Source: Candidatus Omnitrophota bacterium (GTDB lineage Bacteria > Omnitrophota > Gorgyraeia > Zapsychrales > Zapsychraceae). From it: a stretch of DNA of 64,000 nt. The number at the start of each line of letters is the position of its first letter. Position 1 is the first letter of the stretch. The notes under the pieces were generated by a model. The model had not been told where the DNA came from. It searched no databases and saw only the letters and a program-made list of their open reading frames with translations. A program made the translations under genes and the position numbers. Of this stretch, positions 1-64,000 are shown piece after piece. The DNA is taken from positions 64,993 to 128,992 of the forward strand of contig JANQMA010000017.1 in assembly GCA_028280285.1 (NCBI GenBank). The letters run 5' to 3'.

Positions 1-378
1 ACGGTTGATGCATTGTGTTTAAAGCAGAATATTGATTGTATCTTTTCGGTTGGTCCCATTGCCACATTGCATGCTCTTCAAAAAGTAATAGCTAATCACA
101 GGATCAAGCATTTCATTCATTTGGCGGCTATTCTTGACTTTGGACTTAAGCATGACTATGAAAGCACGATCCGTCTAAATGGGCAAAGGACCTATTTAGG
201 ATTTAGTCCGTTGATTTACAGTTCAAAGGATATTGACTTGGGGGATATTCTCATGCAAATACAAACATTAAAGGAGTATGATAATTGTCAGCAATTGATA
301 ACCGAGGAGTCTCGTCAGAAAGGCCTGTCGGGGGCTTTGCCGAGGCTGTTGGCGGGCTTAATAAAAGAAAAGCACTAG
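1..378 (+). CDS. 3' end of an upstream gene running off the window edge (unknown product)
   Basis: Frame open from position 1 to TAG 376-378 (ORF track 13..378); no recognisable motif; would overlap next ORF by 94 nt if that starts at 285. Confidence 0.3.
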   Translation, partial: TVDALCLKQNIDCIFSVGPIATLHALQKVIANHRIKHFIHLAAILDFGLKHDYESTIRLNGQRTYLGFSPLIYSSKDIDLGDILMQIQTLKEYDNCQQLITEESRQKGLSGALPRLLAGLIKEKH

Positions 379-1643
379 AGCATGCCGCTATTATGCTTGC
401 AACCAAAGGGCTTCCGGATCACAGAGATGCGCTTCTTAATATTTCTTTGTATGATTTTCTAAGCAATCTTGCAAACGGTGATATTGCATCGGCGCTTAAG
501 ATCATTAAACAGGAAAATTTCCTGCCGACGGTAACCGGACGTTTTTGCAAAGATCCATTTGAAGAGTTCTGTTTGACCGATAAGGACGGCGAGCGTGTAT
601 CCTTTAGAGCTTTAGAGCAATTTGTCGGTGATTATGGTCCTGACAGGCTGCGGGATGTTAAGATAAATACAACGGGTAAAAGCGTCGCAGTGATTGGATC
701 AGGGGTCTCAGGATTAAGTGCGGCCGGTGGGCTGGCGCAACTAGGCCACAGTGTGACGGTTTTTGAAAAAGATGTTCATTGTGGCGGGGTGCTTCATTGG
801 GGTATTCCGTCCTTTCGCTATCCGCGTAAGATATTTGAAAAGGAAATCAAATACCTTAAAAATCTGAGTGTATTGTTTAGGTGTAATTGTTTGATTGGAC
901 AGACAATTGCCTTTGAAGACATAGTTAATGATTTTGATGCCGTGTATGTGAGCACCGGTGCGGGATTATCTAAAACACTTGATGTCGATGGGGAAGATGC
1001 CCCCGGTGTGTACTACGCCGATGATTTTTTAAGGCGGTTTAATCACTGGCAGTCTTTTCCTCAAAGAAAAGATGAATTTGTCTATCCTTTGGGTGAACGT
1101 ATCGCTATTATTGGCAGCGGTAATACGGCTTGTGATTGTGCGCGGGTCTGCCTGCGTTTAGGACGACGTGTAACGATGATTGTTCGGAAAACAGAACAGG
1201 AAATGGGCGTCAGGCGTCAGGTGTTAAAACTCTTAAAAGAAGAAGGCGTTAAGATAGAGAGTCTTGCGAACGTTATTGAAATATTACGCAATGGTAGTTT
1301 TGGCGCATGCGGAGTTAAGGTACGACGTTTTGATTATGCGGAACCCGAGGGAGAGGATGCCTGGATCCTCAAAGAAGTGGCCGGATCGGAGTTCACCGTT
1401 GAAGCGGATAATGTGATTATTGCTATCGGACATACGGCCGATGCCGCTTTAACAAGCACGGTGCACGATTTACAATTAAATAGCGATGGGACGATTTGGA
1501 CGGAGGGTGATTCTACGCAAACGTCGCTTGAGAAGGTTTTTGCCGGGGGTAATGTCGCTGACGGGCCGGGGCCAATCCTTGCGACGATTCTCTCGGCGAA
1601 ACGCGCGGTTTGTGATATTGATGACTGGTTAAACGATAAATAA
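285..1643 (+). CDS. FAD/NAD(P)-binding oxidoreductase of the glutamate synthase small subunit (GltD/NfnB/SudA-like) family; alternative start ATG 393
   Basis: Two dinucleotide-binding motifs in GltD order: VAVIGSGVSGLSAAGGLAQLGHSVTVFE..GGVLHWGIPSFRYP and IAIIGSGNTACDCA; C-terminal AGGNVADGP; ~450 aa. Confidence 0.6.
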   Translation: MSAIDNRGVSSERPVGGFAEAVGGLNKRKALEHAAIMLATKGLPDHRDALLNISLYDFLSNLANGDIASALKIIKQENFLPTVTGRFCKDPFEEFCLTDKDGERVSFRALEQFVGDYGPDRLRDVKINTTGKSVAVIGSGVSGLSAAGGLAQLGHSVTVFEKDVHCGGVLHWGIPSFRYPRKIFEKEIKYLKNLSVLFRCNCLIGQTIAFEDIVNDFDAVYVSTGAGLSKTLDVDGEDAPGVYYADDFLRRFNHWQSFPQRKDEFVYPLGERIAIIGSGNTACDCARVCLRLGRRVTMIVRKTEQEMGVRRQVLKLLKEEGVKIESLANVIEILRNGSFGACGVKVRRFDYAEPEGEDAWILKEVAGSEFTVEADNVIIAIGHTADAALTSTVHDLQLNSDGTIWTEGDSTQTSLEKVFAGGNVADGPGPILATILSAKRAVCDIDDWLNDK

Positions 1644-1654
1644 ACAAGTATCTT

Positions 1655-1716
1655 GTGTAAAGTGTAATGTGTTATGTGTAATTTAAATTACACTTTACAC
1701 GTTACACATGACACAT
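1655..1716. repeat. Intergenic imperfect dyad repeat (GTGTAAAGTGTAATGTG ... CACATTACACTTTACAC)
   Basis: Arms are reverse complements (GTGTAAAGTGTAAT / ATTACACTTTACAC) around TTTAAA centre; between gltD-like stop and panB. Confidence 0.6.
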
Positions 1717-1724
1717 TTTTAAAA

Positions 1725-2597
1725 ATGACCATCGATCAAATAAAGAATAAAAAAGGTAAAGAAAAGATCACGATGCTGACGGCGTATGATTATCCGACCG
1801 GGGTGTGGTTGGATAAAGCTGGGGTGGATATTGTGCTTGTTGGGGACTCGGTGGCCAACGTTGTGCTGGGGTTAGATTCGACGACGGATATGACAATGGA
1901 TCAAATGATCTATCATGCGCAGGCTGTCCGTCGGGGCGTTGCAAACGCGCTGCTCATTGGAGATATGCCGTATGAGTCGTATCAGGTCGATCGCAATGCC
2001 GCCGTTGATAACGCTAAGCGGTTCATTGATGAAGCCGGGTGCGACGGAGTTAAACTGGAATGGTTTGATTCTCCTTCGCTCAGTCAAGAAACGAGCAGTG
2101 GAGCTTCGGAGGGCTTGCGTGATTGTGTTGAAGTCGCTTCGGCGATTGTTCAGGCTGGCATCCCGGTTATGGGGCATGTTGGCCTTACACCACAGACGGC
2201 TGAACAACTCGGCGGGATGAAGGTGCAGGGGAAAGACGCGGATTCTGCTAAGGCAATACTTAAACATGCTCAAGCATTAGAAAGCACGGGGTGCTTTAGT
2301 TTAGTGATTGAGTGTGTGCCAAGTCAATTGGCCAAACTCATTACAGATTCCGTTAATATTCCGACGATCGGCATCGGTGCGGGCGCTGACTGTGACGGGC
2401 AAGTCTTGGTGACGCATGATATGCTGGGGTTGTTTGACCGCTACCGCCCGAAGTTTGTGAAAAATTATGTTAACTTATCGGAAGCGATTGTGGATGGTGT
2501 GAAGCAGTATTGTAATGAAGTTAAAGGAGGAAAGTTTCCGGCAGGGGAGCATGAGTTTAATATGAATGAGGAAGATCTAAAAAAATTGAAAGAATGA
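1725..2597 (+). CDS. panB: 3-methyl-2-oxobutanoate hydroxymethyltransferase (ketopantoate hydroxymethyltransferase)
   Basis: ITMLTAYDYPTG, DIVLVGDSVANVVLG, IGDMPYESY motifs typical of PanB; ORF-track start 1674 lies inside the upstream dyad repeat so ATG 1725 (MTIDQIK) preferred. Confidence 0.8.
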   Translation: MTIDQIKNKKGKEKITMLTAYDYPTGVWLDKAGVDIVLVGDSVANVVLGLDSTTDMTMDQMIYHAQAVRRGVANALLIGDMPYESYQVDRNAAVDNAKRFIDEAGCDGVKLEWFDSPSLSQETSSGASEGLRDCVEVASAIVQAGIPVMGHVGLTPQTAEQLGGMKVQGKDADSAKAILKHAQALESTGCFSLVIECVPSQLAKLITDSVNIPTIGIGAGADCDGQVLVTHDMLGLFDRYRPKFVKNYVNLSEAIVDGVKQYCNEVKGGKFPAGEHEFNMNEEDLKKLKE

Positions 2598-2602
2598 AAA
2601 GG

Positions 2603-2657
2603 GTGATCTGTAGTCTGTGATCAGTGTTCTGACCACGGACCACAGACCACGGAGCAC
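2603..2657. repeat. Intergenic imperfect dyad repeat (GTGATCTGTAGTCTGTGATCAGTG / CACGGACCACAGACCACGGAGCAC)
   Basis: Tandem GTGATC/GTGGTC-type words on left arm, their complements CCAC(G/A)GACCAC on the right. Confidence 0.55.
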
Positions 2658-2661
2658 TTAA

Positions 2662-3564
2662 ATGAGTACACAATTCAAACACCTCCAACGCGCTTTTGCG
2701 CGCAATATTTTTTATTGTGCCCGTACGGTTATTAAACACATACCTTATCCCGTCTACCGCGTTATTTCTATTTTCTTTCTGTGGCTTGGATATTTAATCA
2801 TGTACAAACGCCGCACAATTATGAAACATAATCTTGATCTGGCGTATGGTGATTCGATTACCTCCGAGGAAAAAAGAGATATTCTCAATCAATGTTACAA
2901 AAATGTCGGCCAGGGCATGATCGATTTGATTTATTTTATCGATCGGCCTGAAGAGGTGAAAAAACGTGTTAGATTTGAAGGCTGGGAAAATTTAGAAAAG
3001 GCGCTTGAGGGCGGTAAGGGGGTTATTTTTTTAAGTGGGCATTTTGGGATTTTTATTCTGCTTTACATCCGTATGGCACTTGCCGGGCATGAAGCGAATG
3101 TGATCATGCGCCCGGTCCGCGATGATGACCTGGAAGAATACATTACCAAATTCCGTAAGGAAAACGGTATTAATACTATCTACGCCTTACCGCCGATGCG
3201 TTGCGTAACCCAGTGCCTTAAAGCGCTGCGTAAAAACGGTGTGCTTTTTATTTTGCTTGATCAGCATTATGGTTCCGAGGGCGGGGTTAAGGTTGATTTT
3301 TTCGGGCAACCGGCGGCTACCGCCACCGGGCCGGTTGTTTTTAATAGCCGCACGGGCTCGCCTGTCCTGCCGATTTTCATTGTCCGTGAAGGCGAGGGCA
3401 ATTATCACAAAATCGTGATTGAGCCTCCGGTTGATATTCAGGAGCATGATGATCCTCAAGAAAAAATCCGCATTAATATCCAAAACATGTCGGACATTAT
3501 CGAAAAGTATGTCCGTGCCTACCCCCACGAGTGGAGCGGCTGGCTGCATAAACGTTGGAAATAA
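2662..3564 (+). CDS. Lipid A biosynthesis acyltransferase family protein (LpxL/HtrB-like lysophospholipid acyltransferase)
   Basis: N-terminal membrane anchor, FLSGHFG motif region and overall ~300 aa architecture of the lipid A lauroyl/myristoyl acyltransferase family. Confidence 0.5.
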   Translation: MSTQFKHLQRAFARNIFYCARTVIKHIPYPVYRVISIFFLWLGYLIMYKRRTIMKHNLDLAYGDSITSEEKRDILNQCYKNVGQGMIDLIYFIDRPEEVKKRVRFEGWENLEKALEGGKGVIFLSGHFGIFILLYIRMALAGHEANVIMRPVRDDDLEEYITKFRKENGINTIYALPPMRCVTQCLKALRKNGVLFILLDQHYGSEGGVKVDFFGQPAATATGPVVFNSRTGSPVLPIFIVREGEGNYHKIVIEPPVDIQEHDDPQEKIRINIQNMSDIIEKYVRAYPHEWSGWLHKRWK

Positions 3565-3689
3565 CCGTAACCGGCACCGGGTGCGGGCACACCGGTTAGC
3601 TAAAGGTAACTAGGTGGGAAATAATCTATTTCCTACTTGTTATTTATCCCACTATATTGTATACTTACTTAGTGAGACAGGAGGGCATT

Positions 3690-3992
3690 ATGATAAAAAA
3701 AAGTGTTATTAAAGATTCCCATTTTCGGGAGGTTACCGAAGTAAAGACGGATGCCAAAAACCGGATTACTTTAGGAAAAAATCTCAAATGGCCTAAAGTG
3801 ACAAGTTATGTTGTCTACACCAATGATCTTGGACAAATTGTCCTTGATCCGCAGGTGTCTATTCCTGCGTACGAGCAATGGTTGTTCAAAAATAAGAAAG
3901 CCGCCAAAATGGTGTTTGATGGGCTAGAAGATGCAAAGAAAGGAAACTTCGTCGACGCTCCCGAAGATTTTTCCAAGTATTTAGATGATTAA
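3690..3992 (+). CDS. Small protein, putative antitoxin partner of the downstream RelE/ParE-like gene
   Basis: 100 aa ORF; SD AGGAGGG 4 nt before ATG 3690; stop 4 nt before next ORF start (operon arrangement antitoxin-toxin); no family recognised. Confidence 0.3.
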   Translation: MIKKSVIKDSHFREVTEVKTDAKNRITLGKNLKWPKVTSYVVYTNDLGQIVLDPQVSIPAYEQWLFKNKKAAKMVFDGLEDAKKGNFVDAPEDFSKYLDD

Positions 3993-3995
3993 TTT

Positions 3996-4295
3996 ATGTT
4001 CGAGTTAATATTTACTAAAGCGGCCAAAAGGCACTTAAAAGAAATTGAAAAAGATAGTTCAAAAGCAGGATTGTGTCGGCAGGTCAAAAAATCACTCGGA
4101 TATCTTCAGACAAATCCCAGACACCCTTCTTTAAATACTCATCCGTATGAGGCAATCGACAATCCTATTAATCTTCGCGAAAAGGCCTTTGAGGCTTATG
4201 CGCAAAATAACACACCGTCGGCGTATCGTATTTTTTTCTGTTATGGGCCTGATAAAAAGCAGATTACAATCATTGCCATAACCCCGCATCCATAA
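3996..4295 (+). CDS. Putative type II toxin, RelE/ParE superfamily
   Basis: 99 aa, basic; C-terminal pattern YRIFFCYGPDKKQITIIAITPH resembles the YRIIY..d...v.Il.I.hR signature of RelE/ParE toxins. Confidence 0.45.
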   Translation: MFELIFTKAAKRHLKEIEKDSSKAGLCRQVKKSLGYLQTNPRHPSLNTHPYEAIDNPINLREKAFEAYAQNNTPSAYRIFFCYGPDKKQITIIAITPHP

Positions 4296-4361
4296 AAATT
4301 TGCATTTTCCCACCTATATGGCATACTTGCTAGATAATTCCTATTAATATTAGTAAATTTT

Positions 4362-7300
4362 ATGATTATTAAAAGCAGATTAAAAGTTATTATTAATAAA
4401 GTGCTTGTGTCTGTGGTGTTGACGGCTTTTATTATGACAAGCATTGTGCCGGTCAATTTTGCCCAGGCGCAGGTGACACCACCCATGGCCTTGCCGGCGG
4501 TAGGCACACTGGTGCCGTTATCAAGCGCGCACACCCCTGTTCATTTACTTGGCCTTACCGTGAGTCCCGATAATCCGCTTGCCTTTGATTTTTTGATCCA
4601 CTCGGGCGACAATCCGCCGGCCGAACAAACCCTCAAACAAGAAGCCGATACCCTGATCCGTTATTTTTTGGCCTCTTTAACAATCCCTGAAAAAGACATG
4701 TGGGTCAACTTATCCCCGTATGAAGAGGACCGGATCATCGAGGATAATTTTGCCCGGACTGCGATGGGCCGCGATCTGTTGGCAGAGGATTACATGTTAA
4801 AGCAGTTGACGGCATCGCTGCTTTATCCTGACGGCGATATCGGCAAAGTCTTCTGGCGGCGTGTCAGGCAAAAGGCCGAGGCGCTGGGCCTTAAAGATAT
4901 CCCAACCGAAACCTTTCATAAGATTTGGATTACGCCGGAGTCGGCGACTGTTTTTGAAGATGGACAGACGGCGTATGTGGTGGAGTCGAAGCTTAAGGTC
5001 TTGCTGGAAGAGGATTACTTAGCGTACAGCGAACAGCGGATAGCGAATAGTAGTGCTCAGCAATCAGTTGATAACTCTCTAAACGCTAAACGCCATACGC
5101 TAAACGCTGATTTAATGCGCGAGGTCATCATTCCCGAAATTACGCACGAAGTGAACTATGGCGCACACTTCGCCCGCCTGCGTCAAATCTATGGCGCGAT
5201 GGTGCTTGCCACCTGGTTTAAACAAAATTTAAAACAAACGCTGCTCGGGCAAATCTACGCCGATCAAAGCAAAGTCAAAGGCATTGATACAGTTAAAGAG
5301 GACGCCCACAAGCGTATTTACGCCCAGTACATCGATTCAATTAAAAAAGGCGCCTACAACCTGATTAAAGAAGACTATGATCCGGTGGCCCAACGGATCG
5401 TTGCCCGCAAACACTTCTCCGGCGGTTTCGCACCTGATGCCGCGGCCATTACAACCGTTAAGACGGAAAGCCTGAATGCTGCCGATGTAACCACGCAAAA
5501 ACAAATCAACGACTTTGCCTTTAATTTTGATGCGGCTGTTGCGCAAAAGGAAGTTTTTAACGTACAGACATCATTAGCCGAATCTAAAGAAGACCCCGCG
5601 GCGATGAAGGGAGTTATTGATTCAGCAGTAATGAATGTTCAGCAACAAGATGGTGACTACATCACCCAGCTAGATAAGACGGCCGATGCAGCGGGTTTGA
5701 GCCGGAAAATTCAGGATCTACGCACAATGCCGACGGCCACATTGCAGGCCTATTTTAGTATTCTTAAGTCTGACTTTATGACGGGGCGGACAAAATACAC
5801 GTATCGTCAGCATTCGAGTATCCTTAGCGAATACTGGTCCAAACTGTCTGAACATGAAAGTGAGCTGAGTAACGAAAAGTTTTATTTACAAGATCGTGTA
5901 GGCAGATTTCTTGATGTGACTAAATATCTCGAGGATCTGGATCAAAGAGGTATAAAAAAGATTAAATTAAACGGGGTTGATATTTTTCATCATCTATCCA
6001 ATCTAAGCGAGCCTGGATTGAATCAGGAGAAAATGCTCGAGGATATTTTACAAAGCTTTGCCGAACTTAAAATGATTCGTCCCCGCACTGATCCTGATCA
6101 AAATAAGATATCCAACAGCATTGAATTTAAAGAACGTGAAATTAAACACATTTTCCTCGCCAGTCCTGATGTCAACCAATTTGCTCCTCAGGAGCCGCTT
6201 GTGTTGAGTGTCTTGCTCCATCAGGATGGGGATTTTGAGATTGTTGAGGGTTTTGATATTACAAATGAGGATAGCCTGCGTATTGTTCTTGAAAAAGGAC
6301 AGAGGCCGTCTTTTCATTACCCATTGCCGTCAAGGTTAGGGGATTCTATCCGGATCAGCTTAGACCCGAATGATGAAAACAGTTTGGTCTTTGATAGGCT
6401 TGAGGCCCCAACCGAGCTTGTCCATTTTGCCTTAACGGCCGATGCAGCGAGTTTGCATCATTCCGCGCGCGGGAGAATGCGGTTGTCTCTCGATGACTTT
6501 AGTCTATATACCAGCCTATTAAACGAGAATCTGCAAAGCAAATATTTGTGGCATATTATTATTCAATTGGCTCGTCATGATCTACTAACTAAAGGGTTTT
6601 GGAGTAATGTGCTTGATTTTTCTGAGTCTTTTATTGCATATGACGGCCAGGAGTTATTTAATATGTTGAAAGAATCTTTTACCAAGAAGGGTCATCTGTA
6701 TCCTCAAGAATACCTTGCCCACGCGATCAACTCTTTAGCGACCATCAAGCGCCTTGCGCATAATCACTCTAATACATTTGAATTTAAACCGGGCGAGACA
6801 CAAAACATTGTTATGAAGGTCATCGGTAATGATAAAGTTGAGCCCTTTGTCCTGACAGCCCGGTATGACCGACAAAGGCAACAGTTTGCTTTTAAACGCC
6901 CGTCTTCTAATACAGAAGAGGTTGTGTCAATGAATCGCAAACAAATCTTTGAGATTCTGGATTTTTATAGGATTGAGTTGCGTCCTAGGTTGTCAGAGGA
7001 TGGCTGGACAGCAATGCTTGAGATGACTAATGCACACACTTATAGAGAGTTGTTTACCTATGCATTTACGCCACAGTATCCTCTTGTGTCGGTTCCATCT
7101 GGATTACTTTGGGATTATCTGACCTATCTCGGCCAAAACAAACGTAAACTTTATAAAACATTAGGGATTTTCTCTGTCAATGTTTTACTGCCGGTTGTCT
7201 TTGAGGGCCAGAAGTTAAAGGATATTAATTTTGATGGAAAAAATTTACTCTCCTTTGATGTTCGATGGCCGCAATATCAGTTTAGGCCGTTAATGGACAC

Positions 7301-10300
7301 GCTGAAAGAAAAACAACTACATGATCTCAAAAGGAATAGCAATTCAGCTGTTGATACCTACGTGTTTTCTAAAGAAGTTTTTAATAAGTTGGGAATAGTA
7401 AACAGGAGCGATGATTTTCATGCTATTTTTGACACATTGAATAGTCTGCGTTTTGTCAATCACCACCAAAGCAGTAAACAGCATGCACTTATTCCTGTTT
7501 CAGACAAACCAAAGAATGTGCATATTATCCTGAGAGAAAATGAGAACACTCAAAAAGAATTAATGGATGCCACCGTGAGTAAGCTGGCCGATGATTTGCT
7601 TAGCCTAAGTTTTAACGATAAATCTGTAACGGATCTTGTGATTATTCAGGATCAACAAATACGTTTGACAATAGATAACGAAATTACGCTTATTTTACGG
7701 CAGATTAAGGGGAACCTTCAGATTACATACATAACCAATGATCAAAGCATGCGCGATATCTTTCGCTTCACAGTTGGCTTTGATTCGGCGAGTTTGGGCA
7801 AGGAGAAGGATCTTGTTGGTGTGAAAGGGGTTGATGAAGATGCAGAAAATATTACCATCAGTCAATTTTTAGAGAATGCACCAAATACCATGGTGGCGGC
7901 CTTTAAAAACGGGTTTAAAAATAGAACTGATCATTTTGGACTTTTGAAACGTTTAAATAATAATGAAATGACAGCCAAATGGATACTTATGGCCGACAAA
8001 GTTCTGAGAGAGACTGCAGGGGCAGAAATCACCTACAGAGATTTTTCCTTAATAGACTTCTTGAAACAAAAAGGTTTTTCAAAATTGAGGCGTAATACGA
8101 TGTTTAGCCCCGATTTATTTATAACAATGGATGGAAAAAAGTATATTGGTGTATACGTCGGATCAAAAGGACTAAAAAGCACATTGGGTCAATTTTCTTT
8201 GTCTTCGGTTAAACGAAAGTGGTATAAGAAAATTTTACAAATGGATGGCAGCGGATTGGAAGGTATTATTTTATTAATGGATACTGATACGCCTGAATAT
8301 CCTGTACGTGAATTAACACCTATTAATGAGATGAAGGGTTTTTATGCCTTTCCATTATTTGAGAAGGCATTAATAGAAGCTCATCATAGGAAAGATGATT
8401 TAATAGGGTTTCCAAGCCTTTTATATGCTCATAATTTCAATTATGCTGAATCTTATCTTAATGATCTTATTTCGGATGTGCACAATTCTATTGCATTAAT
8501 TTCACGGATTAATTATTTCAGTCCACAGGAGCTGGCAGATTTCAAAAAGGATGTTGCCTATTACGAAGCTCGTGCACAGCAGTATTTAAATTATGCCAAA
8601 GAGGGTTTTAAAGAGCATCGAAAAGTTTTTGATAAATATATTAAAGAGTATAAACAAAGAAAAATTCCGGGTATTTATAAATTAGAAGAAATGATATTTA
8701 CGCGCAATATAGATATAGGTAATGTCCTTGTTACAAGTTTATTTGTATTGCAGACAGCTAAAACTTTAGAGCAGCTGGGATTTGATATTATTGAGTTTGA
8801 AACTAATTTAAATAGATCCACTAAACCGGACATTATCGTGGCAAAAAATGGCAGTAAATATATTGTAGAAGCTCATTGGCGTGAAGTGAGCCAATCTAAG
8901 TTTTTCGAAAGAAATAGTAGGGGATTTAAAAAGCCTTCTCAAAAGAGACGTTATAGACAGTATGTAGATGCGCATTCTGATTTTAAGGGCGTTATTCTGT
9001 CTTCATCATATCGATTTCAAACTCAAAAATCTAATGTAATCTTTAAGCATAAAAACGATGACAAAAGGACAAAAAGAATATTTATAGATATAAGTGATGA
9101 TCAGGATTTAATCGCTAGGAATATTGAACAAAGTTTTGATGAAGAAAGTTTAGGGTATGTAGACCATCAGCTGCTTTCTGATCAGAAGAAAGACGGGTTT
9201 TCTGATTATGCATCCATGTCTGTGATAAACGAAAACTTCTTAAAAGCAAATTTGAAGCCAGGTAAAAGATTAGAAAGTTTTAAGGATAGATTAGCTGATT
9301 ATTTAAATGAACAAATCCTCTTTGTTCAATCAGCAAAATCACGTGAAAAAATTTATGATCAAGTTGATCTGTTTTTAAGTGGTATTGATAGTTTGATTGA
9401 GGAGTATTTTTTAGACTCAATTGATGTGGATGAAATGTTAAGCGAATATGGGAAGGAATTAATGGCAGATCTGATGGCAGCAGGTGGAGTGAAAAGTGTT
9501 CAAGAGGCTGCAGTGCTCTTACAACGTCTTTTGGTTGTTGCTTTTGAGATGAATCATCGTTTTCTTGAGTTTAAAAATAATAATATTAAAGACGCTGATA
9601 CGGCGAAAAGGTATATTGATCAGTTTCTTAATCCAGGTATTTTAGAGCTCGCACGTAGGGCAGAACAGATGTATAAAAAATTAAAAGTGGCTTATGACAA
9701 TTTTTCCGTTATGGAGGAGTCTTATGTTCAAAGGAGAGGCTCAAATGAATCATTTGAACTGATGATAAAACGCTTTAAAGATGCGTTTTTTTCTGAATAT
9801 GGTTCGGAAACAATGCAGAAGGCTAAGGCAAGTTTTTCTAAAGGCGGCGTACTGCAAAAGCTTAGGGATTTTAAGTTTTCAAATGACAAACTTACTCAAG
9901 AGCAATTAGATGTACTTATAGAGTATGAGACAGTAGTGGATGAGATTGATCAAACGTTGCGTCCAATTTCTAAATATTGGGAGATTTTAATCACATTTTA
10001 TAATGACTTTGCTAACGATGTGGGAGCACAAGTAATACCGCTTAATGAAGGCCCATCCGTTTCCGTAAATTTCAACTTTCATAATCAATTTTCAGGTTTA
10101 AGTGGGGAAAGAACTAGTCTTAACGACGCGGCGGGGTTAAGTAAACAGGCGCAAGCTATGACGAAACTATCTCTTGGCCCATTGGAAAGACATTTAGAAG
10201 TTCTTGAAGCCTTTGAAGAGAAAGGTGTTTTAACATACTCTCTGGAAAATTACATGGAAGTTATCACAATGGGGGTAAACCCCAATAAAATAGGGGATTT

Positions 10301-13300
10301 GCTGGCAGCACCATTTTATCAACAAACTGATCATTATTGGGTACGAAACTTTACTCAATTTATTTATGAAAGTGTGGGATTAGAAGAACGTCAATCTGAT
10401 ATTCGATTTAATGCAAAGGAAATTTTTGAAAGGGTGAAATCAGATAGGCTTCTTGATAAAAATATGATAAGTGCTATTTTGAACGATTTGGCTGAGTTTA
10501 AATATATTAAAAATCCCAACTACGCTGATTCTAAAAAGACATTTGCTGATATTGAGTTTAATCCGGGAGAATCAAGACAAATTTTCCTTGTTAACCCGTA
10601 TTCGCTTAATATTTATGAAACTATCACTATTTCACATGATAAGAACTCAGGTAGTTTTGCAATTGCTCCACACGCTAATTATTTTTCTGATGCGGAAAAT
10701 GGGCAAGATGTCGAAAGGGCTATTCTTAAAAAACGGGGTAAAATATCTCATGAATATCGTTTATTGAGATCCCAAGAATTGGGTTATTCAATCCGTATTA
10801 GTTTAAATAAAAAAAATGACAACGCGTTGACGTTTGGAGGTGTCCACCCTAAAAATGGATTATTGATTTTTTCATCTGTGTTTGATGAAGCAAGTTTGGG
10901 GCAGGAGGATGAACCTGCCGACCCGGCGGTCTTGAAACAAAAAGATATTATGCAATTAGCGCATTTCGATCCTGATTTAGTTGCAAGGATTAAAACCAAT
11001 CTTTTTCAGGTATCAGAGGTGCCGGTGATTCGTGATAATCCCGCATTTTCCGTTCCTTTTTCTAAGGAGGATGGGTTTTTTGAGGGGATTAATGATTTAA
11101 AGGCATTGATGTACGCTGTCCAGAAGATGAAGGATTCTCTTGAGAACATAAGCCCGAAGTTAAATGCCGAAGGTGTGGGGCAATTATCCCCAACGATAGC
11201 ATCCATACAAAACGATTTCGATTTTCTTGTTGATGTGCAAAACAGATTGCGCTTGCATGAAGGGGTTACAGATACCATGTTTGTTTATAAAGAAGGGTTG
11301 CAACGGTTAATGGAGATTGTGAAATTTGACAATAGAGGCGATTTGTACGTTGTATACGCGGGTTTAGTCATGACGTATTTGCAGTATAAATATTCTAATA
11401 AAATAATTTACAATGATTTCGATCCAACAGATTCGTTCAAACTTAAAAGATTTTTTGATGTATATTCTATGGCTGACCGGTTTGATTTTCCTGCAACAGT
11501 GGTGCAAACCATTAACGGTATCGGCTCCATTGCAGATAAAATAAAAGTGGTACGCGCACTCAACGCGTGGGCCACCATGCGAACCCTGGCAAAAGGCGAA
11601 CAGACGCCGGTGTATTTTGAAACAGAAACCGGTGAACAAATTAAAACCGTTTATCTCAAACCGATTTCTTTTGATGCTTCAGAGCGCGACAAGCTTTTAA
11701 TGATGGAAGTTAAACGTGATCAATCGAACGTTTATTCTGTTCGCCAAAAGGGAAAAGAAAACTGGCAAGTCATCGAGCAGGATGCCCCGCGGACGTTTGG
11801 CTTAATGGGCGTGCATGTGACTTTTATGATTCAAAAGAAAGTGCTGCATATCGAAAATAATAGCCGGCATATTTTTATAGCTAGTATTTCAGAATCTATT
11901 AATGGAAAGACCTATGATGATGCGATGTTGTCTGAATATGCGGCACGAAAAATAATTTTTAGTGCAAAAGATTTTCTTATTATGAATGAGATTCTTAACC
12001 AGGATTATCCTGATTTGGCCAAACGTCACCGGTCTATGCTGTTTGCGCTTGTGCACGGCACGCCGTTAACTGATATTTGGCTATCTCGTCCGAAAAGATT
12101 TGTTGAACCTAACGCTAATTTCATTGTCGAAGAAGCAAGAGTGCGTGCTGCAGAAAACAGACCGTTTAATATTAGTCCTATAGGCGCAAAAATATATCTT
12201 GGTGTTGATGATAATGAGAAGAAAAAGATCAATCGCAGTTTGGTAGCGGATGTTTTAAATACGTGGGGAACGCTTATTCGCATTCATACTCAAGCAGCGT
12301 ACAGCATTCCTGTGTTTATGGAAGAAGGCGAAACACGCCAACTGTATGTTGTTAACAACGAGACCAAAGAATTTATTAAATTACAGATCAATCAGATGCC
12401 TGGTTATTTTGAAGTTATAGATATAAGCAATGGTAAAGAAGGATATGGTTATTGGGTGTTTCCTGATCATGATACCGAGAACGGAGACAATAAGATTTAT
12501 TTTGCCAATGGAAAAGACTATATCATATTGGATGAGGATCAATTTGATCAGTTATCGGTGATTAATGAAACCAATGCTGATTTGACAGCCTTTGCGGTCG
12601 ATCAAGCAAGTTTGGGCAAGGTAGTTAGAGCTGAAGAGGGTCGTTATGTGATTCAGAAAAATGGGGTTAATGTTTATTCAGATGTTACTGAAAGAGACAT
12701 GATTGACGTTTTTTTTAACAATACACCCGATTTGGAGCGACCAGTAGCTGAGGTGGCATTATATCGAAATAGTCGGGAGGATTATTATATTTCTTGGTGG
12801 GGCGGTTGGGCTATTAATGAAACATCTGTGAATGATCAGTCACAATGGTTTGATTGGAATACAGATAAATCACTTGCTGTTCGAAAAAATAAAATTTTAT
12901 ACAAATATGAATTGGAATCTAAAATAAATAAACTTATTGAACAGCGTTCAGATAGCCGAGAACCTCTCTATATTTTAGATTGGGGGTTTGGGGATGGAAC
13001 TGCTATTGATGAATTAGCACAAAAATTTGAACATATCGAAAACTTGTATTTTATTGGCTATGGAATGACACATGATAGTAAATGGAGTACTTTTGGAGAA
13101 ACTTTTAAACGTAAAAATATAATTATTTTTGATCATATTTGGAAATTAGAAAAACATTTAAAGAAAATTTTGAAAGGTAATAAGCTGGCTCTTGTTTATA
13201 GTCATTTTGGTTTAGCTCACTTATTAAGGGATTATCCAGATGATGCCAGGGAACAAATAAAAACTTTAATGAAGTATATGAAAAATGGAGCATCGCTTAT

Positions 13301-16300
13301 AACCAATTACTATTGGAATGATAGCCTTCCTAGTAAATTTGCAAAAGGATTTAGAAAGAAAACTATTAGCCCAAATACATTCAGTGCGTGGGCGATTGTG
13401 GAGATATTTAATGAAGACGCAGCAAGTTTAGGGCAGGAGGATGAATCTACCGACGCGGCGGGATTAGATATGCTGGCTTATATTATGTCACGGCGTGTGT
13501 TTGATCCGGATATTGCTAAAGAACTTGAAATATTGCATGCCCAATGGGCTAATATCGTTGATCAATTTATAAATACAAGTAAATATAATAAAAAATCTCA
13601 AAGACTGGTAGGGCCGACTGGTTGGACAATGTTCAAACGTTATGGTTTTAATAAAAATAAGGAACTGTATTTGGAATATTTTCAACGTCTGGGGGATGAG
13701 GGAGTCATTGATAGTTTTTCAATAAAGGTTACTGATGGGAGGTTAAAATACTTTGCTCCTGGATTGCATCACCATTCAGCTAGTTTTTTTGGTCAAGAAT
13801 ATGCAACAGATAGTGCGCCTCCGCGTTCTGGAAGTTTTGTTGTGCGCGTTTATGAACCTTTTTCGAAGGAACTAGAGGAAGAGATTAGAAAAATTTTTGG
13901 TGAATTTTTGGCGCAATATGGCAGGACTACTGGATTTGAAAATTTTGTTAAAGATTTTGATGAAGGGGTGATGCCAACAGTTGGTTCACAAATCAAGAAA
14001 AATCCCGGTGAGGCAGAAAATATTAAAAAGGCCTACAATGATGTACGAGATATACTTGTTCGAAAAAACAAAGACTACTGGCAAAAACTTCCGCGTCTTA
14101 TGGCAAGATTACAGCAAATACTTATAAGCGGTATTTATGTAAAAGAAGTAATTCATAAAGATGAAAAAAGGTTTAAGGATGCCCCGCCCGCCCGGATTTA
14201 TGCGTATGGAGATATGGGGTTTGAAGATCCGGTTGCATTTATTCAACATTTAAATAAAACAACACCACTGGTAGCGAAACTACTCTTAGGGGAAACATAT
14301 CTTGATCCAACATCGGGTATTGATATTAATGATCCTAGGATAGCAGAGGTTGTTGAAGAGCAGCCGTACTCTGAACAAGGCAAGCCTATCGATGAGGCGA
14401 ATTTGGGCAAGACGGGCGAATCTACCGATGCAGAACCAGAAAGCTTTGATGAAGAGATAAAGGAAGATAAAGATCAGGCGGCGATAACGGCAGTGGATGT
14501 TCATGGGACGCGTGTGCCAGGCGGTGGTATTATTTGGACAAGGATGCCGGCTCAATATTTTAAAGTTCTTCGGTTGCGTAGAGGAGGGAAAGCATACCTG
14601 CGCGAGTCTTCTATTAAGGGTTTAGTTTTGGAGAACGCTTTAGAACGTTATCGGCACAGTGATACTCCCTTACAAAAGGTTAATAATCATTTAGGAATAG
14701 ATTTGGTTGATGAAATTGTGCAATTAGATCAGTTACGTCAACGTGAGAATGAGCCAAACCGTGTGATTACTGTTTTAGATTGGGGTGGCGGCAGTATGCA
14801 GGCCATTAAAGATATTTTAAACGAATTAAAGGCTCAAAATATTAAAAATGTTCGCTTGATTGGTTCTGGGCATAGTACGTACCTGGAGTGGAAGGATATT
14901 CCGGAGGGGATTGAGGTTATTTGGGATGTGGCACAGAAGCTTCATTTATATATTGCTGAGGGCAGTATTGATATTATTTACAGTCATTATGGGATGTATC
15001 ATTTAGATGAACAATTACCGCAGTATTTGATGTATTTAGAGAAACTTCTTAGTCCTCGAGCAAAAATTTTGATATATCCTTTGGATGGAGATTTATCTGA
15101 GCAGTTACCAGGGTGGAAGTTAGAGATAAAAAGAAAGCATAAGAATATTTCTCGGTTGGATGTTAAGACACATAAGAAAAAATTTTGGTCTGGATTGATT
15201 TCTCGTATGATTTGGCCTGCTTCACAAAGAGTATCAGTCCGTAATTTCGCACCATTTAATTATAGTTATGAATTTACTCCGCCTTCTCGAATATCAATTA
15301 AATCGAAAGGCTCTGATCCGCTTGAGGGCCTTATGATTTCATCTTGGAGTGATACCCCAAAGGAGCGCATCATTTTGCCTAAAAGAAGTATGTCAAGTTT
15401 GCGAAGACGGGTGGGTGGACGTGATTTTGCGAGCCTGGAGCGGAAGGATGAGGCTCAAATCGACGCGGCGGGGTTGGATTTTAATGGAAAATTCTCGATG
15501 GCCAGTTATGGAAATAATGAAACTGATGTGATGAGATTAAATAGAATTACGAAAGGTAAAAGGTTGATTGAGAGAGTGCAACCGCAGCACTTTCGTTTGA
15601 ATAGTGCCGGTGTTAATATTTATTCGAGTTTACAAGATGAGGAAATAATAGACATCCTTTCGATATTAGATAGTGAAAAGATTGCTCGGATAAGACTTAA
15701 TAATCGAAATACTACGACAGACTACCACATTAGCTGGGAAAAACCATGGCGTATGAATCGTACACCACTTGATGCGGTTGATATGTTTGCGGGTCTTAAA
15801 TTTTATGAATTGGAGTCGAGAGTAGAAACTATTATTAATAATCGCCAGGATGACGCTGAACCGATTTATATTTTTGACTGGGGTTTTGGAGCAGGGACCG
15901 CGTTAAAAGAGTTGTCTGAGAAATTTGATAATATTCCTAACATATTTTTTATCGGATTTGGTGACGCTTATTATGAAGATTGGCATACACTGCCGAGTAA
16001 TGTCATTATTATTTACGATCAGGCTTGGAGGCTAGAGGAGCATTTATCAAAAATTCTTAAGGGGCATAAAATTGATCTGGCTTTTAGTCATTGGGCGTTA
16101 TCTTCACACTTTTTAGGTGATTATTTTGGCCCAAAAAGAGTATATTTTTTAAGACTTATGGATTTTCTAAAACCTGGTGCTTCCTTTGTTATTGATGCTC
16201 TGAATGATTCCGGTGCAGAGTTGGGCATTAGACGGGATTTTAATGTTCAAAAAATACCAGTGAGCAACTATTATTTCGGCGATATATTTGAAGTAAAAAA

Positions 16301-19300
16301 TGAAGATTCTAGGAGTTTGGGTAAGGAGGTTGCGGATCAAACCGATGCGGCGGGATTGGGTGAAAGTGTTCAGAATTCAGTGTTCGGTGGTCAGCCGGAA
16401 GAAACTGATGCGGCGAATTTCAATGAGTATTTATTTTTATCACCTGAATTAACGTTGGACTATTTTGTTGCCTTACTATCAAACCTTGGAGATAAGACTG
16501 TTTTATCACTTACAGTATATCTTTTAGCTCCGTATATTGGTGCAGCACAATTGACAGATGAGTTTAAGTTAACAAATCCCTTAGCTAATACTTTATACGA
16601 CGTTGTAGTAGCTCAATTAAAAGAAATGTTCGGTAAGGACGAATTATACCCTATGGATATGAGAGGCTATTTGGATCAATTGCCATTGTTAAGCAACGAT
16701 ATTGGCAAGCATGTTTTGGAATCTCTAGGTAGTGTTAGAGCGATGGTCCATGAGTCTGAGCTTAAACATCAACCACCAATATCAATCGGTGTTGGCCAGA
16801 GCAAAAAGCTTATTTTGGCGGAGCGTTATTATACTGATCAGACTGATATGACGACTATGCATTTGTTGGATGTAACACGACTTTCCTCGAATCAATTTAA
16901 ATTGAAGGCAGAGGGGATAGATAGGCAAATTGATTTGAAGCAAGAGAGTTTAATGGGTTTAGAAATGAATTATTTGGATGAGCAAGGGCAGCCTTTTACA
17001 ATGTCAGTTAAGATGCTGTTTTCGAATAATGGTTTTCAAATTTATTATACCAATGATAACTTGGATTTTAATACTATGATCTTTGCGCTTGATTATGAAT
17101 TGATTAATTTTGTTAATGAAGTTGGTGAGCCAAAGCCTTTTCAAGATAATGCGAGTTTGGATAAGGAGAATGAGTTCCAAACCGACGCGGCGGGGTTGGG
17201 GTCTAGTGATCAGTGGTCCCGCGGTCAGTCGGAGAAATTTGATGCAGCGCGTTTAGATAAACAGCAGCTTAAAAAAATATCAAATAAAGCTCTTGGGAAT
17301 ATGTTTTGGAATGATTTTTATCGGGCATTGCTACTTTTGTTTGATAAATCGATAACATTTTATTCGCAGACAGATAAAGGGATTAAACCTTATGTATGGC
17401 ATAAACTAGTTGAACATGATCCAAGTGTTAATTTATCACTATTTGCCAAGATAGCAGTTCCAGGTTTGGATAACGTACGAGTTATAGACTCGAAATATGA
17501 TTATGTTATGAGTATATTAGACAGTTTTAATCCTTCTGCTGAATCTTTTACAAAATCAATGGAGAGCATCAAAGAGATGCTAGAAGATGATAATCAGCAG
17601 TTGGGGCTGGCTGAAAGTAAGCCGATTGCGCATAGGCATTTAATTCGTAGAGCGCTTTATTATTTTACACGTGAACATGATGAAGCCCGAGAGAATGAAA
17701 AGAAGTTGGTAGAGGTATTTGATTATGGAGCCAAAATTATCAATGAAATCAAACGGCGTAATAATATTGCCCAAAAAACATTAAAATCTCATGGAGTAAT
17801 TGTTGATGCCTCTGGTGCGGCAAAGCTGAATAATGGTGATCGATGGGCAGCCCGCCCTGCTGCTTTGCAGAAAAAACCGGAAACTCGCGTGGTCAGTGAT
17901 CAAAAGAAAGGCGGTGACGCGCTGGATTTGAGTAGAGAGAAATCTTTACAAATGTATCCACGAAAAACCTTATCCAATTTTGATTCGATTATTCATGTGT
18001 TATTTGAAGGATACACCCAAAAATTTCAATCTGGGCAAAATCCAATATTATGGAAAACACATGCAAGAAATTTATTGGAAAACGTAAGTTATTATGTGAA
18101 TGAGCATTTTATTTATCCTGAAGTCGCGATGGATACGTTTGTTAATAAAAATAAAGAATTTATCGAAAAGCTAATTGATGAAGGGAATGAACGCTATCTA
18201 TATTCTGCATTTTTAATTTATAAAGGTTTAGCCACAATGGCGGCTAAAGATTTACGTAACATTGCAGATAGTGATAGGTTGTTTGCTCAGCCACGAAAGA
18301 ATCAGCCGGTTCGAAGCTTTAGAAATCAAGCGCATAAGTTGGCTCCTTTGCGCAGGGAATTAGAGCGATTACAAGGAAGATATGTGGAGTTGCGAGAATG
18401 GGCTGAGTTCAATTTATTTTTCAATGATAAATTTCAGAAAGAATCTCAAATTGTTTATGCTTTTGAACATCATACGCAGAATTTAATTAATGTCGTTGGT
18501 GAGGTTGGTTATGATGGAGCGCTGACCTATGGAGAGGTTGATCAGTATGCTATTCAATTGCAAGGCGATGCTTATATTTTAGAAGGTGTTGTGCGTGTAT
18601 TACATGATATTAAGCTTAAGGTAGAAAGAGACTCTGCGAGTTTGGGTGAGGAGGTTGAGTTCCAAGCCGACGCGGCGGGGCTGGATTTAAAAAATTTAGA
18701 AGAAATTTCTGTTGATGAGATGAAAAAACTATTTAACGCTCTATTTTCAGAAGTTTTTTATGCTTTGTTTGAGGGTACTCTCTGGTCTCATGAATACGAA
18801 AATTATAATGAGATTGTTGAGTATGATTGGGAGAGACACAATGATTTGCATAATGTAAAGAATATTAAAGTTAATATCAATAGTGCTATGACTCTATTTG
18901 CTTTGAGGCCCAACTCGAATAAAGAAATAGACATGGCTCTCAGATCAATTGATAGATTTAAAAATGAACTACGTTTGATTGATTACACGAACCGAGAAAG
19001 TGAGTTAGATAGTTTGTTGGATCAAATGGAGGGATACAAAGATTTTGGTTTAAGTGAAGATGAACCAATTGAGTATGCATTGCTTAAACCACGATTTTTT
19101 TATCAAGCATTGCGTGCAGATCCTAATGCAGATGAGAATAGAATTAAAATGTTTACCAAAGTGAACAATTTAAAGTCTGTTATTAATGAATTTAAACGTA
19201 GACTAGAAATTGAAAAGAAAAATTTAGTTGTTACAGGGTCTGAATCTACCGATGCAGCGGGGTTGAAAAGTATTGATAAGCAAGAGTTGCGTAATATGAC

Positions 19301-20180
19301 CGATGGAGGTGTTGGTAAAACATTACGCGATCATTTTAATGAGTTTTCAAATTTGTTTGAAGCGCAAGTGTGGTCGCCTGGTTTGTATACATTGGCTGTT
19401 AGAGATTTTTCATGGACAGAAATAGTAGAGCATCATAGAGCAGATATGCTGAAAAGTATAGATGGTATTATGAATGGATCACTTAAAAATTTTGAAAATA
19501 TGTCGCAGTTAAAGAATTTTTTATGGTTGGTTTATAATTTTATGACGCAGATCAATATTTATCGCAATTTAGCTTCTTTCGATGAACTATTTGAAGAATT
19601 TTTAGAAAAGATGAAGCAATATAGCGACCGGGGAAAAGAATTTGAGAATCCTACAACATATGACCTTCGAGAAGTTAGATTGATTTATTATGTTTTAAAA
19701 GAAGATGTTAATGCAGAAGAAAACAGAAAAAAATTATCTGATACTTTAGAAAATATTAAAATAATTGTTGAAGAGATTGAACATAGAATTGAGCTTAAAT
19801 ATGAATCATTGAAAAAAAATGGTATGGAAGCTGATAAAGAACTAGATAAAATTTTTGAATCTGTAGAAGATGATTTGGGAGCTTTGACGAATATTAAGAG
19901 CTTCGAGCTTCGAGCTCCGAGCTCCGAAGTAGGTGGTATCGACCTTGACTCCAAACACCTTGACCTTCAAATCAAACGTGATGGGCGTGGTGTGGCGCTG
20001 CCGGTTCACATGCAAGATATTCCGAATATTCAGATCGATGGGCTTTATCCGGTGATTATCAATATCACGCCGGTGACCACCGTGCCGCTTATTTTCAGCC
20101 AAATCCTTGGGGAGCAAGGGGATACAGATCACGCCTCAGTAACAGATTATCCGCAGTTGTCGTATGCCATTAAAGAGTAG
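4362..20180 (+). CDS. Giant secreted/surface protein (5272 aa), modular, with repeated ASLG...DAAGL linker motif and three SAM-methyltransferase-like Rossmann modules
   Basis: Single uninterrupted ORF 15.8 kb; N-terminal signal peptide (hydrophobic core + AQAQV); 12 in-frame linker repeats; repeated modules with (I/V)LDWG(F/G)G(D/A)GT motif I-like sequence. Confidence 0.85.
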   Translation: MIIKSRLKVIINKVLVSVVLTAFIMTSIVPVNFAQAQVTPPMALPAVGTLVPLSSAHTPVHLLGLTVSPDNPLAFDFLIHSGDNPPAEQTLKQEADTLIRYFLASLTIPEKDMWVNLSPYEEDRIIEDNFARTAMGRDLLAEDYMLKQLTASLLYPDGDIGKVFWRRVRQKAEALGLKDIPTETFHKIWITPESATVFEDGQTAYVVESKLKVLLEEDYLAYSEQRIANSSAQQSVDNSLNAKRHTLNADLMREVIIPEITHEVNYGAHFARLRQIYGAMVLATWFKQNLKQTLLGQIYADQSKVKGIDTVKEDAHKRIYAQYIDSIKKGAYNLIKEDYDPVAQRIVARKHFSGGFAPDAAAITTVKTESLNAADVTTQKQINDFAFNFDAAVAQKEVFNVQTSLAESKEDPAAMKGVIDSAVMNVQQQDGDYITQLDKTADAAGLSRKIQDLRTMPTATLQAYFSILKSDFMTGRTKYTYRQHSSILSEYWSKLSEHESELSNEKFYLQDRVGRFLDVTKYLEDLDQRGIKKIKLNGVDIFHHLSNLSEPGLNQEKMLEDILQSFAELKMIRPRTDPDQNKISNSIEFKEREIKHIFLASPDVNQFAPQEPLVLSVLLHQDGDFEIVEGFDITNEDSLRIVLEKGQRPSFHYPLPSRLGDSIRISLDPNDENSLVFDRLEAPTELVHFALTADAASLHHSARGRMRLSLDDFSLYTSLLNENLQSKYLWHIIIQLARHDLLTKGFWSNVLDFSESFIAYDGQELFNMLKESFTKKGHLYPQEYLAHAINSLATIKRLAHNHSNTFEFKPGETQNIVMKVIGNDKVEPFVLTARYDRQRQQFAFKRPSSNTEEVVSMNRKQIFEILDFYRIELRPRLSEDGWTAMLEMTNAHTYRELFTYAFTPQYPLVSVPSGLLWDYLTYLGQNKRKLYKTLGIFSVNVLLPVVFEGQKLKDINFDGKNLLSFDVRWPQYQFRPLMDTLKEKQLHDLKRNSNSAVDTYVFSKEVFNKLGIVNRSDDFHAIFDTLNSLRFVNHHQSSKQHALIPVSDKPKNVHIILRENENTQKELMDATVSKLADDLLSLSFNDKSVTDLVIIQDQQIRLTIDNEITLILRQIKGNLQITYITNDQSMRDIFRFTVGFDSASLGKEKDLVGVKGVDEDAENITISQFLENAPNTMVAAFKNGFKNRTDHFGLLKRLNNNEMTAKWILMADKVLRETAGAEITYRDFSLIDFLKQKGFSKLRRNTMFSPDLFITMDGKKYIGVYVGSKGLKSTLGQFSLSSVKRKWYKKILQMDGSGLEGIILLMDTDTPEYPVRELTPINEMKGFYAFPLFEKALIEAHHRKDDLIGFPSLLYAHNFNYAESYLNDLISDVHNSIALISRINYFSPQELADFKKDVAYYEARAQQYLNYAKEGFKEHRKVFDKYIKEYKQRKIPGIYKLEEMIFTRNIDIGNVLVTSLFVLQTAKTLEQLGFDIIEFETNLNRSTKPDIIVAKNGSKYIVEAHWREVSQSKFFERNSRGFKKPSQKRRYRQYVDAHSDFKGVILSSSYRFQTQKSNVIFKHKNDDKRTKRIFIDISDDQDLIARNIEQSFDEESLGYVDHQLLSDQKKDGFSDYASMSVINENFLKANLKPGKRLESFKDRLADYLNEQILFVQSAKSREKIYDQVDLFLSGIDSLIEEYFLDSIDVDEMLSEYGKELMADLMAAGGVKSVQEAAVLLQRLLVVAFEMNHRFLEFKNNNIKDADTAKRYIDQFLNPGILELARRAEQMYKKLKVAYDNFSVMEESYVQRRGSNESFELMIKRFKDAFFSEYGSETMQKAKASFSKGGVLQKLRDFKFSNDKLTQEQLDVLIEYETVVDEIDQTLRPISKYWEILITFYNDFANDVGAQVIPLNEGPSVSVNFNFHNQFSGLSGERTSLNDAAGLSKQAQAMTKLSLGPLERHLEVLEAFEEKGVLTYSLENYMEVITMGVNPNKIGDLLAAPFYQQTDHYWVRNFTQFIYESVGLEERQSDIRFNAKEIFERVKSDRLLDKNMISAILNDLAEFKYIKNPNYADSKKTFADIEFNPGESRQIFLVNPYSLNIYETITISHDKNSGSFAIAPHANYFSDAENGQDVERAILKKRGKISHEYRLLRSQELGYSIRISLNKKNDNALTFGGVHPKNGLLIFSSVFDEASLGQEDEPADPAVLKQKDIMQLAHFDPDLVARIKTNLFQVSEVPVIRDNPAFSVPFSKEDGFFEGINDLKALMYAVQKMKDSLENISPKLNAEGVGQLSPTIASIQNDFDFLVDVQNRLRLHEGVTDTMFVYKEGLQRLMEIVKFDNRGDLYVVYAGLVMTYLQYKYSNKIIYNDFDPTDSFKLKRFFDVYSMADRFDFPATVVQTINGIGSIADKIKVVRALNAWATMRTLAKGEQTPVYFETETGEQIKTVYLKPISFDASERDKLLMMEVKRDQSNVYSVRQKGKENWQVIEQDAPRTFGLMGVHVTFMIQKKVLHIENNSRHIFIASISESINGKTYDDAMLSEYAARKIIFSAKDFLIMNEILNQDYPDLAKRHRSMLFALVHGTPLTDIWLSRPKRFVEPNANFIVEEARVRAAENRPFNISPIGAKIYLGVDDNEKKKINRSLVADVLNTWGTLIRIHTQAAYSIPVFMEEGETRQLYVVNNETKEFIKLQINQMPGYFEVIDISNGKEGYGYWVFPDHDTENGDNKIYFANGKDYIILDEDQFDQLSVINETNADLTAFAVDQASLGKVVRAEEGRYVIQKNGVNVYSDVTERDMIDVFFNNTPDLERPVAEVALYRNSREDYYISWWGGWAINETSVNDQSQWFDWNTDKSLAVRKNKILYKYELESKINKLIEQRSDSREPLYILDWGFGDGTAIDELAQKFEHIENLYFIGYGMTHDSKWSTFGETFKRKNIIIFDHIWKLEKHLKKILKGNKLALVYSHFGLAHLLRDYPDDAREQIKTLMKYMKNGASLITNYYWNDSLPSKFAKGFRKKTISPNTFSAWAIVEIFNEDAASLGQEDESTDAAGLDMLAYIMSRRVFDPDIAKELEILHAQWANIVDQFINTSKYNKKSQRLVGPTGWTMFKRYGFNKNKELYLEYFQRLGDEGVIDSFSIKVTDGRLKYFAPGLHHHSASFFGQEYATDSAPPRSGSFVVRVYEPFSKELEEEIRKIFGEFLAQYGRTTGFENFVKDFDEGVMPTVGSQIKKNPGEAENIKKAYNDVRDILVRKNKDYWQKLPRLMARLQQILISGIYVKEVIHKDEKRFKDAPPARIYAYGDMGFEDPVAFIQHLNKTTPLVAKLLLGETYLDPTSGIDINDPRIAEVVEEQPYSEQGKPIDEANLGKTGESTDAEPESFDEEIKEDKDQAAITAVDVHGTRVPGGGIIWTRMPAQYFKVLRLRRGGKAYLRESSIKGLVLENALERYRHSDTPLQKVNNHLGIDLVDEIVQLDQLRQRENEPNRVITVLDWGGGSMQAIKDILNELKAQNIKNVRLIGSGHSTYLEWKDIPEGIEVIWDVAQKLHLYIAEGSIDIIYSHYGMYHLDEQLPQYLMYLEKLLSPRAKILIYPLDGDLSEQLPGWKLEIKRKHKNISRLDVKTHKKKFWSGLISRMIWPASQRVSVRNFAPFNYSYEFTPPSRISIKSKGSDPLEGLMISSWSDTPKERIILPKRSMSSLRRRVGGRDFASLERKDEAQIDAAGLDFNGKFSMASYGNNETDVMRLNRITKGKRLIERVQPQHFRLNSAGVNIYSSLQDEEIIDILSILDSEKIARIRLNNRNTTTDYHISWEKPWRMNRTPLDAVDMFAGLKFYELESRVETIINNRQDDAEPIYIFDWGFGAGTALKELSEKFDNIPNIFFIGFGDAYYEDWHTLPSNVIIIYDQAWRLEEHLSKILKGHKIDLAFSHWALSSHFLGDYFGPKRVYFLRLMDFLKPGASFVIDALNDSGAELGIRRDFNVQKIPVSNYYFGDIFEVKNEDSRSLGKEVADQTDAAGLGESVQNSVFGGQPEETDAANFNEYLFLSPELTLDYFVALLSNLGDKTVLSLTVYLLAPYIGAAQLTDEFKLTNPLANTLYDVVVAQLKEMFGKDELYPMDMRGYLDQLPLLSNDIGKHVLESLGSVRAMVHESELKHQPPISIGVGQSKKLILAERYYTDQTDMTTMHLLDVTRLSSNQFKLKAEGIDRQIDLKQESLMGLEMNYLDEQGQPFTMSVKMLFSNNGFQIYYTNDNLDFNTMIFALDYELINFVNEVGEPKPFQDNASLDKENEFQTDAAGLGSSDQWSRGQSEKFDAARLDKQQLKKISNKALGNMFWNDFYRALLLLFDKSITFYSQTDKGIKPYVWHKLVEHDPSVNLSLFAKIAVPGLDNVRVIDSKYDYVMSILDSFNPSAESFTKSMESIKEMLEDDNQQLGLAESKPIAHRHLIRRALYYFTREHDEARENEKKLVEVFDYGAKIINEIKRRNNIAQKTLKSHGVIVDASGAAKLNNGDRWAARPAALQKKPETRVVSDQKKGGDALDLSREKSLQMYPRKTLSNFDSIIHVLFEGYTQKFQSGQNPILWKTHARNLLENVSYYVNEHFIYPEVAMDTFVNKNKEFIEKLIDEGNERYLYSAFLIYKGLATMAAKDLRNIADSDRLFAQPRKNQPVRSFRNQAHKLAPLRRELERLQGRYVELREWAEFNLFFNDKFQKESQIVYAFEHHTQNLINVVGEVGYDGALTYGEVDQYAIQLQGDAYILEGVVRVLHDIKLKVERDSASLGEEVEFQADAAGLDLKNLEEISVDEMKKLFNALFSEVFYALFEGTLWSHEYENYNEIVEYDWERHNDLHNVKNIKVNINSAMTLFALRPNSNKEIDMALRSIDRFKNELRLIDYTNRESELDSLLDQMEGYKDFGLSEDEPIEYALLKPRFFYQALRADPNADENRIKMFTKVNNLKSVINEFKRRLEIEKKNLVVTGSESTDAAGLKSIDKQELRNMTDGGVGKTLRDHFNEFSNLFEAQVWSPGLYTLAVRDFSWTEIVEHHRADMLKSIDGIMNGSLKNFENMSQLKNFLWLVYNFMTQINIYRNLASFDELFEEFLEKMKQYSDRGKEFENPTTYDLREVRLIYYVLKEDVNAEENRKKLSDTLENIKIIVEEIEHRIELKYESLKKNGMEADKELDKIFESVEDDLGALTNIKSFELRAPSSEVGGIDLDSKHLDLQIKRDGRGVALPVHMQDIPNIQIDGLYPVIINITPVTTVPLIFSQILGEQGDTDHASVTDYPQLSYAIKE

Positions 20181-20330
20181 CGGCGAAGCAGTGCCTCTGC
20201 CCTAAATAGTACCAAGTTTTGGGTCGACACATTGGTCGGCTTGTACCTATCGGTGTTGTGAAAAATACTTGCCAAATTTTACACTACATTATATTATTAT
20301 ATAAGATATGTAGTGTAAGGAGTGTGGACT

Positions 20331-20636
20331 ATGATTATTTTACAAGAGATTTTAGCTGATAGCAAAAAGCATTATCAAGAAGTCCGAAAGAAAATTCTCA
20401 AAAATCTTTCTTCGCTTCCCCAGGGGAGTGTCAAAAAACGTAAGATTTCTAAGCGTATCTATTATTATCTCCAACAGAGGGTCGGTTCTAAAATTATTCA
20501 TAAATATTTAGGTAAAGAAGAGCCGGAGGAGTTAATTAAAGAGTTAAAATTACGTAAGTCTTTGAAAGCTGAGCTTAAAAAAGTCGATGAGGCTTTAAAG
20601 GTTATACAAAAAGTCCAAGGCAAAAAGTATGGATAA
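20331..20636 (+). CDS. Small basic protein (cassette 1 gene A), possible antitoxin/regulator partner
   Basis: SD AAGGAG 9 nt upstream of ATG 20331 (ORF-track GTG 20322 less likely); 8-nt overlap with the following gene; lysine-rich C-terminus. Confidence 0.4.
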   Translation: MIILQEILADSKKHYQEVRKKILKNLSSLPQGSVKKRKISKRIYYYLQQRVGSKIIHKYLGKEEPEELIKELKLRKSLKAELKKVDEALKVIQKVQGKKYG

Positions 20637-21309
20637 TGTGATTGCCAAAATTCTGAAAGTTTTTGAAAATAATAATCTATTTGAAGAAGGCGTAGAGCTG
20701 ATTGGAAGCTGGTGTTTTTACTTGTATCAAAAACATTTAAAGGCTCCGAGTTTTCCGCTGCGAACACAGGACATTGATTTTCTAATTCCCAATCCATTTA
20801 AGGGCAAAGAGCATAAAGAGTTTATTCAGCAGTTGGAGGACTTGGGTTTTCAGAGTGAATTTAATCGGAGTGGATCGCTTTACCTTTGGAATGTGGATTT
20901 AAAAATAGAATTTATCACGCCGGCAAAAGGCAGAGGCACGGCCGATGCGGTAAAATTTAAAAAGCTGGGACTAGCGGCCGTACCTTTGAGATTTGTTAAT
21001 CTGTTGCTCAATGATCCTATTTATGTTACGGAGAAGGGAGTAAAAACAGCTCTTCCAAATCCTGCTAATTATTGCCTTCATAAGTTGGTGATTGCTAGCC
21101 GTAGAAAGACGAAGGACAAGCAAATGAAAGATTTACAGCAAGCCATATCTACCTACAGTATTGCTGATAAGAGGTATTTAAAAAAACAATTTAACAACTT
21201 TCCCGAAAAATGGAAAGCTACCGCTGTCAGTATGCTTAAAAAGAATCGAGATCAGCTGCCTCTTTTTGATGCGGAGATAGAGCAAATTTTAATTACACTA
21301 CAAAATTAA
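20629..21309 (+). CDS. Putative minimal-nucleotidyltransferase-fold protein (AbiEii/GSU2403-like) (cassette 1 gene B)
   Basis: GSWCFYLYQ...RTQDIDFLI matches the G[SG]x9-13 DhD nucleotidyltransferase signature; translationally coupled to upstream small gene. Confidence 0.35.
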   Translation: MDNVIAKILKVFENNNLFEEGVELIGSWCFYLYQKHLKAPSFPLRTQDIDFLIPNPFKGKEHKEFIQQLEDLGFQSEFNRSGSLYLWNVDLKIEFITPAKGRGTADAVKFKKLGLAAVPLRFVNLLLNDPIYVTEKGVKTALPNPANYCLHKLVIASRRKTKDKQMKDLQQAISTYSIADKRYLKKQFNNFPEKWKATAVSMLKKNRDQLPLFDAEIEQILITLQN

Positions 21310-21358
21310 TAATTTTATATAATGTAGTGTAAAATTTTTTTATAAGTTTGTTGACAGC

Positions 21359-21472
21359 GCGCCGGTGACCACCGTCCCGCTTATTTTTAGCCAAATTCTT
21401 GAAGATCAACAGGATACAGATCACGCCTCGGTGACGGATTATCCGCAGTTGTCGTATGCGATTAAAGAGTGA
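21359..21472 (+). pseudogene. Displaced duplicate of the 3' end of the giant gene (last ~37 codons, no start codon)
   Basis: ~90% nt identity to 20068..20180; encodes APVTTVPLIFSQILEDQQDTDHASVTDYPQLSYAIKE* versus native PVTTVPLIFSQILGEQGDTDHASVTDYPQLSYAIKE*; 8 synonymous vs 3 nonsynonymous differences. Confidence 0.7.
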
Positions 21473-21579
21473 TTGGTGATTTAGAAAGTATATGATATTA
21501 TAAAATTCTAGTGGCTATTCCTCCCCAAAGTATGCTGTAACTTCAAACTATTCGATTTCCCTTACAATATTAATTTTTG

Positions 21580-21608
21580 ACAAGTATACGTCAATGGCGT
21601 ATACTTAC
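21580..21608 (+). promoter_or_regulatory. Sigma-70-type promoter for the HigBA-like pair with overlapping GTATAC palindromes
   Basis: TTGACA - 17 nt - TATACT; spacer contains GTATACGTCAATGGCGTATAC; followed by ACTTACTAAGTAAG palindrome. Confidence 0.4.
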
Positions 21609-21619
21609 TAAGTAAGGGG

Positions 21620-21943
21620 TTGTGCATGGAGATCATTGAAACGCCAATCTTTACAAAAATGATTGGGGATGTTCTTTCAGATGAAGAATATAGAGAATTA
21701 CAATGGGCATTGTTGCTTAATCCGAAGGTAGGTGTTGTTATCCCTGGAGGTGCGGGATTAAGAAAACTACGTTGGCATTTTTCTGGAAGTGGAAAAAGAG
21801 GGGGATTGCGTGTTATTTATTATTTCTATTCAGAAGACGAAGCAATTTATTTGTTGTTTTCGTATAAAAAATCACAACAAAATGCTTTAACGCGGGCACA
21901 AATAAAAATTCTAAGAGAGTATGTTAAGGGAGGTGTGCTGTGA
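21620..21943 (+). CDS. HigB-like toxin (RelE/ParE superfamily, phage-related COG4679-type)
   Basis: WHFSGSGKRGGLRVIYYFYSEDEAIYLLFSYKKSQQ matches the GxxGGxRVIYY..IYLL..Y.K signature; 4-nt ATGA overlap with downstream HTH gene. Confidence 0.6.
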   Translation: MCMEIIETPIFTKMIGDVLSDEEYRELQWALLLNPKVGVVIPGGAGLRKLRWHFSGSGKRGGLRVIYYFYSEDEAIYLLFSYKKSQQNALTRAQIKILREYVKGGVL

Positions 21944-22230
21944 AAGACAAAGATTTTAACAATTTGTTGACGAGTATTGACCAGGCACGAAAGATACATA
22001 AGGGAAAATTAAAACCAAGCCGTGTTTTCATATTTGATCCAGTGATGGTTAAAAACATAAGGAAAAAATTCAAAGTATCTCAATCTGAATTTGCTTATAT
22101 GATTGGTGTGAGTGTGGCGACTTTGCAAAACTGGGAGCAGGGCCGCCGAAAACCTGATGGGCCGGCATTGGCATTGTTGAAGGTTGCAGAAATGAATCCT
22201 GAAATTGTGATGAAAGCTTTGTATGCGTAA
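21940..22230 (+). CDS. HigA-like antitoxin, XRE-family helix-turn-helix protein
   Basis: SQSEFAYMIGVSVATLQNWEQGRRKP is a canonical XRE HTH; toxin-first gene order typical of HigBA. Confidence 0.65.
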   Translation: MKDKDFNNLLTSIDQARKIHKGKLKPSRVFIFDPVMVKNIRKKFKVSQSEFAYMIGVSVATLQNWEQGRRKPDGPALALLKVAEMNPEIVMKALYA

Positions 22231-22270
22231 GGGGATTGAGGGGCTCAATCCTTGAGGAGAAAAAGGAGGT

Positions 22271-22327
22271 ATGAAAAAAGCGGGTTTGCCTGAATACCCC
22301 CAATTATCATACGCAGTAAAAGATTAG
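22271..22327 (+). other. 18-codon mini-ORF (MKKAGLPEYPQLSYAVKD) = third, more decayed copy of the giant gene's C-terminal tail, preceded by a strong SD
   Basis: AAAAGGAGGT 1 nt upstream of ATG; last 11 residues EYPQLSYAVKD vs native DYPQLSYAIKE. Confidence 0.4.
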
Positions 22328-22395
22328 CCGCACCTCTTGTTGAATACAAAAGAATATGTTATACTCTATTAGAACATAAAAGAGGAGATAATATT

Positions 22396-22638
22396 ATGGC
22401 TAAAACTGTGACCTTAAGGCTTTCGGATGAGGAGTACCAAGCGATCCTTGCCTCCGCTCAAACAGAGCACCGGCCTATTTCTAACTTTATTACACATGCT
22501 GTGTTGGCCAAAATTAATGAATCCTTATTTGTGGATCCTGTTGAGATGAATGAAATTAAGTCTGATAAAGAGTTAATGAAGCGGCTTAAAAGTGGATCTA
22601 GTCAGGCCAAAAAGATGAAGGGAAAGTTTGTTGAGTAA
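22396..22638 (+). CDS. Ribbon-helix-helix (CopG/ParD-like) antitoxin
   Basis: MAKTVTLRLSDEEYQAILASA N-terminal beta-strand/helix pattern of RHH antitoxins; overlaps toxin gene by 11 nt. Confidence 0.5.
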   Translation: MAKTVTLRLSDEEYQAILASAQTEHRPISNFITHAVLAKINESLFVDPVEMNEIKSDKELMKRLKSGSSQAKKMKGKFVE

Positions 22639-22909
22639 TTTTCGCATATTTGAGACAGATCAATTTGCAGAAGATTTAGAACAAGATTTTTCCGGACAGC
22701 GTGAACGCATCAAAAAGAAGCTCCAAAGTTTTGTCTATCCACAGCTTCGTGATCAGCCTTATTTCGGTAAAAACATTAAAAAGTTACGTAATTTCTCTCT
22801 GGAAACCTGGCGATATCGCATAGGCGGGTTTCGGTTTTTTTATGAAATTGATGAGGAGCAAAAAATTGTTGTTATGATTGCGGCGAGCAATCGGGAAGGT
22901 GCATATTAA
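22628..22909 (+). CDS. RelE/ParE family toxin
   Basis: WRYRIGGFRFFYEIDEEQKIVVMIAASNR matches RelE/ParE C-terminal signature; TTG start overlapping antitoxin. Confidence 0.6.
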   Translation: MLSNFRIFETDQFAEDLEQDFSGQRERIKKKLQSFVYPQLRDQPYFGKNIKKLRNFSLETWRYRIGGFRFFYEIDEEQKIVVMIAASNREGAY

Positions 22910-22941
22910 AAATAGAAATATATTTATCGAGGTATGTTTAA

Positions 22942-23106
22942 ATGGAAATTGATAGATCAGATCAAGGACGTATTGCGGAAAAGGTCATGAAAGAGGCTGT
23001 CAAAGAAGCGATTGAAGAGCAGCTCAAAAGAGGGGTTCCTGCCGTATTTATGCGTGATGGTAAAATCTGCTACCAAATGCCGGATGGGCGCATTGTCGAG
23101 GCCTAG
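22942..23106 (+). CDS. Small ORF (54 aa, MEIDRSDQGRIAEKVMKEAVKEAIEEQLKRGVPAVFMRDGKICYQMPDGRIVEA), unknown
   Basis: Not in ORF track (below length cut-off); GAGGT 7 nt upstream of ATG; antisense 63-aa ORF 22957..23148 is the alternative. Confidence 0.25.
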   Translation: MEIDRSDQGRIAEKVMKEAVKEAIEEQLKRGVPAVFMRDGKICYQMPDGRIVEA

Positions 23107-23192
23107 CCGATTCTTCCCTATTATTATATCTCCACCCATACCACACAATATTTGCTTGCATTCCAGGGGACTTTTGTTAGAATATCCGTCTC

Positions 23193-24503
23193 ATGGCCAG
23201 CACTGATTTAATGGACAAAATCGTATCTCTCTGTAAACGCCGCGGATTTATCTTCCAATCTTCCGAAATATACGGTGGGCTCGCAAACTCCTGGGACTAC
23301 GGACCTTTGGGCGTTGAGCTGAAAAATAATGTCAAGCAAGCCTGGTGGAAACGCAATGTCCATGGCCGCGATGATATGGTCGGTTTAGACGCCGCGATCT
23401 TTATGCATCCTAATACATGGAAGGCCTCAGGTCATCTCGATACATTCAACGATATGATGGTTGATTGTAAGGATTGTAATAAACGTCTGCGTGAAGATCA
23501 TATTGAAGATAATACATGCCCGGATTGTGGAAGTAGTAACTTTACCGAAGCGCGTCCGTTTAATCTGATGCTTGATTCTTATCTCGGCCCTGTGCGTGAT
23601 GAGTCAGGTAGAACATACCTCAGACCGGAAACCGCTCAGGGTATTTTTGTGAATTTTAAAAATATATTGGATTCGACCTCGCGTAAGCTGCCATTCGGTG
23701 TGGCGCAGATCGGAAAATCATTCCGTAATGAAGTTACCGCCGGTAATTTTACCTTTCGCCAGCGTGAGTTTGAACAGATGGAGATTGAATATTTTTGCCA
23801 TCCGGATCAAGCCGATAAATTTTTTGAAGAGTGGATTGAAAATAGATTTCAGTGGTACAAAGATTTAGGTATTCGTACGGAAAATTTGCAGTTACGCAAA
23901 CATGAAGATGACGAGCTTGCCCATTATGCCAAAGGCTGCACGGATGTTGAATACAAATTTCCATTTGGTTGGTCGGAGCTTGAAGGGATCGCGCATCGCA
24001 GTGACTTTGATTTAAAGCAGCACTCACAACATTCCGGTAAAGAATTAATTTACCGTGATCCGTTCACCAATGAAGTATTTACGCCGTATGTGATCGAGCC
24101 GTCCGGCGGGGTTGATCGCGGGATGCTCGCGTTTTTGGTTGATGCTTATCATGAAGAAGAGGTCGATGGTAAGCCGCGTACGGTGTTAAAACTGCACAAG
24201 GATTTGGTGCCAACGAAAGTGGCGGTGCTGCCGCTGCTTAAGAAAAACACAGAAGTGGTTGAGTTGTGTCAAAAGATCAAGAATGATCTGATAAAAGATA
24301 TGACATGCACCTACAATGATACCGCGGCTATCGGCAAGCTTTATCGTCGTCAGGATGAGGTAGGGACATTTTATTGTGTGACGGTGGATGTCGACTCGCT
24401 TGAAGATAATCAAGTGACCGTGCGCGATAGGGACAGCATGGCGCAAGAGCGCGTTGCGCTGGATCAGTTGAAGCAGTACCTGCGTAATAAGTTTGAGGAC
24501 TAG
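23193..24503 (+). CDS. glyQS: Glycine--tRNA ligase (alpha2 dimeric class II type)
   Basis: Class II motifs and zinc-ribbon insertion (CKDCNKRLRE..CPDCG); FRNE, GIAHRSDFDL, ERVALDQ regions characteristic of GlyQS. Confidence 0.85.
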   Translation: MASTDLMDKIVSLCKRRGFIFQSSEIYGGLANSWDYGPLGVELKNNVKQAWWKRNVHGRDDMVGLDAAIFMHPNTWKASGHLDTFNDMMVDCKDCNKRLREDHIEDNTCPDCGSSNFTEARPFNLMLDSYLGPVRDESGRTYLRPETAQGIFVNFKNILDSTSRKLPFGVAQIGKSFRNEVTAGNFTFRQREFEQMEIEYFCHPDQADKFFEEWIENRFQWYKDLGIRTENLQLRKHEDDELAHYAKGCTDVEYKFPFGWSELEGIAHRSDFDLKQHSQHSGKELIYRDPFTNEVFTPYVIEPSGGVDRGMLAFLVDAYHEEEVDGKPRTVLKLHKDLVPTKVAVLPLLKKNTEVVELCQKIKNDLIKDMTCTYNDTAAIGKLYRRQDEVGTFYCVTVDVDSLEDNQVTVRDRDSMAQERVALDQLKQYLRNKFED

Positions 24504-24530
24504 TGATCGGTGATCAGTGGTCAGTGATCG
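24501..24530. repeat. GTGATC-word repeat arm (left) flanking the four-helix-bundle gene
   Basis: TAGTGATCGGTGATCAGTGGTCAGTGATCG; reverse-complementary to the arm at 24956..25005. Confidence 0.55.
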
Positions 24531-24580
24531 TAAACCAGGTAAAGTAATAATCTATCCCCCAAAAAGAAAGAGGGGGATAA

Positions 24581-24958
24581 ATGCAAATACGTAATTTTCA
24601 AGATTTAGCTATTTGGCAACGGAGTCATCAATTGACTCTAAAAGTTTACAAACTTACCAAGCATCTTCCTGAAGATGAGCGGTATGGAATTACAAATCAG
24701 GTGAGAAGATCATCTGTATCAATCTGTGCGAATATATCTGAAGGTTGCAGCAAGGGAACAAAAGAATTTATCAGATATTTAAATATAGCACGGGGCTCTT
24801 TAGAAGAAACAAAACATTATTTCATATTAATGAAAGATCTTGGTTATTGTTCTGTCGAGCAGTATCAGGTTTTGTTTAGTGAATTAGACCAAATTGGAAA
24901 AATGATTTACGGTCTTAAAATGCGTTTGGTGGAAAAATCCAAAACACTTAAATACTGA
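24581..24958 (+). CDS. Four-helix-bundle protein (TIGR02436 / 23S rRNA intervening-sequence protein family)
   Basis: AIWQRSHQLTLKVYKLTKHLPEDERYGITNQVRRSSVSICANISEG..ARGSLEETKHY matches the family signature; RBS enclosed in ATCCCCC..GGGGGAT hairpin 24553-24577. Confidence 0.7.
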   Translation: MQIRNFQDLAIWQRSHQLTLKVYKLTKHLPEDERYGITNQVRRSSVSICANISEGCSKGTKEFIRYLNIARGSLEETKHYFILMKDLGYCSVEQYQVLFSELDQIGKMIYGLKMRLVEKSKTLKY

Positions 24959-25005
24959 TTCACTGATCACTTTCTGATCACTGATTACTGATCACTGACC
25001 ACTAT
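24956..25005. repeat. GTGATC-word repeat arm (right), inverted relative to 24501..24530
   Basis: TGATTCACTGATCACTTTCTGATCACTGATTACTGATCACTGACCAC. Confidence 0.55.
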
Positions 25006-25029
25006 TTAACAAAACGACAGGAGACCAAT

Positions 25030-27789
25030 ATGGCAAAGAAGTTAGTTTATTCATTCGGCGGTGGTAAAGCTGAAGGCAACGCAACGATGCGTAATCTCTT
25101 AGGAGGCAAGGGCGCTAATCTCGCCGAGATGGCAGGACATAAGAATCTTAAGTTACCGGTACCTCCGGGTTTTACTATTACAACGGATGTTTGTACGCTG
25201 TACTACGCAAACAAGAAAAAATATCCGAAAGAGCTTAAAGCGCAGGTGGAAGCGGCGGTTAAAAAAGCGGAAAAGCTGACCGGCAAAAAATTCGGCGATG
25301 TGAATAATCCACTTCTCGTGTCTATCCGCTCAGGCGCGCGTGCATCTATGCCGGGGATGATGGAAACAATTTTGAATGTCGGTCTAACGGAAAAGACACT
25401 CAAAGGTTTGGCCGCCAAAACAGGCAGCGAGCGTTTTGCGTATGATGCGTATCGACGACTCATTACGATGTATGCCGATGTTGTTATGGAAAAGTCTGCC
25501 GGGATCGAACCGGAAGAAGGTCAAGGCATCCGTAAGCAATTAGACGAAATCCTCGAGGAGACTAAACAGGTTAAAGGGGTCGAAGATGATTCAGACCTTG
25601 ATGTTGAGACGCTTAAAGATTTAATCGCGATCTACAAAGCGAAAATCAAAGATGTGTTAGGTAAACCTTTTCCGGATGATGCCGAAAAGCAGCTGTGGGG
25701 AGGCATTACAGCCGTATTTAATTCATGGAATGGGAAGCGCGCGATTGCTTATCGCGCAATCGAAGGCATTCCGGGTGAATGGGGCACAGCGGTTAATGTT
25801 CAGGTTATGGCCTTTGGTAATTTAGGCGATACATCCTCAACCGGTGTTGCGTTTACACGTAATCCCGGTAATGGCGAAAATAAATTCTACGGCGAGTATT
25901 TGGTTAACGCGCAAGGGGAAGACGTTGTGGCCGGTATTCGTACACCCGCACCGATTAATAAGTATTCCCAATCGGATAATAACAAGCATTTGCTTACTTT
26001 GGAGAAAGAAAATCCAAAAGTGTACAAAGAGCTTGTCGCGATCCAAAAGCGTTTGGAAAAACATTACAAAGATATGCAGGATATCGAGTTTACTGTCGAG
26101 GACGGTACGCTTTATATGCTTCAGTGCCGCAACGGTAAACGTAACGGTCCGGCGGCGGTGCGTATGGCGGTTGATATGGTCCGTGAGAAATTAATCACTA
26201 AAGAAGAAGCGGTTAACCGCGTTACTCCTTCTCAATTAGATGAACTACTTCATCCGATCATCGATCCAAAGCAAGAGGCTGCAGCCTATACATTGGCTAA
26301 AGGTTTGCCGGCAGGTCCAGGTGGAGCTTGCGGTAAGATTGTTTTTACCTCTGATGATGCGGTAGCCTGGCATAAAAAAGGTGAAAAAGTAATCCTTGTG
26401 CGTGAAGAGACTAACCCCGAAGATGTTGAAGGGATGCGCGCCGCTGAAGCGATCTTAACCGCGCGTGGCGGTATGACATCGCACGCAGCGCTTGTTGCCC
26501 GCGGATGGGGTAAATGTTGCATCGTCGGTTGTTCCGACATCGATGTTGATGTGGACGGTAAGAAAATGAAAGTCGGTGGATCGACGTATAAAGAAGGCGA
26601 CACGATCACACTAAATGGGACTAAAGGAACATTTTACGAAGGCGCGCTTGATATGATCGACGGCTCTTCGGAGAATAAGTACTTTAACGAGTTTCTTAAA
26701 ATGTGTGACTCTATACGCACGCTTAAAATCCGCACCAACGGCGAGACACCGGAAGACGCGCAAAAAGCACGTCAATTTGGGGCCGAAGGTATCGGGCTTT
26801 TCCGTACAGAGCATATGTTCTACGGTAAAAACTCCGAAGAGCCGCTTTTTAAAATGCGTAAGATGATTATGTCGAAAGACGAATCAGAAAGGCGCGCAGC
26901 GCTTGATGAGCTTTATCCACATGTGAAGTCGGATATTAAGGCAACGTTAGATGCCATGGCGGGGTTTCCGGTAACGATTCGTCTTTTGGATCCGCCTTTG
27001 CATGAGTTTGTTCCAACGAAAAAAGATGCCATTGATTCGTTGGCTAACAGCTTGGGTATTGATATTCCGGCACTTGAAAAACGCATGGCAGGCCTCCACG
27101 AGGTCAACCCAATGATGGGGCATCGCGGTGTGCGCTTGGGAATCACCTTTCCGGAGGTCACCGAGACCCAAGTCCGTGCGATTTTCGAGGCCACGGTTGA
27201 ATTGATCCAAGCGGGTAAGAAAATTAATCCAGAGATCATGGTGCCGGTTGTCGGGGCGGTGAAAGAGCTTGAGGAAACCAAGAAAATAGTAAATCGGGTT
27301 TACGATGAAGTTAAAAAGAAGTATAATGTGAAAAAAATTCCTTATATGTTTGGGACGATGATCGAAATTCCGCGCGCGGCGCTGACAGCCGATCAATTGG
27401 CCGAATCGGCGGAATTCTTTTCGTTTGGTACAAATGATTTAACACAAATGAGTTTTGGTTTTTCAAGGGATGATATCGGTGGCTTTCTGCCGGAATACCT
27501 TGAAAGTGACATATTGTCAGACGATCCATTCCAAAGCATCGATCAAACCGGTGTTGGGGAATTGATCGACATTGGCGTTACGCGCGGCCGTAAGACGCGC
27601 CAAAAGCTTAAAGTCGGTATTTGCGGTGAGCATGGAGGGGATCCGGCATCGATTGAATTCTGCCAAAAAGTTGGCATGGATTATGTGAGTTGCTCGCCAT
27701 TCCGTGTTCCGATTGCAAGGCTTGCGGCAGCCCAGTCGGCTGTAAGGGCCAAGGCGCAGGCGAAACCGCGTAGAAAAGCGAAGAAGTAG
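25030..27789 (+). CDS. ppdK: Pyruvate, phosphate dikinase
   Basis: Full-length 919 aa; N-terminal ATP-grasp region (GGKGANLAEM), phospho-His domain (GGMTSHAALVARGWGKCCIVG), C-terminal PEP-utilizing domain (CGE..GDP). Confidence 0.9.
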   Translation: MAKKLVYSFGGGKAEGNATMRNLLGGKGANLAEMAGHKNLKLPVPPGFTITTDVCTLYYANKKKYPKELKAQVEAAVKKAEKLTGKKFGDVNNPLLVSIRSGARASMPGMMETILNVGLTEKTLKGLAAKTGSERFAYDAYRRLITMYADVVMEKSAGIEPEEGQGIRKQLDEILEETKQVKGVEDDSDLDVETLKDLIAIYKAKIKDVLGKPFPDDAEKQLWGGITAVFNSWNGKRAIAYRAIEGIPGEWGTAVNVQVMAFGNLGDTSSTGVAFTRNPGNGENKFYGEYLVNAQGEDVVAGIRTPAPINKYSQSDNNKHLLTLEKENPKVYKELVAIQKRLEKHYKDMQDIEFTVEDGTLYMLQCRNGKRNGPAAVRMAVDMVREKLITKEEAVNRVTPSQLDELLHPIIDPKQEAAAYTLAKGLPAGPGGACGKIVFTSDDAVAWHKKGEKVILVREETNPEDVEGMRAAEAILTARGGMTSHAALVARGWGKCCIVGCSDIDVDVDGKKMKVGGSTYKEGDTITLNGTKGTFYEGALDMIDGSSENKYFNEFLKMCDSIRTLKIRTNGETPEDAQKARQFGAEGIGLFRTEHMFYGKNSEEPLFKMRKMIMSKDESERRAALDELYPHVKSDIKATLDAMAGFPVTIRLLDPPLHEFVPTKKDAIDSLANSLGIDIPALEKRMAGLHEVNPMMGHRGVRLGITFPEVTETQVRAIFEATVELIQAGKKINPEIMVPVVGAVKELEETKKIVNRVYDEVKKKYNVKKIPYMFGTMIEIPRAALTADQLAESAEFFSFGTNDLTQMSFGFSRDDIGGFLPEYLESDILSDDPFQSIDQTGVGELIDIGVTRGRKTRQKLKVGICGEHGGDPASIEFCQKVGMDYVSCSPFRVPIARLAAAQSAVRAKAQAKPRRKAKK

Positions 27790-27810
27790 GAGTAATAGAA
27801 AATTGATAAT

Positions 27811-27867
27811 GGTGGTCAGAGTTCAGTGATCGTAGCCCATGATTTCTGACCACTGATCACTGATCAC
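27811..27867. repeat. Self-complementary GTGATC/GTGGTC-word hairpin repeat
   Basis: GGTGGTCAGAGTTCAGTGATCG ... CTGACCACTGATCACTGATCAC. Confidence 0.6.
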
Positions 27868-27874
27868 TAAATAT

Positions 27875-28708
27875 ATGACCGATCCCATCAAGGCCTACCT
27901 CAAAGACGTTCGCCCGATTCCGCTTTTAACGGCGGAGGAAGAAATCGAGCTTGCCAAGCGTATTAAAAAGGGCGACAAAAAAGCGCGCGATAAAATGATC
28001 CGTGCTAACTTGCGTCTTGTTATCAGCATTGCCAAACGCTACACCAATCTAGGTGTTCCTCTGGCGGATTTGATCGAAGAGGGCAATATCGGCCTTATGA
28101 AAAGTGTCGAGAAATTTGATCCGGATAAAGGATTTCGTTTCTCAACCTACGGCGCTTGGTGGATTAAGCAGGGTATATCACGCGCTATCATTGATCAGGG
28201 TAAAATGATCCGTGTGCCCGTTTATATGAATGAGGAAATCTCCAAATATAAAAAGGCCATGGAGCAGTTAACGCACAAATTAAACCGCAAGCCGCGTTTA
28301 GCCGAGATTGCCAAAAAGCTTAAAATCACAATCGAACGGGTACGCGAGCTTGAAGGCGCGATTACAAAAATGTCAAGTCTTGATGCGCCGATTGGGGATG
28401 GCGGCGACGGGCAGGTTATGGATATTATTCAAGATGAAAACGCCACATCACCGGATGAAGAGCTGGAACTCGATTTTAATAAAGAACGTGCCACTGGATT
28501 TCTTGACTTATTAAGCGAACGCGAACAAAAGATTTTAGAGATGAGGTATGGCTTGAAAGATGGAGAAACACGCACATTGGCTGACATTGCCAAAGAGCTT
28601 GGTGTTTCCCGTGAGCGTGTACGCCAGATTGAGGCGGCGACGATCAAAAAGATTCGACAGATCATTGAGCAGCAAGATCAGGAAAAAGAGCAAGAGCAAG
28701 ATAAATAG
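27875..28708 (+). CDS. RNA polymerase sigma factor, sigma-70 family (compact RpoD/SigA-like, no region 1.1)
   Basis: Regions 2 ([35 protein letters not shown]), 3 and 4 ([21 protein letters not shown]) present. Confidence 0.8.
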
Positions 28709-28715
28709 ATATTAA

Positions 28716-28770
28716 GTGGTCTGTGCTCTGTGGTCTGTGATCAGACCACGGACCACGGGCCACGGACCAC
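28716..28770. repeat. Dyad repeat of GTGGTCTGTG / CACGGACCAC words
   Basis: GTGGTCTGTGCTCTGTGGTCTGTGATCAGACCACGGACCACGGGCCACGGACCAC. Confidence 0.6.
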
Positions 28771-28776
28771 ACTAAA

Positions 28777-29631
28777 ATGCCCCGCAAAAGAAAACCAACA
28801 TTTGTCCTCGTTATTCCCCGTTTTGAAGATATTTTTCATTCTTATTATGCCACGGAAGTTATACGGGGGGTCAGTTTAACGGCAAGCCGGATTAATGCCG
28901 ACTTTTTGATTCATATTGTCGACCGCACAACGCACCGTGGATGGCTTGATTCAACACTGCTCGATAAAAACTATATTGACGGGATTTTGTTTGCTGATAT
29001 TGATAATGATTTGAAGGTTGTGAAGCGTGCTATCCGTGTCGGTGTGCCGTGTATGGTGCTTAACAATATCATTGATGAGCCGATTAATTATATTGCGGTA
29101 GATAATAAAAAAGCTGCGTTTAAATCGGTTGAGCATTTGATTACTCAGGGCCACACGCGTATTGCAACCGTTGCTGGGGACGTTTCAACACAGGCTGGGC
29201 TTATGCGTCTGGAAGGCTATCGCGAAGCATTGGAGGGCCATGATATCGCTGCGCCGCGTAACTATGTTAGTTTTGGTGATTTTTTAAGAACGCCGGCGCG
29301 CTCGGCGGCTAAAAAGCTTTTGCGTTTGCGCAATCGTCCAACGGCTATTTTTGCCGCATCTGATGTGATGGCCCTTGAGGTGATGGATGTTGCACGGGAG
29401 TTAATGATTAAGGTTCCGCAAGAACTCTCTATTGTCGGGTTTGACGATAATCCCATGACGCATGGCGCCAGTGTTGAACTAACAACCGTATCGCAGCCGA
29501 TTGCAGAGATGGGCCGCTTAGGCGCTGAGAAGATATTTCAAATAAGCCGCGGCAAAGAGGCGCTTCCAGTTAAAATGACATTGCCTACTAAGTTGATTAA
29601 ACGACAGTCTGTTGGAAAGGCGAAGAAATAA
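28777..29631 (+). CDS. LacI-type periplasmic-binding-fold ligand-binding domain protein lacking the N-terminal HTH
   Basis: IAAPRNYVSFGDF, AIFAASDVMALEVM, LSIVGFDDNPMT match the LacI/GalR sugar-binding core; no DNA-binding helix-turn-helix at N-terminus. Confidence 0.55.
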   Translation: MPRKRKPTFVLVIPRFEDIFHSYYATEVIRGVSLTASRINADFLIHIVDRTTHRGWLDSTLLDKNYIDGILFADIDNDLKVVKRAIRVGVPCMVLNNIIDEPINYIAVDNKKAAFKSVEHLITQGHTRIATVAGDVSTQAGLMRLEGYREALEGHDIAAPRNYVSFGDFLRTPARSAAKKLLRLRNRPTAIFAASDVMALEVMDVARELMIKVPQELSIVGFDDNPMTHGASVELTTVSQPIAEMGRLGAEKIFQISRGKEALPVKMTLPTKLIKRQSVGKAKK

Positions 29632-29632
29632 C

Positions 29633-29791
29633 AGAGTGATAGAGTGATAGTAGTGATAAAGTGGTAGTAATGATAGTTAGAGTTAAGTATAAGATTCAAG
29701 TTGTTTAAGCATTTTTTGTTTGTTTTATTTTTTCTTTAAAATATCACTTTACCACTCTATCACTAACGATCGCTTTACTTATCATTACCAC
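29633..29791. repeat. Long (~160 nt) imperfect hairpin repeat built of GAGTGATAG / CTATCACTC words with AT-rich loop
   Basis: Left arm GAGTGATAGAGTGATAGTAGTGATAAAGTGGTAGTAATGATAG; right arm ATCACTTTACCACTCTATCACT..CTTATCATTACCAC. Confidence 0.6.
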
Positions 29792-29808
29792 TTTTATAGG
29801 AGTTTATC

Positions 29809-30342
29809 ATGAATACAACAATCACTCCAGATTCACTCAAACAGTACATAAGAGATATTCCTGATTTTCCTAAAGAGGGCATTATTTTTAAAGATATTAC
29901 GACATTGCTTGGCAATGGCGAGGCCTTTAAGATATCTATTGATGCGCTGACAGAACAGTATAAAGATCAAAGCATTGATTATGTTGTTGGTGTCGAGGCA
30001 CGCGGCTTTTTGTTTGGGGCGGTCATCGCTTATCAATTAGGTGTTGGTTTTGTGCCGGTGCGCAAGAAGGGAAAACTTCCTTACAAGACACAAAGTGTAA
30101 CCTATGATCTTGAGTATGGGACAGATACAGTAGAAGTCCATGAAGATGGGGTGGAAGCCGGTTCGCGTGTGCTGATCGTTGATGACTTGCTTGCTACAGG
30201 CGGCACTATCAAAGCGGTGGCCGATTTGGTTAGCAAACAAAAGGCCGAGATTGTCAGTCTCGCTTTTCTTGTCGAGCTTACCTTTTTGAACGGTAGAGAT
30301 AAACTTGAGGGTTACGATGTTTATTCGGTTATTCAGTATTAA
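29809..30342 (+). CDS. apt: Adenine phosphoribosyltransferase
   Basis: PRPP-binding motif VLIVDDLLATGGT and APRT N-terminal region (DFPKEGIIFKDIT). Confidence 0.85.
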   Translation: MNTTITPDSLKQYIRDIPDFPKEGIIFKDITTLLGNGEAFKISIDALTEQYKDQSIDYVVGVEARGFLFGAVIAYQLGVGFVPVRKKGKLPYKTQSVTYDLEYGTDTVEVHEDGVEAGSRVLIVDDLLATGGTIKAVADLVSKQKAEIVSLAFLVELTFLNGRDKLEGYDVYSVIQY

Positions 30343-30364
30343 TTATTTTAGGCGTTAATAAATA

Positions 30365-30415
30365 GACGGACTCTGTTTTATGCAACAGTTCATAAAATGG
30401 AGTCCGTTTTTATTT
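30365..30415 (+). terminator. Putative intrinsic terminator after apt
   Basis: Stem ACGGACTC/GAGTCCGT followed by TTTTTATTT; long (26 nt) loop lowers confidence. Confidence 0.45.
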
Positions 30416-30417
30416 CA

Positions 30418-32874
30418 ATGAACAAATTCTTCTACTCCCCAACCAAAAAACAGTCGCTTCTATGTATCGGCATTGTTTTAACAGCTGTTTTTATTTCTTT
30501 TTCCCCGGTATTAAAAGCCGATTTTCTACACTTTAACGATTACACGAATGTTGTTACCAACAATCAAATCCGTTCACTCAGTCTGCAAAACATCAAATCG
30601 ATTTTCCAATCAAAGATCGAAGATATTTATGTGCCGCTGACGGTGCTAACCTGGGCTGTTGAGTACCGGTTTTTTAAACTCAATCCTTTTGTATATCATT
30701 TAAATAATCTGCTTTTGCATTTGGGTGTTGTGGTGCTCATTTATTTGATGGCGCGCAAGTTTGGCCTGTCGATTATTGCGGCGAGTGTCGCCGGGCTTTT
30801 GTTCGGTATTCACCCGGCCCATGTCGAATCGGTGGCCTGGGTCACCGAGCGCAAAGATGTGCTTTATGCGTTTCTCTATGTTGGGGCGCTGTATGCCTAC
30901 ATGTTTTACGTTCAACAGTGTTTGCCCGGTGTCAAACGTCCGGTTAAATCTTATCGGTATTTGATTATTACCACAGTCTTAGGGGCATTAAGCATTTTGG
31001 CTAAACCGATGGCGCTTAGTTTGCCGGTTATTTTGCTTTTGTTTGATTGGTTTAAGGGAAGGCAGCTTTCTTGGGCAGCGATCTTTGAAAAGTTTCCGCT
31101 GATGCTGATTATGGGGGCGGTTACTTGGCTTTCCGATGTGCCCTTTATGCTTAACCGCTGGCGTGGTATGGAAAGTCTTTTGGTTGGGGCATGGTCGGGC
31201 ATTTTTTATATTAAACAATTTATTATGCCGCTTGTTTTGATGCCGATTTACCGTGTGCCGCAACCGGTTGATTTGACTAATACGGAGTATGTGTTTTCGT
31301 GTGTTGTGTTTGTGGTGTTGATCGGGGCATTTATTTATTTCCGTCGGTATAAGTGGTTTGTCTTTGCCATTCTTTATTATCTGTTTTCTATTTTCTTTTT
31401 GCTGCGTGTTAGTGCAGATACTCAAATTAATCTGGTGGCTGACCGATTTATGTATTTGCCGAGTCTCGGTATTTGTCTTCTTTTAAGTTATGCGTTTGAC
31501 CGGCTGATCAACCGTGGGCGGGCATCAACTAATCAATTTGTGCAATTACTTCCGGTTATCTGTATTGCTGTTTTATTTATGCTTCTTGGCATTAAAACGT
31601 TTAAGCAGGCATCTGTCTGGCAGAATGATCAAACGCTGTGGACACATCAGCTTAAAAATAATCCGCAAGAGTACGTTGCCCTGACGCATTTGGCGACATC
31701 CTTGATTGATGATAAAGAATATAGAGAGGCGATTAAACGGCATCGTGAGATCAGGGCGCTTAAACTTTCTTCCGAACAGATAGGAGAGCTTGAAGGTGTG
31801 CATGATATGTTTAAGAAGGTCGACTATATTGAAAGCCTTTTTAAGCGCTCCATTAAAATTAATCCCGAGCAGCCGGAGAGCCATTACAATTTAGGATACT
31901 TTTATGAACTTTTAGGGGTTGTGGATAAAGCGCTTCTTCACTATTCATTGGCGGCAACGCTTAATCCACAGTATTCCGATCTTTATTTGCGTATTGGTGT
32001 TGCCCATATGCTTCTTAATCAGCCTGAAAAGGCTGTGGCGTCTTTTGAAAAACTATTGTCGCAAAATACCGACGATGCTTTTTATATTAAAGTTATTTTG
32101 GCCTATAAAGGTGCAGTTGAGACGGGAAGCAAAGAAAGTATTGCCGTGTATATTCCGGCTCTAAAATCGACGTTGAACCGTTATGTTGCCCTTGTTAACA
32201 GCGGGGGTAAAATCAATGAACAAAGATATTATAATTTAGGTTCTATTTATGGGGTGTTGAGTAACTTTGAGGAGGCCCTCAGGGCTTACAGTATGGTCTT
32301 GGAAGCCAACCCGCAAAATATTGAGGCCTATTTTCATTCCGGTATTTCCTTGCGTCATTTAGGAAGATTTAATGAGGCAATAGAAATGTATGATCAAGCG
32401 CTTAAGATTGATTACCGGCGGGTTGATATTTTGCTCGAAAAAGCGCTACTTCTTTCGAAAATGAAAAGAAGAGAAGAGGCCATTGCCGTCTATGAGGATT
32501 TAATTAAAATTGATTCTGATCAGGCAACGGCGCTGTTTAATCTCGGGTTTTTGTATGAACAAATGGAAGAAATTGTCAAGGCGAAGGGTTTGTATGAAAA
32601 GGCGGTTAAACTGGATTCGTCTAATGCAGATCTTCATTATAATTTAGGTAATATTTATGCGCAAATCGGGAATATTGACAAAGCAAAGGTGCAATATTTA
32701 AAGGCGACGGCAATCAACCCCGGTTATGAAAATGCCTGGGTCAACTTAACGGTGTTGACGTTTCAAGAAGGTAATGTTGAAAAGGCGTATGAGTATTATA
32801 AGCAAGCGCAGGTGTTTGGGTATCTTGCACCGGAAGCGATGCGTGGGGTGTTTGAAAATTTTAAGAATAAATAA
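30418..32874 (+). CDS. Polytopic membrane protein with C-terminal tetratricopeptide repeats (TMTC/PMT-like glycosyltransferase family 39-like architecture)
   Basis: ~11 predicted TM helices in first 400 aa then >=8 TPR units (e.g. YNLGYFYELLG, YNLGNIYAQIG); ORF-track start 30397 lies in the terminator so ATG 30418 preferred. Confidence 0.65.
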   Translation: MNKFFYSPTKKQSLLCIGIVLTAVFISFSPVLKADFLHFNDYTNVVTNNQIRSLSLQNIKSIFQSKIEDIYVPLTVLTWAVEYRFFKLNPFVYHLNNLLLHLGVVVLIYLMARKFGLSIIAASVAGLLFGIHPAHVESVAWVTERKDVLYAFLYVGALYAYMFYVQQCLPGVKRPVKSYRYLIITTVLGALSILAKPMALSLPVILLLFDWFKGRQLSWAAIFEKFPLMLIMGAVTWLSDVPFMLNRWRGMESLLVGAWSGIFYIKQFIMPLVLMPIYRVPQPVDLTNTEYVFSCVVFVVLIGAFIYFRRYKWFVFAILYYLFSIFFLLRVSADTQINLVADRFMYLPSLGICLLLSYAFDRLINRGRASTNQFVQLLPVICIAVLFMLLGIKTFKQASVWQNDQTLWTHQLKNNPQEYVALTHLATSLIDDKEYREAIKRHREIRALKLSSEQIGELEGVHDMFKKVDYIESLFKRSIKINPEQPESHYNLGYFYELLGVVDKALLHYSLAATLNPQYSDLYLRIGVAHMLLNQPEKAVASFEKLLSQNTDDAFYIKVILAYKGAVETGSKESIAVYIPALKSTLNRYVALVNSGGKINEQRYYNLGSIYGVLSNFEEALRAYSMVLEANPQNIEAYFHSGISLRHLGRFNEAIEMYDQALKIDYRRVDILLEKALLLSKMKRREEAIAVYEDLIKIDSDQATALFNLGFLYEQMEEIVKAKGLYEKAVKLDSSNADLHYNLGNIYAQIGNIDKAKVQYLKATAINPGYENAWVNLTVLTFQEGNVEKAYEYYKQAQVFGYLAPEAMRGVFENFKNK

Positions 32875-33018
32875 ATGTCCTGCTTCGTTCAATACTGCGT
32901 TCGTCAAAATTTAAATGTTTACACGTTTAAATTTTGTCGTACTCGTGTTGAACTCCGCAGGTAAATTCGCTCTAACAGCTTACGTTGCTGTCGCTTCCGT
33001 AAGTTGTAGGCTCATTTA

Positions 33019-33092
33019 GTCCCTGTAGCTCAGATGGATAGAGCGCGGCCCTCCTAAGGCCGGCGTCGCCCGTTCGACTCGGGCCAGGGACA
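33019..33092 (+). tRNA. tRNA-Arg (anticodon CCT)
   Basis: Acceptor GTCCCTG/CAGGGAC, D-arm GCTCAGATGGATAGAGC, anticodon stem-loop CGGCC-CTCCTAA-GGCCG, T-arm GCCCGTTCGACTCGGGC, discriminator A; CCA not encoded. Confidence 0.85.
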
Positions 33093-33099
33093 TTATTTT

Positions 33100-33182
33100 G
33101 GTGTTCGGTGTTCAGAGTTCGGTGTTCTGTCAGAACACTGAACACAATTAATTACTTTACTCATCTAGAACACAGAACACTC
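33100..33182. repeat. Dyad repeat of GGTGTTCGGTG / GAACACAGAACAC words immediately 3' of the tRNA
   Basis: GGTGTTCGGTGTTCAGAGTTCGGTGTTCTGTCAGAACACTGAACAC ... GAACACAGAACACTC. Confidence 0.6.
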
Positions 33183-33200
33183 AATAATCATGGAGCATGG

Positions 33201-33980
33201 ATGATACACAAGACTGTCTTAATAACAGGCGCATCAAGCGGTATCGGCGAAGCGTTAGCATGGAAATATGCCGAAGAAGGCTATCGGCTTATTCTTATCG
33301 CCCGGCGAGAGGAGAGGCTTGTGATCTTAAAGCAGGATATTGAAAAAAAATATGGAGGCCATGTTTTCAATATTTCTTGTGATTTAAGTCTGCCGGATAG
33401 CGTGCATAATATTTACAATATTGTTAAGAAAGAAAATATAGCCGTCGATGTGCTTATTAATAATGCCGGTTTTGGCCACTATGGTGCTTTTTGTGAATCT
33501 TCTGTTGAAACAATGACGAAAATGATACAAGTTAATACAATGGCCCTTATGCAGTTAACGCATTATTTTGCGGCCGATATGGTCAAACGGCAAAGCGGGC
33601 ATATTATCAATGTCGGCTCAATTGTCGGTTTTGTGCCGGGGCCGTTTATGGCCATGTATTATGCGACTAAGGCATTTGTCTTGTCATTCTCAGAAGCCTT
33701 AAGTCAGGAACTTGCTTCTAAAAATGTGTGTGTGACTGTCTTTTGTCCGGGGCCTGTCGCATCGGAGTTTAAACAAGTGGCTTACGGGGTTGATCAAAAA
33801 CACGCGATGCATAACACTATACCGTCAAGCGCTAAAGCTGCTGATACGATATTTTATGCCATGCAGAAAAAACAGGTTATTAATCTGTTTACTTTTTCGA
33901 ATCATATTATTTTATTGGTGTTACGCTTTTTACCCCGTGCGGTTATCCGTCGTTTATGGCGGATAGCGCGCAAAAAATAG
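33201..33980 (+). CDS. Short-chain dehydrogenase/reductase (SDR) family oxidoreductase
   Basis: TGASSGIG cofactor motif, NNAG, catalytic YxxxK (YYATKAF); ORF-track start 33108 overlaps tRNA and repeat so ATG 33201 (MIHKTVLITGASSGIG) used. Confidence 0.8.
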   Translation: MIHKTVLITGASSGIGEALAWKYAEEGYRLILIARREERLVILKQDIEKKYGGHVFNISCDLSLPDSVHNIYNIVKKENIAVDVLINNAGFGHYGAFCESSVETMTKMIQVNTMALMQLTHYFAADMVKRQSGHIINVGSIVGFVPGPFMAMYYATKAFVLSFSEALSQELASKNVCVTVFCPGPVASEFKQVAYGVDQKHAMHNTIPSSAKAADTIFYAMQKKQVINLFTFSNHIILLVLRFLPRAVIRRLWRIARKK

Positions 33981-33995
33981 TGATTGGTGACATGA

Positions 33996-34129
33996 GATAA
34001 ATGGTGTCGGATAAATGGTGTCAGATCTCACTAAAGCATTGTCTACCAAATGTTTATGGATAAATGGTTCGGTTCATCTAAATGTAATGTAACTTGTTGG
34101 AGTAAGGTTGCTTGTGAGATCTGACATCA
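33996..34129. repeat. Upstream region of the radical SAM gene with GATAAATGGTGTC direct repeats and a 12-bp inverted repeat (GTCAGATCTCAC / GTGAGATCTGAC)
   Basis: GATAAATGG occurs at ~33997, 34010, 34059; inverted 12-mers at 34020-34031 and 34115-34126. Confidence 0.4.
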
Positions 34130-35496
34130 ATTTTTCCACATCTATTAAATGCTTATCGGTTGCGCTTGTCAATGTGGCTAATCACCATAAAGAATACGGA
34201 GTGCATAAAGATTTAAACGGTGGGTTTGGCACCGCTGATGATTTTGATGGATTTCTGGGTAGCTCCTTTATTAGGTTTTTTAAAAAGCATACTGTTTCGC
34301 TGCCAATTATTAGTTTCGCGCATTTGCAGAGCATCTTTAAACAAAAAGATATGCGAGTTAGTTATATTGAAGAAAATTATTGTGATGAAAATAATTTTGA
34401 TATTGTGCTTATTTATGGCAGCATGGTTGATCACCGTCATGAAAATCAAGTGTGCCGCCTATGGAAGAAAAAAATGCCGCAAGCGCGTGTCGGTATTTTT
34501 GGAAACTTTGCGAAAGTGTGTCCTGAATTTTTCGATGCAGCCGATTTTATCATTAGTGGTGAAGCTGAACATTTTTTCGATCAGGAGTTTAAGAGCCTTG
34601 ATCAGCTTAAAGGCTATGTGCAGGTTCGCGGCATAACCAATTATGATTCTTTACCGGTACCGGATTTAAGCGGATTTCCCATTGATAGTTATCAATATTC
34701 GGTTTCACGCACCTCCAAACGTTTTATTCCTTACCAGAGCAGTAAAGGCTGCCCTTACAGCTGCAGTTATTATTGTACGTATGGAAAATTTCAGGGCCCC
34801 AAAATACGCCAGCGCTCGGCGAAGAATGTGGTTAGGGATCTCATTGAACTTAAAGAAAAATATAATATCGAACGCGTACAGTTTCGTGATCCTGTCTTTG
34901 GCCTTCAAAAAGGTTTTATTGAAGATCTTTGTGAAACGGTCAAAGAAAACAACCTTGATATTATTTGGGGGATGGAGACACGCGCGGACTTGTTAAACGA
35001 AGAAAATTTACGTCTTATGCGTGCGGCTGGCTTAAGACGTGTTAACATTGGCATTGAAACGACGAATGCTAATATTGCCAAAACCAATAAAAGGCCTTTG
35101 ATTAAAGAAACTCATCAAGAAAATGTTGTTCGGTGGTGCAAAGAGTTGGGTATTACTGTTGCGGCATTTTATGTGTTTGGTTTGGATGGTGATACACCAG
35201 AGTCGATTGAACAAACAGTTGATTACGCGATTAAGCTTAATACGCCGATTGCGCGGTTTGCCGTGGCGACACCTTATCCGGGAACCGATTTTTATAAGAA
35301 ATTAAAACAGGAAGATCGTCTTCTCATCGATGATTTAGAAAAATACACGCAGTTTAATCTTGTCTTTAAACATACCCACTTATCACCGCAAGATATTAAG
35401 AAGTTTCTAGGCAAGGCTTATCGTCGCTATTATTTGCGGATCAATTATTGGATTATGATGTTGCGCGGTTATGTGCGGCGACTACTTTTTAAATAA
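34108..35496 (+). CDS. B12-binding-domain radical SAM protein (start uncertain)
   Basis: CX3CX2C radical SAM motif (GCPYSCSYYC) preceded by a Rossmann-like B12-binding-type region (DIVLIYGSMVD...VGIFGNFA); ORF-track TTG start lies in an inverted repeat. Confidence 0.6.
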   Translation: MLVRSDINFSTSIKCLSVALVNVANHHKEYGVHKDLNGGFGTADDFDGFLGSSFIRFFKKHTVSLPIISFAHLQSIFKQKDMRVSYIEENYCDENNFDIVLIYGSMVDHRHENQVCRLWKKKMPQARVGIFGNFAKVCPEFFDAADFIISGEAEHFFDQEFKSLDQLKGYVQVRGITNYDSLPVPDLSGFPIDSYQYSVSRTSKRFIPYQSSKGCPYSCSYYCTYGKFQGPKIRQRSAKNVVRDLIELKEKYNIERVQFRDPVFGLQKGFIEDLCETVKENNLDIIWGMETRADLLNEENLRLMRAAGLRRVNIGIETTNANIAKTNKRPLIKETHQENVVRWCKELGITVAAFYVFGLDGDTPESIEQTVDYAIKLNTPIARFAVATPYPGTDFYKKLKQEDRLLIDDLEKYTQFNLVFKHTHLSPQDIKKFLGKAYRRYYLRINYWIMMLRGYVRRLLFK

Positions 35497-37224
35497 CCCT
35501 ACGTGGATGCCTAATCCTGAGTCCTCATCATCAAAAGGCTCCATTTTAAATCCATAACGTAAATCATTTTCTTTTCTTAAAGCTATGGCCGGATGAGGGT
35601 GCGGTGTACATGGCAACAGCCCGTCCCAACATTGTTCGGAATTAATAGGGACGTAGAGAAGCGTGCCGTCATTGGTTTTAAATTCTCTATATTCGACCGT
35701 TGGTGTAGGATCAAATGTTTGTCTGATTGACCAGTCTTTATTATTTATGACGACATTAAGCATTAAAGCGAACGATACACTTATAAAAATGATCGATTTT
35801 TGTTTGTCATTGAGATGTTTGTTTTCGTCAACGGACAACACAAGTGTTGTTAGCGCCAGGATCCAAAAGAGTGCGCCGGCGTAGCGCGGTTCGGGGATAG
35901 TGACAAGCCAAAGGACAAGCGTGATCAGTGCAATGATGATGATAAGCCAAACCTTGCGTTTGGTAAAATCATAGGCGCGTCCAAAGAAATGGCAGCAAGC
36001 GAAGATAAACGCGGAAACGCAAAAAATAAATAGCGGCATTTGAAAATAAAAAGGATACATCGACAAATTGCGTTTAAGCCAACCGCCGACCCAGTCCCAC
36101 TTGCCTAGCACCTCTTGCCACGGCACATTAGGCATTAATATCCAGCTTTCAAGCCAGTTATTAAGGTTCATTGCACTGGCGGCGGGCACGCGCCAGTCGA
36201 CGTCAAATCCGAACCATGGTTTCGGAAAAAACGGATAGCCTGAAAGAATAATGTTGCGGATCATCCACGGCACGGCACTTAAGATGAATAAAATAATCAT
36301 ATAACGGTATATGTTTTTGTTTCTTTTGATCAAAAGAACAACACCGAGCGACACAAAACCAAAAAGCATAAAGCCTGACTTAACCAGGCATCCGATCATG
36401 ATAAGAAATATAATGGTATAGATTTGTGTGTTATCGGCGGTGTTGTTTTCCAAAAGCATTAACAGCTTCAATGTGATTAAAATGCCGATAAGAAAAACGG
36501 CAAAATCCGGTGTCGGATTAGAAATCGGAATGTTGGCATTTAAAAACAAATAAAAGACAACAGGAATAAAAAGCAAGGCGACACGGTGATGAATGTAATA
36601 AGGTTTATTTTTGTTTGTAAAAAAGTGATTTATCAGTTGGGCTAAGGTGATGAAGATAAAAAGCCCGTTAATGATATGATGTGATTTATTAAGCAGTGGT
36701 CCGAACTCAAGCATGGCCGGATAAAGAAAAAAAGTTCCGGCATTAAAGGCGAGCCGGCTGTTAATAAGTGCAAGGCCTGGCACAATCGGATATTCGGCGC
36801 TGAAGCGAACGGTATTTAAATGATAAAGCCCGCTGTCATAGGACTCGGGAGGCCCTAATGACCCATTAGCGACCCAAATTCCGGTTAATATAAGAAAAGC
36901 AGATAACACCGGCTGGTTTTGCACAAAGGCCATTAGATTCTTGAACAGTACGGCACGGAATATCAAGATATTGACTATCGCGACCATAGAAAGAACGATC
37001 AAGGGTATACCCGAGGCTTTGAAGAAAAAATGCCAAGTTTGAAGAAAAATAAGGCTCGCCCCAAACCCTATCCAAAAGCAGTCCAAAACCGACTGCCGGG
37101 CAGCCTCATGATTTCCTTGCATGAATAGTGAGCGGACACCAAGCCCCACGCCGACAAAGCATAACCCAAGCCAGATCCAGGCCGCCAGGATAATACCTGT
37201 TGTTTCTATATAGATATTAAGCAT
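35482..37224 (-). CDS. Large polytopic membrane protein (>=12 TM helices), possible glycan polymerase/glycosyltransferase-like, function unknown
   Basis: Hydrophobicity pattern throughout; only - strand gene of the cluster; C-terminal soluble ~100 aa region. Confidence 0.5.
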   Translation of the reverse strand: MLNIYIETTGIILAAWIWLGLCFVGVGLGVRSLFMQGNHEAARQSVLDCFWIGFGASLIFLQTWHFFFKASGIPLIVLSMVAIVNILIFRAVLFKNLMAFVQNQPVLSAFLILTGIWVANGSLGPPESYDSGLYHLNTVRFSAEYPIVPGLALINSRLAFNAGTFFLYPAMLEFGPLLNKSHHIINGLFIFITLAQLINHFFTNKNKPYYIHHRVALLFIPVVFYLFLNANIPISNPTPDFAVFLIGILITLKLLMLLENNTADNTQIYTIIFLIMIGCLVKSGFMLFGFVSLGVVLLIKRNKNIYRYMIILFILSAVPWMIRNIILSGYPFFPKPWFGFDVDWRVPAASAMNLNNWLESWILMPNVPWQEVLGKWDWVGGWLKRNLSMYPFYFQMPLFIFCVSAFIFACCHFFGRAYDFTKRKVWLIIIIALITLVLWLVTIPEPRYAGALFWILALTTLVLSVDENKHLNDKQKSIIFISVSFALMLNVVINNKDWSIRQTFDPTPTVEYREFKTNDGTLLYVPINSEQCWDGLLPCTPHPHPAIALRKENDLRYGFKMEPFDDEDSGLGIHVGLFKK

Positions 37225-37286
37225 GGCTGCATTATAAACGAATAAATAGTGCCAGGCACGAATTAAATAATGTATAATCAGACTCC

Positions 37287-38618
37287 ATGAAACAATTTAC
37301 CCCGTCTAAACTTTTTTTTATTCTTACAAGTAGCATCTTAATTCTCGGGACAGCTTTCGGTTATGGGCTTTACCATGCGCATAAGGACACGCGGGTGTTT
37401 AGAGGTATTAGATATGTGATGAAGTCAGTGAAAGGTGTCTTTGCCGAAGCGCCTACGTTAACGGGGGGCCGTCCGCACCATTTTCTTCAGCCTTCACGTC
37501 ACGCGGGAAGTAATGTCACGATTAATAAAGAAGAAGCCGAAAAGACAGATCAAATACTGCTCGCGGGATTTTTTGACAATTCTAATGAAATACGCCTCAT
37601 TAAACGCGACGGCACTGTTGTTAACCGTTGGCCGGTTACTTTTTCCCGAATTTTTCCAGATACTCGTCATATGGGTCTCAAAGCGCCACAAACGGATTGG
37701 AATATTGATATTCATGGTGTCTACGCCTTACGTGACGGATCAGTGGTGTTTAACTTTGAATACGGCGGACTTGTTAAACTTGATCGCTGCAACAATGTTG
37801 TCTGGGCCTTACCTGTGCTGTCGCATCATTCTGTCGAGCCGAGTCAAGACGGGGGATTATGGGTGCCGGGGCAAAGACGCTACACAGGAGATGAACAATC
37901 TATGTTTCCGCCGTTTACAACACCACTCAGTGAAGATACGATTATGAAAATTGCCGCAAATGGGGCAATAAAAAAAGAAATTTCTGTTCCGGAACTATTC
38001 TATAAAAATAACCTGGTATATCTACTTACGTCGACGGGAGAAAGTTTTTACAATAATCTGCAATGGGATGAAGAAATTGTGCATCTCAATAAAATAGAAG
38101 AATTGCCGCGCAACCTGGCGCAGGATTTTTCTTTATTTGATTCCGGAGATCTGCTTTTGTCCCTGCGCAATTACAACATGCTGTTGGTGGTTGACCCGGA
38201 AACGGAAACAATAAAATGGTGGACAGTCGGGCCTTGGGTCCGTCAGCATGATCCTTCCTTTAAAGCCGGAGGGACTATTGTCGTTTTTAATAATAATATT
38301 TACAGAGAAGAAACAACGACGAATTTAGTCAGTAACATTATAGAAATCGATCCCCGGACGAATGATTATAAAGTTATTTACGGCGGTAAAAAGGGCCAAG
38401 AGATGTTGACACGGCTCAGAGGAAAACAAGAGGTAACAATAAAAGGAGGTTTGCTCATCACGGAGTTTGAGGCCGGCCGTGCCTTTGAAACAAATGCCCG
38501 AGGCGATGTTATTTGGGAATTTATTAATCGTTATGATAAAAACAACATTGCAGAAATCACCGAAGCACGCATATATGCTGAAAATTATTTTAACGTCGAG
38601 GACTGGTCATGTATGTAA
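37287..38618 (+). CDS. Membrane-anchored beta-propeller protein, arylsulfotransferase (ASST)-like
   Basis: N-terminal TM helix then repeated beta-strand blades; weak resemblance to the ASST family; low-confidence call. Confidence 0.35.
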   Translation: MKQFTPSKLFFILTSSILILGTAFGYGLYHAHKDTRVFRGIRYVMKSVKGVFAEAPTLTGGRPHHFLQPSRHAGSNVTINKEEAEKTDQILLAGFFDNSNEIRLIKRDGTVVNRWPVTFSRIFPDTRHMGLKAPQTDWNIDIHGVYALRDGSVVFNFEYGGLVKLDRCNNVVWALPVLSHHSVEPSQDGGLWVPGQRRYTGDEQSMFPPFTTPLSEDTIMKIAANGAIKKEISVPELFYKNNLVYLLTSTGESFYNNLQWDEEIVHLNKIEELPRNLAQDFSLFDSGDLLLSLRNYNMLLVVDPETETIKWWTVGPWVRQHDPSFKAGGTIVVFNNNIYREETTTNLVSNIIEIDPRTNDYKVIYGGKKGQEMLTRLRGKQEVTIKGGLLITEFEAGRAFETNARGDVIWEFINRYDKNNIAEITEARIYAENYFNVEDWSCM

Positions 38619-38836
38619 ATATATTATCACTTTCATTTTTTTTAACGTTTATAGTAACAAGTAATGCCTGGGCCTATATTGGGCCGGGAGTTGGATTAAG
38701 TGCGATCGGTGTTGTGATTGCTTTATTAGCAGCGGGTATTCTTTTTATTCTTGGCTTTGTGTGGTATCCGGTTAAACGATTGCTGCTTAAAATGAAAAAA
38801 AATAATGCAAAGAATAAAAAAGACAATGAACTATGA
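38609..38836 (+). CDS. Small membrane protein (75 aa)
   Basis: Signal/TM segments; overlaps neighbours by 10 and 4 nt (translational coupling). Confidence 0.4.
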   Translation: MYVNILSLSFFLTFIVTSNAWAYIGPGVGLSAIGVVIALLAAGILFILGFVWYPVKRLLLKMKKNNAKNKKDNEL

Positions 38837-40284
38837 TAATAATCACTGCTCTTTTCAGTATCTTCGTTTTTCTTTTTTCATGTCATGTCCTTAGAATCCT
38901 ACCGGTAGGAAACAGTGTTTTCAATGTTATAAATGCTTCTTTAGAAGTAGTGTTTGATAAAAATATAGACGATGATGTCAAAGAAAAAGAATTACAGAAA
39001 CAGTCCCTTAGATTATTCGGTATTTTTGGTTCACTTGTTGTGCGTATCGGGCTTGCATTATTATTTTCTTTTGCGCCTGTTTGGGGTATGAGCCAGTTAG
39101 GGTATGTTGTTATTGATGATGTTGTTTCGTTTTTGTTTCGTTGGGATGTGATTGTTACCGGGTCTGTTATTGTAATAGCCGGACTTTATCTTTTAAGAAA
39201 ATCATACACGTCTGTAAACTCAGCGCAGATTAATTATTCTCCTGTAGACCGCATGCTTCATTGCATTGCCTTTTCGGACGCGAAGTTACAATTAACGGCC
39301 GTTGATATCGAGCATAAATTGTTTAGAAAGTATTATCAAAATATAAGTTTAAATCCACCTATTTTTATCACATCTTTGCCGCGTGCCGGCACAACCCTTA
39401 TGCTTGAGATGCTGCATTGTTTTGAGGGTTTAGCGACGAATACTTATCGTGACATGCCGTTTTTACTGTCGCCTGTTTTATGGGACCGTTTGAGCGGCCC
39501 TTTTAGAATAAGTACGGCTCAGGCTGAGCGTGCGCATGGTGATGGCATGCGTATTGGACATGATAGTCCCGAGGCTTTTGACGAGGTTATTTGGCGTAAA
39601 TTTTGGTCCGAGAAATACGGCGAAAGAAATATTGGATTGTGGAGTCCGCAAGACACAAAAAAAGATGCTGTTAGTTTTTTTAATGATTATATGAAAAAAA
39701 TCAGTTTTTTGCGTCGGCCAGGGGGCGTTTCAGGTGTTAGATATATTTCCAAAAATAATGCAAACATAGCAAGAATTGACTTGATTAAAGACATGTTTCC
39801 GGAATCAGAAATATTGGTTATGATCCGCAATCCCTTTGAGCAGGCGCGCTCTTTATTGAGGCAGCACAAAAATTTTACCAAAATTCATGCGGAAGAGCCC
39901 TTTGTTTGCCGCTATATGGCGCATATCGGCCATTATGAGTTTGGACAATTACACCGGCCGATCGCCTTTCCGGGAATCGAAAAGCTGCTTGGCGGCCGGG
40001 ATCGAGAATCGCTTGATTACTGGCTGGCTTATTGGATTGCTGCTTTTGCCTATGTTTTGGAAAGAAAAGACAAGGTTCGCTTAGTGGATTATGAAGCCAT
40101 GTGTTTGGATGGCACGGGGGTACTAACAGACCTTTGTTCCCGGTTGGCTATTTTTGATAAGCAGGCTATCAGTCAAGCGGCAGGTATGATTAAGGTGTCT
40201 TCACCGATTAAGGCCGATGAATCGGGCTTTTGCCCTGATTTGTCTGCCCGCGCCAAAGAAATCCATGCGTCTTTAATGGGGTAG
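38833..40284 (+). CDS. Membrane-anchored sulfotransferase family protein
   Basis: FITSLPRAGTTLMLEML resembles the 5'-PSB P-loop (PKxGTT) of sulfotransferases; N-terminal TM helices. Confidence 0.55.
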   Translation: MIIITALFSIFVFLFSCHVLRILPVGNSVFNVINASLEVVFDKNIDDDVKEKELQKQSLRLFGIFGSLVVRIGLALLFSFAPVWGMSQLGYVVIDDVVSFLFRWDVIVTGSVIVIAGLYLLRKSYTSVNSAQINYSPVDRMLHCIAFSDAKLQLTAVDIEHKLFRKYYQNISLNPPIFITSLPRAGTTLMLEMLHCFEGLATNTYRDMPFLLSPVLWDRLSGPFRISTAQAERAHGDGMRIGHDSPEAFDEVIWRKFWSEKYGERNIGLWSPQDTKKDAVSFFNDYMKKISFLRRPGGVSGVRYISKNNANIARIDLIKDMFPESEILVMIRNPFEQARSLLRQHKNFTKIHAEEPFVCRYMAHIGHYEFGQLHRPIAFPGIEKLLGGRDRESLDYWLAYWIAAFAYVLERKDKVRLVDYEAMCLDGTGVLTDLCSRLAIFDKQAISQAAGMIKVSSPIKADESGFCPDLSARAKEIHASLMG

Positions 40285-40785
40285 TATTTAATTTAAAAAA
40301 TGTTCAATTATTAAAAAAATATTAATATAAATATTAAAAACATTTATTTTTTCTAAAACAACCATGGATCGGTAAAACCGGCACTATGTTGGCAAAAATA
40401 GTTTAATCTAAGCATTTATTAATCCTCGTCGATATAATTAAAAAATACTCAAATTTTACTCAAGTTGTGTTGAGTGAGGGCTGACTGGAAAGCGTTATTT
40501 TGATTATTTTTGTCATTAATTACTAAAATTTGACTAAGTGGCCTTAATTTTTGCTGTTTTTCCGGTTTGGTCAAAATTCTTATAATACACTATGTTGGAG
40601 TAATTTAGAGGGAATTAAGCAATTTTAGAAAAATATAAATTTTTTATAAACCATTGAAAATAAATGCTTTTAGCGCTTAATGAAATAAAAATCAGCATTT
40701 GTCGACGAGAAAGGGGTATTTTAGAAATGCTTTAAAACGGCCTAAATTATGTGACTTTCAGGTAAAAAAAATTTTTACAAAAATG

Positions 40786-40814
40786 TTGACAGGGGTAACC
40801 CTCTGTGTGAGAAT
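40786..40814 (+). promoter_or_regulatory. Sigma-70-type promoter of the outer-membrane protein gene (long ~250 nt leader)
   Basis: TTGACA - 17 nt - GAGAAT. Confidence 0.45.
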
Positions 40815-41065
40815 ACACCACAATCAAGGGGAAACCCTATTTTAACCCGGTGATGATTTTAATAGGACACTGAAAGGAGGTGAACTAACTTTATAGGTCA
40901 GAGATCATCGATAATCCGGATCCCTTATAGTTGAAACCATCTGACGGTGTGAAGAAGCGCCGGGCAGTTACAGTAATATAAAAGTAGCACATAAATTCAA
41001 TTAGAAATTCCTTAAATCTGCGGTGCAAATGTTGTAAAAGCAGATTTAATTGGGAGGAGATAAAA

Positions 41066-42424
41066 ATGAGAAAATTATTTTTCGCGGCTTTAGCAGTAGT
41101 GTTTATGGCAGGTACTGCATCAGCAGCCGTTCAAAACGTTAAGGTAAGCGGGTCGGTTGATTCGACTTATGTTAACAGAAAAAACTTTGATTTAGGTGAG
41201 GATGGTGGTTCTGATCACCGTAAACAAAGTTCTTTTATTACGCAAACGTCATTGAGAGTTGATGCAGATCTAACAGACAATGTGTCTGCAACAATTGCTC
41301 TTTTAAATGAAAGAGCTTGGGAATCATCTCCAGGTTCTACAGCAACAGACATTGAGCTTCAATTGGCTTTTGCTGTATTGCGTGAATTCCTTTATTCACC
41401 ATTAACATTGACAGTGGGTCGTCAGGAATTCATTTTTGGTAATGGATTCATTATGGACTCAGCTGCTGGTAGTGGTGATTCAGCGATTTCTAGTGTTGCT
41501 AGTGACCTTTCTAAGAGATTTGCTCTTGATGCGGTTCGTGCAACATTAGATTACAACCCACTAACACTTGATCTTGTATACTTCCGTGATACAGACGGTG
41601 CTAGTGCTGGTTTCTTTACCGGTAGTTCAACAAGCATCGATGTCTATGGTATTAATGCCAACTATGCGTTGGGTGATACTATGAACTCAATCATCGAAGC
41701 ATACTACTGGAAAAAATGGGACAGAACTGACTCAAACAGCGCGACTGACCAAGAAGATAAGCTTCATGTATATGGTCTTCGCGGAAGCACTAACCCGATT
41801 GAAGGGTTAAGCGTTTCAGCTGAGTGGGCCCATCAAAGTGGTGAATCAGATGATGGTTCTGACCAAGCAAACAAAAATGCTAACGCAGTACAGTTAATTG
41901 CAAACTATCAAGTACCTGTGTTAACTGAATACAATCCTGTGCTTACGTATAGCTTCACTAAGTACTCAGGTGATGTAACAACAGCATCTGATGACCACAG
42001 AGATTCCGGTTGGGATTCATTCTACAATGACCAACTAGAAGGTATTGTGTATACATTATTCTCTAAAACAAACCTACTTGTTCATGATGTTTATCTTGAA
42101 ACAACGCCAATGGAAGATGTAACAGCTGGTTTTAGATGGCAAGGTTTGTGGCTAGATAAGTCATGGGAAGATGGCTCATCAGCGTCTTTTACAATCGGAT
42201 CTAACCATGGTGCTGGTACAGATACATTCACATCAGCTGCTGGTGAAATCGATGAAAAAGAAAGTTACTTAGGTAGTGAGTTTGATTTCGATCTAACGTA
42301 TGACTATACGGAAGACGTTCAAATCGGAACTACTTTAGGTTACTTCTTCCCGGGTGATTTCTTTACAGAAGGAAATGACCTAACAGCAAAACAATGGTTG
42401 GTTAACTTAAACGTTGCATTCTAA
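41066..42424 (+). CDS. Outer-membrane beta-barrel protein (porin-like)
   Basis: Signal peptide ending ASAAVQ, alternating amphipathic beta-strands, aromatic C-terminal residue (..LNVAF). Confidence 0.6.
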   Translation: MRKLFFAALAVVFMAGTASAAVQNVKVSGSVDSTYVNRKNFDLGEDGGSDHRKQSSFITQTSLRVDADLTDNVSATIALLNERAWESSPGSTATDIELQLAFAVLREFLYSPLTLTVGRQEFIFGNGFIMDSAAGSGDSAISSVASDLSKRFALDAVRATLDYNPLTLDLVYFRDTDGASAGFFTGSSTSIDVYGINANYALGDTMNSIIEAYYWKKWDRTDSNSATDQEDKLHVYGLRGSTNPIEGLSVSAEWAHQSGESDDGSDQANKNANAVQLIANYQVPVLTEYNPVLTYSFTKYSGDVTTASDDHRDSGWDSFYNDQLEGIVYTLFSKTNLLVHDVYLETTPMEDVTAGFRWQGLWLDKSWEDGSSASFTIGSNHGAGTDTFTSAAGEIDEKESYLGSEFDFDLTYDYTEDVQIGTTLGYFFPGDFFTEGNDLTAKQWLVNLNVAF

Positions 42425-42446
42425 TTAGTTAATTAACTTAATATAT

Positions 42447-42489
42447 GCCGCCCTCGTCGAAGGAAACTTCAACGAGGGCGGTTTTTTTT
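42447..42489 (+). terminator. Rho-independent terminator
   Basis: Stem CCGCCCTCG/CGAGGGCGG followed by TTTTTTTT. Confidence 0.8.
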
Positions 42490-42498
42490 AATAAGTTA

Positions 42499-42618
42499 GG
42501 GTGTAGGGAATAGGGCATAGGGGTCAGTGAGGGAGTAGGGTTTAGAAAGCCTTAACTGATGCCTAATCCCTAAGCTCTATTCCCTACTAATGCCTATGCC
42601 CTACACCCTATTCCCTAT
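42499..42618. repeat. Dyad repeat of GGGTAGGG/GGGAATAGGG words and complements (CCCTA..)
   Basis: GGTGTAGGGAATAGGGCATAGGGG..GGGAGTAGGG ... CCCTAAGCTCTATTCCCTACTAATGCCTATGCCCTACACCCTATTCCCTAT. Confidence 0.6.
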
Positions 42619-42834
42619 ATTTCTACTTTTGTTTTAATTAGGGGAATCTACATAACTTACAAACCACTTTTCCACGTTGTCGACGAGAAAATTTTAAATT
42701 TTGCTTAAAAATATTTTAAATATTTATTTGCATTAATATTTTATTTGTTATTATTAATATTATCTTCCAAGACCTTCTAACCCGTTGGTTTAGCAGAAGT
42801 TATATAAGTAATACATAAGCAGAAGTGAAGTACG

Positions 42835-43413
42835 ATGACCAGAGATGAAATTTATGACCATCTTGCGCAAGTGTATTTAGGTAAACGCAAGAAAGGTGAA
42901 GATAAAAAGACAGAAAACAGATTTAACGCATGGCTTTTGATTAATATATTAATCACTGTCATCATTTTCGCCAGTGCATTTTATGGATTAACGGCGTTTT
43001 TTACGCATAATAATTCGCTCTTAAAAGATAATGTGATTTATTCGCTTCACCGGGGTGTGGTAACCATGGATTACCGGTTTGACGAAGGATATCCACCGGT
43101 TAAGTCATTTGCGCTGTCGATCCCCGGGATTGATACCTCCAGTTACAGTAATCTGGAGTTTTCGATTCGGGCTCGGGAAGAAGGAACGCCAGGTATTGTT
43201 AAGGTTGTGATCAAGAACATCCGCAACGAAGAATCGGCCTTTTATGTGCAGGGAGTGGATTACAAATGGCAAGAAATTGTGATTCCATTTACCGAATTTC
43301 AGAAAATCACCGATTGGTCACAAGTAACAGATGTGTCTTTTGTCCTTGAAGCATGGAATGTCGATAAACGCAAAGGACTTATATTAATCGACAATATTGG
43401 GTTTTCAAGCTGA
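42835..43413 (+). CDS. Membrane-anchored protein with C-terminal beta-sandwich (carbohydrate-binding-module-like) domain, unknown function
   Basis: Single TM helix after basic N-terminus, then beta-rich region; no specific family recognised. Confidence 0.35.
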   Translation: MTRDEIYDHLAQVYLGKRKKGEDKKTENRFNAWLLINILITVIIFASAFYGLTAFFTHNNSLLKDNVIYSLHRGVVTMDYRFDEGYPPVKSFALSIPGIDTSSYSNLEFSIRAREEGTPGIVKVVIKNIRNEESAFYVQGVDYKWQEIVIPFTEFQKITDWSQVTDVSFVLEAWNVDKRKGLILIDNIGFSS

Positions 43414-43488
43414 GCAGACTGTACTCAGAAGGGCTTGGAGAGGTTTTAACATTTTTAAAATTTTATTTGTCATAAATAAGGAGAGAAA

Positions 43489-44775
43489 ATGAGAATTATA
43501 TCGATAGCCAATCAAAAAGGCGGTTGTGGTAAAACGACCACGGCTATTAATCTTGCTTCTGCTTTGGGGCAGAACGGCAAGAGGGTTTTATTAATCGACC
43601 TTGATCCTCAGGCACATGCATCACTCGGATTGGACATCGAAAGTCAAGATAGTATTTATAATGTCATTTCGAATTTAACACCGCGTAAATTAAAGCTCGA
43701 AAATATCATCCGTCGGGTGGAAGACACGTTTGACATTGTTCCGTCCAATATCCTCGTCGGTACACTTGAGCAGGAGCTAGCCGATGAAATTGGACGTGAA
43801 CTCAAACTTAAGGAAGTCATCGAGCCGGTTTGCGAGCGTTATGATTATGTTTTGATCGATTGCGCGCCAAGTCTTGGTATTTTAACGGTGAATGCGTTAC
43901 GTTTAAGTGATGAATTGATTGTTCCGGTTGAAACATCACGTTTTTCGATGCAAGGGGTTGTTCATTTAACCGATATCGTGAATTTGGTTAAGGAACGTCT
44001 AGGCCACGAACTGAGAACACGCATTTTGGTTACGATGTTTGACTCGCGCCTGCGTCATTCTTTTACGATGCTTGATACCTTTAAAGACGCATTTGGGGAA
44101 AAAATTTATGACACGATTGTCCATGTCAATGTTAAGCTCAAAGAAGCAGCCGTTAATGGGAAATCTGTTTCATCATTCGATAAATATTGCCGGGGCTCTA
44201 AAGATTATTATAGCCTTGCCAAAGAGATTATTTCTCTTGAAGCGAAAAAACAAGATGCGGCGCTTGATCAACTCTCTGCTCAAGAAGTAGAAAAAGTCTT
44301 TCGTTCACCAACGTTTGCTTCAACCTCTCGTGATACAAAAGTAGAGTCAGTCTCTGTTAGAGAAGAAAAGGCGCCTGAGGAAAAAGAAACCTCGACGGTC
44401 AATCCTATCGAAAAAGAAGAAGAGACGATTGAGGCAGAAGAAATTTCTCTTGCCCCTGTCTCTGATAAACTGCAAGAAGTTGTTAGCCGGGAAGTCAAAG
44501 ATTTATTTTCTGTTTCTTTTGCCATTAATGCCCCCGGAGCCAAATCAGTTTATGTGACGGGCAGTTTTAATGACTGGTCGTTGGATGATTCTTGCCGCCT
44601 CAAAGATCGTGATGGGGAAGGCAATTGGGAAACAAAGATTGATCTTCGCCCGGGCACGTATAAATATCAATTCATTATCGACGGTGTATGGCAGGAAGAT
44701 CCTAATAATGCGCAAAAAGAACGCAATTCTTTTGGCGATATTAACTCATTGATTGAAGTCGGAGCTTCTTCTTAA
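43489..44775 (+). CDS. ParA/MinD-family ATPase fused to a C-terminal AMPK-beta/CBM48-like glycogen-binding domain
   Basis: Deviant Walker A KGGCGKTT, ParA core (LLIDLDPQA); acidic/Ser-rich linker; C-terminal FSVSFAINAPGAKSVYVTGSFNDWS..GEGNWETKIDLRPGTYKYQFIIDGVW matches CBM48/AMPK1_CBM fold signature. Confidence 0.7.
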   Translation: MRIISIANQKGGCGKTTTAINLASALGQNGKRVLLIDLDPQAHASLGLDIESQDSIYNVISNLTPRKLKLENIIRRVEDTFDIVPSNILVGTLEQELADEIGRELKLKEVIEPVCERYDYVLIDCAPSLGILTVNALRLSDELIVPVETSRFSMQGVVHLTDIVNLVKERLGHELRTRILVTMFDSRLRHSFTMLDTFKDAFGEKIYDTIVHVNVKLKEAAVNGKSVSSFDKYCRGSKDYYSLAKEIISLEAKKQDAALDQLSAQEVEKVFRSPTFASTSRDTKVESVSVREEKAPEEKETSTVNPIEKEEETIEAEEISLAPVSDKLQEVVSREVKDLFSVSFAINAPGAKSVYVTGSFNDWSLDDSCRLKDRDGEGNWETKIDLRPGTYKYQFIIDGVWQEDPNNAQKERNSFGDINSLIEVGASS

Positions 44776-44799
44776 AGTAAGCTCTCGGAGTGCTCTTTT

Positions 44800-45126
44800 A
44801 TGGTAACTAAAAAAAGTAAAAGCAGTACTCCTGATCCGCAAAGTAAAATCTTCGCACTCATCGGTTACCTTTCGATTTTATGCATTATTCCCCTTGTGAC
44901 TAAACATGATGATGAGTTTGTCCTCTATCATAGCAAGCAAGGACTTGTTTTGTTCTTACTGCAAGTAGCTGCGTTTGTGCTGCATATTATGGTTGGCTAT
45001 TGGCTTTTAAGACTGGTCTTGTTTGTCTCGGGTGTGAGCGCCTTTATTGGAATGATTTTTGTCTTGAAAGGTGAGAGGGTCACTATACCGCTTATCTCCC
45101 GGTTGGCCCAAAAATTGGAAATATAG
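44800..45126 (+). CDS. Small membrane protein (3 TM)
   Basis: Hydrophobic segments; 2 nt from next gene. Confidence 0.4.
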   Translation: MVTKKSKSSTPDPQSKIFALIGYLSILCIIPLVTKHDDEFVLYHSKQGLVLFLLQVAAFVLHIMVGYWLLRLVLFVSGVSAFIGMIFVLKGERVTIPLISRLAQKLEI

Positions 45127-45128
45127 CC

Positions 45129-45608
45129 ATGCCTATCGTTGATGTCCTCCTGGATTCACTCATCAAAAGCCTTCAGAAAATAAAAAAGTCTCATCAACAA
45201 AACAGAAAAAAAAGACAACAAGCTAAAGCCAAGGCGGCAAAAAAGAAGACCGCTCGGAAAAAAACGGCAAAAAAGAAGGCTGCCAAAAAGGTAACTAAAA
45301 AGACAGCGAAAAAGGTAGTTAAAAAATCAAAGCCAAAAGTAAAACCGAAAAAGACGAATGAAAAGCTAATTGGCGAAATTACCCATTATTTTTCCAAAAT
45401 CAAGGTAATTGTCATAAAGATAAGTGCTGCAACACTTAAGGTAGGGGATAAAATCCATATCAAAGGGGCAACGAGCGATTTTACGCAAACTATCAAATCA
45501 ATGCAGATTGAAAGTAAGGATGTCAAAAGCGCGCGTAAGGGGCAGGTTATCGGCCTCAAGGTCACTAAGCAGGCACGGGTGGGAGATAACGTTTTCCTAA
45601 AAAACTAG
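45129..45608 (+). CDS. Lysine/alanine-rich (histone H1-like) protein with C-terminal small beta-barrel domain
   Basis: AKAKAAKKKTARKKTAKKKAAKK repeats; C-terminal VGDKIHIKG..GQVIGLKV..GDNVFL resembles EF-Tu domain-2-like barrels. Confidence 0.4.
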   Translation: MPIVDVLLDSLIKSLQKIKKSHQQNRKKRQQAKAKAAKKKTARKKTAKKKAAKKVTKKTAKKVVKKSKPKVKPKKTNEKLIGEITHYFSKIKVIVIKISAATLKVGDKIHIKGATSDFTQTIKSMQIESKDVKSARKGQVIGLKVTKQARVGDNVFLKN

Positions 45609-45692
45609 TTCTTTTTTAGTCCTTGCATTGGCACAACCGCTACTATATGTTATATTTATCATATAACTTCTATTTCTACTAATAGGCCCGAT

Positions 45693-48600
45693 ATGTCACT
45701 CAAAACTCTCCAAAATCTTATTTTTCAGCAGTTAAGTGATGCCTCTAGGAAGCTTTCCAATAAATCAGGCCAGAATATTGTCGAATATGTTTTGATTCTC
45801 GCAACCGTAGTAACAACGGCTGTTGTGACGTTGGGGCCGGAAGGTATTGTGACTAAAGAAGTTGAGCGGGTTCCAGGCCTAACGATTGACAAGGCCCAGT
45901 GTGTGGCGCGTCAAACATGTTTTAGAGAGGATAACTGTGTCCTGGAGGCTGTCTGCGGCAACAGATGTTGTGAACCTAGTGAAAGTAAGACCAGCTGCCC
46001 TGAAGATTGTGAGGTAGAGAATGAAGAAAGTCATTACTGCGGCGATGGTATTAAGGATCCTGGAGAGACGTGCGGTAATTGCCCGCAAGATATTCCCGAG
46101 TGTTCTTGCGGAGATAATCAATGTGATAAGAATCTTGGAGAAGAGGAAACATGTCCACAGGATTGTACAGTCCCTGAATCATGCGGCGATAATATTTGTG
46201 ATGAAGGGGAGGATTGCAATAATTGTGAGGGAGATTGCGGTTCGTGTGCGTTCTCATGTGATATTGGTTCGCGTTTTTGTAACGGCGGTTGTATTGTGGA
46301 TGGTTCAGCCGGTGAAGGGGAAGAATGTTGCGAATCCGGTAATTGCGCGTCGGGGATTTGTGTAGATAACGTATGCCAAGAAATCTTCAGCTGTACCGGG
46401 GATATTCCGGGCAATACTACCCTATGCCCAGGTGCCGGCAACCCAACAGAAGATACTGCGATTACAATGGTTGAGAGCTGTGGATTGGCCCAGTGTGAGT
46501 ATAGATGTAATCCTGGTGATAGTGATATCTGTTCAGTGTCGGGCATTCCAGAATGCATTGCTGATGGTTCGGTGCCGGATACCGAAGAGTGTTGTGAGTC
46601 ACGTAACTGTTCAGCTGCCTCCGCCTGTGTTGAAGGGCTTTGCCAACCACTACCCGGAGAATGTGTAGGGACACCTTTGGATGGGTGGGATTTATGCTCA
46701 GGGGACGATAGTCCAGAGACTGTGACTTCTATTACTTTGGTGGCTGCCTGCGGTACGCCTGATTGTGAATATACTTGTGATACCGAAAGCTATAGATTTT
46801 GTGATGCAGAGTGTGTGCCTAATCGGTCGCTGCCGCAAGATGCGGTTTGTTGTGAAAATATTAATTGTGTGTCAAATAGTTGTATAGACGGAATCTGTCA
46901 GCCTCTAGCGGGTTCTTGTGGTAATGGCATTATTGAAGAAGGTGAGGTTTGCGACGGAATAGAGGGACTGGAGACTCCTGGCGTTTCTTATTTTGATGGA
47001 GGTAATTGGTATGTTGAAGTATTAGGAGATTGCCAAAATTCTTGTACACAAAGATTTAGATCTACAACGTGTACCGGTGCACCGGATAACGCATTGTGGT
47101 GGGATAATTCAGCTTTCCTTGAGTTTTGTGATAATGGAGTAGGGTCTGGATGTAACAATTGGACAGTGACGGAAAATTCTGCCGGAGAACCTTTGATTAA
47201 CGAAAGTACGCCGGTTTTTTCTGAAACAGATATTGGGAATCGTACATGTGATTATTTTTGTGCGGATGGCACACATTATTGTTTGAATGGATGTATTCCC
47301 AAGAACGATTTAGGAGATGGTTCTGCGTGTTGTGATGATATTAATTGTCAATCGGGTAATTGTCAAAAACAAGAAGGTGAAGATGCAGGGGTTTGTGCAG
47401 TGTCGCTTCCGGCCTGTACCGGTGCTGAGCCGGACAATGCAGAGATTTGTGCAGGCGACGACAGCCCTGCCGTAGATACACTCATTAGTTTAGTTGAGTC
47501 TTGTGGAGTTGATGACTGTGAATATATATGTAATGATGAGTCTGATTTTTGTTCGGGAGAATGTGTTGTCAAAGGTTCACGGTTAGAAAACGCACAGTGC
47601 TGTTCCGACGAGAATTGTGCATCCAATGATTGTGATATTGCAAGCGGCACTTGCCGCCCTGATACACGCTGTACAATTTGTGGGACTGTTTATAATCAAG
47701 GTGAAGAGATTTATAAAATAGAAACATGTATAGCCGGGCCTCCGGATTCTCCGGTTGAGTTGACCTTTTCTTGTGGAGATCCAATACCTGATATTGCCGG
47801 ACTCGGCGCATCACGCAGTGAACTTTGTGCGGGCATAACACCCGCAAGTCCTGAACCGGATACGATTAATTATCTTTGGGAAGGCAATGTTATTACCACG
47901 ACTCCTAGTACAGATATTAACAGTGTGTGTCCTAATGAAATTGCGACTTGTGGCAATGACACTTTGGACTCGGGTGAGGAGTGCGATGATGGTAATACGC
48001 GCGGAGGTGATGGGTGCAGTACAAGTTGCTCGTGGGAGACGAAAAATTTTATATGTTTGCCAACCCCGGAAGGAAACCAATATGTTTTTAATCAAGCCGA
48101 AAGTTATACGCAAACATGTGTTGCATCTAATGGGAATGACTGTACCCAGTGGGATTATCCGGGCGATGTGGTAACGGAGTATAATCCTGTCCCTTCAGTA
48201 ACAGCTTGCCGTTTCACTTGTACAGAAGGACTTGTTTGGACAGGAAACGGCTGTGGGGAACAATGCGAAGATATTAGTGATGGAGCAGCTTGCGGATCTG
48301 CACCACATTGCAGTTGGGATGCCGGTGCCGGAATATGTGTTGATGCGGGGTTACCGATTTGCGCGAACGGAGTAGTTGAAACAGGAGAGGAATGTGATGA
48401 TGGGAATAAGGACAACAAAGATGGATGTAGTAAAAATTGTGATTGGGAAACAAAGAATTTTGCATGCAGCGCGAAGCCTGGTGGTAATGAAACACAAATG
48501 AATACGGTTTTTGCCTATATGCAGACATGTGTTGCTTCTAATGGAGTCACATGTACTGACTGGATTCCGCCGGATGACCCGACGACCGAATATGATGAGA

Positions 48601-49970
48601 CACCATCTTCTACTTCATGTCAGTTTAATTGTAGTGCATCGTATGTCTGGGATAGTACGGCATGTGTCTTAGGCGAAGTTTTATGCGGGAATGGTAGTGT
48701 TGACAGTGGGGAAGAGTGCGATGACGGCAATACACAAGATGGAGATGGTTGTAGTAAAACGTGCGGATGGGAGACGCGGATACATATATGCCCTGATGCT
48801 TTAGCTGATGAAACGACTATGGTTTTTAATACGGTTCTGGCCTATGTACAGACATGTACTGCATCCAATGGAGTCGCGTGCACAAGCTGGAATCCACCGG
48901 ATGACCCGACGACCGAATATAACACTACGCCGGCGACAGATTCCTGCCGTTTCCGCTGTGCCGATAACTACATATGGAATAACGCGGATTGTATTCCTGA
49001 GGCAGTTTGTGGGGACAATCTCATCGAAGGTGCTGAAGAGTGTGATGACGGTAATCAAAATAGTGGAGATGGGTGTTCGGTGAATTGTAATTGGGAGACA
49101 AAAAACTTCCTCTGTAATCCAGCGCCGGATGAGGCAGGTACGCAGGCTAATACGGTGTATGCGTATAACCAAATTTGTATGGCATCCGACGGGACGGCAT
49201 GTACCAGCTGGAATCCACCGGATGATCCGACAACCGAATACAATGAAACGCCTTCAACGACATCGTGTCAATATATATGCGCAGATGGTTACAATCGGGA
49301 AGGTTCACAGTGTGTTCCGGTCGATTGCGGTAATGGACGAATAGATCCTGCTGGGTGTACGGATTCGTGTTTATTTAGATCGGGGCATGATTCAAATTGT
49401 AATGCTATCAGGGATGAGGCGGTATGTAACGGAGCGGCCAACTGTCAATGGAACGCGATTGATGTTAATGCGGGGAGTTATTGTGCAGGATTTAGCAATC
49501 CTCTTGACTGTTTAAATGAGCCGTATGAAAAATGTACATGGTCTTTGCTTTTGGAGGCTTCAGAATGTATCCCGCGCGTCGAAGCCCAAGAAACATTTGA
49601 TGCAAGTAGTTGTGGTTACCAGGTGCAATGTGACCGGCTGCAAGGAGAAGTGAGTTGTTCTTTGGCCAGTGCGCATTGTATTTGGGATGATTGTATCGAA
49701 GAGTGTGATGGAGGCGTTAATTGTACCAGTTGCAAGTGTAATGCGGGGACATATCCAACTTCTCCACCGTCGAGCTCATGCGCCAATTCCTGTTTGACAG
49801 TGCGCAATGAATTTGGAGATTGTTGTCCTTCCGGACGGCCGCTTGTGACAGATTGTTCAGGACACAGTGTATGCATACCATGTGTCCAGCCGGGTGAAAC
49901 ATGGACTGGGAATTGCAGTAATCATGGGCCTTTAAGCGGCATTGAAGGCTGTGAAGTGAAACTTAATTAA
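45693..49970 (+). CDS. 1425-aa cysteine-rich surface protein with Flp/Tad-type prepilin-like N-terminus and tandem Myxococcus-type cysteine-rich repeats (TIGR02232/DUF4215-like)
   Basis: N-terminus ...NKSG/QNIVEYVLILATVVTTAVVTL fits G/xxxxEY class III signal; four tandem units CGNGxxExGEECDDGNxxxGDGCSxxCxWETKNFxC; Cys content ~12%. Confidence 0.75.
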   Translation: MSLKTLQNLIFQQLSDASRKLSNKSGQNIVEYVLILATVVTTAVVTLGPEGIVTKEVERVPGLTIDKAQCVARQTCFREDNCVLEAVCGNRCCEPSESKTSCPEDCEVENEESHYCGDGIKDPGETCGNCPQDIPECSCGDNQCDKNLGEEETCPQDCTVPESCGDNICDEGEDCNNCEGDCGSCAFSCDIGSRFCNGGCIVDGSAGEGEECCESGNCASGICVDNVCQEIFSCTGDIPGNTTLCPGAGNPTEDTAITMVESCGLAQCEYRCNPGDSDICSVSGIPECIADGSVPDTEECCESRNCSAASACVEGLCQPLPGECVGTPLDGWDLCSGDDSPETVTSITLVAACGTPDCEYTCDTESYRFCDAECVPNRSLPQDAVCCENINCVSNSCIDGICQPLAGSCGNGIIEEGEVCDGIEGLETPGVSYFDGGNWYVEVLGDCQNSCTQRFRSTTCTGAPDNALWWDNSAFLEFCDNGVGSGCNNWTVTENSAGEPLINESTPVFSETDIGNRTCDYFCADGTHYCLNGCIPKNDLGDGSACCDDINCQSGNCQKQEGEDAGVCAVSLPACTGAEPDNAEICAGDDSPAVDTLISLVESCGVDDCEYICNDESDFCSGECVVKGSRLENAQCCSDENCASNDCDIASGTCRPDTRCTICGTVYNQGEEIYKIETCIAGPPDSPVELTFSCGDPIPDIAGLGASRSELCAGITPASPEPDTINYLWEGNVITTTPSTDINSVCPNEIATCGNDTLDSGEECDDGNTRGGDGCSTSCSWETKNFICLPTPEGNQYVFNQAESYTQTCVASNGNDCTQWDYPGDVVTEYNPVPSVTACRFTCTEGLVWTGNGCGEQCEDISDGAACGSAPHCSWDAGAGICVDAGLPICANGVVETGEECDDGNKDNKDGCSKNCDWETKNFACSAKPGGNETQMNTVFAYMQTCVASNGVTCTDWIPPDDPTTEYDETPSSTSCQFNCSASYVWDSTACVLGEVLCGNGSVDSGEECDDGNTQDGDGCSKTCGWETRIHICPDALADETTMVFNTVLAYVQTCTASNGVACTSWNPPDDPTTEYNTTPATDSCRFRCADNYIWNNADCIPEAVCGDNLIEGAEECDDGNQNSGDGCSVNCNWETKNFLCNPAPDEAGTQANTVYAYNQICMASDGTACTSWNPPDDPTTEYNETPSTTSCQYICADGYNREGSQCVPVDCGNGRIDPAGCTDSCLFRSGHDSNCNAIRDEAVCNGAANCQWNAIDVNAGSYCAGFSNPLDCLNEPYEKCTWSLLLEASECIPRVEAQETFDASSCGYQVQCDRLQGEVSCSLASAHCIWDDCIEECDGGVNCTSCKCNAGTYPTSPPSSSCANSCLTVRNEFGDCCPSGRPLVTDCSGHSVCIPCVQPGETWTGNCSNHGPLSGIEGCEVKLN

Positions 49971-49979
49971 ATACATATT

Positions 49980-50405
49980 ATGCCTAAACGCAGCGAAAAT
50001 GACTGTCATCTTATCCGCCGTTATCTTATCTGGTGTTATAAAACCACAAAAGAAGATCTTGACCGCATTGATCGATATTATACGCAACTCGATGTGGATG
50101 CATTTTTGCTGAAAACTCTTCGTCGAGGCAAAGATTATAAACGCAAAAAAGATGAGTATTACAGAGGGTTGGTTGATGATTTCGAAAAATACATGCAGAA
50201 GAAAAAAGATAATGTTGATCAGAAAAAGTTTAAAGATGAAAAGTGTAAAGAGTTATCATCTGAGTATTTATATGTGAAAAACAGATTTGATGCGATTGAG
50301 CGAGCTATTGTTGATTTTCTCGGGGAGGAAGAGCTTGATCATATTTGCACACTTTATGAAGAAGAAATGACTTCCCGCATCCTTGCCGCGCGTGAACATT
50401 CTTAA
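49980..50405 (+). CDS. Hypothetical protein (141 aa, charged)
   Basis: ORF only. Confidence 0.35.
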   Translation: MPKRSENDCHLIRRYLIWCYKTTKEDLDRIDRYYTQLDVDAFLLKTLRRGKDYKRKKDEYYRGLVDDFEKYMQKKKDNVDQKKFKDEKCKELSSEYLYVKNRFDAIERAIVDFLGEEELDHICTLYEEEMTSRILAAREHS

Positions 50406-50429
50406 AAAGAGAGTCATTAGTCATTGGTC

Positions 50430-50702
50430 TCATCTTTGTTGCATATCTCTAATTTTTTGCCGCGTATCACGCATCATCTGTTCCTGCTTTCTGCGCTGAT
50501 CGCGTAAAAGGGCGTCTTGATCACGTTTTAATTGGCGGGCTTTTTGAGATTGCATGTCCATCTCTATGCGTGAATTGGGAGTTTCAATCTCACTACTTTG
50601 GGCGACTGATTTTTTAAAGAGGGTGATGGCGCCAGCATATAATACTAGACCAAAAATCCCGGCGATAAGAAAAAGAATTAGAACATCCCACGTATCATCC
50701 AT
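50430..50702 (-). CDS. Small membrane protein with basic coiled-coil C-terminus
   Basis: N-terminal TM helix, RDQRRKQEQMMRDTRQKIRDMQQR tail. Confidence 0.4.
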   Translation of the reverse strand: MDDTWDVLILFLIAGIFGLVLYAGAITLFKKSVAQSSEIETPNSRIEMDMQSQKARQLKRDQDALLRDQRRKQEQMMRDTRQKIRDMQQR

Positions 50703-50712
50703 GAGTCAATTA

Positions 50713-50773
50713 TAGGGACGGACCCTATTTAATTCAACAGTTTACATGATAAATTAAATAGGGTCCGTCCCTA
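50713..50773. repeat. Perfect 22-bp inverted repeat with 17-nt loop
   Basis: TAGGGACGGACCCTATTTAATT ... AATTAAATAGGGTCCGTCCCTA. Confidence 0.8.
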
Positions 50774-50830
50774 GTTTAAATAATGATTCTCGGTGTTGAG
50801 TTTCTTCTTGGGAATTGGTAGAATAATAAA

Positions 50831-50918
50831 AAGGGTTTAGGGGTAAGGGGTTAAAGGGTAAAAAATAATAAGCTCTAAATAAATTTAACCCTATAACCCT
50901 CTAGCCCTTTATCCCTAC
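50831..50918. repeat. Dyad repeat of GGGTTTAGGGG/GGGTAAAGGG words and complements
   Basis: AAGGGTTTAGGGGTAAGGGGTTAAAGGGTA ... AACCCTATAACCCTCTAGCCCTTTATCCCTAC. Confidence 0.6.
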
Positions 50919-50946
50919 TGTATTCTTATTAAATCAGGAGTATAAA

Positions 50947-51297
50947 ATGTCCGCACAATTTGATTACAAAAAAGAGTGGGAAAAGACAAAAAAGCAATTA
51001 ATTAAATTCGGTCAAGAAGCCACTGTTTTGGCCAAAAAGGGCGAGGAAGAGCTGGTTAAGTTTTCTCAAAAAAGTAAACTGCAGGTCGATGTTACGGCAA
51101 CTCATTTAAAGATAGAGAAGTTATACTATTTAATTGGAAAAGAGTATGTCAAAACAAAAGGAAAGGCGCAGTCGGCTGCGTTAACAAAACATTTAAATGA
51201 GTTGGAAAAACTCCTTAAAGAGGAAACTTCTCTTAAGTCGAAATTAAAAGTAAAATCTAAGGCGAAGAAGAAAAGTGCTAAAAAGAAATCTGCTTAA
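50947..51297 (+). CDS. Hypothetical lysine-rich protein
   Basis: ORF; KLKVKSKAKKKSAKKKSA tail. Confidence 0.35.
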   Translation: MSAQFDYKKEWEKTKKQLIKFGQEATVLAKKGEEELVKFSQKSKLQVDVTATHLKIEKLYYLIGKEYVKTKGKAQSAALTKHLNELEKLLKEETSLKSKLKVKSKAKKKSAKKKSA

Positions 51298-51763
51298 ATT
51301 ATCTATATCCGTCGGTATTGCTCTTTTATTTGCAACATTGGCCCAGGCCGCTCAAAATGCAGGGGTTGCATCCAAATCGTTGCAAATATTTGCCAATGGC
51401 AAGTCTTATGGCTCATTTGCCCAGTACCGCTCCGACCGTTTTAAGCGTCAAATGATTGCCGCTATGCCGGAGGCTGAAAGAGTTGCTTTTGACAAATTTT
51501 TGGTGGCCAATAAGGGCTTTAGCTCGATCGATGCCCATGAGGCCGTGGATTATGATCGTTTTGTGGGGTTTTATGATGAGTTTCGCCTCTGGCGTGCCAA
51601 GCCGGCCTCCCAACCTCAGGAACTAACAAAGTCCTACGATCCACTTGCAGAGATGAAGATAATGCTCGATGATCTACAGGCTCAAAATAGGGAAGCTGAG
51701 TCTATCACGCTTGATCCGGATAGGATGAAAACAGTCATTTTAAATAAACCCCAGCAAAAATAG
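51275..51763 (+). CDS. Secreted hypothetical protein
   Basis: Signal peptide ...ATLAQAAQ. Confidence 0.4.
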   Translation: MLKRNLLKLSISVGIALLFATLAQAAQNAGVASKSLQIFANGKSYGSFAQYRSDRFKRQMIAAMPEAERVAFDKFLVANKGFSSIDAHEAVDYDRFVGFYDEFRLWRAKPASQPQELTKSYDPLAEMKIMLDDLQAQNREAESITLDPDRMKTVILNKPQQK

Positions 51764-51839
51764 ACTGCGCAATTGCTCCGTAATGTTGTAAATTATTTAT
51801 TTACAATAACTTATATTTATCCAACCTGATTCTTATCGC

Positions 51840-51868
51840 TTGACTTCAAATATCCCCCCATGTATAAT
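51840..51868 (+). promoter_or_regulatory. Consensus sigma-70 promoter of rpsO
   Basis: TTGACT - 17 nt - TATAAT. Confidence 0.6.
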
Positions 51869-52060
51869 AGCTCCCAAAATATCCCGACACTCGCATTGTT
51901 TGCTCGGTCGGGATTCCGACCTCCAGTAGGAGTGTCGGAACAGGAAAGACAATTACAGGAAATATCCGTCCTACACGCGTGGGGACTGGCCTTAGCTTTT
52001 ATATAGCAAGGCTGGTTAGAATATTTCATGACACATGCATTAGACTAGGAGGATGAAACA
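51869..52060 (+). promoter_or_regulatory. Structured ~190-nt rpsO leader, probable S15 autoregulatory element
   Basis: Hairpins CCCGACACTC..GAGTGTCGG and GTCGGGATTCCGAC; rpsO leaders are S15-binding autoregulatory RNAs in several phyla. Confidence 0.4.
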
Positions 52061-52330
52061 ATGACTATGTTAAAGTCAAGAAAGACCGAAGTAATCGAAG
52101 ACTTCAAAACGCACAGCAATGATACAGGTTCGCCTGTTGTCCAGGTTGCGTTACTGACGGAAAAAATTAATTATCTTACCGAACATTTTAAAGTTCATAA
52201 GAAAGATTTTCATTCACGTCGCGGTTTACTTAAGATGATTGGTAAAAGACGTCGTCTTTTAGCTTACCTTAAGAGCCATAATCCTGAAAAATATCAGGAA
52301 ACGATTCAAAAGTTAAACTTGCGTAAGTAA
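52061..52330 (+). CDS. rpsO: 30S ribosomal protein S15
   Basis: 89 aa; [49 protein letters not shown] diagnostic. Confidence 0.9.
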
Positions 52331-52415
52331 TTATGCACTTCGTGTGCGTTTAAGTGGCAATGTATGTCAGAGCGTGCCCGTCGTAAATTATAGAGTGTAA
52401 AAAGTGAGGTATTAA

Positions 52416-54536
52416 ATGAGTAGTAAAATCGAAATCCCGTTTGGGACGGAAAATTTAATTTTGGAAACTGGTACGTTGGCGAAACAAGCAAATGCGAGCG
52501 TGTTGGCGACAGTAGGCGGGACATCAGTATTAGTTGCGGTGGCGATGTCACCTAAAGCGAGAGAAGGTATTGATTTCTTTCCATTAATGGTTGAGTATCA
52601 AGAAAAAGCTTATGCGGCAGGTAAAATTCCTGGTGGATTTTTCAAGCGTGAAGGGCGTCCAACGGAGAAAGAAACATTAACGGCGCGCATCATTGATAGA
52701 CCAATTAGACCACTCTTCCCGGATGGGTTTTACAATGAAGTGGTTGTGACGTGCAACGTTATCAGTAGTGATGGGGAAAATGACCCTGACATTATTGCGA
52801 CCGTTGCGGCATCAGCAGCCTTGCATATCTCTGATATTCCTTTTGATGGGCCAATTGGTTCAGCCAGAGTAATCAAAAAAGAGGGTGAGGTTATCGTTAA
52901 TCCAACATACGCACAAAGAGAAGAGGCTGATCTTGAAATCTTTGTTGTCAGTGTTAAAGACGGTATTGTTATGATCGAGGGTGAAGGGCGTGAAGTTCCT
53001 GAGGCTGAGGTTGTGGAAGCGCTTGAAAATTGTCATGAAAAGATTCAACCACAAATTGAAGCACAAAATAAATGGCAAAAGGAAGTGGGTAAAGAGAAGC
53101 AAGATGTCGCGCTTTTTAATCCGCATCCTGATCTAAAAGATAAAGTTCGCGCCGCTGCCGGTGACAAACTTAAAGAAATCTATACTACAATTGAAGAAAA
53201 GGGCGCCCGTCAAGAAGCTCTTTCCGCGTTGTGGGATGGTTTAATTGAAGATAAATCACAATTTAATGATTGTTTACGTGAAGGCGAGGAGGAAGTTCCG
53301 ACAGCACATATCTTCACGATTTATGATCATATCGAATACGAAGTTGTACGTGATTTGATTTTTACAAAAAATCAACGTGCCGATGGCCGTAAAACAGATG
53401 AATTGCGTGATCTTGATTCAAAAATCGGTGTTCTTCCACGCACACATGGTTCAGCTGTTTTTACACGCGGTCAAACGCAATCATTGGCGACAACAACATT
53501 GGGAACTAAACGTGATGAGCAAATGATTGAAGGATTAACGGGGCTTAATTACCGTAACTTCATGCTTCATTACAACTTCCCGGCATTTAGTGTGGGGGAA
53601 GCGCGTGGTTCGCGTGGACCTGGTCGTCGTGAAATTGGTCATGGAGCGCTAGCGGCTAAAGCAATCCGTGGCGTTCTTCCTTCTAAAGAAGATTTTCCTT
53701 ATACAATTCGTATTGTATCTGAAATCCTTGAATCAAATGGTTCATCGAGTATGGCGAGCGTTTGTGCCGGCTGTTTGAGTTTGATGGATGCAGGTGTACC
53801 GATTACAAATCCGGTTGCCGGTATTTCGATCGGTTTGGTTCTCGGTGAGGGTGATCAATATGCTCTTTTAACCGATATTATGGGTCTAGAGGATCATCAT
53901 GGTGACATGGATTATAAAATTGCCGGTTCCACTAAAGGGATTACGGCCATTCAGCTTGACTTGAAAGTCAAAGGTCTTCCGATTAAGATTTTGACGGAAG
54001 GGATTGATCAAGCAAAGGTCGCACGCACAAAGATCCTTGAGTGTATGACGGCAACAATTGACAAACCAAAAGATGAATTATCTCAATATGCTCCACGCTT
54101 GGTAATGACGCAAGTTCCAGTTGATAAAATTGGTGAAGTTATCGGCCCGGGTGGTAAAATGATTAAAAGAATTATCGAAGAAACCGGTTGTGAAACAATT
54201 GATATTAACGATGAAGGCCAAGTAACAATCGCATCAATGGATGGTGAATCAGCTGATAAGGCTGTTGCCTTTGTTGATGGTTTAGTGGCTAAGCCTGAAG
54301 TCGGTAAAATATATGATGCTAAAGTAGCCAAGGTTGCTAACTTTGGTGTGTTTGTTGAGTTTATGCCGGGCAAGCAAGGTCTTGTTCATGTCTCGGAGAT
54401 GTCAGAAGAGTATGTCAAAGACGTCAGCACTATTGTCAAAGTTGGCGATGAGTTTAAAGTCAAATTGTTTGAAATTGACAGGCAAGGGCGCGTGAATTTA
54501 AGCAAGAAACGTGCTGAGCAGGAACTTGCTGCTTAA
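52416..54536 (+). CDS. pnp: Polyribonucleotide nucleotidyltransferase (PNPase)
   Basis: Two RNase PH domains, KH (VIGPGGKMIKRI) and S1 (GKIYDAKVAKVANFGVFVEF) domains; rpsO-pnp synteny. Confidence 0.9.
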   Translation: MSSKIEIPFGTENLILETGTLAKQANASVLATVGGTSVLVAVAMSPKAREGIDFFPLMVEYQEKAYAAGKIPGGFFKREGRPTEKETLTARIIDRPIRPLFPDGFYNEVVVTCNVISSDGENDPDIIATVAASAALHISDIPFDGPIGSARVIKKEGEVIVNPTYAQREEADLEIFVVSVKDGIVMIEGEGREVPEAEVVEALENCHEKIQPQIEAQNKWQKEVGKEKQDVALFNPHPDLKDKVRAAAGDKLKEIYTTIEEKGARQEALSALWDGLIEDKSQFNDCLREGEEEVPTAHIFTIYDHIEYEVVRDLIFTKNQRADGRKTDELRDLDSKIGVLPRTHGSAVFTRGQTQSLATTTLGTKRDEQMIEGLTGLNYRNFMLHYNFPAFSVGEARGSRGPGRREIGHGALAAKAIRGVLPSKEDFPYTIRIVSEILESNGSSSMASVCAGCLSLMDAGVPITNPVAGISIGLVLGEGDQYALLTDIMGLEDHHGDMDYKIAGSTKGITAIQLDLKVKGLPIKILTEGIDQAKVARTKILECMTATIDKPKDELSQYAPRLVMTQVPVDKIGEVIGPGGKMIKRIIEETGCETIDINDEGQVTIASMDGESADKAVAFVDGLVAKPEVGKIYDAKVAKVANFGVFVEFMPGKQGLVHVSEMSEEYVKDVSTIVKVGDEFKVKLFEIDRQGRVNLSKKRAEQELAA

Positions 54537-54540
54537 ATAC

Positions 54541-54589
54541 AGTTGCTAGTTGCTAGTTGCCAGCGACAAGCAACTAGTGACTAGCAACT
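54541..54589. repeat. Dyad repeat of AGTTGCT words (terminator-like hairpin after pnp)
   Basis: AGTTGCTAGTTGCTAGTTGCCAGCGACAAGCAACTAGTGACTAGCAACT. Confidence 0.65.
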
Positions 54590-54629
54590 ATATAGCTATC
54601 AAAGCGTTCTATTTTTCATTTCATCCTAT

Positions 54630-56945
54630 ATGAAACCAGAACACATCAGTGAAATTAAAGCTATTATAATACTTGCCGTTGGTATGATTATATTAGCGAG
54701 TTTGATTTCATTTGTCCCGGAAGACCTTCCCTGGTATACCTCCAATCCTAATGTTCCCGCGCAGAATTTAATCCGCATAACAGGCGCTTATTTAGCTGGT
54801 TCGCTTCTGTTTGTGTTTGGCTACAGTGCCTATTTTCTCGTTGTCTTTTTATTTTTTTGGGCCTGGAACAAATTTGCGCTGCGTGAACTTGAATTTACCT
54901 TTGCTAAATTCATCAGTTTTCTTGTGCTTTTTTGTGTTGTCAGTTCTTTATTCAGCATGACAGGTGGGCAGGAATCTATTTACCGGTTTGAACGGGCAGG
55001 TATTGTCGGGATGATTATTTCTGATTTTCTGATTAAGTACCTGGGTGGTGTGGGATCTTATATTGTTCTTCTTATGCTCGGTATTATGGCGCTCATTCTG
55101 ACCGGTGAATTTCTTATCACACCAGTTATTGTTGCTATGATTGAAAAAATTCAAGCGTGGTATGAAGAACAACAAACAGGCAAGAAAGCAGAACCAAAAT
55201 CTAAAGATAAGAAAACAAGTTGGTTAAAACCGAATATCAATATTAATTACGGCAAGAAGGCCGCCCAAGCCAAGGCAGAGGAGGAAGAAGAATACGAAGA
55301 CGATGAGGAATATGAGGATGAGGAAGAGTATGAGGACGACGAAGAATACGAGGATGACGAAGAATATGAAGAGGATGAAGAGTATGATGAAGATGATGAA
55401 GAGTACGAGGATGACGAGGAATACGAGGATAATGAAGAGTATGAAGATGAGGAGGAAGGTGAGCCGAATATTAAGATTCTTAAAGGATCAAAGCGCAAGG
55501 CTGTTAAAGAAAAGAAACCGGTGGGTGAATATAAAATTCCAAGCCTGGATCTTCTGGCGGATCCTCCGGAGATTCCAACCGACAGGATTCAAAGTGATTT
55601 AATCAGTGGCGCCAAATTACTTGAGTCGACCTTGGCCCAGTTCGGTGTGGCAGCCCGTGTGGCCGATATTGAGCGCGGTCCGGCGATCACACGCTATGAG
55701 CTTGAGCCGGGACCGGGGGTCAAGGTACAGAAGTTTACAACCCTTTCTGACGACATTGCGCTTGCCATGAAGGCGCCGGCCGTGCGCATCGTGGCACCAA
55801 TTCCAGGCAAGAACCGTGTTGGGATCGAAGTGCCGAACGGCTCGGCGGCCGCGGTCTTCCTTAAAGATGTCCTTTCCAGTGATGAGTTTCAAAAATCAAA
55901 ATCTAAATTAACCATTTCTTTAGGGAAAGATATTTCCGGTAAGGCGATGGTGGCTGACCTTGCCAGCATGCCGCATTTGCTGATTGCCGGGACCACCGGT
56001 GCCGGAAAGACTGTATGTGTGAACGGAATCATCATGTCGATTCTTCTTAATGCCGCGCCGGATGAGGTTAAGTTTATTATGGTTGATCCGAAGATGGTTG
56101 AGATGGCGCAGTATCAAGACATTCCGCACCTGCTGGCACCGCCTGTGACTGATTCGAAAAAGGCAGCGGCTGTGCTTAATTGGGTCGTTGGCGAGATGGA
56201 AACACGCTATAAACAACTATCGAAAGTAAAGGTGCGTAATATTCAAGGCTATAACGAAAAAAGTAGACAAGAAAAGATGCCGTATATTGTTGTTATTGTC
56301 GATGAGTTAGCGGACTTGATGCAGGTGTCAGCCAAAACAGTGGAAGGCTCTATTGCTCGTTTGGCGCAGCTGTCGCGTGCGGTGGGTATTCATCTTATTC
56401 TTGCCACGCAGCGTCCATCGGTTAATGTTATTACCGGGGTTATTAAAGCGAATTTACCGGCACGTATTTCTTTTAAGGTTGCCTCCAAGGTTGATTCGCG
56501 CACGGTCCTCGATATGAATGGCGCGGAAAGCTTGCTTGGTAAAGGAGACCTTCTTTTTATTCAGCCTGGGGATGCCAAACCAACGCGTGGGCAAGGTAAT
56601 TTTGTCAGTGATGATGAAATTAACAGCGTGATTGATTTCATTAAAGAGCAACGCGAACCTGTTTATGATGATAGTATATTGCAACAGCAAAAGGCAGGTG
56701 CGGCCGGCGGCACGGGGGAAAAAGATGAACTGTATGATGAAGCGGTGCAACTTGTTGTGGAAACGAATCAAGCATCTGTATCTATTCTGCAGCGTCGGAT
56801 GAGATTGGGTTATACACGTGCCGCGCGTCTTATTGACATGATGGAGCAAAATGGTATAGTAGGACCATATTGCGGTAGTAAAGCCCGCGATATCCTTGTT
56901 GATCGTGAACAGTGGATGGTTGAAAACATGGACAAGGACGAATAA
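54630..56945 (+). CDS. ftsK: DNA translocase FtsK/SpoIIIE with acidic EEYEDD-repeat linker
   Basis: N-terminal 4-5 TM helices, Walker A GTTGAGKT, Walker B IVVIVDELADLM, gamma-domain wHTH at C-terminus. Confidence 0.85.
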   Translation: MKPEHISEIKAIIILAVGMIILASLISFVPEDLPWYTSNPNVPAQNLIRITGAYLAGSLLFVFGYSAYFLVVFLFFWAWNKFALRELEFTFAKFISFLVLFCVVSSLFSMTGGQESIYRFERAGIVGMIISDFLIKYLGGVGSYIVLLMLGIMALILTGEFLITPVIVAMIEKIQAWYEEQQTGKKAEPKSKDKKTSWLKPNININYGKKAAQAKAEEEEEYEDDEEYEDEEEYEDDEEYEDDEEYEEDEEYDEDDEEYEDDEEYEDNEEYEDEEEGEPNIKILKGSKRKAVKEKKPVGEYKIPSLDLLADPPEIPTDRIQSDLISGAKLLESTLAQFGVAARVADIERGPAITRYELEPGPGVKVQKFTTLSDDIALAMKAPAVRIVAPIPGKNRVGIEVPNGSAAAVFLKDVLSSDEFQKSKSKLTISLGKDISGKAMVADLASMPHLLIAGTTGAGKTVCVNGIIMSILLNAAPDEVKFIMVDPKMVEMAQYQDIPHLLAPPVTDSKKAAAVLNWVVGEMETRYKQLSKVKVRNIQGYNEKSRQEKMPYIVVIVDELADLMQVSAKTVEGSIARLAQLSRAVGIHLILATQRPSVNVITGVIKANLPARISFKVASKVDSRTVLDMNGAESLLGKGDLLFIQPGDAKPTRGQGNFVSDDEINSVIDFIKEQREPVYDDSILQQQKAGAAGGTGEKDELYDEAVQLVVETNQASVSILQRRMRLGYTRAARLIDMMEQNGIVGPYCGSKARDILVDREQWMVENMDKDE

Positions 56946-57904
56946 TGAGCAAAAAGAAAGATCAAGAAGTGGATGTCGTTGAAGAAAAGTTAACCGGTGG
57001 GGCGCTCCTTAAGTCTGTACGTACGGAAAAAGGTATTTCGCTTGAGACCGTGCATGATGCAACGAAAATTCCCATGGATGCCCTGCGCGCGATTGAAGAG
57101 GGCTATACCGTTCGCACACTGACGCCCTTTTATATGAAGGGTTTCCTTAAAATTTATGCGCAGTACTTGGATGTCGAGGTATCTGAAGTTGTCGAGGATT
57201 ACAGGTCTGAAAAATTACCACCTTATATTAAAAAAGATGTGCATGAGTTTGATATTGTCGAAATAGTTAATAAGAAAATCGATAAAACAACAAAACAGAA
57301 GATCTTTATTGTCTGTGCGTATATTTTATGTTTCTTTTTGATCTTTAAAGTTATTACATTTTTTACCCATGGTAAAGAAAAAGAGCCGCAAGAACCTACG
57401 GCTGTTCAAACGCAGAGTGCTGATTTGATCGCCAAAGAAGAAAAGCTTAAGAAAGAAAAAGCGGCCCAAGAAAAGCAACAGAGGCGTGTAGACGGGCAGA
57501 AAAAGCTCGAAGCAAAACGGAAAAAAGAAGAGCAAGAGCGCAAAAAGGCGGCTGAAGAAAGGCGTAAACAAGCCGCGGCCGTACCTGCCGTTAAACCAAA
57601 GCAGCCGGAGACAGTGACGAGGATTCCTGTTGAGAATGCTATGGATAATGTGACCCTTACGGTGCGGGCTAAGAAAAACAGTTGGCTGCGTGTTTCGGCT
57701 GATGGTAATATTGTTTTTCAATCGACACTGCGTTTAGGATCGGTTGAAACATGGATGGCTGAGGAAAAAATTGAAATTTCAGGAAAAAATATTAATTCGC
57801 TTGAGTTTGAATTAAACGGCAAAATGATCGGCACGCTTGGTCGTGAAGACCGTAAGGCGAAGAAGTTAGTTGTAACTAAGGATGGATTGACGGTTACACA
57901 ATAG
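56945..57904 (+). CDS. rodZ: RodZ-like cytoskeleton protein (XRE HTH - TM - DUF4115)
   Basis: N-terminal HTH (LLKSVRTEKGISLETVHDATKIPMDALRAIEEG), single TM, Lys/Glu-rich linker, C-terminal NSWLRVSADGNIVFQSTLRLGS..EFELNGKMIG; ATGA overlap with ftsK stop. Confidence 0.55.
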   Translation: MSKKKDQEVDVVEEKLTGGALLKSVRTEKGISLETVHDATKIPMDALRAIEEGYTVRTLTPFYMKGFLKIYAQYLDVEVSEVVEDYRSEKLPPYIKKDVHEFDIVEIVNKKIDKTTKQKIFIVCAYILCFFLIFKVITFFTHGKEKEPQEPTAVQTQSADLIAKEEKLKKEKAAQEKQQRRVDGQKKLEAKRKKEEQERKKAAEERRKQAAAVPAVKPKQPETVTRIPVENAMDNVTLTVRAKKNSWLRVSADGNIVFQSTLRLGSVETWMAEEKIEISGKNINSLEFELNGKMIGTLGREDRKAKKLVVTKDGLTVTQ

Positions 57905-57915
57905 AGCAAGAAACA

Positions 57916-58011
57916 GTATTAGTGGTACGTTATCAGTGATACGTGATACGACGCAAACCGTAAACCGAATATCGGATAACGTCGTAGCACATACCACGGA
58001 TCGCGTATCAC
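57916..58011. repeat. Dyad repeat of GTGATACGT / ACGTATCAC-type words
   Basis: GTATTAGTGGTACGTTATCAGTGATACGTGATACGACG ... CGTCGTAGCACATACCACGGATCGCGTATCAC. Confidence 0.6.
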
Positions 58012-58020
58012 TTTTTTATT

Positions 58021-59319
58021 ATGAAAACCACTAAAGACTATATCAATGAGCGCAAGAACGAAGGCCGTAATGTCGGGGTGATTAACCTGGGCTGTGCGCG
58101 TAACCTGGTTGATTCGCAAACGATTATGACTAATCTCAAACGTAACGGTCATAAAATTACAAGCCTGGATCAATCAGATATTGCGATTGTCAATACATGT
58201 TCTTTTATTGATGATGCTAAACAAGAGTCGATTGATACCATTGTGGAGCTCCTTGATAAAAAGAAAAAGGGTGAGCTTAAAAAGGTTATTGTTGCAGGCT
58301 GTTTGGCGCAGCGTTATCATAAAGAATTAGCCGCAGAGTTTAAAGACATCGATGCCATTGTCGGGGCGCAGAAATTAGATTCTCATGCTATTCCATCGCA
58401 GGTGTCGATGACCCCTAAACATTTTGCCTACGTTAAGATTTCCGAGAGCTGTTACAATCATTGCAGTTTTTGCATTATTCCTAAACTTAAGGGTAAGTTT
58501 GTCTCCCGTACAATCGAATCGGTTGTCCAGGAGGTTAAGCAATTAGATGAAAAGGGAGTCAGTGAAATTAATTTGATTGGCCAGGATATAACAGCTTACG
58601 GAATGGATTTGTATAAGGAACTTAAACTCGCAGACTTACTTAAAGAAGTGGTCAAGGTTTGCCACAATATCCAATGGGTGCGTCTGCTTTATGCCTTTCC
58701 GGCGCATGTGACCGATGATCTTATCGATGTGATCGCACGGGAAGAGAAAATTTGTAATTATATTGATATTCCTTTGCAGCACATCAGCGATCATATTTTG
58801 GAAAGTATGAACCGTAATATTACGACGCAAGGCACATATGATTTGATGAATAAGTTTCGCGCTAAGATTCCTCAAGGGAGCCTGCGCACGGCTTTTATCC
58901 TCGGGCTTCCTGGAGAGACGGAGAAAGATTTCGAGGAGCTTATTGATTTTGTCAACGAAGTGAAGTTCGAAAAAGCCGGCGCCTTTGTTTATTCTCATGA
59001 GGAGGGGACGGAGGCTTTCGCTATGGCCGGGCAAGTGTCCGATGAAGTTAAGCGTGAACGGATGAATGAACTGATGCGCGTTCAGCAGCAGGTTTCAAAG
59101 GAAAAACAAGAAAGTATGATCGGCCGCACGCTGCGTGTGATGATTGATGAAATGCAAAAGGGTGAAGAAAACACATATATTGGTCGTAGTGAGTTTGATG
59201 CGCCGGATGTCGACGGAGTTGTGTATGTGCACTCCCGCGATCCGCTTGCGGCGGGGAATTTTGTGGATGTGAAAATTGTCGATGCGTATGAATACGATTT
59301 AGTAGGAGAGGTAATGTGA
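58021..59319 (+). CDS. rimO: Methylthiotransferase of the MiaB/RimO family, RimO-like (ribosomal protein S12 methylthiotransferase)
   Basis: MTTase N-domain cysteines (GCARN..NTCSF..AGC), radical SAM CYNHCSFC, C-terminal TRAM domain; RLLYAFP motif favours RimO over MiaB. Confidence 0.6.
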   Translation: MKTTKDYINERKNEGRNVGVINLGCARNLVDSQTIMTNLKRNGHKITSLDQSDIAIVNTCSFIDDAKQESIDTIVELLDKKKKGELKKVIVAGCLAQRYHKELAAEFKDIDAIVGAQKLDSHAIPSQVSMTPKHFAYVKISESCYNHCSFCIIPKLKGKFVSRTIESVVQEVKQLDEKGVSEINLIGQDITAYGMDLYKELKLADLLKEVVKVCHNIQWVRLLYAFPAHVTDDLIDVIAREEKICNYIDIPLQHISDHILESMNRNITTQGTYDLMNKFRAKIPQGSLRTAFILGLPGETEKDFEELIDFVNEVKFEKAGAFVYSHEEGTEAFAMAGQVSDEVKRERMNELMRVQQQVSKEKQESMIGRTLRVMIDEMQKGEENTYIGRSEFDAPDVDGVVYVHSRDPLAAGNFVDVKIVDAYEYDLVGEVM

Positions 59320-59906
59320 AGTGTGTTCCTAATATCTTGACGACAGCGCGTATTATTCTGACCTTTGTGTTTCTTTATTTGATTCACTTGGAAGGGTTGC
59401 AGGCAAAGGTGTTGGCGGCGAGTGTGTTTTTTGTGGCCGGATGGACGGACTTTTTTGACGGCTATTTCGCGCGTAAATACAATATTGTCTCTGACTTCGG
59501 CAAAATTATGGATCCGATTGCCGATAAGTTTTTTGTTTTGGCCGGTTTTTTTACATTTGTTCAGCTGGACTATATTCCTGTGTGGATGTTTGCCGTGATC
59601 GCGGTCCGTGAAATTTATTTAACGTATCTTCGACTGGTGGCGACACAAAAAGGTCTTGTGTTAGCCGCTGAGGGTGCCGGTAAATATAAAACAGCTTTTC
59701 AGATGCTTACCATCGGGTTTATTTTGTGGGTGATTCTAGCGGAGGAAAAGTTGGGGGGAATTATTACTGCTGCTGATGGTAATCAACATCCTTTTTGGTA
59801 TAATGGGATCGATGTTTTGATGTGGCTCGTTGTGATTCTTACAGTTTACTCAGGGTTGCAGTTTTTGTGGAATAATAAGGATAAACTATATACAAAGAGT
59901 GAGTAG
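59316..59906 (+). CDS. pgsA: CDP-diacylglycerol--glycerol-3-phosphate 3-phosphatidyltransferase
   Basis: CDP-alcohol phosphatidyltransferase motif DGYFARK..G..DPIADK; ~6 TM. Confidence 0.8.
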   Translation: MKCVPNILTTARIILTFVFLYLIHLEGLQAKVLAASVFFVAGWTDFFDGYFARKYNIVSDFGKIMDPIADKFFVLAGFFTFVQLDYIPVWMFAVIAVREIYLTYLRLVATQKGLVLAAEGAGKYKTAFQMLTIGFILWVILAEEKLGGIITAADGNQHPFWYNGIDVLMWLVVILTVYSGLQFLWNNKDKLYTKSE

Positions 59907-60003
59907 GGAATAGTGATTAGGCAGTAGTAGTTGAGTAGGGGGTAGGTTGCCTAATCCCTACGCACTATTGCCTACTAATGCCTGATGCCTACTCACTAAT
60001 CCC
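59901..60003. repeat. Dyad repeat of GAGTAGGG/GTAGG words and CCTA complements
   Basis: GAGTAGGGAATAGTGATTAGGCAGTAGTAGTTGAGTAGGGGGTAGG ... CCTAATCCCTACGCACTATTGCCTACTAATGCCTGATGCCTACTCACTAATCCC. Confidence 0.6.
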
Positions 60004-60030
60004 TTTTAAGTGTTTTACTTGGAGCAAGGT

Positions 60031-60486
60031 ATGTCGGATAAAATGATCAAAATGTTAGCGACCTGGTTTTACGTCGGTAATGCGCCGTTTGCGCCGGGGA
60101 GTATGGCGAGCATTGTCGGGGCGGCCATGGCGGTATTCCTTGCGAATAATCTGTTTTTTTTCTTTGTTGTTTTAATAGCTGTGTGTGTTTTAGGGTTTAT
60201 GGTCTCCGGCCGTATGGAGGAGATATTAAATAAAAAGGATCCGGGTTGTGTTGTCATCGATGAAGTGGCCGGGGTTATGATTGCTTTTTTTATGTTACCT
60301 GCCCAGTGGAATATTATTATTGTTGCGTACTTTTTATTTCGCGCATTTGATATGTTTAAGATTTATCCGGTTAATAAATTTGAAGAACTTGGCGGCGGAA
60401 CTGGTATAATGATGGACGATATTGTAGCAGGGATTTATACGAATGTGGTGATGCACCTGGCGATCAGGTGGGCGAATATAATTTAG
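60031..60486 (+). CDS. pgpA: Phosphatidylglycerophosphatase A
   Basis: PgpA pattern WFYVGNAPFAPGSMASIVG...DEVAG; SD GGAGCAAGG before ATG 60031; ORF-track start 60010 overlaps repeat. Confidence 0.7.
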   Translation: MSDKMIKMLATWFYVGNAPFAPGSMASIVGAAMAVFLANNLFFFFVVLIAVCVLGFMVSGRMEEILNKKDPGCVVIDEVAGVMIAFFMLPAQWNIIIVAYFLFRAFDMFKIYPVNKFEELGGGTGIMMDDIVAGIYTNVVMHLAIRWANII

Positions 60487-60757
60487 AAATTAAAAAGAAA
60501 AAGTAAAAAAGAAAATTAAGAATTAATAAATGTATTTGGTAATTGGTATTTAGTAATTGGAGGTTAATAATTTATCAATCAAATTTGTAATAAAAGTATA
60601 GTTTGAAAAAATCACGTTTTTATTAGATTTTTTTATAAACCAATTACAAATTACTAATTATCAAATACGATTTTTATTTTTTTAATTTCTTTAAATTCTC
60701 ATTTTTCTTTTTAAATTTTTATTTCTCAATTTTTAATTATCAAGCAAGGAGGAAGCA
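60487..60757. repeat. ~270-nt AT-only imperfect inverted repeat filling the intergenic spacer
   Basis: AAATTAAAAAGAAAAAGTAAAAAAGAAAATTAAGAATT vs AAATTCTCATTTTTCTTTTTAAATTTTTATTTCTCAATTTTTAATT; GGTAATTGGTATTTAGTAATTGG vs CCAATTACAAATTACTAATTATC. Confidence 0.55.
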
Positions 60758-60759
60758 AA

Positions 60760-61539
60760 ATGATGCGTTCAGGAAATCCAGCCTTAAGTGATAAGGCTTT
60801 TATGCAGCAAGGAATGTATGATTCAACCAATACCATGACATTGCAAGGAACGGTGAATAAAACGTTTGTTTTGCTCGGTCTTCTTGTATTGTCTGCGGCC
60901 TGGGTTTGGGGCAAGGTTGTCCAGCCGGCAGACGCCTTGGGTTATGAAATGGCAGCTCAATCGACGAGCACAGCGGTTATGCCGCTTATGATGGGAGGCG
61001 CCATCGGTGGTTTTATCTTGGCGATGGTGACCATTTTTAAAAAAGAATGGGCTGGGGTGACCGCGCCGTTATATGCCTTGTGTGAAGGTTTATTTGTCGG
61101 TGGTATCTCCGGAATCTTTGAAATGCAGTTTCCCGGCATTGTGATGCAAGCGGTGGGGCTTACCTTTGGGACGTTGTTTTGTTTGCTTGGGGCGTATAAA
61201 TCCGGTTTGATTAAGGCCACAGAGAATTTCAAACTGGGTGTGGTCGCGGCAACCGGAGGGATATTTGTTATCTATCTAATAAGTTTTATTATGAGTTTCT
61301 TTGGTGCGTCGATTCCACTCATCCATTCGAGCGGTCCGTTTGGCATTGCCTTTAGCCTTTTTGTGGTTGTTGTCGCGGCCCTTAATTTGGTCATGGATTT
61401 TGATTTTATTGAACGCGCGTCGGAAAGCAATGTTCCTAAATATATGGAATGGTATGGCGCTTTTGGGTTAATGGTCACCTTAATCTGGCTTTATATTGAA
61501 ATCCTTCGCTTACTTGCGAAATTACAGAGCCGTAGGTAA
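60760..61539 (+). CDS. Bax inhibitor-1/YccA family membrane protein
   Basis: 7 TM helices, N-terminal MMRSGNPALSDKAF.. and overall BI-1 family layout. Confidence 0.65.
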   Translation: MMRSGNPALSDKAFMQQGMYDSTNTMTLQGTVNKTFVLLGLLVLSAAWVWGKVVQPADALGYEMAAQSTSTAVMPLMMGGAIGGFILAMVTIFKKEWAGVTAPLYALCEGLFVGGISGIFEMQFPGIVMQAVGLTFGTLFCLLGAYKSGLIKATENFKLGVVAATGGIFVIYLISFIMSFFGASIPLIHSSGPFGIAFSLFVVVVAALNLVMDFDFIERASESNVPKYMEWYGAFGLMVTLIWLYIEILRLLAKLQSRR

Positions 61540-61542
61540 GAC

Positions 61543-61580
61543 AAAAAGCCTATTCAACTGACGCAGTTGAATAGGCTTTT
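61543..61580. terminator. Bidirectional rho-independent terminator between convergent genes
   Basis: AAAAAGCCTATTCAACTG-ACG-CAGTTGAATAGGCTTTT. Confidence 0.75.
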
Positions 61581-62046
61581 ATTCTATAAACTCCAATAAC
61601 AATTTCAATGCCTGGGTCGATGCTTTACGTTTGATAGCACTGCGGGTGCCGTCAAATACGCATTTGACGCATAAGGCTTCACTATTGGTGGCGACTGCAA
61701 TGTAGACAAGGCCAACCGGTTTGGTCTTAGTGCCGCCATCAGGACCGGCAATCCCGGTGATCCCAATTCCATAATGAGTTTTAAAGAGCCGGCGGACATT
61801 TTTGGCCATAAGAAGGGCTACTTCTTCATCAACAGCCCCTTTTTTCTTAAGGAGTGTTTTGGGGATATTAAGGACGCGCACCTTAGCTTCATTGCTATAA
61901 GTGGTGATTCCTGCCTGAAAGAAGGCGGAGCTGCCCGGCACATCTGTGAGCCGGCTAGCTAAAAGGCCGCCTGTACAGGATTCAGCTGTGGCCAGGGTTA
62001 GGCGGTCATTTATGAGTAATTGAGCGACTTTTTCTTCTGTTTTCAT
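61579..62046 (-). CDS. CinA C-terminal domain protein / nicotinamide-nucleotide amidohydrolase PncC-like
   Basis: TLATAESCTGGLLASRLTDVPGSS..ITGIAGP signature; start placed at MKTEEK (62046) rather than ORF-track 62157 because upstream region holds hairpin and promoter. Confidence 0.6.
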   Translation of the reverse strand: MKTEEKVAQLLINDRLTLATAESCTGGLLASRLTDVPGSSAFFQAGITTYSNEAKVRVLNIPKTLLKKKGAVDEEVALLMAKNVRRLFKTHYGIGITGIAGPDGGTKTKPVGLVYIAVATNSEALCVKCVFDGTRSAIKRKASTQALKLLLEFIE

Positions 62047-62095
62047 AGCGAAATACCACCACACGAACCTCGTAGGTTCGTGTGGCTTAAATGCC

Positions 62096-62124
62096 TTGAC
62101 AAGAGCGTGGCTTTCCCGTATATT
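62096..62124 (+). promoter_or_regulatory. Sigma-70-type promoter of ribBA-ribH
   Basis: TTGACA - 17 nt - TATATT; leader contains perfect 9-bp inverted repeat AAACTATTT-N6-AAATAGTTT (62175-62198). Confidence 0.45.
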
Positions 62125-62236
62125 TAGAGCTCCAATCTTATTAGTAATAATATACATTATTATATTAGAGCGGTAAACTATTTTATTGCAAATAGTTTTG
62201 TAAATTTCCCATTTAACTCATAAGCGAGGATTAATT

Positions 62237-63385
62237 ATGTTCCATTCTATTGAAGAGGTTTTAGAAGATTTAAGACAGGGTAAGGTTATTATTGTTATGG
62301 ATGATGAAGGGCGAGAGAATGAAGGGGATTTGCTTTGCGCGGCTGAAAAAATCACACCAGATACGATTAATTTTATGGCCCGTCACGCGCGCGGCCTTAT
62401 TTGTGTACCCATGGAATCTGAGCGCTTGGATGCACTGGATCTCCATCCAATGCGCGTTGAGATGGGGCATAAGCATTTGAAGGATGATACGGCCTGGACC
62501 ATTTCAGTTGATGCATCTAAAGGTGTTACGACCGGTATTTCAGCGGCTGACCGGGCACAAACGGTTAAAACACTCATTGATTCTGAATCCACCCCAAAGG
62601 ATTTTATTACCCCTGGTCATCTTTTTCCACTCCGTGCCAAAAAAGGTGGTGTTTTAGTGCGTGCCGGGCACACAGAGGCCTCGGTTGATCTCACACGTTT
62701 GGCGGGTCTCTATCCCGCTGGTGTTATCTGTGAGATTATGAATGAAGATGGGACCATGGCACGTAATCCGGATCTTAAAAAATTCTCACAAGAACACGAC
62801 ATTAAGATTTGCACCATTGATTCATTGATTGAGTACAGACGGCAATCGGAAAAGTTAGTTAAAAAAATCGAAGAGTCAGAAATTACAACAGAGTTTGGGC
62901 CATTTAAACTGAATGTGTATAAATCTCAAGTGGATAATTCAGAGCACATCGCTTTGGTTAAAGGCGATATTAACAGTGATGAATCGACGCTTGTCCGTGT
63001 ACATGCGCAAAATGCGATTGGCGATACATTCCGTGCAACAAATGGTGGTTCGGGACGCTTACCGGCAGCGCTTAAAGCGATTCAAGAAAATGGGTCGGGA
63101 GTGCTTATCTATATGATGCAGGATAGAGAGGGCGTATCCTTATCTGATCAGGTTGCTGCGCTTAATGCCAAAAAAGAAGCGATCAAGGATGATGGCGTTG
63201 AGATGAATATTGCTTTTTCCTCAGAGCTTCGTCATTATGGGGTAGGCGCACAAATTTTGGTTGATCTAGGGGTCACGCAATTGCGCCTTTTAACCAATAA
63301 TCCACGCAAGATTGTCGGGCTGGATGGTTATGGACTGTCGATATCAGAGCGTGTTGCTCTTGAAGGAGAAAAGGTATCCGCGTAA
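62237..63385 (+). CDS. ribBA: 3,4-dihydroxy-2-butanone-4-phosphate synthase with C-terminal GTP cyclohydrolase II-like domain lacking the zinc-binding cysteines
   Basis: RibB N-half (DDEGRENEGDL.., RAGHTEASVDL); C-half aligns with GCH II but RVHAQNAIGDTFRATNGGSGRL replaces RVHSECLTGD..CDCG. Confidence 0.7.
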   Translation: MFHSIEEVLEDLRQGKVIIVMDDEGRENEGDLLCAAEKITPDTINFMARHARGLICVPMESERLDALDLHPMRVEMGHKHLKDDTAWTISVDASKGVTTGISAADRAQTVKTLIDSESTPKDFITPGHLFPLRAKKGGVLVRAGHTEASVDLTRLAGLYPAGVICEIMNEDGTMARNPDLKKFSQEHDIKICTIDSLIEYRRQSEKLVKKIEESEITTEFGPFKLNVYKSQVDNSEHIALVKGDINSDESTLVRVHAQNAIGDTFRATNGGSGRLPAALKAIQENGSGVLIYMMQDREGVSLSDQVAALNAKKEAIKDDGVEMNIAFSSELRHYGVGAQILVDLGVTQLRLLTNNPRKIVGLDGYGLSISERVALEGEKVSA

Positions 63386-63399
63386 TGTTTAGGTGATCT

Positions 63400-63873
63400 A
63401 TGAAAATTATAGAAGGCCAATTAAAAGCCAAGAACAAGAAGATAGCCATTGTTGTTGCGCGGTTTAATGAGTTTATTACCAAGCGTTTATTAGATGGGTG
63501 CTTGGATGAATTGAAGAAACTTGGTGTGGCCGATAAAAATATAACGATTGTGTGGGTGCCGGGGGCTTTTGAAATTCCTGTGACGGCGGCAAAAATTGCG
63601 GCTAAACCGTATCATGCGGTTATTTGTTTAGGGTGTATTTTAAAAGGTGAAACCGATCATTATGATCTGGTTGCACAAGGGGCAACGCAAGGTATTGCAG
63701 AGGTATCGCTCAAAGCCGGTAAACCGGTTATTTTTGAAGTGCTTGCCTGTGAAACGGTTGAGCTCGCCGATAAGCGTTCTAAACCTAAGGGTAATAACAA
63801 AGGACGCGACGCAGCCCAAGTAGCATTAGAAATGATTGATACTCTTTCTCAGATCAATAAGGATGGGAAATAG
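63400..63873 (+). CDS. ribH: 6,7-dimethyl-8-ribityllumazine synthase
   Basis: IAIVVARFNEFIT..VPGAFEIP..GETDHYDLV..G lumazine synthase signature. Confidence 0.85.
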   Translation: MKIIEGQLKAKNKKIAIVVARFNEFITKRLLDGCLDELKKLGVADKNITIVWVPGAFEIPVTAAKIAAKPYHAVICLGCILKGETDHYDLVAQGATQGIAEVSLKAGKPVIFEVLACETVELADKRSKPKGNNKGRDAAQVALEMIDTLSQINKDGK

Positions 63874-63879
63874 CTAATG

Positions 63880-63949
63880 CCGTACTTCGGACATCGTACT
63901 TAGTACATCGTAGATTCACGACGTACGACGTACGAAAAACGAAGTACGC
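63880..63949. repeat. Dyad repeat of CGTACTT / AAGTACG and GTACGTCG words
   Basis: CCGTACTTCGGACATCGTACTTAGTACATCGTAG ... CGACGTACGACGTACGAAAAACGAAGTACG. Confidence 0.6.
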
Positions 63950-64000
63950 TTTAGAACTTTACTTATAAAATTATGCGCAAAAGGACATTAGCCAGAGAAT

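Follow-up and report, generated by a model that had tools for sequence, protein, structure and literature searches.

We found that long inverted repeats with arms built from tandem 7-nt words occupy 15 of the ~33 intergenic spacers of the window (the whole 64,000-nt stretch of DNA analysed), and that one of them encloses a gene of the PF05635 family, an association that recurs in at least three phyla. If only co-directional spacers of 50 nt or more are counted, the figure is 15 of 26, so the initial annotation overstated the case in placing such hairpins in nearly every spacer. These heptamer hairpins are genuine and far exceed chance expectation. At 15 of the 16 sites it listed in the window there is a long inverted repeat, imperfect and with arms of tandem words. 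Site 50713 is a near-perfect palindrome of another family that is shared with 30364–30409. Its list also counted the two arms of one stem as separate sites (24501 and 24956), and lacked the elements at 33985–34150 and, in frame within a gene, at 5019–5108. Spacer fold z-scores range from -3.4 to -8 at the 15 of ~33 spacers. A strict Watson–Crick inverted-repeat search of the window gave 11 clusters versus 0.5 ± 0.6 in block shuffles. Period-7 tandem runs in the window number 14 versus 0.4 in shuffles; relative to the same controls, periods 6, 8, and 9 show only a small excess and periods 4–5 no enrichment. TRF rows were also used in reading the repeat period. The elements are as follows, with the strand where one was assigned.

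1654–1715: heptamer hairpin, (TGTGTAA)×4 then complement, no loop; oxidoreductase gene (285–1643) to panB (ATG 1725)
2602–2659: heptamer hairpin, GTGATCT/GTAGTCT units then (GACCACG)×4; 7 nt past the panB stop, up to ATG 2662
5019–5108, + strand: heptamer hairpin, (TAGCGAA)×4 ... (CTAAACG)×4; in frame in a 5272-aa ORF
24502–24536, + strand: gene-bearing hairpin, 5′ arm (AGTGATC)×4; overlaps the hisS stop codon
24552–24579, + strand: small leader hairpin, CTATCCCCC...GGGGGATA; pairs a Shine–Dalgarno-like G-run just 5′ of the enclosed gene's ATG
24581–24958, + strand: 125-aa four-helix-bundle gene, PF05635 23S_rRNA_IVP / TIGR02436; in the hairpin loop
24954–25006, + strand: gene-bearing hairpin, 3′ arm (ACTGATC)×7; pairs with 24502–24536, ppdK ATG next at 25030
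27812–27872: heptamer hairpin, GTGGTCA/GAGTTCA/GTGATCG then (CTGATCA)×3; ppdK to sigma-70 gene, an ATG only 2 nt past the stem
28716–28772: heptamer hairpin, (GTGGTCT)×3.4 then (GACCACG)×3.9; sigma-70 gene to LacI-type gene, spacer fold z -7.7
29636–29800: hairpin, 8–9 nt units (AGTGATAG), 54-nt A/T-rich loop; upstream of a phosphoribosyltransferase gene
33098–33185: heptamer hairpin, (GGTGTTC)×4 then GAACAC units; begins 5 nt past tRNA-Arg (33019–33092)
33985–34150: hairpin, 14-nt units (AGATAAATGGTGTC)×2.3, distant complementary arm; absent from the earlier list
42495–42620: heptamer hairpin, (TAGGGNN)×6 then complement; directly downstream of a canonical U-tract terminator (42447–42489)
50829–50920: heptamer/octamer hairpin, (AAGGGGT)×4 then (TAACCCTA)×4; matches a G-quadruplex motif on each strand
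54537–54595: heptamer hairpin, (AGTTGCT)×3 then (AGCAACT)×3; pnp to ftsK, begins right at the stop codon of pnp
57921–58015: heptamer hairpin, GTGATAC units; rodZ to MiaB/RimO-type gene, T-run after the stem
59893–60010: heptamer hairpin, TAGNNNN units; fills the pgsA–pgpA spacer, overlaps the pgsA stop codon
60505–60695: heptamer hairpin, A/T-rich, (GTAATTG)×4 then (AATTACA)×3.4, 73-nt loop
63880–63950: heptamer hairpin, (CGTACTTAGGACAT)×2.3 then (ACGACGT)×2.6; ribH to an ORF (ATG 63973), putatively nusB as read by eye, that runs off the window

The typical element is an array of about four tandem 7-nt units, a loop, and then a complementary array. Tandem words followed by their reverse complement had been recognized before, with a word length of 6–10 nt; the unit is in fact 7 nt almost everywhere, sometimes read as 14, and is 8–9 nt only at 29636. 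That the words differ between loci also stands, as the window holds at least eight, but some recur: GTGRTCW is common to 2603, 24501, 27811, and 28716, and appears as GGTGTTC at 33100, while TAGGGNN is common to 42499, 50831, and 59901. The elements are thus not one REP or MITE in many copies, as had been concluded, and what they share is an architecture. The words group into families with a T-N-R-G core, followed in the unit consensus by three variable bases. The 5′ arm logo reads T (.89), A/C (.84), A (.82), and G (.94), all four positions of this core are matched in 34 of 50 arms where 5.7 are expected, and in all of the ~84 hairpins examined the T-N-A-G arrays point to the loop. The toxin–antitoxin island at 20181–23011 contains no heptamer hairpins. 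The 7-nt period, the conserved word core, the heptamer literature, and the PF05635 loop gene are all absent from the initial annotation.

The hairpins begin ~6 nt past a stop codon and end ~8 nt short of the following start codon, and most span the entire stop-to-start gap within likely operons, including the conserved gene pairs ribH–nusB (nusB putative) and pgsA–pgpA. Comparison of orthologous spacers revealed that the hairpin structure is kept while the words change. In the syntenic contigs L089 and L091, which are 85% identical, the heptamer hairpin is present in orthologous spacers of both, yet in one spacer TCAGTCG/TCAGACT has replaced TAAGTCG in every unit of both arms, and the lengths are 144 versus 57 nt. 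The PPDK–sigma spacer of another Omnitrophota MAG likewise holds a heptamer hairpin made of other words, at a PPDK protein identity of only ~71% between the two genomes. Because orthologous spacers keep the hairpin while their words change in concert, these comparisons support slippage plus arm-to-arm copying, and the local origin by slippage and template switching proposed earlier fits them.

The sites 24501 and 24956 form a single stem (24502–24536 with 24954–25006; cofold -48 kcal/mol, z -11.5) around the only PF05635 gene of the window. In metagenomes, 66 of 74 PF05635 genes have flanking inverted arrays at z of at least 5, with a best period of 7 in nearly all. In a controlled test on metagenome contigs, inverted heptamer arrays flank 36 of 42 PF05635 genes versus 12 of 256 other genes, and three of those 12 turned out to be PF05635 genes themselves. 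Array-flanked PF05635 genes occur in at least three phyla and have diverged to ~40% identity. Their cassettes occupy transcribed core-operon spacers: argG–argH, groES–groEL, and atpD–atpC, sites between tRNA genes, and the accB–accC spacer of X. campestris (accB–XCC0516–accC), X. sacchari, and Dokdonella; in the last spacer the arms lie exactly against the stop codon of accB and the ATG of accC, an arrangement kept across Xanthomonadales genera. An Rfam scan placed none of 60 metagenome cassette loci in an rRNA gene. Our literature search found no paper linking PF05635 genes to inverted heptamer arrays.

The window elements fall into the class of heptameric simple repeats that are over-represented in bacteria, and the nearest relatives known are inverted GGGAATC pairs in Xanthomonas. 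As described by Rehm et al. 2015 (PMC4692102), 70 such pairs occur in Xanthomonas, most of them transcribed; in X. campestris and X. citri they too consist of about four 7-nt units and a complementary array in one spacer, 6–20 nt from the flanking genes and within operons such as groES–groEL and atpA–atpG, and their position is conserved between species while their length varies. One of these arrays adjoins XCC0516, labelled only 'conserved' in the available portion of that paper, which does not mention its protein family; our analysis identifies it as a PF05635 gene with a GGGAATC-type array on each side. The two systems differ in host (a probable Omnitrophota MAG versus Xanthomonas) and in vocabulary, as Xanthomonas has a single genome-wide word (PMC4692102), against at least eight in the window, most of which, unlike GGGAATC, cannot form G-quadruplexes. 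Cyanobacterial STRR and bacterial heptameric long simple-sequence repeats (Mazel 1990; Mrazek 2007; from citations in PMC4692102 and PMC4679880) are also tandem, 7-nt, and intergenic, have several word families per genome, and are of unknown function; they are described there mainly as direct arrays, whereas the window arrays are nearly always paired with a complement. The TAACTGA repeats of Beggiatoaceae, Cyanobacteria, and Bacteroidetes (MacGregor 2015, PMC4679880), proposed as sites for a translational regulator, likewise form arrays of 2–6 units a few nt from start codons. Their word holds stop codons and partially matches the T-N-A-G core, but unlike the window words it is fixed and repeated directly, with only one inverted case reported.

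We tentatively favor the reading that the elements are intercistronic processing or stability elements that also house PF05635 cassettes, and are not terminators. What is observed is the sequence anatomy, the period-7 excess, the placement within spacers, the association with PF05635, and the concerted change of words. Arrays would lengthen and turn over in 7-nt steps by replication slippage, and arm-to-arm copying (intrastrand template switching) would keep the arms alike, so that words drift in concert while architecture and position persist. The elements would lie in transcribed operon spacers that transcription reads through, and in the polycistronic RNA the arms may form an imperfect stem of 20–45 bp that loops out the spacer, or the PF05635 gene inside it, so that the stop codon upstream and the start codon downstream come to lie at the base of the stem. 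Such a stem would be of the type cut by RNase III, which removes identically built, PF05635-bearing intervening sequences from 23S rRNA; in Coxiella the terminal stem of the intervening sequence measures 28 bp, its loop carries the S23p ORF, and RNase III cuts it mid-stem (PMC4990558). The cassette at 24502–25006 resembles these S23p/PF05635 intervening sequences of Coxiella and Leptospira (PMC4990558) in overall architecture, as known here from sequence: a ~0.4 kb ORF in the loop and a ~28–29 bp stem of terminal inverted repeats. It is this shared architecture that suggests processing or stability, and since no cassette was found in an rRNA gene, the link to RNase III rests on it; host transcripts of the cassettes are mRNA or tRNA operon spacers, whereas the rRNA intervening sequences lie in helix 45 of 23S rRNA. 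REP elements stabilize upstream mRNA, and we propose that the heptamer elements may work like them in this respect. Against processing stands the copy at 5019–5108, which codes for residues 220–249 of the 5272-aa ORF (LAYSEQRIANSSAQQSVDNSLNAKRHTLNA), where processing would cut the mRNA of this giant gene.

The mismatches in the stems bear on the level at which the elements act. In 62 cassette stems the wobble signature is absent, with 95 sense-strand G·U-compatible mismatches versus 82 antisense-only ones (p = 0.37); transversion mismatches are commoner (239). In the window alone G·U-compatible mismatches are in excess (32:14), for which strand-biased C-to-T mutation could be a source. Given the lack of a G·U preference, a role at the RNA level is one that we infer, although the earlier proposal of RNA-protective or processing structures is still plausible.

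A need for plain double-stranded RNA leaves the 7-nt period, the 4-nt core, and the fixed orientation unexplained, which suggests that a sequence-specific factor may recognize the arrays. It is possible, if doubtful, that the heptamers are putative DNA sites for such a protein, perhaps the PF05635 pentamer, with the inverted arrays playing the part of termini for an element that is mobile or maintained, and the RNA hairpin a by-product. The conserved core at 7-nt spacing, the absence of any arrangement other than arrays toward the loop, and the symmetric mismatch spectrum expected of a DNA-level constraint all agree with this. PF05635 genes are flanked specifically by the genome's own word (GGGAATN in Xanthomonadales), and Robertkochia has four very divergent paralogues, each with its own word. 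An NF033474 match relates PF05635 to Avd, a nucleic-acid-binding protein, and XCC0516 is a pentamer (PDB 2GSC). The omega repressor, whose binding sites are 7-bp heptads (WATCACW) arrayed directly or inverted, offers a parallel. However, the window combines at least eight words with a single PF05635 gene. The protein carries no catalytic motif known to confer mobility, target-site duplications were not observed, and the cassette paralogues are ancient (~60% nucleotide identity), so recent transposition is not evident. As with REP/REPIN and RAYT, operon spacers contain short extragenic palindromes, and repeats of the genome's own kind flank a single-copy gene; the window elements differ in lacking near-identical dispersed copies and a GTAG head, and the flanked gene encodes a four-helix bundle instead of a Y1 transposase (RAYT). 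A true RAYT/REP pair in L114 looks quite different from the heptamer cassettes.

It is unlikely that the elements are functionless by-products of 7-nt slippage and quasi-palindrome template switching, tolerated only in spacers, where a 7-nt step, not being a multiple of 3, does no harm. The speed at which words and lengths turn over in concert from one relative to another and the many transversion mismatches without wobble preference would suit such an origin, and the discussion in PMC4692102 ascribes heptamer over-representation to polymerase slippage. Neutrality is harder to reconcile with hairpins kept at orthologous spacers despite ~71% PPDK identity, with arrays at 86–89% of PF05635 genes across phyla and down to ~40% identity, with the conserved core, with the use of one of two possible arrangements and never the other, and with the accB–IVP–accC arms and their exact stop/start abutment.

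That the hairpins are U-less intrinsic terminators or attenuators at gene 3′ ends, as first suggested, is very improbable. They do come after stop codons, as had been noted, and their stems are stable; a T-run follows the stem in three or four elements (1655, 57916, 59901), which would favor termination. Between 20 and 60 kb, however, all 10 elements depart from the terminator pattern, and a hairpin starting ~6 nt after one gene and ending ~8 nt ahead of the following one cannot accommodate a promoter downstream. The elements fill gaps within conserved operon pairs, in relatives including the essential accB–accC and groES–groEL, while operon ends carry ordinary U-tract terminators (42447–42489, directly before the hairpin at 42495, and 61543–61580); we therefore conclude that the heptamer hairpins are not terminators. 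G-quadruplex-forming regulatory repeats, as proposed for Xanthomonas and Nostoc heptamers, are a most improbable alternative and are refuted as a general explanation for the window, as 13 of 15 elements lack G3 tracts and most words (GTGATCA, AGTTGCT, GTAATTG, CGTACTT) cannot form quadruplexes, although the 5′ arms at 42499–42523 and 50833–50858 fit G3+N1-7 repeated four times, GGGAATC repeats form a G-quadruplex in vitro according to PMC4692102, and the TAGGG-type subset could still fit.

Heptamer repeats are a little understood class, known earlier from Xanthomonas and cyanobacteria. The window places them in a probable Omnitrophota genome, and the cassettes show that genes for "23S rRNA intervening-sequence" proteins are housed in heptamer hairpins across phyla.

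The hairpins in the gene spacers of the window are genuine. Long imperfect inverted repeats lie at 15 of the 16 sites listed in the initial annotation; site 50713 is another kind of palindrome, whose arm GACGGACYCTRTTT also occurs at 30364-30409. The expected excess of dyad symmetry over shuffled sequence was borne out, as the spacer folds reach z scores of -3.4 to -8 in about 15 of 33 spacers against dinucleotide shuffles, and a strict ungapped Watson-Crick inverted-repeat search returned 11 clusters where block shuffles predict 0.5. In the arm alignments, 379 of 473 aligned positions are Watson-Crick pairs, formed by the same word on opposite strands converging within each spacer. The claim that nearly every spacer holds such an element was too broad: the real share is about half, and a toxin-antitoxin island has none. 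The listed positions 24501 and 24956 belong together as opposite arms of a single gene-enclosing stem, and elements at 33985-34150 and, within a giant ORF, at 5019-5108 had been missed. Fifteen elements are located in spacers, and there are two coding exceptions, 5019-5108 and 19895-19928.

The repeated words, first described as 6-10 nt long, are built on a heptamer. Period-7 runs number 14 versus 0.4 in shuffles; periods 4-5 are at background, periods 6, 8, and 9 show a small excess only, and strong enrichment is seen for 7 alone. Almost every arm is assigned a period of 7, or of 14 as a double unit, by Tandem Repeats Finder, at 2.6-7.4 copies, with the arm words TGTGTAA, GACCACG, AGTGATC, GTGGTCT, GGTGTTC, TAGGGAA, AAGGGGT, AGTTGCT, GTGATAC, GTAATTG, and ACGACGT. 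These words are less locus-specific than first thought, since five sites carry the GTGRTCW type and three the TAGGGNN type. The view that the elements are not copies of one REP or MITE stands, as the loops bear no relation to one another and the arms share no more than a 4-nt core and related words. Y1 transposase families had no match (Pfam/NCBIfam) among about 40 window proteins, a set that leaves out the 5272-aa ORF and several small ORFs.

The window has a G+C content of about 42% and a positive GC skew, and its + strand carries nearly all genes. Its housekeeping operons include panB, hisS, ppdK, a sigma-70 gene, pnp, ftsK, rodZ, pgsA-pgpA, and ribBA-ribH, the last followed by an ORF that we take for nusB from its opening codons alone. 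Among species genomes, MAGs of Candidatus Omnitrophota and Planctomycetia hold the nearest relatives of PPDK, at 71-76% amino-acid identity. The sequence is matched exactly by a Logan assembly contig alone, and it most likely comes from an uncultured Omnitrophota-like bacterium. An Rfam scan of the window gave no family match and no rRNA. The larger features beside the spacer hairpins are as follows:

4362-20180, giant ORF of 5272 aa with a conserved N-terminal domain of about 345 residues
19895-19928, (GAGCTYC)x4, a self-complementary array of heptamers within the giant ORF, toward the 3' end
20181-23011, accessory toxin-antitoxin island without heptamer hairpins, its G+C below that of the hairpin-rich housekeeping regions; genes for DUF6788 plus a nucleotidyltransferase, a RelE/MqsA-type pair, and a DUF6290/ParE pair
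30364-30409 and 50713-50773, a separate family of near-perfect REP-like palindromes, not heptamer-based, with the common arm GACGGACYCTRTTT

The palindrome at 30364-30409 is also the top terminator-like match within 20-40 kb.

The hairpins had been read as possible U-less terminators. This function found no support in a terminator scan, where none of the 10 elements at 20-60 kb fits the terminator pattern, and the terminator and promoter scan counts are near shuffle level. The accompanying remark that most lack U-tracts is right for most elements, but by eye three or four of the 15 have at least four T after the stem. The elements start at a median of about 6 nt past the upstream stop codon, which is sometimes included, and at seven sites the stem ends 0-9 nt from the next ATG. 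No promoter space is left between stem and ATG, and transcription of the downstream genes must therefore pass through the hairpin. Hairpins also sit within the classical operon pairs pgsA-pgpA and ribH-nusB (nusB by eye reading). About half of the next genes have a Shine-Dalgarno sequence downstream of the hairpin, without a pattern discernible by eye. U-tract terminators are present elsewhere in the window:

42447-42489, ordinary U-tract terminator immediately 5' of the hairpin at 42495
61543-61580, bidirectional U-tract terminator between convergent genes

We conclude that the hairpins are intercistronic elements and not terminators.

The stem at 24502-25006, between hisS and ppdK, encloses an ORF (24581-24958) for a PF05635/TIGR02436 four-helix-bundle protein (E = 1e-38), flanked by (AGTGATC)x4 on the 5' side and (ACTGATC)x7 on the 3' side. 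The arms pair over about 29 bp at -48 kcal/mol (z -11.5), and their stem closes the minimum-free-energy fold of the entire 517-nt unit. The 23S rRNA intervening sequence of Coxiella is 428 nt long; its 28-bp terminal stem, which RNase III cuts in the middle, carries the S23p ORF in its loop (PMC4990558). The anatomy is the same, a PF05635 ORF enclosed by an inverted-repeat stem, but the window cassette lies between two protein genes and not in a 23S rRNA helix. A diversity-generating retroelement was considered and rejected: the window protein scores 38.7 bits against NF033474 (Avd), for which the cut-off is 80, and no neighbouring gene has a reverse-transcriptase domain. The leader of the gene carries a further structure:

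24552-24579, CCCCC/GGGGG hairpin that pairs the Shine-Dalgarno-like run (GGGGA) before the PF05635 ATG

A C-run/G-run hairpin just 5' of the PF05635 start is also seen in the closest cassette clade (loci L084, L086, L087, and L089-L103), and it looks like a translational control element.

The association of inverted heptamer arrays with PF05635 genes generalises strongly and across phyla. A metagenome scan with alignment of relatives gave 80 loci, in which 74 PF05635 genes were evaluable; 66 of the 74 have flanking inverted repeats at z >= 5, and the best period is 7 in almost all of those arms. In a controlled test on the same contigs, 36 of 42 PF05635 genes (86%) were flanked versus 12 of 256 other ORFs (about 4%), and 3 of those 12 proved to be further PF05635 genes. 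The hisS-ppdK context was found in none of the metagenome cassettes, which occupy transcribed core-operon spacers such as argG-argH, groES-groEL, and, in Ferruginibacter, atpD-atpC. In L002, another Omnitrophota MAG, the PF05635 homologue is flanked by GTTGTCA... and ...CTGACAA, and the cultured flavobacterium Robertkochia sediminum has four PF05635 cassettes in 20 kb. None of 60 metagenome cassette loci lies in an rRNA gene (Rfam). Hairpins or cassettes were found between or beside tRNA genes at the following places:

L094 (comparison contig), 2326-3222
L117 (comparison contig), 1-721
L002, 14248-14720
window, 33019-33185

Thus stable-RNA operon spacers are occupied as well as mRNA operon spacers. 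The idea that long-looped hairpins hold remnants of the PF05635 gene was dropped, as tblastn of L001-L081 and the window gave intact genes only. In the literature searched, we found none linking PF05635 to heptamer repeats.

Several neighbouring structures were noted in the comparison loci. On contig L114, an IS200-like Y1 transposase gene (PF01797; 4371-5557) lies between TAACGTGCCTCC...GGGACCCCGTCC palindromes and looks like a RAYT/REP pair; the flanking repeats were tried as heptamers and rejected, being ordinary REP-like palindromes. The same contig also bears a PF05635 cassette. In Robertkochia (L167), the stretch from 5' arm to ATG of the PF05635 genes at 529, 1969 (minus strand), and 10001 contains the palindrome TATAGAAAATAWTCTATA and, after it, a TAnnTTTG-like box. 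The TATAGAAAATAWTCTATA motif is thus shared by three of the four very divergent paralogues, and together with the box it may be a common operator or promoter. At 895-1020 of this locus, 3' of one PF05635 gene, the 3' array holds more than 14 copies of the 8-nt unit CCTCCGTA, an expansion well beyond the 5' arm.

A direct counterpart exists in Xanthomonas campestris. As described by Rehm et al. (PMC4692102), its genome holds 186 arrays of the heptamer GGGAATC, including 70 convergent pairs that could form stem-loops, some of them in the spacers of groES-groEL and atpA-atpG. Between species the arrays keep their position and vary in length, and the majority are transcribed (PMC4692102). Array 15 of their supplementary table overlaps the start of XCC0516, which the parts consulted label only "conserved" (PMC4692102). 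XCC0516 is a solved PF05635 member (PDB 2GSC, an entry with five chains), and we found its gene between accB and accC. Its 5' array, GGGAATC GGGAGTG GAGAATC GGGAATC, begins 6 nt past the accB stop codon, and its 3' array, CCCATTC CCCATTC TCGACTC CCTATTC CC, runs exactly up to the accC ATG. The accB-PF05635-accC arrangement is also present in X. sacchari and Dokdonella fugitiva, and in the Xanthomonadales cassette both the word and its exact abutment to stop and start codons are kept across genera. As in the Xanthomonas inverted pairs, the window arrays of one word on opposite strands converge in one spacer. Unlike Xanthomonas, with its one genome-wide G-rich word, the window has at least eight words, and a G-quadruplex motif is found in only 2 of its 15 elements.

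When 50 non-redundant cassettes were placed in register, the 5' arm revealed a core of T (0.89), A/C (0.84), A (0.82), and G (0.94), followed by three variable positions. All four core positions are matched in 34 of the 50 arms, versus 5.7 expected from shuffled units. Most window words fit the looser form T-N-R-G (TCAG-TGA, TCTG-TGG, TAGG-GAA, TAAG-GGG, TACG-TGA, and TTAG-TAC), and Bacteroidota words fit the core more poorly. In every hairpin examined the core-bearing arrays face the loop, and the reverse arrangement was never seen. We withdrew a reading of the always-5' G/T-rich arm as a transcription polarity, for which two minus-strand Robertkochia cassettes had also been adduced, because the reverse complement of a G-arm followed by a C-arm is again a G-arm followed by a C-arm; the orientation shows only that one of two arrangements is used exclusively.

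The mismatches bear on whether the stem is maintained as RNA or as DNA. The 62 cassette stems contain 1891 Watson-Crick positions and 239 transversion mismatches, and they carry no significant wobble signature, the mark that selection on an RNA helix should leave, with 95 sense G·U versus 82 antisense-only mismatches (p = 0.37). In the window stems alone, G·U-compatible mismatches number 32 versus 14, an excess that could come from strand-biased deamination. If the operons are transcribed, the elements must be as well, and the predicted stems, at -25 to -70 kcal/mol, would fold. The mismatch spectrum is symmetric, the core conserved, and the arrangement exclusive, all of which speaks for a component at the level of DNA or of protein recognition; we therefore treat the origin of the arrays apart from their effect. 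The arrays appear to arise and to be homogenised as DNA, and their consequence for the host most plausibly plays out in the RNA.

Orthologous spacers show how the arrays change. We compared three of them between the syntenic contigs L089 and L091, which are 85% identical. The first holds TCAG-NNN hairpins in both contigs, and the differences at their variable positions are not cleanly compensated. In the second, the whole element changed, both arms in concert: (TAAGTCG)n around a loop of about 100 nt became (TCAGTCG/TCAGACT)n around a short one, and it is precisely here that the BLAST alignment is interrupted. In the third, arms and leader hairpin of the PF05635 cassette are retained. Such a concerted word turnover is expected from slippage of units together with arm-to-arm copying, and it supports the earlier suggestion of a local origin by slippage or template switching. 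The hairpin is thus kept while its words change, here and in the orthologous PPDK-sigma spacer of L002, where a heptamer hairpin with other words is present. The four Robertkochia PF05635 paralogues each have their own arrays, and a recent transposition of the cassette was rejected for them, as their nucleotide identity is only about 60%. That the architecture persists in these paralogues and in the Xanthomonadales cassette argues against pure neutrality.

The in-frame copy within the giant ORF is a special case. The element at 5019-5108 is 90 nt long and stop-free, and CAG replaces TAG in the units where TAG would fall in frame. It lies within the N-terminal domain (residues 1-346), which has more than 7000 relatives of 376-5808 aa in a representative protein library. 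Its 30-residue segment, LA-SEQRIA-SS...NSLNAKR-T-NA, is nearly the same in 3 of 11 aligned relatives (about 50% identity), and the remaining relatives have unrelated loops of variable length at this point. This pattern suggests that a variable loop of the protein tolerates an element that belongs to the nucleotide level.

Taken as a class, the window hairpins are heptamer-repeat palindromes as in Xanthomonas, in a new lineage and with diversified words, and they are related to the cyanobacterial STRR and TAACTGA repeats. Like the STRR (long simple-sequence repeat) class, the window arms consist of head-to-tail 7-nt units, and the 15 spacer elements are intergenic. In the account that we find best supported, 7-nt slippage and templating of one arm by the other would generate the arrays in the DNA, and these would reside in transcribed operon spacers, where the RNA stem would loop out the spacer or the PF05635 cassette. 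By analogy with rRNA intervening sequences, the stem would be a likely RNase III target. In the main rival explanation the heptamers form arrays of binding sites for a protein, which may be PF05635 itself, and if true it would be a more novel outcome than the RNA-stem account. Integron attC sites and CRISPR were rejected on anatomy, the elements having neither conserved core sites nor a repeat-spacer array.

A more specific version, which we put forward tentatively and regard as rather unlikely, is that PF05635 pentamers are the cognate trans-acting partners of the heptamer palindromes, each paralogue reading its own flanking word and the unit being looped out or excised. A PF05635 gene would then be flanked by its own word as a RAYT gene is by its REPINs, and gene plus hairpin would be a cassette of transcribed rRNA, tRNA, and core mRNA operon spacers whose looping out or excision would keep the host operon working. 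If true, this would unite the heptamer repeats (STRR, GGGAATC, and TAACTGA), the rRNA intervening sequences, and the large PF05635 paralogue families.

Bacterial heptameric repeats have been known since 1990 and are over-represented, and to our knowledge no function or origin has been established for them; nor do we know of a function assigned in some 30 years to the PF05635 "23S rRNA intervening-sequence protein". For annotation, the hairpins mislead ORF start calls, and the terminator label should be avoided. The window presents the palindromic form of these repeats at high density in a third, distant lineage, and the location of XCC0516 between accB and accC makes both questions directly testable in Xanthomonas, a tractable organism with a solved structure.

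Follow-up and report, generated by a model that had tools for sequence, protein, structure and literature searches.

A 5272-residue Omnitrophota protein as an unusually long member of a large family with fixed terminal caps, a delimiter motif and a cysteine purge

Described giants and mosaic exported proteins

Giant genes of the Omnitrophota have been linked to an episymbiotic or predatory life (PMC10066038; bioRxiv 10.1101/2023.11.21.568195), and giant, enzyme-packed proteins have already been reported from this candidate phylum. (A sequence-only reading of the locus described here had named the same link for uncultivated phyla in general, and the phylum at hand is indeed one of these.) The reported giants are the 'Archaeovorins' [West-Roberts et al. 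2023, bioRxiv 10.1101/2023.11.21.568195] and the 'multi-enzyme metabolic cluster' class [Nielsen & Lui 2026, bioRxiv 10.64898/2026.06.07.730766]. According to these preprints, they are, like the family described here, long, signal-peptide-bearing Omnitrophota proteins, in which methyltransferases, glycolytic enzymes, PPDK, kinases, and HEAT and TPR domains follow one another; post-translational cleavage is suspected there too, and the first preprint states that the cleavage points are not known. The two studies deal with proteins whose length is at least 10 or at least 30 kaa and which have tens to hundreds of TM helices, domains of the C39/S8 peptidase and SecA-like kinds, and T2SS-like and PilZ genes as conserved neighbours. 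In contrast, the protein described here has 5.3 kaa and is without an internal TM helix, those domains or those neighbours. More specifically, Archaeovorins have at least 30,000 aa and many TM helices, whereas this protein has 5272 aa and two hydrophobic segments, both terminal; from the Archaeovorin domain set (glycosyltransferases, glycoside hydrolases, C39/S8 peptidases, NUDIX, SecA-like, methyltransferases) a divergent methyltransferase fold alone is recovered, by profile and with no significant Pfam match; and there is neither a T2SS/T4-pilus-like locus upstream nor PilZ genes downstream. Term searches of the two preprints find no mention of the features described below, namely the N-cap, the C-cap, the D-x-A-M delimiter and the cysteine purge.

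The MARTX toxins of Vibrio (PMC5218395, PMC6315884, PMC4453568) likewise reach about 5200 aa, combine conserved termini with a mosaic centre that varies among strains, and free their domains at short inter-domain sites, as is proposed here; they differ in having glycine-rich, RTX-type terminal repeats and an internal cysteine protease domain for release. The GGxGxD motif is absent from the 5272-aa protein, as are RTX Pfam matches, and a cysteine protease domain is absent from what is a protein without cysteine. MARTX toxins leave the cell by type 1 secretion, with a C-terminal secretion signal and no Sec signal peptide, whereas a Sec-type signal peptide is present here.

TpsA/CdiA proteins carry a Sec signal peptide followed by a conserved targeting domain of ~300 aa and a very long, Cys-poor passenger; in CdiA, VENN marks off the variable distal part and is also a recombination joint. 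The present protein resembles these proteins and the autotransporters in its signal peptide, its conserved N-terminal domain, its long Cys-poor chain and its motif-bounded variable part. However, no TPS domain (Haemagg_act) is matched in aa 1-850 by Pfam/NCBIfam, no beta-helix repeat or autotransporter barrel is matched, the N-cap is modelled as alpha/beta rather than as a beta-helix, and no TpsB-like (Omp85-type) gene is present in the window flanks or upstream of 79 related loci. Type 9 secretion cargo also combines a Sec signal peptide and arbitrary cargo with a conserved C-terminal sorting element of ~60-100 aa. The likeness extends to all three features, but the type 9 CTD is a beta-sandwich, whereas the C-terminal element here is predicted to be non-globular and aa 4801-5272 have no match to Por_Secre_tail / TIGR04183; to our knowledge, type 9 secretion is a Bacteroidota/FCB system.

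The gene, its caps and the cysteine purge

The window, a stretch of 64,000 nt from a Candidatus Omnitrophota bacterium (GCA_028280285.1 JANQMA010000017.1:64993-128992), contains the gene with these landmarks:

4362..20180, + strand: complete gene, 5272 codons plus stop (ORF listing, translation)
4362..4469, + strand: signal peptide, aa 1-36
4470..5429, + strand: N-cap, aa 37-356 (…HPxNPLxFDF…WVNLSPYE…DYxLKQLTAS…RKYFSGG), conserved family domain
19917..20111, + strand: C-cap, aa 5186-5250, EVGGIDLDSKHLDLQIKRDGRGVALPVHMQDIPNIQIDGLYPVIINITPVTTVPLIFSQIL (blastp, motif)

The ORF (4362..20180, +) starts with ATG and is translated into 5272 aa with zero internal stops, and the longest competing ORF in the other frames of the gene span has at most 97 aa. 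Because the GC content inside the gene is 0.33-0.40 (flanks, ~0.42-0.47), a stopless frame of 5272 codons by chance is effectively impossible. The product is identical to database protein P0001, for which a single NCBI contig (129,596 bp) is the sole source. Neither tandem DNA repeats nor long or near-identical internal DNA repeats are found within the gene, and comparison of the protein with itself yields only three small paralogous module groups. Nine overlapping chunks of ~850 aa have no Pfam/NCBIfam match below E ~0.05, all matches being far under the curated cut-offs; among these models, none for Ig, cadherin, RTX or autotransporter domains is significant, and the tandem beta-sandwich repeats of repeat adhesins are not found.

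The signal peptide starts MIIKSRLKVIINK, which gives a basic n-region, continues with a hydrophobic core (aa 14-32) and ends at FAQA/Q. At the predicted cleavage site (A36/Q37), A36 is invariant and Q37 nearly invariant among relatives. Thus the sequence-only reading of a single intact giant ORF that opens with a signal peptide and is free of adhesin-type repeats is confirmed by the stop-free translation, by the n/h/c pattern with a conserved cleavage site, and by the lack of Pfam/NCBIfam families and tandem DNA repeats in a protein with few paralogous modules.

The protein belongs, as a member of unusual length, to a very large Omnitrophota family that appears to be undescribed and is marked by residues 1-~360 (signal peptide and N-cap) and ~5186-5250 (C-cap, GGIDL…PVIINI…). 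Its salient features are the fixed N- and C-terminal caps, a delimiter motif and a cysteine purge. The family comprises 8,366 representatives at 50% identity; the labelled genomes that have it are almost all Omnitrophota, with many copies each. A genome scan gives at least 590 family loci, and the 79 that are listed lie in nearly all cases in Omnitrophota MAGs; a single genome has up to 6 or more of them, and 12 of the 79 stand in tandem arrays. The 72 complete members sampled are 746 to 2770 aa long (median near 1530). The gene had earlier been regarded as a rare giant; a giant single ORF it is, but not an isolated one, since it belongs to the long tail of this family.

In family members the N-cap starts at the N-terminus or within ~65 residues of it, and aa 1-~400 of the present protein are 44-54% identical to all 119 relatives listed. 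The N-cap motifs WVNLSPYE, DYxLKQLTAS and …YFSGG are present here, the last one reading HFSGG. An N-cap profile has no match among PDB sequences, and the AF2 model of the N-cap is alpha/beta at low confidence (pLDDT 57), so that no inference about its activity is possible. The C-cap is found in 80 of the 119 relatives listed by blastp and in ~110 of 120 by motif, and in relatives it always ends 0-55 aa from the C-terminus. Its consensus, GGIDLxP…(K/R)DG…PLP…GFxPVIINIxPV…LLG, is present here at aa 5186-5250 and holds the only hydrophobic stretch of the protein (aa 5231-5249) besides that of the signal peptide (aa 14-32), so that both hydrophobic segments of the 5272-aa chain are terminal. In the AF2 model of the C-cap (43 sequences, pLDDT 73) there is essentially no secondary structure across the motif; the C-cap is thus predicted to be an extended peptide, which would suit an element for signalling or docking better than a globular domain. 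A sorting signal of the PEP-CTERM or LPXTG type was considered for the C-cap and rejected, the hydrophobic stretch preceding an acidic, not basic, tail. (As for the earlier suggestion that the whole protein is largely helical or mixed, the AF2 folds cover the caps only: an alpha/beta N-cap and an extended, unstructured C-cap.)

There is no cysteine among the 5272 residues, as against ~1.1% in neighbouring genes (P about 5e-26). Over 244 family proteins, cysteine makes up 1.73% of the signal peptide, 0.021% of the N-cap and 0.055% of the remainder, a depletion of 30- to 80-fold whose onset coincides exactly with the signal-peptidase site. This purge is peculiar to the family, since a Flp-pilin-like protein of 1425 aa encoded in the same window has 160 Cys. 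Passengers of autotransporters, two-partner secretion and type 1 secretion, which cross the outer membrane unfolded, also exclude Cys. More generally, exported proteins are known to be marked by the exclusion of cysteine (PMC2823432).

Delimiters and cargo

Between the caps, family members have nothing in common, and their interiors are hypervariable; the interior is, however, punctuated by a short motif. The linkers and modules of the present protein are:

10884..10934, + strand: delimiter/linker, DEASLGQEDEPADPAVL
6441-6455, 7782-7799, 10119-10139, 12600-12617, 13416-13466 and 14391-14441, + strand: other linkers
15423-15476, 16305-16358, 17145-17198, 18630-18683 and 19245-19265, + strand: further linkers
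5436..5699, + strand: N-cap/cargo junction with the first delimiters, PDAAAI (aa 358-363) and TADAAGL (aa 440-446)
5700..6440, + strand: module 1, aa 447-693, paralogue of module 4
6459..7781, + strand: module 2, aa 700-1140, no detectable relatives (Pfam, NCBIfam, database and PDB searches)
7809..10121, + strand: module 3, aa 1150-1920, no detectable relatives
10140..10883, + strand: module 4, aa 1927-2174, paralogue of module 1 (blastp)
10929..12599, + strand: module 5, aa 2190-2746, with an internal DDAML at aa 2519
12624..13415, + strand: methyltransferase-fold module A, aa 2755-3018, motif I ILDWGFGDG (blastp, profile)
13467..14390, + strand: module 7, aa 3036-3343, no detectable relatives
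14409..15422, + strand: methyltransferase-fold module B, aa 3350-3687, VLDWGGGS (paralogy, profile)
15477..16304, + strand: methyltransferase-fold module C, aa 3706-3981, IFDWGFGAG (paralogy, profile)
16422..17144, + strand: module 10, aa 4021-4261
17256..19841, + strand: modules 11-13, aa 4299-4756, 4775-4962 and 4969-5160, with a common repeated segment

Across the family the delimiter is D-x-A-M-[LVI]. DAAM is the most enriched interior tetrapeptide, 32-fold (103 observed in 120 family proteins, 3.2 expected), followed by DQAM, DSAM, DRAM and DKAM. The delimiter lies just past the N-cap, a D-x-A-M site being present at aa 351-436 in many relatives, and again 6-10 aa ahead of the GGIDL of the C-cap. 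In two relatives (P0051 and P0022), none of 28 delimiter sites falls inside the 8 Pfam domain envelopes, and a receiver domain in this set (aa 3703-3818) is bracketed by sites at 3693 and 3824. The present gene uses another form, D-x-A-S-L-G, 6-8 residues, then T-D-A-A-G-L; it has one canonical D-x-A-M site (DDAML, aa 2519) and about ten D-x-A-S-L-G variants, each followed by TDAAGL. We judge from their position and spacing that these variants are homologous to the D-x-A-M-[LVI] sites, which falls short of proof.

As DNA, the linkers alone are repeated within the gene (63-87% identity), and their codon choice is fixed even among synonyms, with GCG for the second Ala at 10 of 10 sites (0.26 gene-wide) and AGT for the Ser at 8 of 9. 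In relatives, GCG encodes the first Ala of the delimiter at 16 of 19 sites (background 0.28). Di-alanine cleavage of the LapG type (TAAG) was considered as a model for DAAG/DAAM, which resembles it, and is not adopted here. A D-x-A-M site is lacking in about 40% of the family members examined and in more than half of 72 newly found complete members; because so many members are without one, cleavage at the delimiter cannot be universal.

The cargo of relatives includes hexokinase, GAPDH, PPDK, malate synthase, methyltransferases, kinases, RelA/SpoT and RNA polymerase alpha CTD. Short complete members have one cargo each, e.g. hexokinase (as in the 908-aa P0306), a methyltransferase or DUF218. 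In 6 of the 8 relatives with GAPDH Pfam domains that were checked, the catalytic Cys of ASCTTN is among the 2-7 Cys left; because this residue is spared, the cargo enzymes are probably active.

In the present member the interior has three divergent SAM-methyltransferase-fold modules and about ten modules without detectable relatives. A database search with the interior alone (aa 441-5160) matched only the protein itself, phmmer against PDB sequences with the whole interior and with one methyltransferase-like module gave nothing usable, and module 3 has no relatives in a JGI metagenome scan. Fragment blastp relates aa 442-698 to aa 1922-2179 (modules 1 and 4; 24-37% identity, E down to 6e-11), modules A, B and C to one another, and aa 4301-4498, 4860-4977 and 4974-5158 to one another (22-34% identity). 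A recurrent beta-rich domain of ~110 aa before each linker (F-x-x-G-E-x-x-x-I…) was also considered; it was rejected, as the seven-segment HMM scores its own training segments only.

The assignment of modules A-C, each of which is flanked by delimiters, comes from profiles. Profile A3 matches the SAM-methyltransferases BamL (7e-5), PMT2 (0.012) and AprA MT1 (0.035) in the PDB; Pfam Methyltransf_25 and Methyltransf_36 weakly match members of the alignment, Methyltransf_25 matching two of them at 3e-4; and all three modules have the class I motif I, (V/I/L)(L/V)(D/E)xGxGxG. In class I SAM methyltransferases, an acidic residue that ends strand beta-2 binds the SAM ribose. In a six-sequence alignment the corresponding position reads IGYG, IGSG and IGFG in modules A-C; the usual acidic residue thus seems to be missing, and the way in which these modules bind SAM may depart from the usual one.

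Accordingly, the repeated modules and conserved linkers proposed from the sequence are real by fragment blastp and DNA self-comparison, and the broader description of an exported, non-adhesin protein built from them is supported; its enzyme-like character is borne out insofar as three modules have a predicted SAM-methyltransferase fold. The function, which had been left as unknown, can be narrowed to that of a putative export or delivery carrier of enzyme modules, among them here the three with this fold.

Probable export and proposed processing, and the surroundings of the gene

These observations are best accommodated, with a probability of roughly 0.5, by a Sec-exported modular carrier of an Omnitrophota-specific family whose chain passes a second barrier unfolded and whose delimiters are processing and/or recombination joints. 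Sec would export the chain by means of its cleavable-type signal peptide, with the N-cap (~320 aa), the cargo string and the C-cap following. The chain would then cross a second barrier (the outer membrane or the envelope of a partner cell) unfolded or loosely folded, and given such a transit it would have to stay disulfide-free. The caps would be targeting, anchoring or translocation elements. The delimiters would be joints at which a protease separates the modules after export, and also joints of recombination or fusion between neighbouring family genes, by which single-cargo genes of about 0.8-2.8 kaa could give rise to a 5.3-kaa giant. The cargo enzymes would act outside the cytoplasm of the producer: in its own periplasm, on its own surface, or inside a cell that serves as host or prey. 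The evidence for export is good, and it is processing and the final destination that we infer. It counts against an exported carrier that the cargo of relatives needs ATP, NAD, SAM or CoA, which are not expected outside the cytoplasm, and that no secretion or processing machinery was found in the window or upstream of 79 family loci.

A more far-reaching version is offered only as a speculation that we hold to be unlikely: the N-cap and C-cap might be the signal pair of an as yet unrecognised Omnitrophota export or delivery route for thousands of different cytoplasm-type enzymes that are catalytically competent (of glycolysis and gluconeogenesis, kinases, methyltransferases, alarmone synthetases), possibly into host or prey, with cleavage at D-x-A-M-[LVI] releasing them and recombination there fusing tandem genes into giants. 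If true, this reading would provide a concrete mechanism for the origin of giant genes in Omnitrophota.

The signal peptide and the cysteine purge would also fit a multi-enzyme scaffold that is exported by Sec and remains whole in the periplasm or on the surface, held by the C-cap hydrophobic stretch and/or the N-cap, with the delimiters as hinges. This is a possible, though less probable, explanation: the sole two hydrophobic segments sit at the ends of the protein, the delimiter is missing in many family members, and most long Omnitrophota proteins are predicted to lie at the membrane or outside it (bioRxiv 10.64898/2026.06.07.730766). However, a mere hinge needs neither an invariant D-x-A-M core nor fixed synonymous codons, and the hydrophobic stretch of the C-cap is broken by prolines, is followed by an acidic tail and forms no helix in the AF2 model. 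Furthermore, residence in the periplasm or outside the cell does not by itself force a purge, because the same genome has a Cys-rich exported protein.

It is conceivable, if rather doubtful, that the protein is a contact-dependent effector array like MARTX or CdiA, whose caps dock or insert at the envelope of host or prey and whose modules enter the target cytoplasm, meet their cofactors and rewire or drain the metabolism of the target. The plan of conserved termini, mosaic centre and inter-domain sites is that of MARTX (PMC5218395, PMC6315884), the interiors are hypervariable as in polymorphic effector systems, the cargo is of cytoplasmic type (glycolytic enzymes, kinases, RelA/SpoT, RNA polymerase alpha CTD, methyltransferases), and Omnitrophota have host-dependent or predatory traits (PMC10066038). 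Yet RTX repeats, a cysteine protease domain, a TPS domain and a toxin/immunity pair are all lacking, the Sec signal peptide is at odds with MARTX, and housekeeping-type glycolytic enzymes would be odd as toxins. Translocation machinery was found neither in the window nor upstream of the 79 loci: the window has no obvious secretion or processing partner gene, and within 6 kb upstream of the 79 loci no transporter or protease gene is conserved, the best cluster being present at 6 of 79.

The cofactor-dependent, cytoplasmic type of the cargo enzymes would fit a cytoplasmic polyprotein whose N-terminal anchor stays uncleaved and ties it to the membrane from the inside, with modules that serve the cell's own cytoplasm. 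This is improbable: the basic n-region and the conserved AxA/Q predict translocation rather than retention, a 30- to 80-fold depletion of Cys from the cleavage site onward has no cytoplasmic rationale, and 5 kb downstream there is a gene for an ordinary PPDK that contains Cys and has no caps. That the ORF arose through misassembly or is a pseudogene in decay can be set aside almost entirely, and a chimera or hidden frameshift is very unlikely, for although the protein is known from one contig only and its interior is without relatives and of lower GC than the flanks, the frame is open over 15.8 kb of AT-rich DNA, the N-cap and C-cap typical of the family stand at its two ends in order and in phase, Cys codons are missing along the whole gene, and there are no long or near-identical repeats to misguide an assembly.

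The gene leads to a far larger and more tractable family, with members from about 750 aa up and with signatures that can be tested: head and tail are fixed, domains are bracketed by a delimiter of five residues, and there is a purge that starts at the signal-peptidase site and spares the catalytic Cys of GAPDH in several relatives. Taken together, the three signatures speak for an export of whole, active central-metabolism enzymes from ultra-small, host-dependent bacteria. The signatures also supply candidate processing sites for proteomics and minimal secretion constructs (e.g. the hexokinase member), and offer a plausible way for giant genes to arise from tandem arrays.

The surroundings of the gene comprise panB, a lipid A acyltransferase and a TA pair upstream, and TA cassettes, a class II aminoacyl-tRNA synthetase and the PPDK downstream. 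The features next to the gene are:

3657..4295, + strand: upstream two-gene TA-like pair, 111 aa and a 99-aa ParE-like protein (Pfam ParE_toxin E=0.003, below gathering score)
20322..22909, + strand: three downstream cassettes, 104 aa with NTP_transf_8, RelE with HTH, and DUF6290 with ParE (Pfam)
20068..20178, + strand: final 111 nt of the gene, taken as the reference copy of a direct repeat

TA-like genes recognised by Pfam therefore lie on both sides, as the sequence-only reading had stated. It had also named the gene as an integration target, and this can be placed at the 3' end, where TA cassettes have made use of it. The terminal 111 nt recur with 89% identity at 21360-21470 and once more, degenerate, at about 22256-22324, such that the first and second downstream cassettes are each trailed by a copy of the 3' end of the gene; because of this repetition, use of the 3' end as an insertion target is supported.

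The giant gene and its conserved ends

The reading frame on the + strand at 4362..20180 starts with ATG and is translated without internal stops into 5272 residues; the longest ORF in any other frame across 4362-20180 has 97 aa. Because the G+C of the gene's interior is only 33-40% (the flanks have ~42-47%), a chance open frame of 5272 codons is excluded. (G+C is 0.45, that of the surrounding chromosome, in the 5' part coding the N-cap, window 4001-6000, and 0.33-0.40 in the cargo interior, 8001-20000, which is consistent with foreign or fast-evolving cargo sequence.) No tandem DNA repeats were found in the gene. Its internal DNA repeats are only the linker segments (30-64 nt, 63-87% identical), and nothing in the sequence of the gene invites mis-assembly. 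The N-terminus, MIIKSRLKVIINK-VLVSVVLTAFIMTSIV-PVNFAQA/QV (slash at the predicted cut), has the n/h/c layout of a Sec signal peptide, and a hydropathy scan finds one further hydrophobic stretch only, aa 5231-5249. Pfam and NCBIfam searches of nine overlapping chunks gave no match below E ~0.05, all listed matches being far under curated cut-offs, and detected no adhesin repeat family. Both flanks carry small toxin-antitoxin-like genes. The sequence-only reading, which had described a single secreted ORF without adhesin-type repeats between toxin-antitoxin genes, is thus upheld on each of these points. The remaining window is ordinary chromosome (panB, lipid A acyltransferase, class II aminoacyl-tRNA synthetase, PPDK, sigma-70 factor, PNPase, FtsK, RodZ, a radical-SAM/TRAM [MiaB-like] enzyme and RibBA-type domains).

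The protein is not an orphan; judged by sequence similarity, its two ends place it in a very large family. A database search with aa 1-5000 returned the protein itself (entry P0001, from one NCBI contig of 129.6 kb) and 370 others. The best 119 of these (2.76-7.6 kaa) each cover just 6-11% of the query and, where a source is named, come from Candidatus Omnitrophota/Omnitrophica, except two labelled only 'hydrothermal vent metagenome'. By local blastp, aa 1-~400 are common to all 119 listed relatives and aa ~5175-5250, a region outside the database query, to 80 of them, with almost no similarity elsewhere. The N-terminal match begins at residue 1-77 of the relatives and the C-terminal match stops 0-55 residues before their end; among the relatives themselves the caps are again conserved and the interiors unrelated. 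When the interior alone (aa 441-5160) was compared with 5.8 billion proteins, it matched only itself.

An N-cap profile (alignment A1), run against 1.84 billion representatives with no word index, recovered 8,366 proteins at E<=1e-3 and 6,682 at E<=1e-30, and in 150 of 150 listed matches the N-cap begins at the N-terminus or no more than about 65 residues from it. Among 125 newly recovered representatives, 72 were counted as complete because the C-cap is also present. These have 746-2770 aa (median near 1530), so the family is mostly not giant and the 5272-aa protein belongs to its long tail. With one genome scanned per species, at least 590 cap-family loci were found. Of the 79 listed, nearly all come from Omnitrophota MAGs; the remaining few, under other labels, are also MAGs. 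Genomes carry several copies (at least six in isolate OFTM38), and 12 of the 79 fetched loci hold tandem arrays, with two or three N-caps 3-6 kb apart and up to three in 10 kb (loci L004, L047, L010, L023, L014, L077, L024, L037, L036 and others). Such arrays would be a substrate for fusion into multi-cargo giants.

The C-cap has the consensus GGIDLNPxxLxLQIKxDGxGxPLPxxxQ…IxGFxPVIINIxPxxNLPxLLG, followed by an acidic tail often ending …LSLLN. An AF2 model from 43 sequences (pLDDT 73) has essentially no secondary structure over the motif, which fits a linear signal or docking peptide rather than a globular domain. A C-cap profile search yielded mostly contig-end fragments, together with some free-standing small ORFs on long contigs, such as P0209:

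L080 8001-8366, contig JBFMEN010000067.1: 121-aa free-standing ORF with a DSAMF delimiter and a complete C-cap

P0209 lacks a signal peptide, and neither an N-cap match nor a cap-family gene was found in the fetched 16-kb locus. Long contigs carry several similar C-cap-only ORFs, which might represent spare cassettes or gene ends that were displaced.

Cargo modules and the motif between them

From precomputed and freshly run Pfam matches, the relatives' cargo includes metabolic enzymes (PPDK/PEP-utilising domains, GAPDH, PGK, enolase, TIM, aldolase, hexokinase, phosphoglucomutase, malate synthase, isocitrate lyase, acyl-CoA dehydrogenases), many methyltransferases, protein kinases, HATPase and GNAT domains, and also receiver domains, RelA/SpoT with HD, RNA polymerase alpha CTD, AAA, WD40, HEAT and TPR. 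Short members have a single cargo; in P0306, for example, the N-cap is followed by hexokinase (aa 403-808) and then the C-cap. Within the giant protein, fragment self-comparison reveals three paralogous groups:

aa 442-698 with 1922-2179: group 1
aa 2717-3035 with 3430-3604 and 3686-3999: group 2 (middle)
aa 4301-4498 with 4860-4977 and 4974-5158: group 3

The middle group is the sole interior part with relatives, which lie in the cap-family proteins P0002, P0003 and P0036. A six-sequence profile of this group reaches the solved SAM-dependent methyltransferases BamL (7e-5), PMT2 (0.012) and AprA MT1 (0.035), and two members of its alignment reach Methyltransf_25 at 3e-4. Motif I (I/V-L/F-D-W-G-x-G-x-G) is present in these methyltransferase-fold modules; their activity is uncertain because the usual acidic residue at the end of strand beta-2 is apparently replaced by Gly. 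The repeated modules noted from the sequence are real, with an enzyme-like fold recovered for the middle group; for the other modules, Pfam, NCBIfam, interior-only and further searches found no relatives or family.

Conserved linkers had likewise been noted, and 10 or 11 are present, with the form D-x-A-S-L-G followed after 6-8 residues by T-D-A-A-G-L. This exact motif is absent from the relatives. When the tetrapeptides of 120 family-protein interiors were counted without bias, DAAM ranked first (103 observed vs 3.2 expected, in 42 proteins), followed by DQAM, DSAM, DRAM and DKAM. This defines a family delimiter, D-x-A-M-[LVI], which is spaced every 200-400 residues in many members and is a probable cognate of the linker motif. 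The eight Pfam domain envelopes of the relatives P0051 and P0022 contain none of the 28 sites, and a receiver domain in this set (aa 3703-3818) has sites on either side, at 3693 and 3824; by our own estimate, the chance of this pattern is ~0.01. Behind the N-cap there is typically a site, located at aa 351-436 in relatives and represented in the giant protein by PDAAAI (358) and TADAAGL (440). Since another precedes the GGIDL of the C-cap by 6-10 residues, the bipartite linker (D-x-A-S-L, ~7 residues, D-A-A-G-L-D) resembles a truncated C-cap start (D-x-A-M-L, ~7 residues, G-G-I-D-L).

Linkers are G+C-rich islands in an A+T-rich gene, with fixed codons (GAC/GAT GCG GCG GGG TTG, Ser AGT). Examples are:

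13416-13466, +, linker
15423-15476, +, linker
16305-16358, +, linker
17145-17198, +, linker
18630-18683, +, linker

The second Ala is GCG at 10 of 10 sites (0.26 gene-wide) and Ser is AGT at 8 of 9 (0.26); GCG also encodes the first DAAM Ala at 16 of 19 sites in relatives of other genomes (background 0.28). This hints at a nucleotide-level constraint, for example recombination or an RNA feature, besides the peptide motif.

Cysteine loss and a proposed route of export

None of the giant protein's 5272 residues is Cys. The mean over twenty other ORFs of the window is ~1.1% (a 1425-aa protein with 160 Cys being set aside), and against this background P is about 5e-26. The cap family has a median of 0.06%. 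Across 244 members, Cys makes up 1.73% of the signal-peptide segment, 0.021% of the mature N-cap and 0.055% of all that follows, so that depletion begins exactly at the predicted signal-peptidase site. Of eight checked relatives with GAPDH Pfam domains, six retain the catalytic ASCTTN Cys as one of their 2-7 remaining cysteines. Selection therefore probably maintains catalysis in the cargo enzymes while eliminating Cys residues that are not needed. The purge is not general to exported proteins of this organism, because the protein set aside has 11% Cys:

45693-49970, +, 1425-aa DUF4215 protein, 160 Cys (11%), four DUF4215 repeats

The N-terminal sequence (…KSGQNIVEYVLILATVV…) resembles a class III (prepilin) signal of the Flp/Tad type, G/QNIVEY…, and the protein is possibly a giant exported pilin-like protein rich in Cys. 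Next to it lies a gene for a ParA/AAA_31-type ATPase (43489-44775).

Passengers that cross the outer membrane unfolded (autotransporters, TpsA proteins, type 1 secretion substrates) exclude Cys. The same exclusion is a recognised trait of exported proteins that need to avoid mis-oxidation (PMC2823432). We propose that the chain would be exported by Sec and then cross a further barrier unfolded, hence the need to stay disulfide-free; that the caps would be constant targeting, anchoring or translocation elements; and that the delimiters would be joints, at which a protease frees modules or recombination shuffles and fuses them. Delimiter-to-delimiter deletion between neighbouring family genes could yield a multi-cargo giant, an origin made attractive by the codon-level conservation and the tandem arrays. 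We give this whole package a probability of about 0.5. Export taken alone is likely; cleavage at the delimiters is somewhat less likely than not, and ~40% of the first 120 members and over half of the 72 complete ones have no D-x-A-M site. The package has weak points: no secretion or processing machinery was found adjoining the giant gene or upstream of 79 related loci, and cofactor-dependent enzymes outside the cytoplasm are hard to rationalise.

The main rival, an uncleaved scaffold tethered to the envelope, is rather unlikely. Less probable still is a MARTX- or CdiA-like transfer of modules to a partner cell, although it would remove the cofactor paradox. The giant protein is similar to three known systems. 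T9SS cargo pairs a signal peptide with a C-terminal sorting element. TpsA/CdiA proteins combine a signal peptide, a conserved domain for N-terminal targeting and a variable part set off by a motif. MARTX toxins have a mosaic centre between conserved ends, with sites between the domains (PMC5218395, PMC6315884). These likenesses are in logic, and Pfam/NCBIfam, motif searches and AF2 models of the caps found no molecular hallmark of the three systems. A cytoplasmic polyprotein and an artefact are both very unlikely.

The closest described objects are giant Omnitrophota multi-enzyme proteins, the 'Archaeovorins' (at least 30 kaa; bioRxiv 10.1101/2023.11.21.568195) and 'multi-enzyme metabolic clusters' (at least 10 kaa; bioRxiv 10.64898/2026.06.07.730766). 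The giant protein shares their phylum, enzyme-string character and signal peptide, but not the features that define them: their size, many TM helices and C39/S8/SecA-like domains, and the T2SS-like and PilZ neighbours of their genes. Term searches of the two papers turned up no mention of caps, delimiter or cysteine purge, and according to the 2023 paper cleavage points are unknown.

Probable insertions at the 3' end and other loci

The gene's last 111 nt recur downstream:

20068-20178: 3' end of the giant gene
21360-21470: copy, 89% identity, after a two-gene cassette (104-aa ORF and NTP_transf_8)
~22256-22324: degenerate copy, after a RelE/HTH cassette

Each cassette insertion seems to have brought or regenerated the giant gene's end. 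Duplication of this kind is typical of elements that target gene 3' ends, and it suggests that small TA-type cassettes were inserted site-specifically one after another, in support of the integration target proposed earlier; Pfam annotations of the window contain no integrase gene.

Two other loci deserve mention:

24581-24958, +, 125-aa protein of the '23S rRNA-intervening sequence protein' / bAvd-like family
37287-40284, +, and 41066-42424, +, arylsulfotransferase-like gene and sulfotransferase gene

The bAvd-like gene lies between the aminoacyl-tRNA synthetase gene and PPDK, with no reverse transcriptase or rRNA gene noticed nearby. The sulfotransferase genes adjoin an AlgE-type (Alginate_exp) outer-membrane barrel with a signal peptide, and this locus may export a sulfated polysaccharide.

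Follow-up and report, generated by a model that had tools for sequence, protein, structure and literature searches.

A reiterated peptide motif at the module joints of a giant exported protein of the Omnitrophota

The repeat that recurs along a giant open reading frame of an Omnitrophota genome encodes, on strong evidence, a peptide junction signal, a tandem D-x-A-(S/G)-L pair with a short acidic spacer. It is equally well supported that the repeat is this genome's variant of a D-x-A-M punctuation present at almost every module joint of a family of Omnitrophota-specific, Sec-exported modular proteins, a large and undescribed group that we recognize by its N-domain and its C-terminal "GGIDL" domain. 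The motif is classed as a DxAM variant from its pattern and position, and a genome-wide reach of the variant is presumed, from the one family member of this genome in our comparison. As an explanation of the whole, we tentatively favor a peptide junction signal that would be recognized by a trans-acting reader, most likely a processing protease.

The giant ORF and the conserved parts of its product lie as follows within the window, the whole 64,000-nucleotide stretch that was analysed.

4362..20180, plus strand: giant ORF, 5272 amino acids
4362..4475, plus strand: signal peptide or signal-anchor, as read from the sequence
4476..5432, plus strand: conserved family N-domain, residues ~39-357, ending in ..RKHFSGG
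19902..20177, plus strand: family C-terminal domain (GGIDLD..LQIKRDGRGV..GLYPVIINITPV..), residues 5181-5272

The product is the same protein as database entry P0121, which forms a singleton cluster. Its N-terminus carries positive charge (KSRLK..NK), then a hydrophobic core and then NFAQA-Q, an A-x-A type signal-peptidase site placed by eye rather than by a prediction tool; with its positive-inside flank the segment is also signal-anchor-like. Apart from this one N-terminal segment, the only hydrophobic stretch is a borderline TM-like one in the C-terminal domain. The signal is followed by the ~320-aa domain typical of the family (..WVNLSPYE..DYxLKQ..YFSGG), which shares 43-52% identity and many invariant columns with more than 1000 Omnitrophota proteins. 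Neither Pfam nor NCBIfam has a model for this N-domain, or for the family as a whole, and the N-domain matched no fold in the PDB. The C-terminal domain, with its signature GGIDL..P(V/I)I.NI.P, is common to family members of every size. Searching the whole protein against Pfam and NCBIfam gave nothing except a sub-threshold methyltransferase match, and in particular no recognisable protease domain. The genes near the giant ORF are housekeeping genes (gltD-like, panB, lpxL, glyS and ppdK). On its 3' side there is a duplicated 3' end, behind which lie a nucleotidyltransferase gene and toxin-antitoxin pairs.

An earlier note on this DNA, made from the sequence alone, had described about 12 in-frame copies of a linker repeat of about 50 nt. 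The motif is indeed present in frame at all 12 positions, but only five are full copies, two being degenerate and five half-sites. A full copy reads D-x-A-S-L-G, about six acidic residues and T-D-A-A-G-L, and each half is a form of a single unit, D-x-A-(M/S/G)-L. The copies at 16303 and 17148 had been called double; what each has is an extra DAA(N/R) 19-21 aa downstream (at 16407 and 17241). We found four further variant sites, at 5592, 6441, 9138 and 11916, the first within a weak cluster directly behind the N-domain and the last a canonical DDAML. The sites, in order along the ORF, are these.

5436..5606, plus strand: cluster of weak DxA units directly after the N-domain (DAAA at 5436, DAAV at 5529, DPAAM at 5592)
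5682..5699, plus strand: half-site ADAAGL, residues 441-446; start of module M1a
6441..6455, plus strand: variant unit DAASL, residues 694-698; end of the block paralogous to M4
7782..7799, plus strand: half-site DSASLG, residues 1141-1146
9138..9155, plus strand: weak half-site DEESLG, residues 1593-1598
10122..10139, plus strand: half-site NDAAGL, residues 1921-1926; start of module M4
10884..10934, plus strand: degenerate bipartite junction DEASLGQEDEPADPAVL (DEASLG..ADPAVL), residues 2175-2191
11916..11930, plus strand: canonical family-type unit DDAML, residues 2519-2523, within the 572-aa stretch M5
12600..12617, plus strand: half-site DQASLG, residues 2747-2752; then the methyltransferase-like module M6
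13416..13466, plus strand: full bipartite junction DAASLGQEDESTDAAGL, residues 3019-3035
14391..14438, plus strand: degenerate bipartite junction DEANLGKTGESTDAEP (DEANLG..TDAEP), residues 3344-3359
15423..15476, plus strand: full bipartite junction DFASLERKDEAQIDAAGL, residues 3688-3705
16305..16358, plus strand: full bipartite junction DSRSLGKEVADQTDAAGL, residues 3982-3999; extra TDAAN at 16404-16418
17145..17198, plus strand: full bipartite junction DNASLDKENEFQTDAAGL, residues 4262-4279; extra FDAARL at 17238-17255
18630..18683, plus strand: full bipartite junction DSASLGEEVEFQADAAGL, residues 4757-4774
19248..19265, plus strand: half-site TDAAGL, residues 4963-4968; start of module M13

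The pattern D.A[SGM][LGM] occurs 18 times in the giant protein against 0.57 expected (2000 shuffles, maximum 5), the canonical DDAML included. Two DNA core patterns matched 8 and 7 times, where 0.06 and 0.03 matches were expected, all of them inside the giant ORF and in frame. Punctuation is incomplete, as some of the modules between motifs are very long (452-702 aa), and the final joint ahead of the C-domain has no motif.

The evidence supports the earlier view of the motif as a linker, placed at the boundaries of modules. Several modules are paralogous to one another at 22-44% amino-acid identity (M1a with M4; M6 with M8 and M9; M11N with M12 and M13), which qualifies the claim that the flanking modules are not conserved, although the motif is far better conserved than they are. 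These paralogy blocks start and end at motifs. The core of M9 has a methyltransferase fold (Foldseek matches to methyltransferases, E about 1e-6), and in the model this core stops at the D that opens the next linker, at the 16305 junction; the model of module plus linker is of low confidence (mean pLDDT 48), as is its linker region.

The motif had been treated as peculiar to the giant ORF, but it is one local form of something much more widespread. We found the family at no fewer than 588 genomic loci in Omnitrophota, and its members share a plan of signal peptide, N-domain, variable cargo modules and GGIDL domain. In a set of 120 homologues we counted 77 copies of D-x-A-M downstream of the N-domain where chance would give 5.1 (15-fold); they cluster right behind the N-domain and 5-28 aa ahead of the C-domain, and the second position is A, K, Q, S, F, H or R. 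The units often come as tandem doublets: 13 of the 182 spacings measure 25 aa or less. One relative of 5358 aa has 16 DxAM units, and in another IDNASLDQSQDNAADTL separates the two methyltransferase modules. The type of motif (DxAM, ExAM, SDxAVLG or SSP[VLI]) differs between genomes and is common to the paralogues of one genome: DxAM in four paralogues of genome SMAG_U7936, DxAV in both paralogues of CA_2019_TPBF_141, and [SA]SP[VLI] in two paralogues each of two further genomes. In the relatives the motif flanks Pfam domains and was seen inside none of them; DxAM at 3180 and 3590 lies on either side of an aldolase (3248-3547), SSPV precedes receiver-domain starts by 4-8 aa, and ExAM lies 21 aa ahead of PP2C. 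A motif that is specific to the genome yet shared by its paralogues, and that flanks domains without entering them, argues for a junction signal at the protein level. The motif thus has both a relation to module boundaries and conservation in relatives, the lack of which would have marked it as an ordinary acidic linker; no strict orthologue of the giant protein and no second carrier of the exact DxASLG/TDAAGL variant were found.

Proteolytic processing or docking is the most plausible function for such a motif, judging from sequence, and a processing protease is our best guess for its reader. The motif would lie exposed in a hydrophilic linker, with the next folded module starting a few residues further on; there a trans-acting factor may read it as protein and co-evolve with it genome by genome. 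A protease in this role would release the modules from one another, treating the exported precursor like a polyprotein, and would probably cut at or beside the small residue, between D-x-A and M/S/G-L. No protease gene is recurrently adjacent to family members.

The DNA of the linkers raises a further question. Codon identity among the linkers of the giant ORF is 0.593 against 0.37 expected (p<2e-4), more than pure peptide selection predicts. Where residues are identical between the cores of paralogous modules, their codons agree no more often than expected at random (0.433 against 0.438; saturated). So selection on the peptide does not account for all that shapes the linker DNA, and either gene conversion or selection on codons adds to it. 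One reading is that the linker DNA offers short stretches of homology at which gene conversion could occur and modules could be deleted, duplicated or swapped in frame, within a paralogue or between paralogues, the motif being homogenised in each genome by concerted evolution and not by selection on the peptide. Besides the codon identity, such joints would suit the GC3 of the motif (0.67 against 0.34 across the ORF), which is as under GC-biased conversion, the module duplications inside the giant ORF, the sharing of variants among paralogues, and a family with numerous paralogues, frequently arranged in tandem (22 of 78 loci), and with diverse cargo. However, the 54-57-nt copies are only 44-81% identical in pairwise comparison, so that the earlier description of a nearly identical core was overstated, and the longest exact run in common is 17 nt. 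RecA-dependent exchange usually needs roughly 20-30 nt of identity, which leaves efficient homologous recombination at these sites without support. Gly, Asp and Leu third positions in the linkers vary freely, and in six of the eight relatives tested the synonymous codons of the motif do not depart from chance despite the conserved peptide, which points to selection on the peptide. The G/C-ending excess is limited to three motif codons and recurs in unrelated genomes, favoring codon-level selection over local homogenisation. We consider recombination joints unlikely as the main explanation, and the proposed conservation at the DNA level holds in part, as excess codon identity. If the motif is a junction signal read as protein, this similarity may be a secondary effect, due to occasional gene conversion between in-frame linkers or to a family-wide preference for G/C-ending codons around the motif.

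It is unlikely that the motif is simply a structural linker, that is, a flexible acidic spacer and capping element that was duplicated and kept for solubility or spacing and has no reader. The hydrophilic, acidic context and the low model confidence of the region would be expected of such a linker, and modules duplicated within the gene would bring their linkers along, but a core of 4-6 residues is near-invariant where the modules are at 22-44% identity or past detection. The same core also recurs between unrelated cargo domains in hundreds of proteins, and it varies by genome yet is uniform among the paralogues of each, which would be unexpected of passive linkers. We think it improbable, too, that the motif is bound but left uncut, by a chaperone, by part of the secretion machinery or by the family's own N- or C-domain, so as to keep modules unfolded or tethered; selection on the peptide, variants shared by paralogues, location just before each module and the C-domain, and tandem doublets as in avidity-type motifs would all agree with docking just as they do with cleavage, but no partner was found, no neighbor gene is conserved in the family, and the fold search with the N-domain was uninformative. 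A signal in the nucleic acid is very improbable: the first half-site does always encode a Shine-Dalgarno-like RAGGAGG (Lys AAG 5 of 5 and Glu GAG 6 of 6 in an ORF dominated by AAA and GAA), the linkers hold four of the six AGGAGG hexamers of the 15.8-kb ORF, genes of the window use AGGAG-type ribosome-binding sites and the excess at the three codons is family-wide (z 4.6-5.6), so that a ribosome pause at the joints might aid folding of the preceding module or couple translation with export, but 133 family DxAM junctions have no SD-like enrichment, no in-frame start codon lies at usable distance (which excludes internal initiation), and whether ribosomes pause at internal SD-like sequences is itself a matter of dispute. 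Nor did we find a structured RNA element, as the earlier note had proposed; the fold z-scores of five copies are between -1.23 and +0.46, and Rfam has no match in the window.

Returning to the junction signal with a putative processing protease, we compared it with known systems. In viral polyproteins (picornavirus 3C, potyvirus NIa), protease sites at each junction are lineage-specific and co-evolve with the protease. The reiterated site per junction and the genome-specific variants fit this pattern, although the present protein is bacterial, chromosomal and exported, and its cleavage is conjecture. Vibrio MARTX toxins carry effector modules between conserved ends, with short unstructured linkers cut by an internal cysteine protease domain. 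The giant protein resembles them in being very large and exported, in the conserved ends around unrelated enzyme modules and in short inter-module linkers with a small Leu-containing site; release of modules by cleavage, a MARTX feature, is conjecture here. It is not a MARTX toxin: it lacks the CPD (Peptidase_C80) and the RTX or glycine-rich repeats by Pfam and NCBIfam, there are no type I secretion genes among its housekeeping neighbors, its N-terminal signal is of Sec type, and the motif sequence is unrelated. In polymorphic toxins, junction motifs (VENN in CdiA, PxxxxDPxGL in Rhs) mark a boundary of processing and cassette exchange. There too a short conserved motif parts a conserved delivery region from variable cargo in many paralogues, and DAAGL and ADPAVL superficially resemble DPxGL. 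The motif of the giant protein is, however, reiterated at internal joints where that of Rhs and CdiA is single, and the relatives' cargo includes ordinary metabolic and signalling domains. Membership is rejected, with no RHS/YD or FHA repeats, no PT-VENN match and no immunity-like gene recognised downstream. Mycoplasma hyopneumoniae P97/P102 are processed between F and X of S/T-X-F-X-D/E sites, and Porphyromonas gingipain/HagA polyproteins are cut at Arg/Lys. There, short motifs in disordered stretches guide endoproteolysis of large exported multi-domain proteins into functional fragments, a parallel to what is proposed here, but the organisms are different, there is no sequence relationship, and the fragments known there are conjecture here. 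We also considered the Bacteroidota-type O-glycosylation sequon, D-(S/T)-(A/I/L/V/M/T), and rejected it, since only 3 of 10 first half-sites have S at the second position, which is variable in the family.

Giant proteins of more than 30,000 aa have been described from Omnitrophota (the Archaeovorin and dockerin types), with many TM helices and C39/S8 peptidase, SecA or dockerin domains; post-translational cleavage was proposed, with the cleavage points stated to be unknown (bioRxiv 10.1101/2023.11.21.568195; PMC10066038). Neither of these reports, nor a 2026 preprint, mentions the N-domain/GGIDL family or the junction motif. The present protein shares the phylum, a very long ORF and few recognisable domains with those giants, but at 5272 aa, with one hydrophobic segment at its N-terminus and all of those domains absent, it does not belong with them.

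A broader and more speculative reading, which we hold to be doubtful, is that Omnitrophota make exported polyproteins, with paralogues by the dozen in each genome and lengths that reach at least 5,000 aa, in which unrelated enzymes would be strung together (methyltransferases, kinases and receiver domains, and in relatives aldolase, isocitrate lyase and malate synthase) under a genome-specific punctuation code (DxAM, SSPV, DxASLG/TDAAGL and others), with a co-evolving candidate protease that would free the modules either extracellularly or inside a host. The motif predicts where giant Omnitrophota modular proteins are divided, and possibly cut, and if this reading is true the code would be a usable key for cutting them in silico into functional units. 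In an unrelated family of giant proteins the junctions repeat another motif, RSE[MVL]R, with 8-14 copies in each protein, which points to a general principle of punctuation. That motif would suit an Arg-specific enzyme.

The repeat region lies within a single ORF (window 4362-20180, plus strand, 5272 aa), and a six-frame scan of the window placed the peptide motifs exclusively in this giant ORF and its frame. The two DNA cores singled out in the earlier note gave 8 and 7 matches when up to 3 mismatches were allowed, compared with 0.06 and 0.03 expected from shuffles. Inspected codon by codon, the repeat is a bipartite unit, D-x-A-S-L-G-(K/Q/E)-E followed by 4-6 mostly acidic residues and then (T/A/I)-D-A-A-G-L. 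Where about 12 in-frame copies of some 50 nt had been counted at first, a reiterated in-frame motif is indeed present, but it consists of five full copies and many half-sites, alongside several variants that had been missed.

Junction motifs in the giant ORF (window positions, nt)
13416, 15423, 16305, 17145 and 18630, plus strand: full bipartite copies (n = 5)
10884 and 14391, plus strand: degenerate bipartite copies (n = 2)
5682, 7782, 10122, 12600 and 19248, plus strand: half-sites (n = 5)
9138, plus strand: variant DEESLG, previously missed
6441, plus strand: variant DAASL, previously missed
11916, plus strand: variant DDAML, previously missed
5592, plus strand: variant DPAAM, previously missed
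16407 and 17241, plus strand: extra DAA(N/R) downstream of two "double" copies

The two halves of the bipartite repeat are versions of a single unit, D-x-A-(M/S/G)-L, which occurs 18 times in the giant ORF compared with 0.57 expected (the maximum in 2000 shuffles was 5). As DNA, the copies fall short of the near-identity that had been supposed: pairwise identity among them is 44-81% across 54-57 nt, with 17 nt as the longest exact run in common.

We cut the protein at the motifs and compared the resulting pieces with one another. Paralogous modules were found in three sets (aa 442-696 with 1922-2177; aa 2750-3021 with 3347-3690 and 3691-3984; aa 4265-4478 with 4760-4963 and 4964-5157), having 22-44% identity across aligned cores, and the alignments begin and end at motifs. 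A model of module 3691-3984 with both of its linkers has low overall confidence (pLDDT 48), with a confident core (segment residues 153-323) resembling class I SAM-methyltransferases (Foldseek E about 1e-6, probability 1.0); in this low-confidence model the core stops at the Asp with which the next linker begins. The remaining modules are orphans: with all pieces scanned, Pfam returned nothing beyond a methyltransferase match below threshold, NCBIfam had no match, and an exhaustive HMMER scan of aa 3680-4790 against 1.84 billion representatives recovered the protein itself and matches to the methyltransferase module only. The only hydrophobic segment of the giant protein is N-terminal; its N-flank is positively charged and an A-x-A-like site is present, so that export of most of the protein is predicted from the sequence.

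The first ~360 residues have more than 1000 protein matches at 43-52% identity, nearly all labelled Omnitrophota or Omnitrophica, and it is this distribution of homologues that places the source in Omnitrophota. In a scan of one genome per species we found at least 588 loci of this family; several per genome are common, and a second family member adjoins 22 of the 78 loci fetched. Members range from ~400 aa to more than 3700 aa, the common parts being an N-domain, which follows the signal peptide, and a C-terminal GGIDL..P(V/I)I.NI.P domain. The cargo between these is highly diverse, including signalling or modifying domains (kinase, NUDIX, methyltransferase, HAD, CheY receiver and PP2C), M48 peptidase, phosphoribosyltransferase, and metabolic enzymes (malate synthase, isocitrate lyase and class I aldolase). 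Exported proteins would not be expected to carry central metabolic enzymes, and their presence behind this signal peptide and N-domain is odd in itself. The protein at locus L010 carries malate synthase, isocitrate lyase and class I aldolase at aa 862-1090, 2283-2474 and 3248-3547, and Pfam tags on other matches point to phosphoglucose isomerase and proline dehydrogenase. In the giant gene, G+C is 45% in the part encoding the N-domain (window 4001-6000 examined), as in the neighbouring housekeeping genes, and 34-40% in the module-encoding remainder (window 8001-20000 as comparison); the N-domain codons are C-rich (Gly GGC 80%, Ala GCC 47%).

The family junction motif D-x-A-M occurs 77 times downstream of the N-domain in 120 homologues, compared with 5.1 expected, and its positions cluster within ~50 aa past the N-domain and 5-28 aa ahead of the C-domain. 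A 5358-aa protein of the same architecture (P0124) has 16 DxAM sites, and in P0031 DQASL stands before GGIDL, in the position of the DxAM of other members. The nearest thing we found to the bipartite linker of the giant ORF is in P0122, where IDNASLDQSQDNAADTL and IDNAQ..EDNAQ separate two methyltransferase modules. Tandem doublets occur in relatives too, with a spacing of at most 25 aa in 13 of 182. DxAM is the top gapped 4-mer in long members, and other cores take its place in some genomes: E-x-A-M (L063), S-D-x-A-V-L-G (L028) and [SA]-S-P-[VLI] (L039, L019 and L056). Same-genome members agree, with DxAM in all four SMAG_U7936 loci, DxAV in both CA_2019_TPBF_141 loci, and SSPx in two loci each of SRP128015_co1_466 and ERP119705_244. 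The motifs tightly flank recognisable Pfam domains in the relatives, and none falls inside one: the aldolase at 3248-3547 is enclosed by DxAM at 3180 and 3590, SSPV/SSPL lies 4-8 residues ahead of position 1 of the receiver domain, ExAM lies 21 aa ahead of PP2C, and SDxAV sites occur on both sides of PRTase and methyltransferase domains. At conserved motif residues the same-codon fraction is at chance in 6 of 8 proteins tested; selection in the relatives acts on the peptide. The repeat is shown, or at the least strongly supported, to be a between-module junction motif, and with equal firmness a variant of a family-wide motif; each genome has its own variant, on which selection acts at the peptide level.

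The particular DxASLG/TDAAGL form was found in no orthologue or second carrier, whether by peptide patterns in genome contigs, by word-indexed protein searches (aa 3010-4300 and the linker alignment), or in metagenome contigs (linker alignment and an exact two-part DNA pattern), so the proposed search of genomes and relatives for this repeat came back empty, and the giant protein stands alone in its 90% cluster. The same DNA was also assembled independently from short reads (Logan contig, run SRR20820735; locus L080, 7590-8321), and there the contig stops ~730 nt into the giant gene. The gene is broken up in that assembly, and short-read protein catalogues likely capture too few genes of this kind.

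A second giant-protein family (2700-6800 aa; P0125, P0149, P0159, P0172, P0173 and P0175), matched solely via the methyltransferase module, is unrelated, with a different N-terminal domain bearing a ..QDAH.. motif. Four of its members reiterate a junction motif of their own, RSE[MVL]R or more broadly (R/K)(S/A)E(M/V/L/I)R, 8-14 times per protein, P0172 has it only 2 times, and P0149 has G(A/S)RM (5 times) in its place. Short lineage-specific junction motifs may be general to bacterial giant modular proteins.

The DNA-level conservation suspected from the first inspection is genuine in the sense that codons agree beyond chance. Linker codon identity in the giant gene is 0.593, compared with 0.371 expected from the ORF's own usage (0 of 5000 simulations reached 0.593). 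The codon usage of the window's housekeeping genes, which predicts 0.352, is ruled out as the cause. Identical residues in paralogous module cores have codons in common at 0.433, with 0.438 expected; synonymous sites are therefore saturated between duplicated modules, and recent duplication is ruled out as the source of the linker excess. The codon choices that contribute are these: Ser is AGT in 8 of 9 cases (26% in the ORF), the second Ala GCG in 9 of 9 (26%), Thr ACC in 5 of 5 (22%), Lys AAG in 5 of 5 (31%) and Glu GAG in 6 of 6 (40%), with free variation at the third positions of Gly, Asp and Leu. The Lys and Glu choices spell RAGGAGG, a Shine-Dalgarno-like word; of the six AGGAGG hexamers that the 15.8-kb ORF contains, four lie in linkers (window 10903, 13435, 16324 and 18649; also 7800 and 17163), because Lys/Gln-Glu is always (A/C)AG GAG and the next base is G. 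We rejected translation starting internally at the linkers, as no in-frame start lies at a usable distance from RAGGAGG and SD-like words are not enriched at the family's DxAM junctions. At 133 DxAM sites from many genomes (loci L001-L078), third-position G/C is in excess at the x, Ala and +4 codons (z 4.6, 5.6 and 4.7), with GCG as the Ala codon 67 times compared with 38 expected and the flanking codons at expectation. The codon signal is thus partly a lineage-independent property of the motif rather than the concerted evolution proposed at first. An RNA-level signal found no support: five copies fold no better than shuffles (z -1.23 to +0.46) and Rfam gave no match, and we ruled out an RNA element.

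The variant is uniform over unrelated cargo and same-genome paralogues and divergent between genomes, a signature of a trans-acting reader that would co-evolve with the motif in each genome. The most economical candidate for this reader would be a processing protease, in which case the exported proteins would be polyproteins. We hold this reading tentatively, at somewhat short of even chances. Against it, punctuation of the giant protein is incomplete, as the C-domain has no motif ahead of it and some motifs lie 450-700 aa apart. Pfam and NCBIfam found no protease in the protein, nor did a protease or secretion gene recur across the 78 loci, where only family paralogues and CheY-like genes do. 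It is unlikely, although the linker codon excess, the high linker GC3, the tandem paralogy of the family and the module duplication inside the giant gene would all fit, that the linkers are recombination joints, as the homology is short and imperfect (44-81%), motif codons are neutral in most other genomes (6 of 8 proteins), and the G/C-ending preference is cross-genome. With a longest exact run of 17 nt the linkers are poor substrates for homologous recombination. Of the original interpretation, a linker signal at module boundaries and the extra codon conservation survive, and RNA structure does not. A passive linker, one with no reader, is quite improbable given the uniformity of each variant within a genome. 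Less probable still is a docking motif bound by a non-cleaving adaptor; its fit to the data is equal in kind to that of the protease. A translational pause signal, for which the linker codon preferences might be invoked, is very unlikely.

If the protease reading were true, these proteins would represent a bacterial polyprotein strategy on a large scale, with MARTX toxins, viral polyproteins and motif-processed surface adhesins as analogues. The giant protein itself lacks the defining features of MARTX toxins and of Rhs/CdiA proteins, and the motif lacks that of a glycosylation sequon.

The Omnitrophota, uncultured and ultra-small bacteria that probably depend on hosts, are known for giant genes whose function is unknown. 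Of three papers on their giant proteins (among them bioRxiv 10.1101/2023.11.21.568195 and PMC10066038), one says outright that the possible cleavage points are unknown, and neither the present family nor its motif is described in the searchable literature, these three included. What emerges is a genome-specific punctuation motif throughout a very large, unannotated family of modular Omnitrophota proteins predicted to be exported, and it makes it directly testable whether the giant proteins are processed. The motif offers a practical rule for dividing giant proteins into modules before their structures are predicted or annotated, it names exact peptide bonds to seek in metaproteomes, and its co-variation across genomes provides a handle on the reader, whether protease or adaptor.

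The 3'-terminal 111 nt of the giant ORF (20068-20178) recur 1.29 kb downstream (21360-21470) as a duplicate with 89% identity, with a small ORF and an NTP_transf_8 nucleotidyltransferase gene (20629-21309) between the copies. The stretch 20322-22909 continues after the nucleotidyltransferase with RelE-like/HTH-antitoxin and DUF6290/ParE-like pairs, ahead of glyS; the arrangement suggests that a toxin-antitoxin cassette was inserted at the 3' end of the giant gene and that the target was duplicated. Elsewhere in the window, a 1425-aa ORF (45693-49970) matches the cysteine-rich acidic repeat TIGR02232 (myxo_disulf_rpt) four times, and its large product is probably extracellular.
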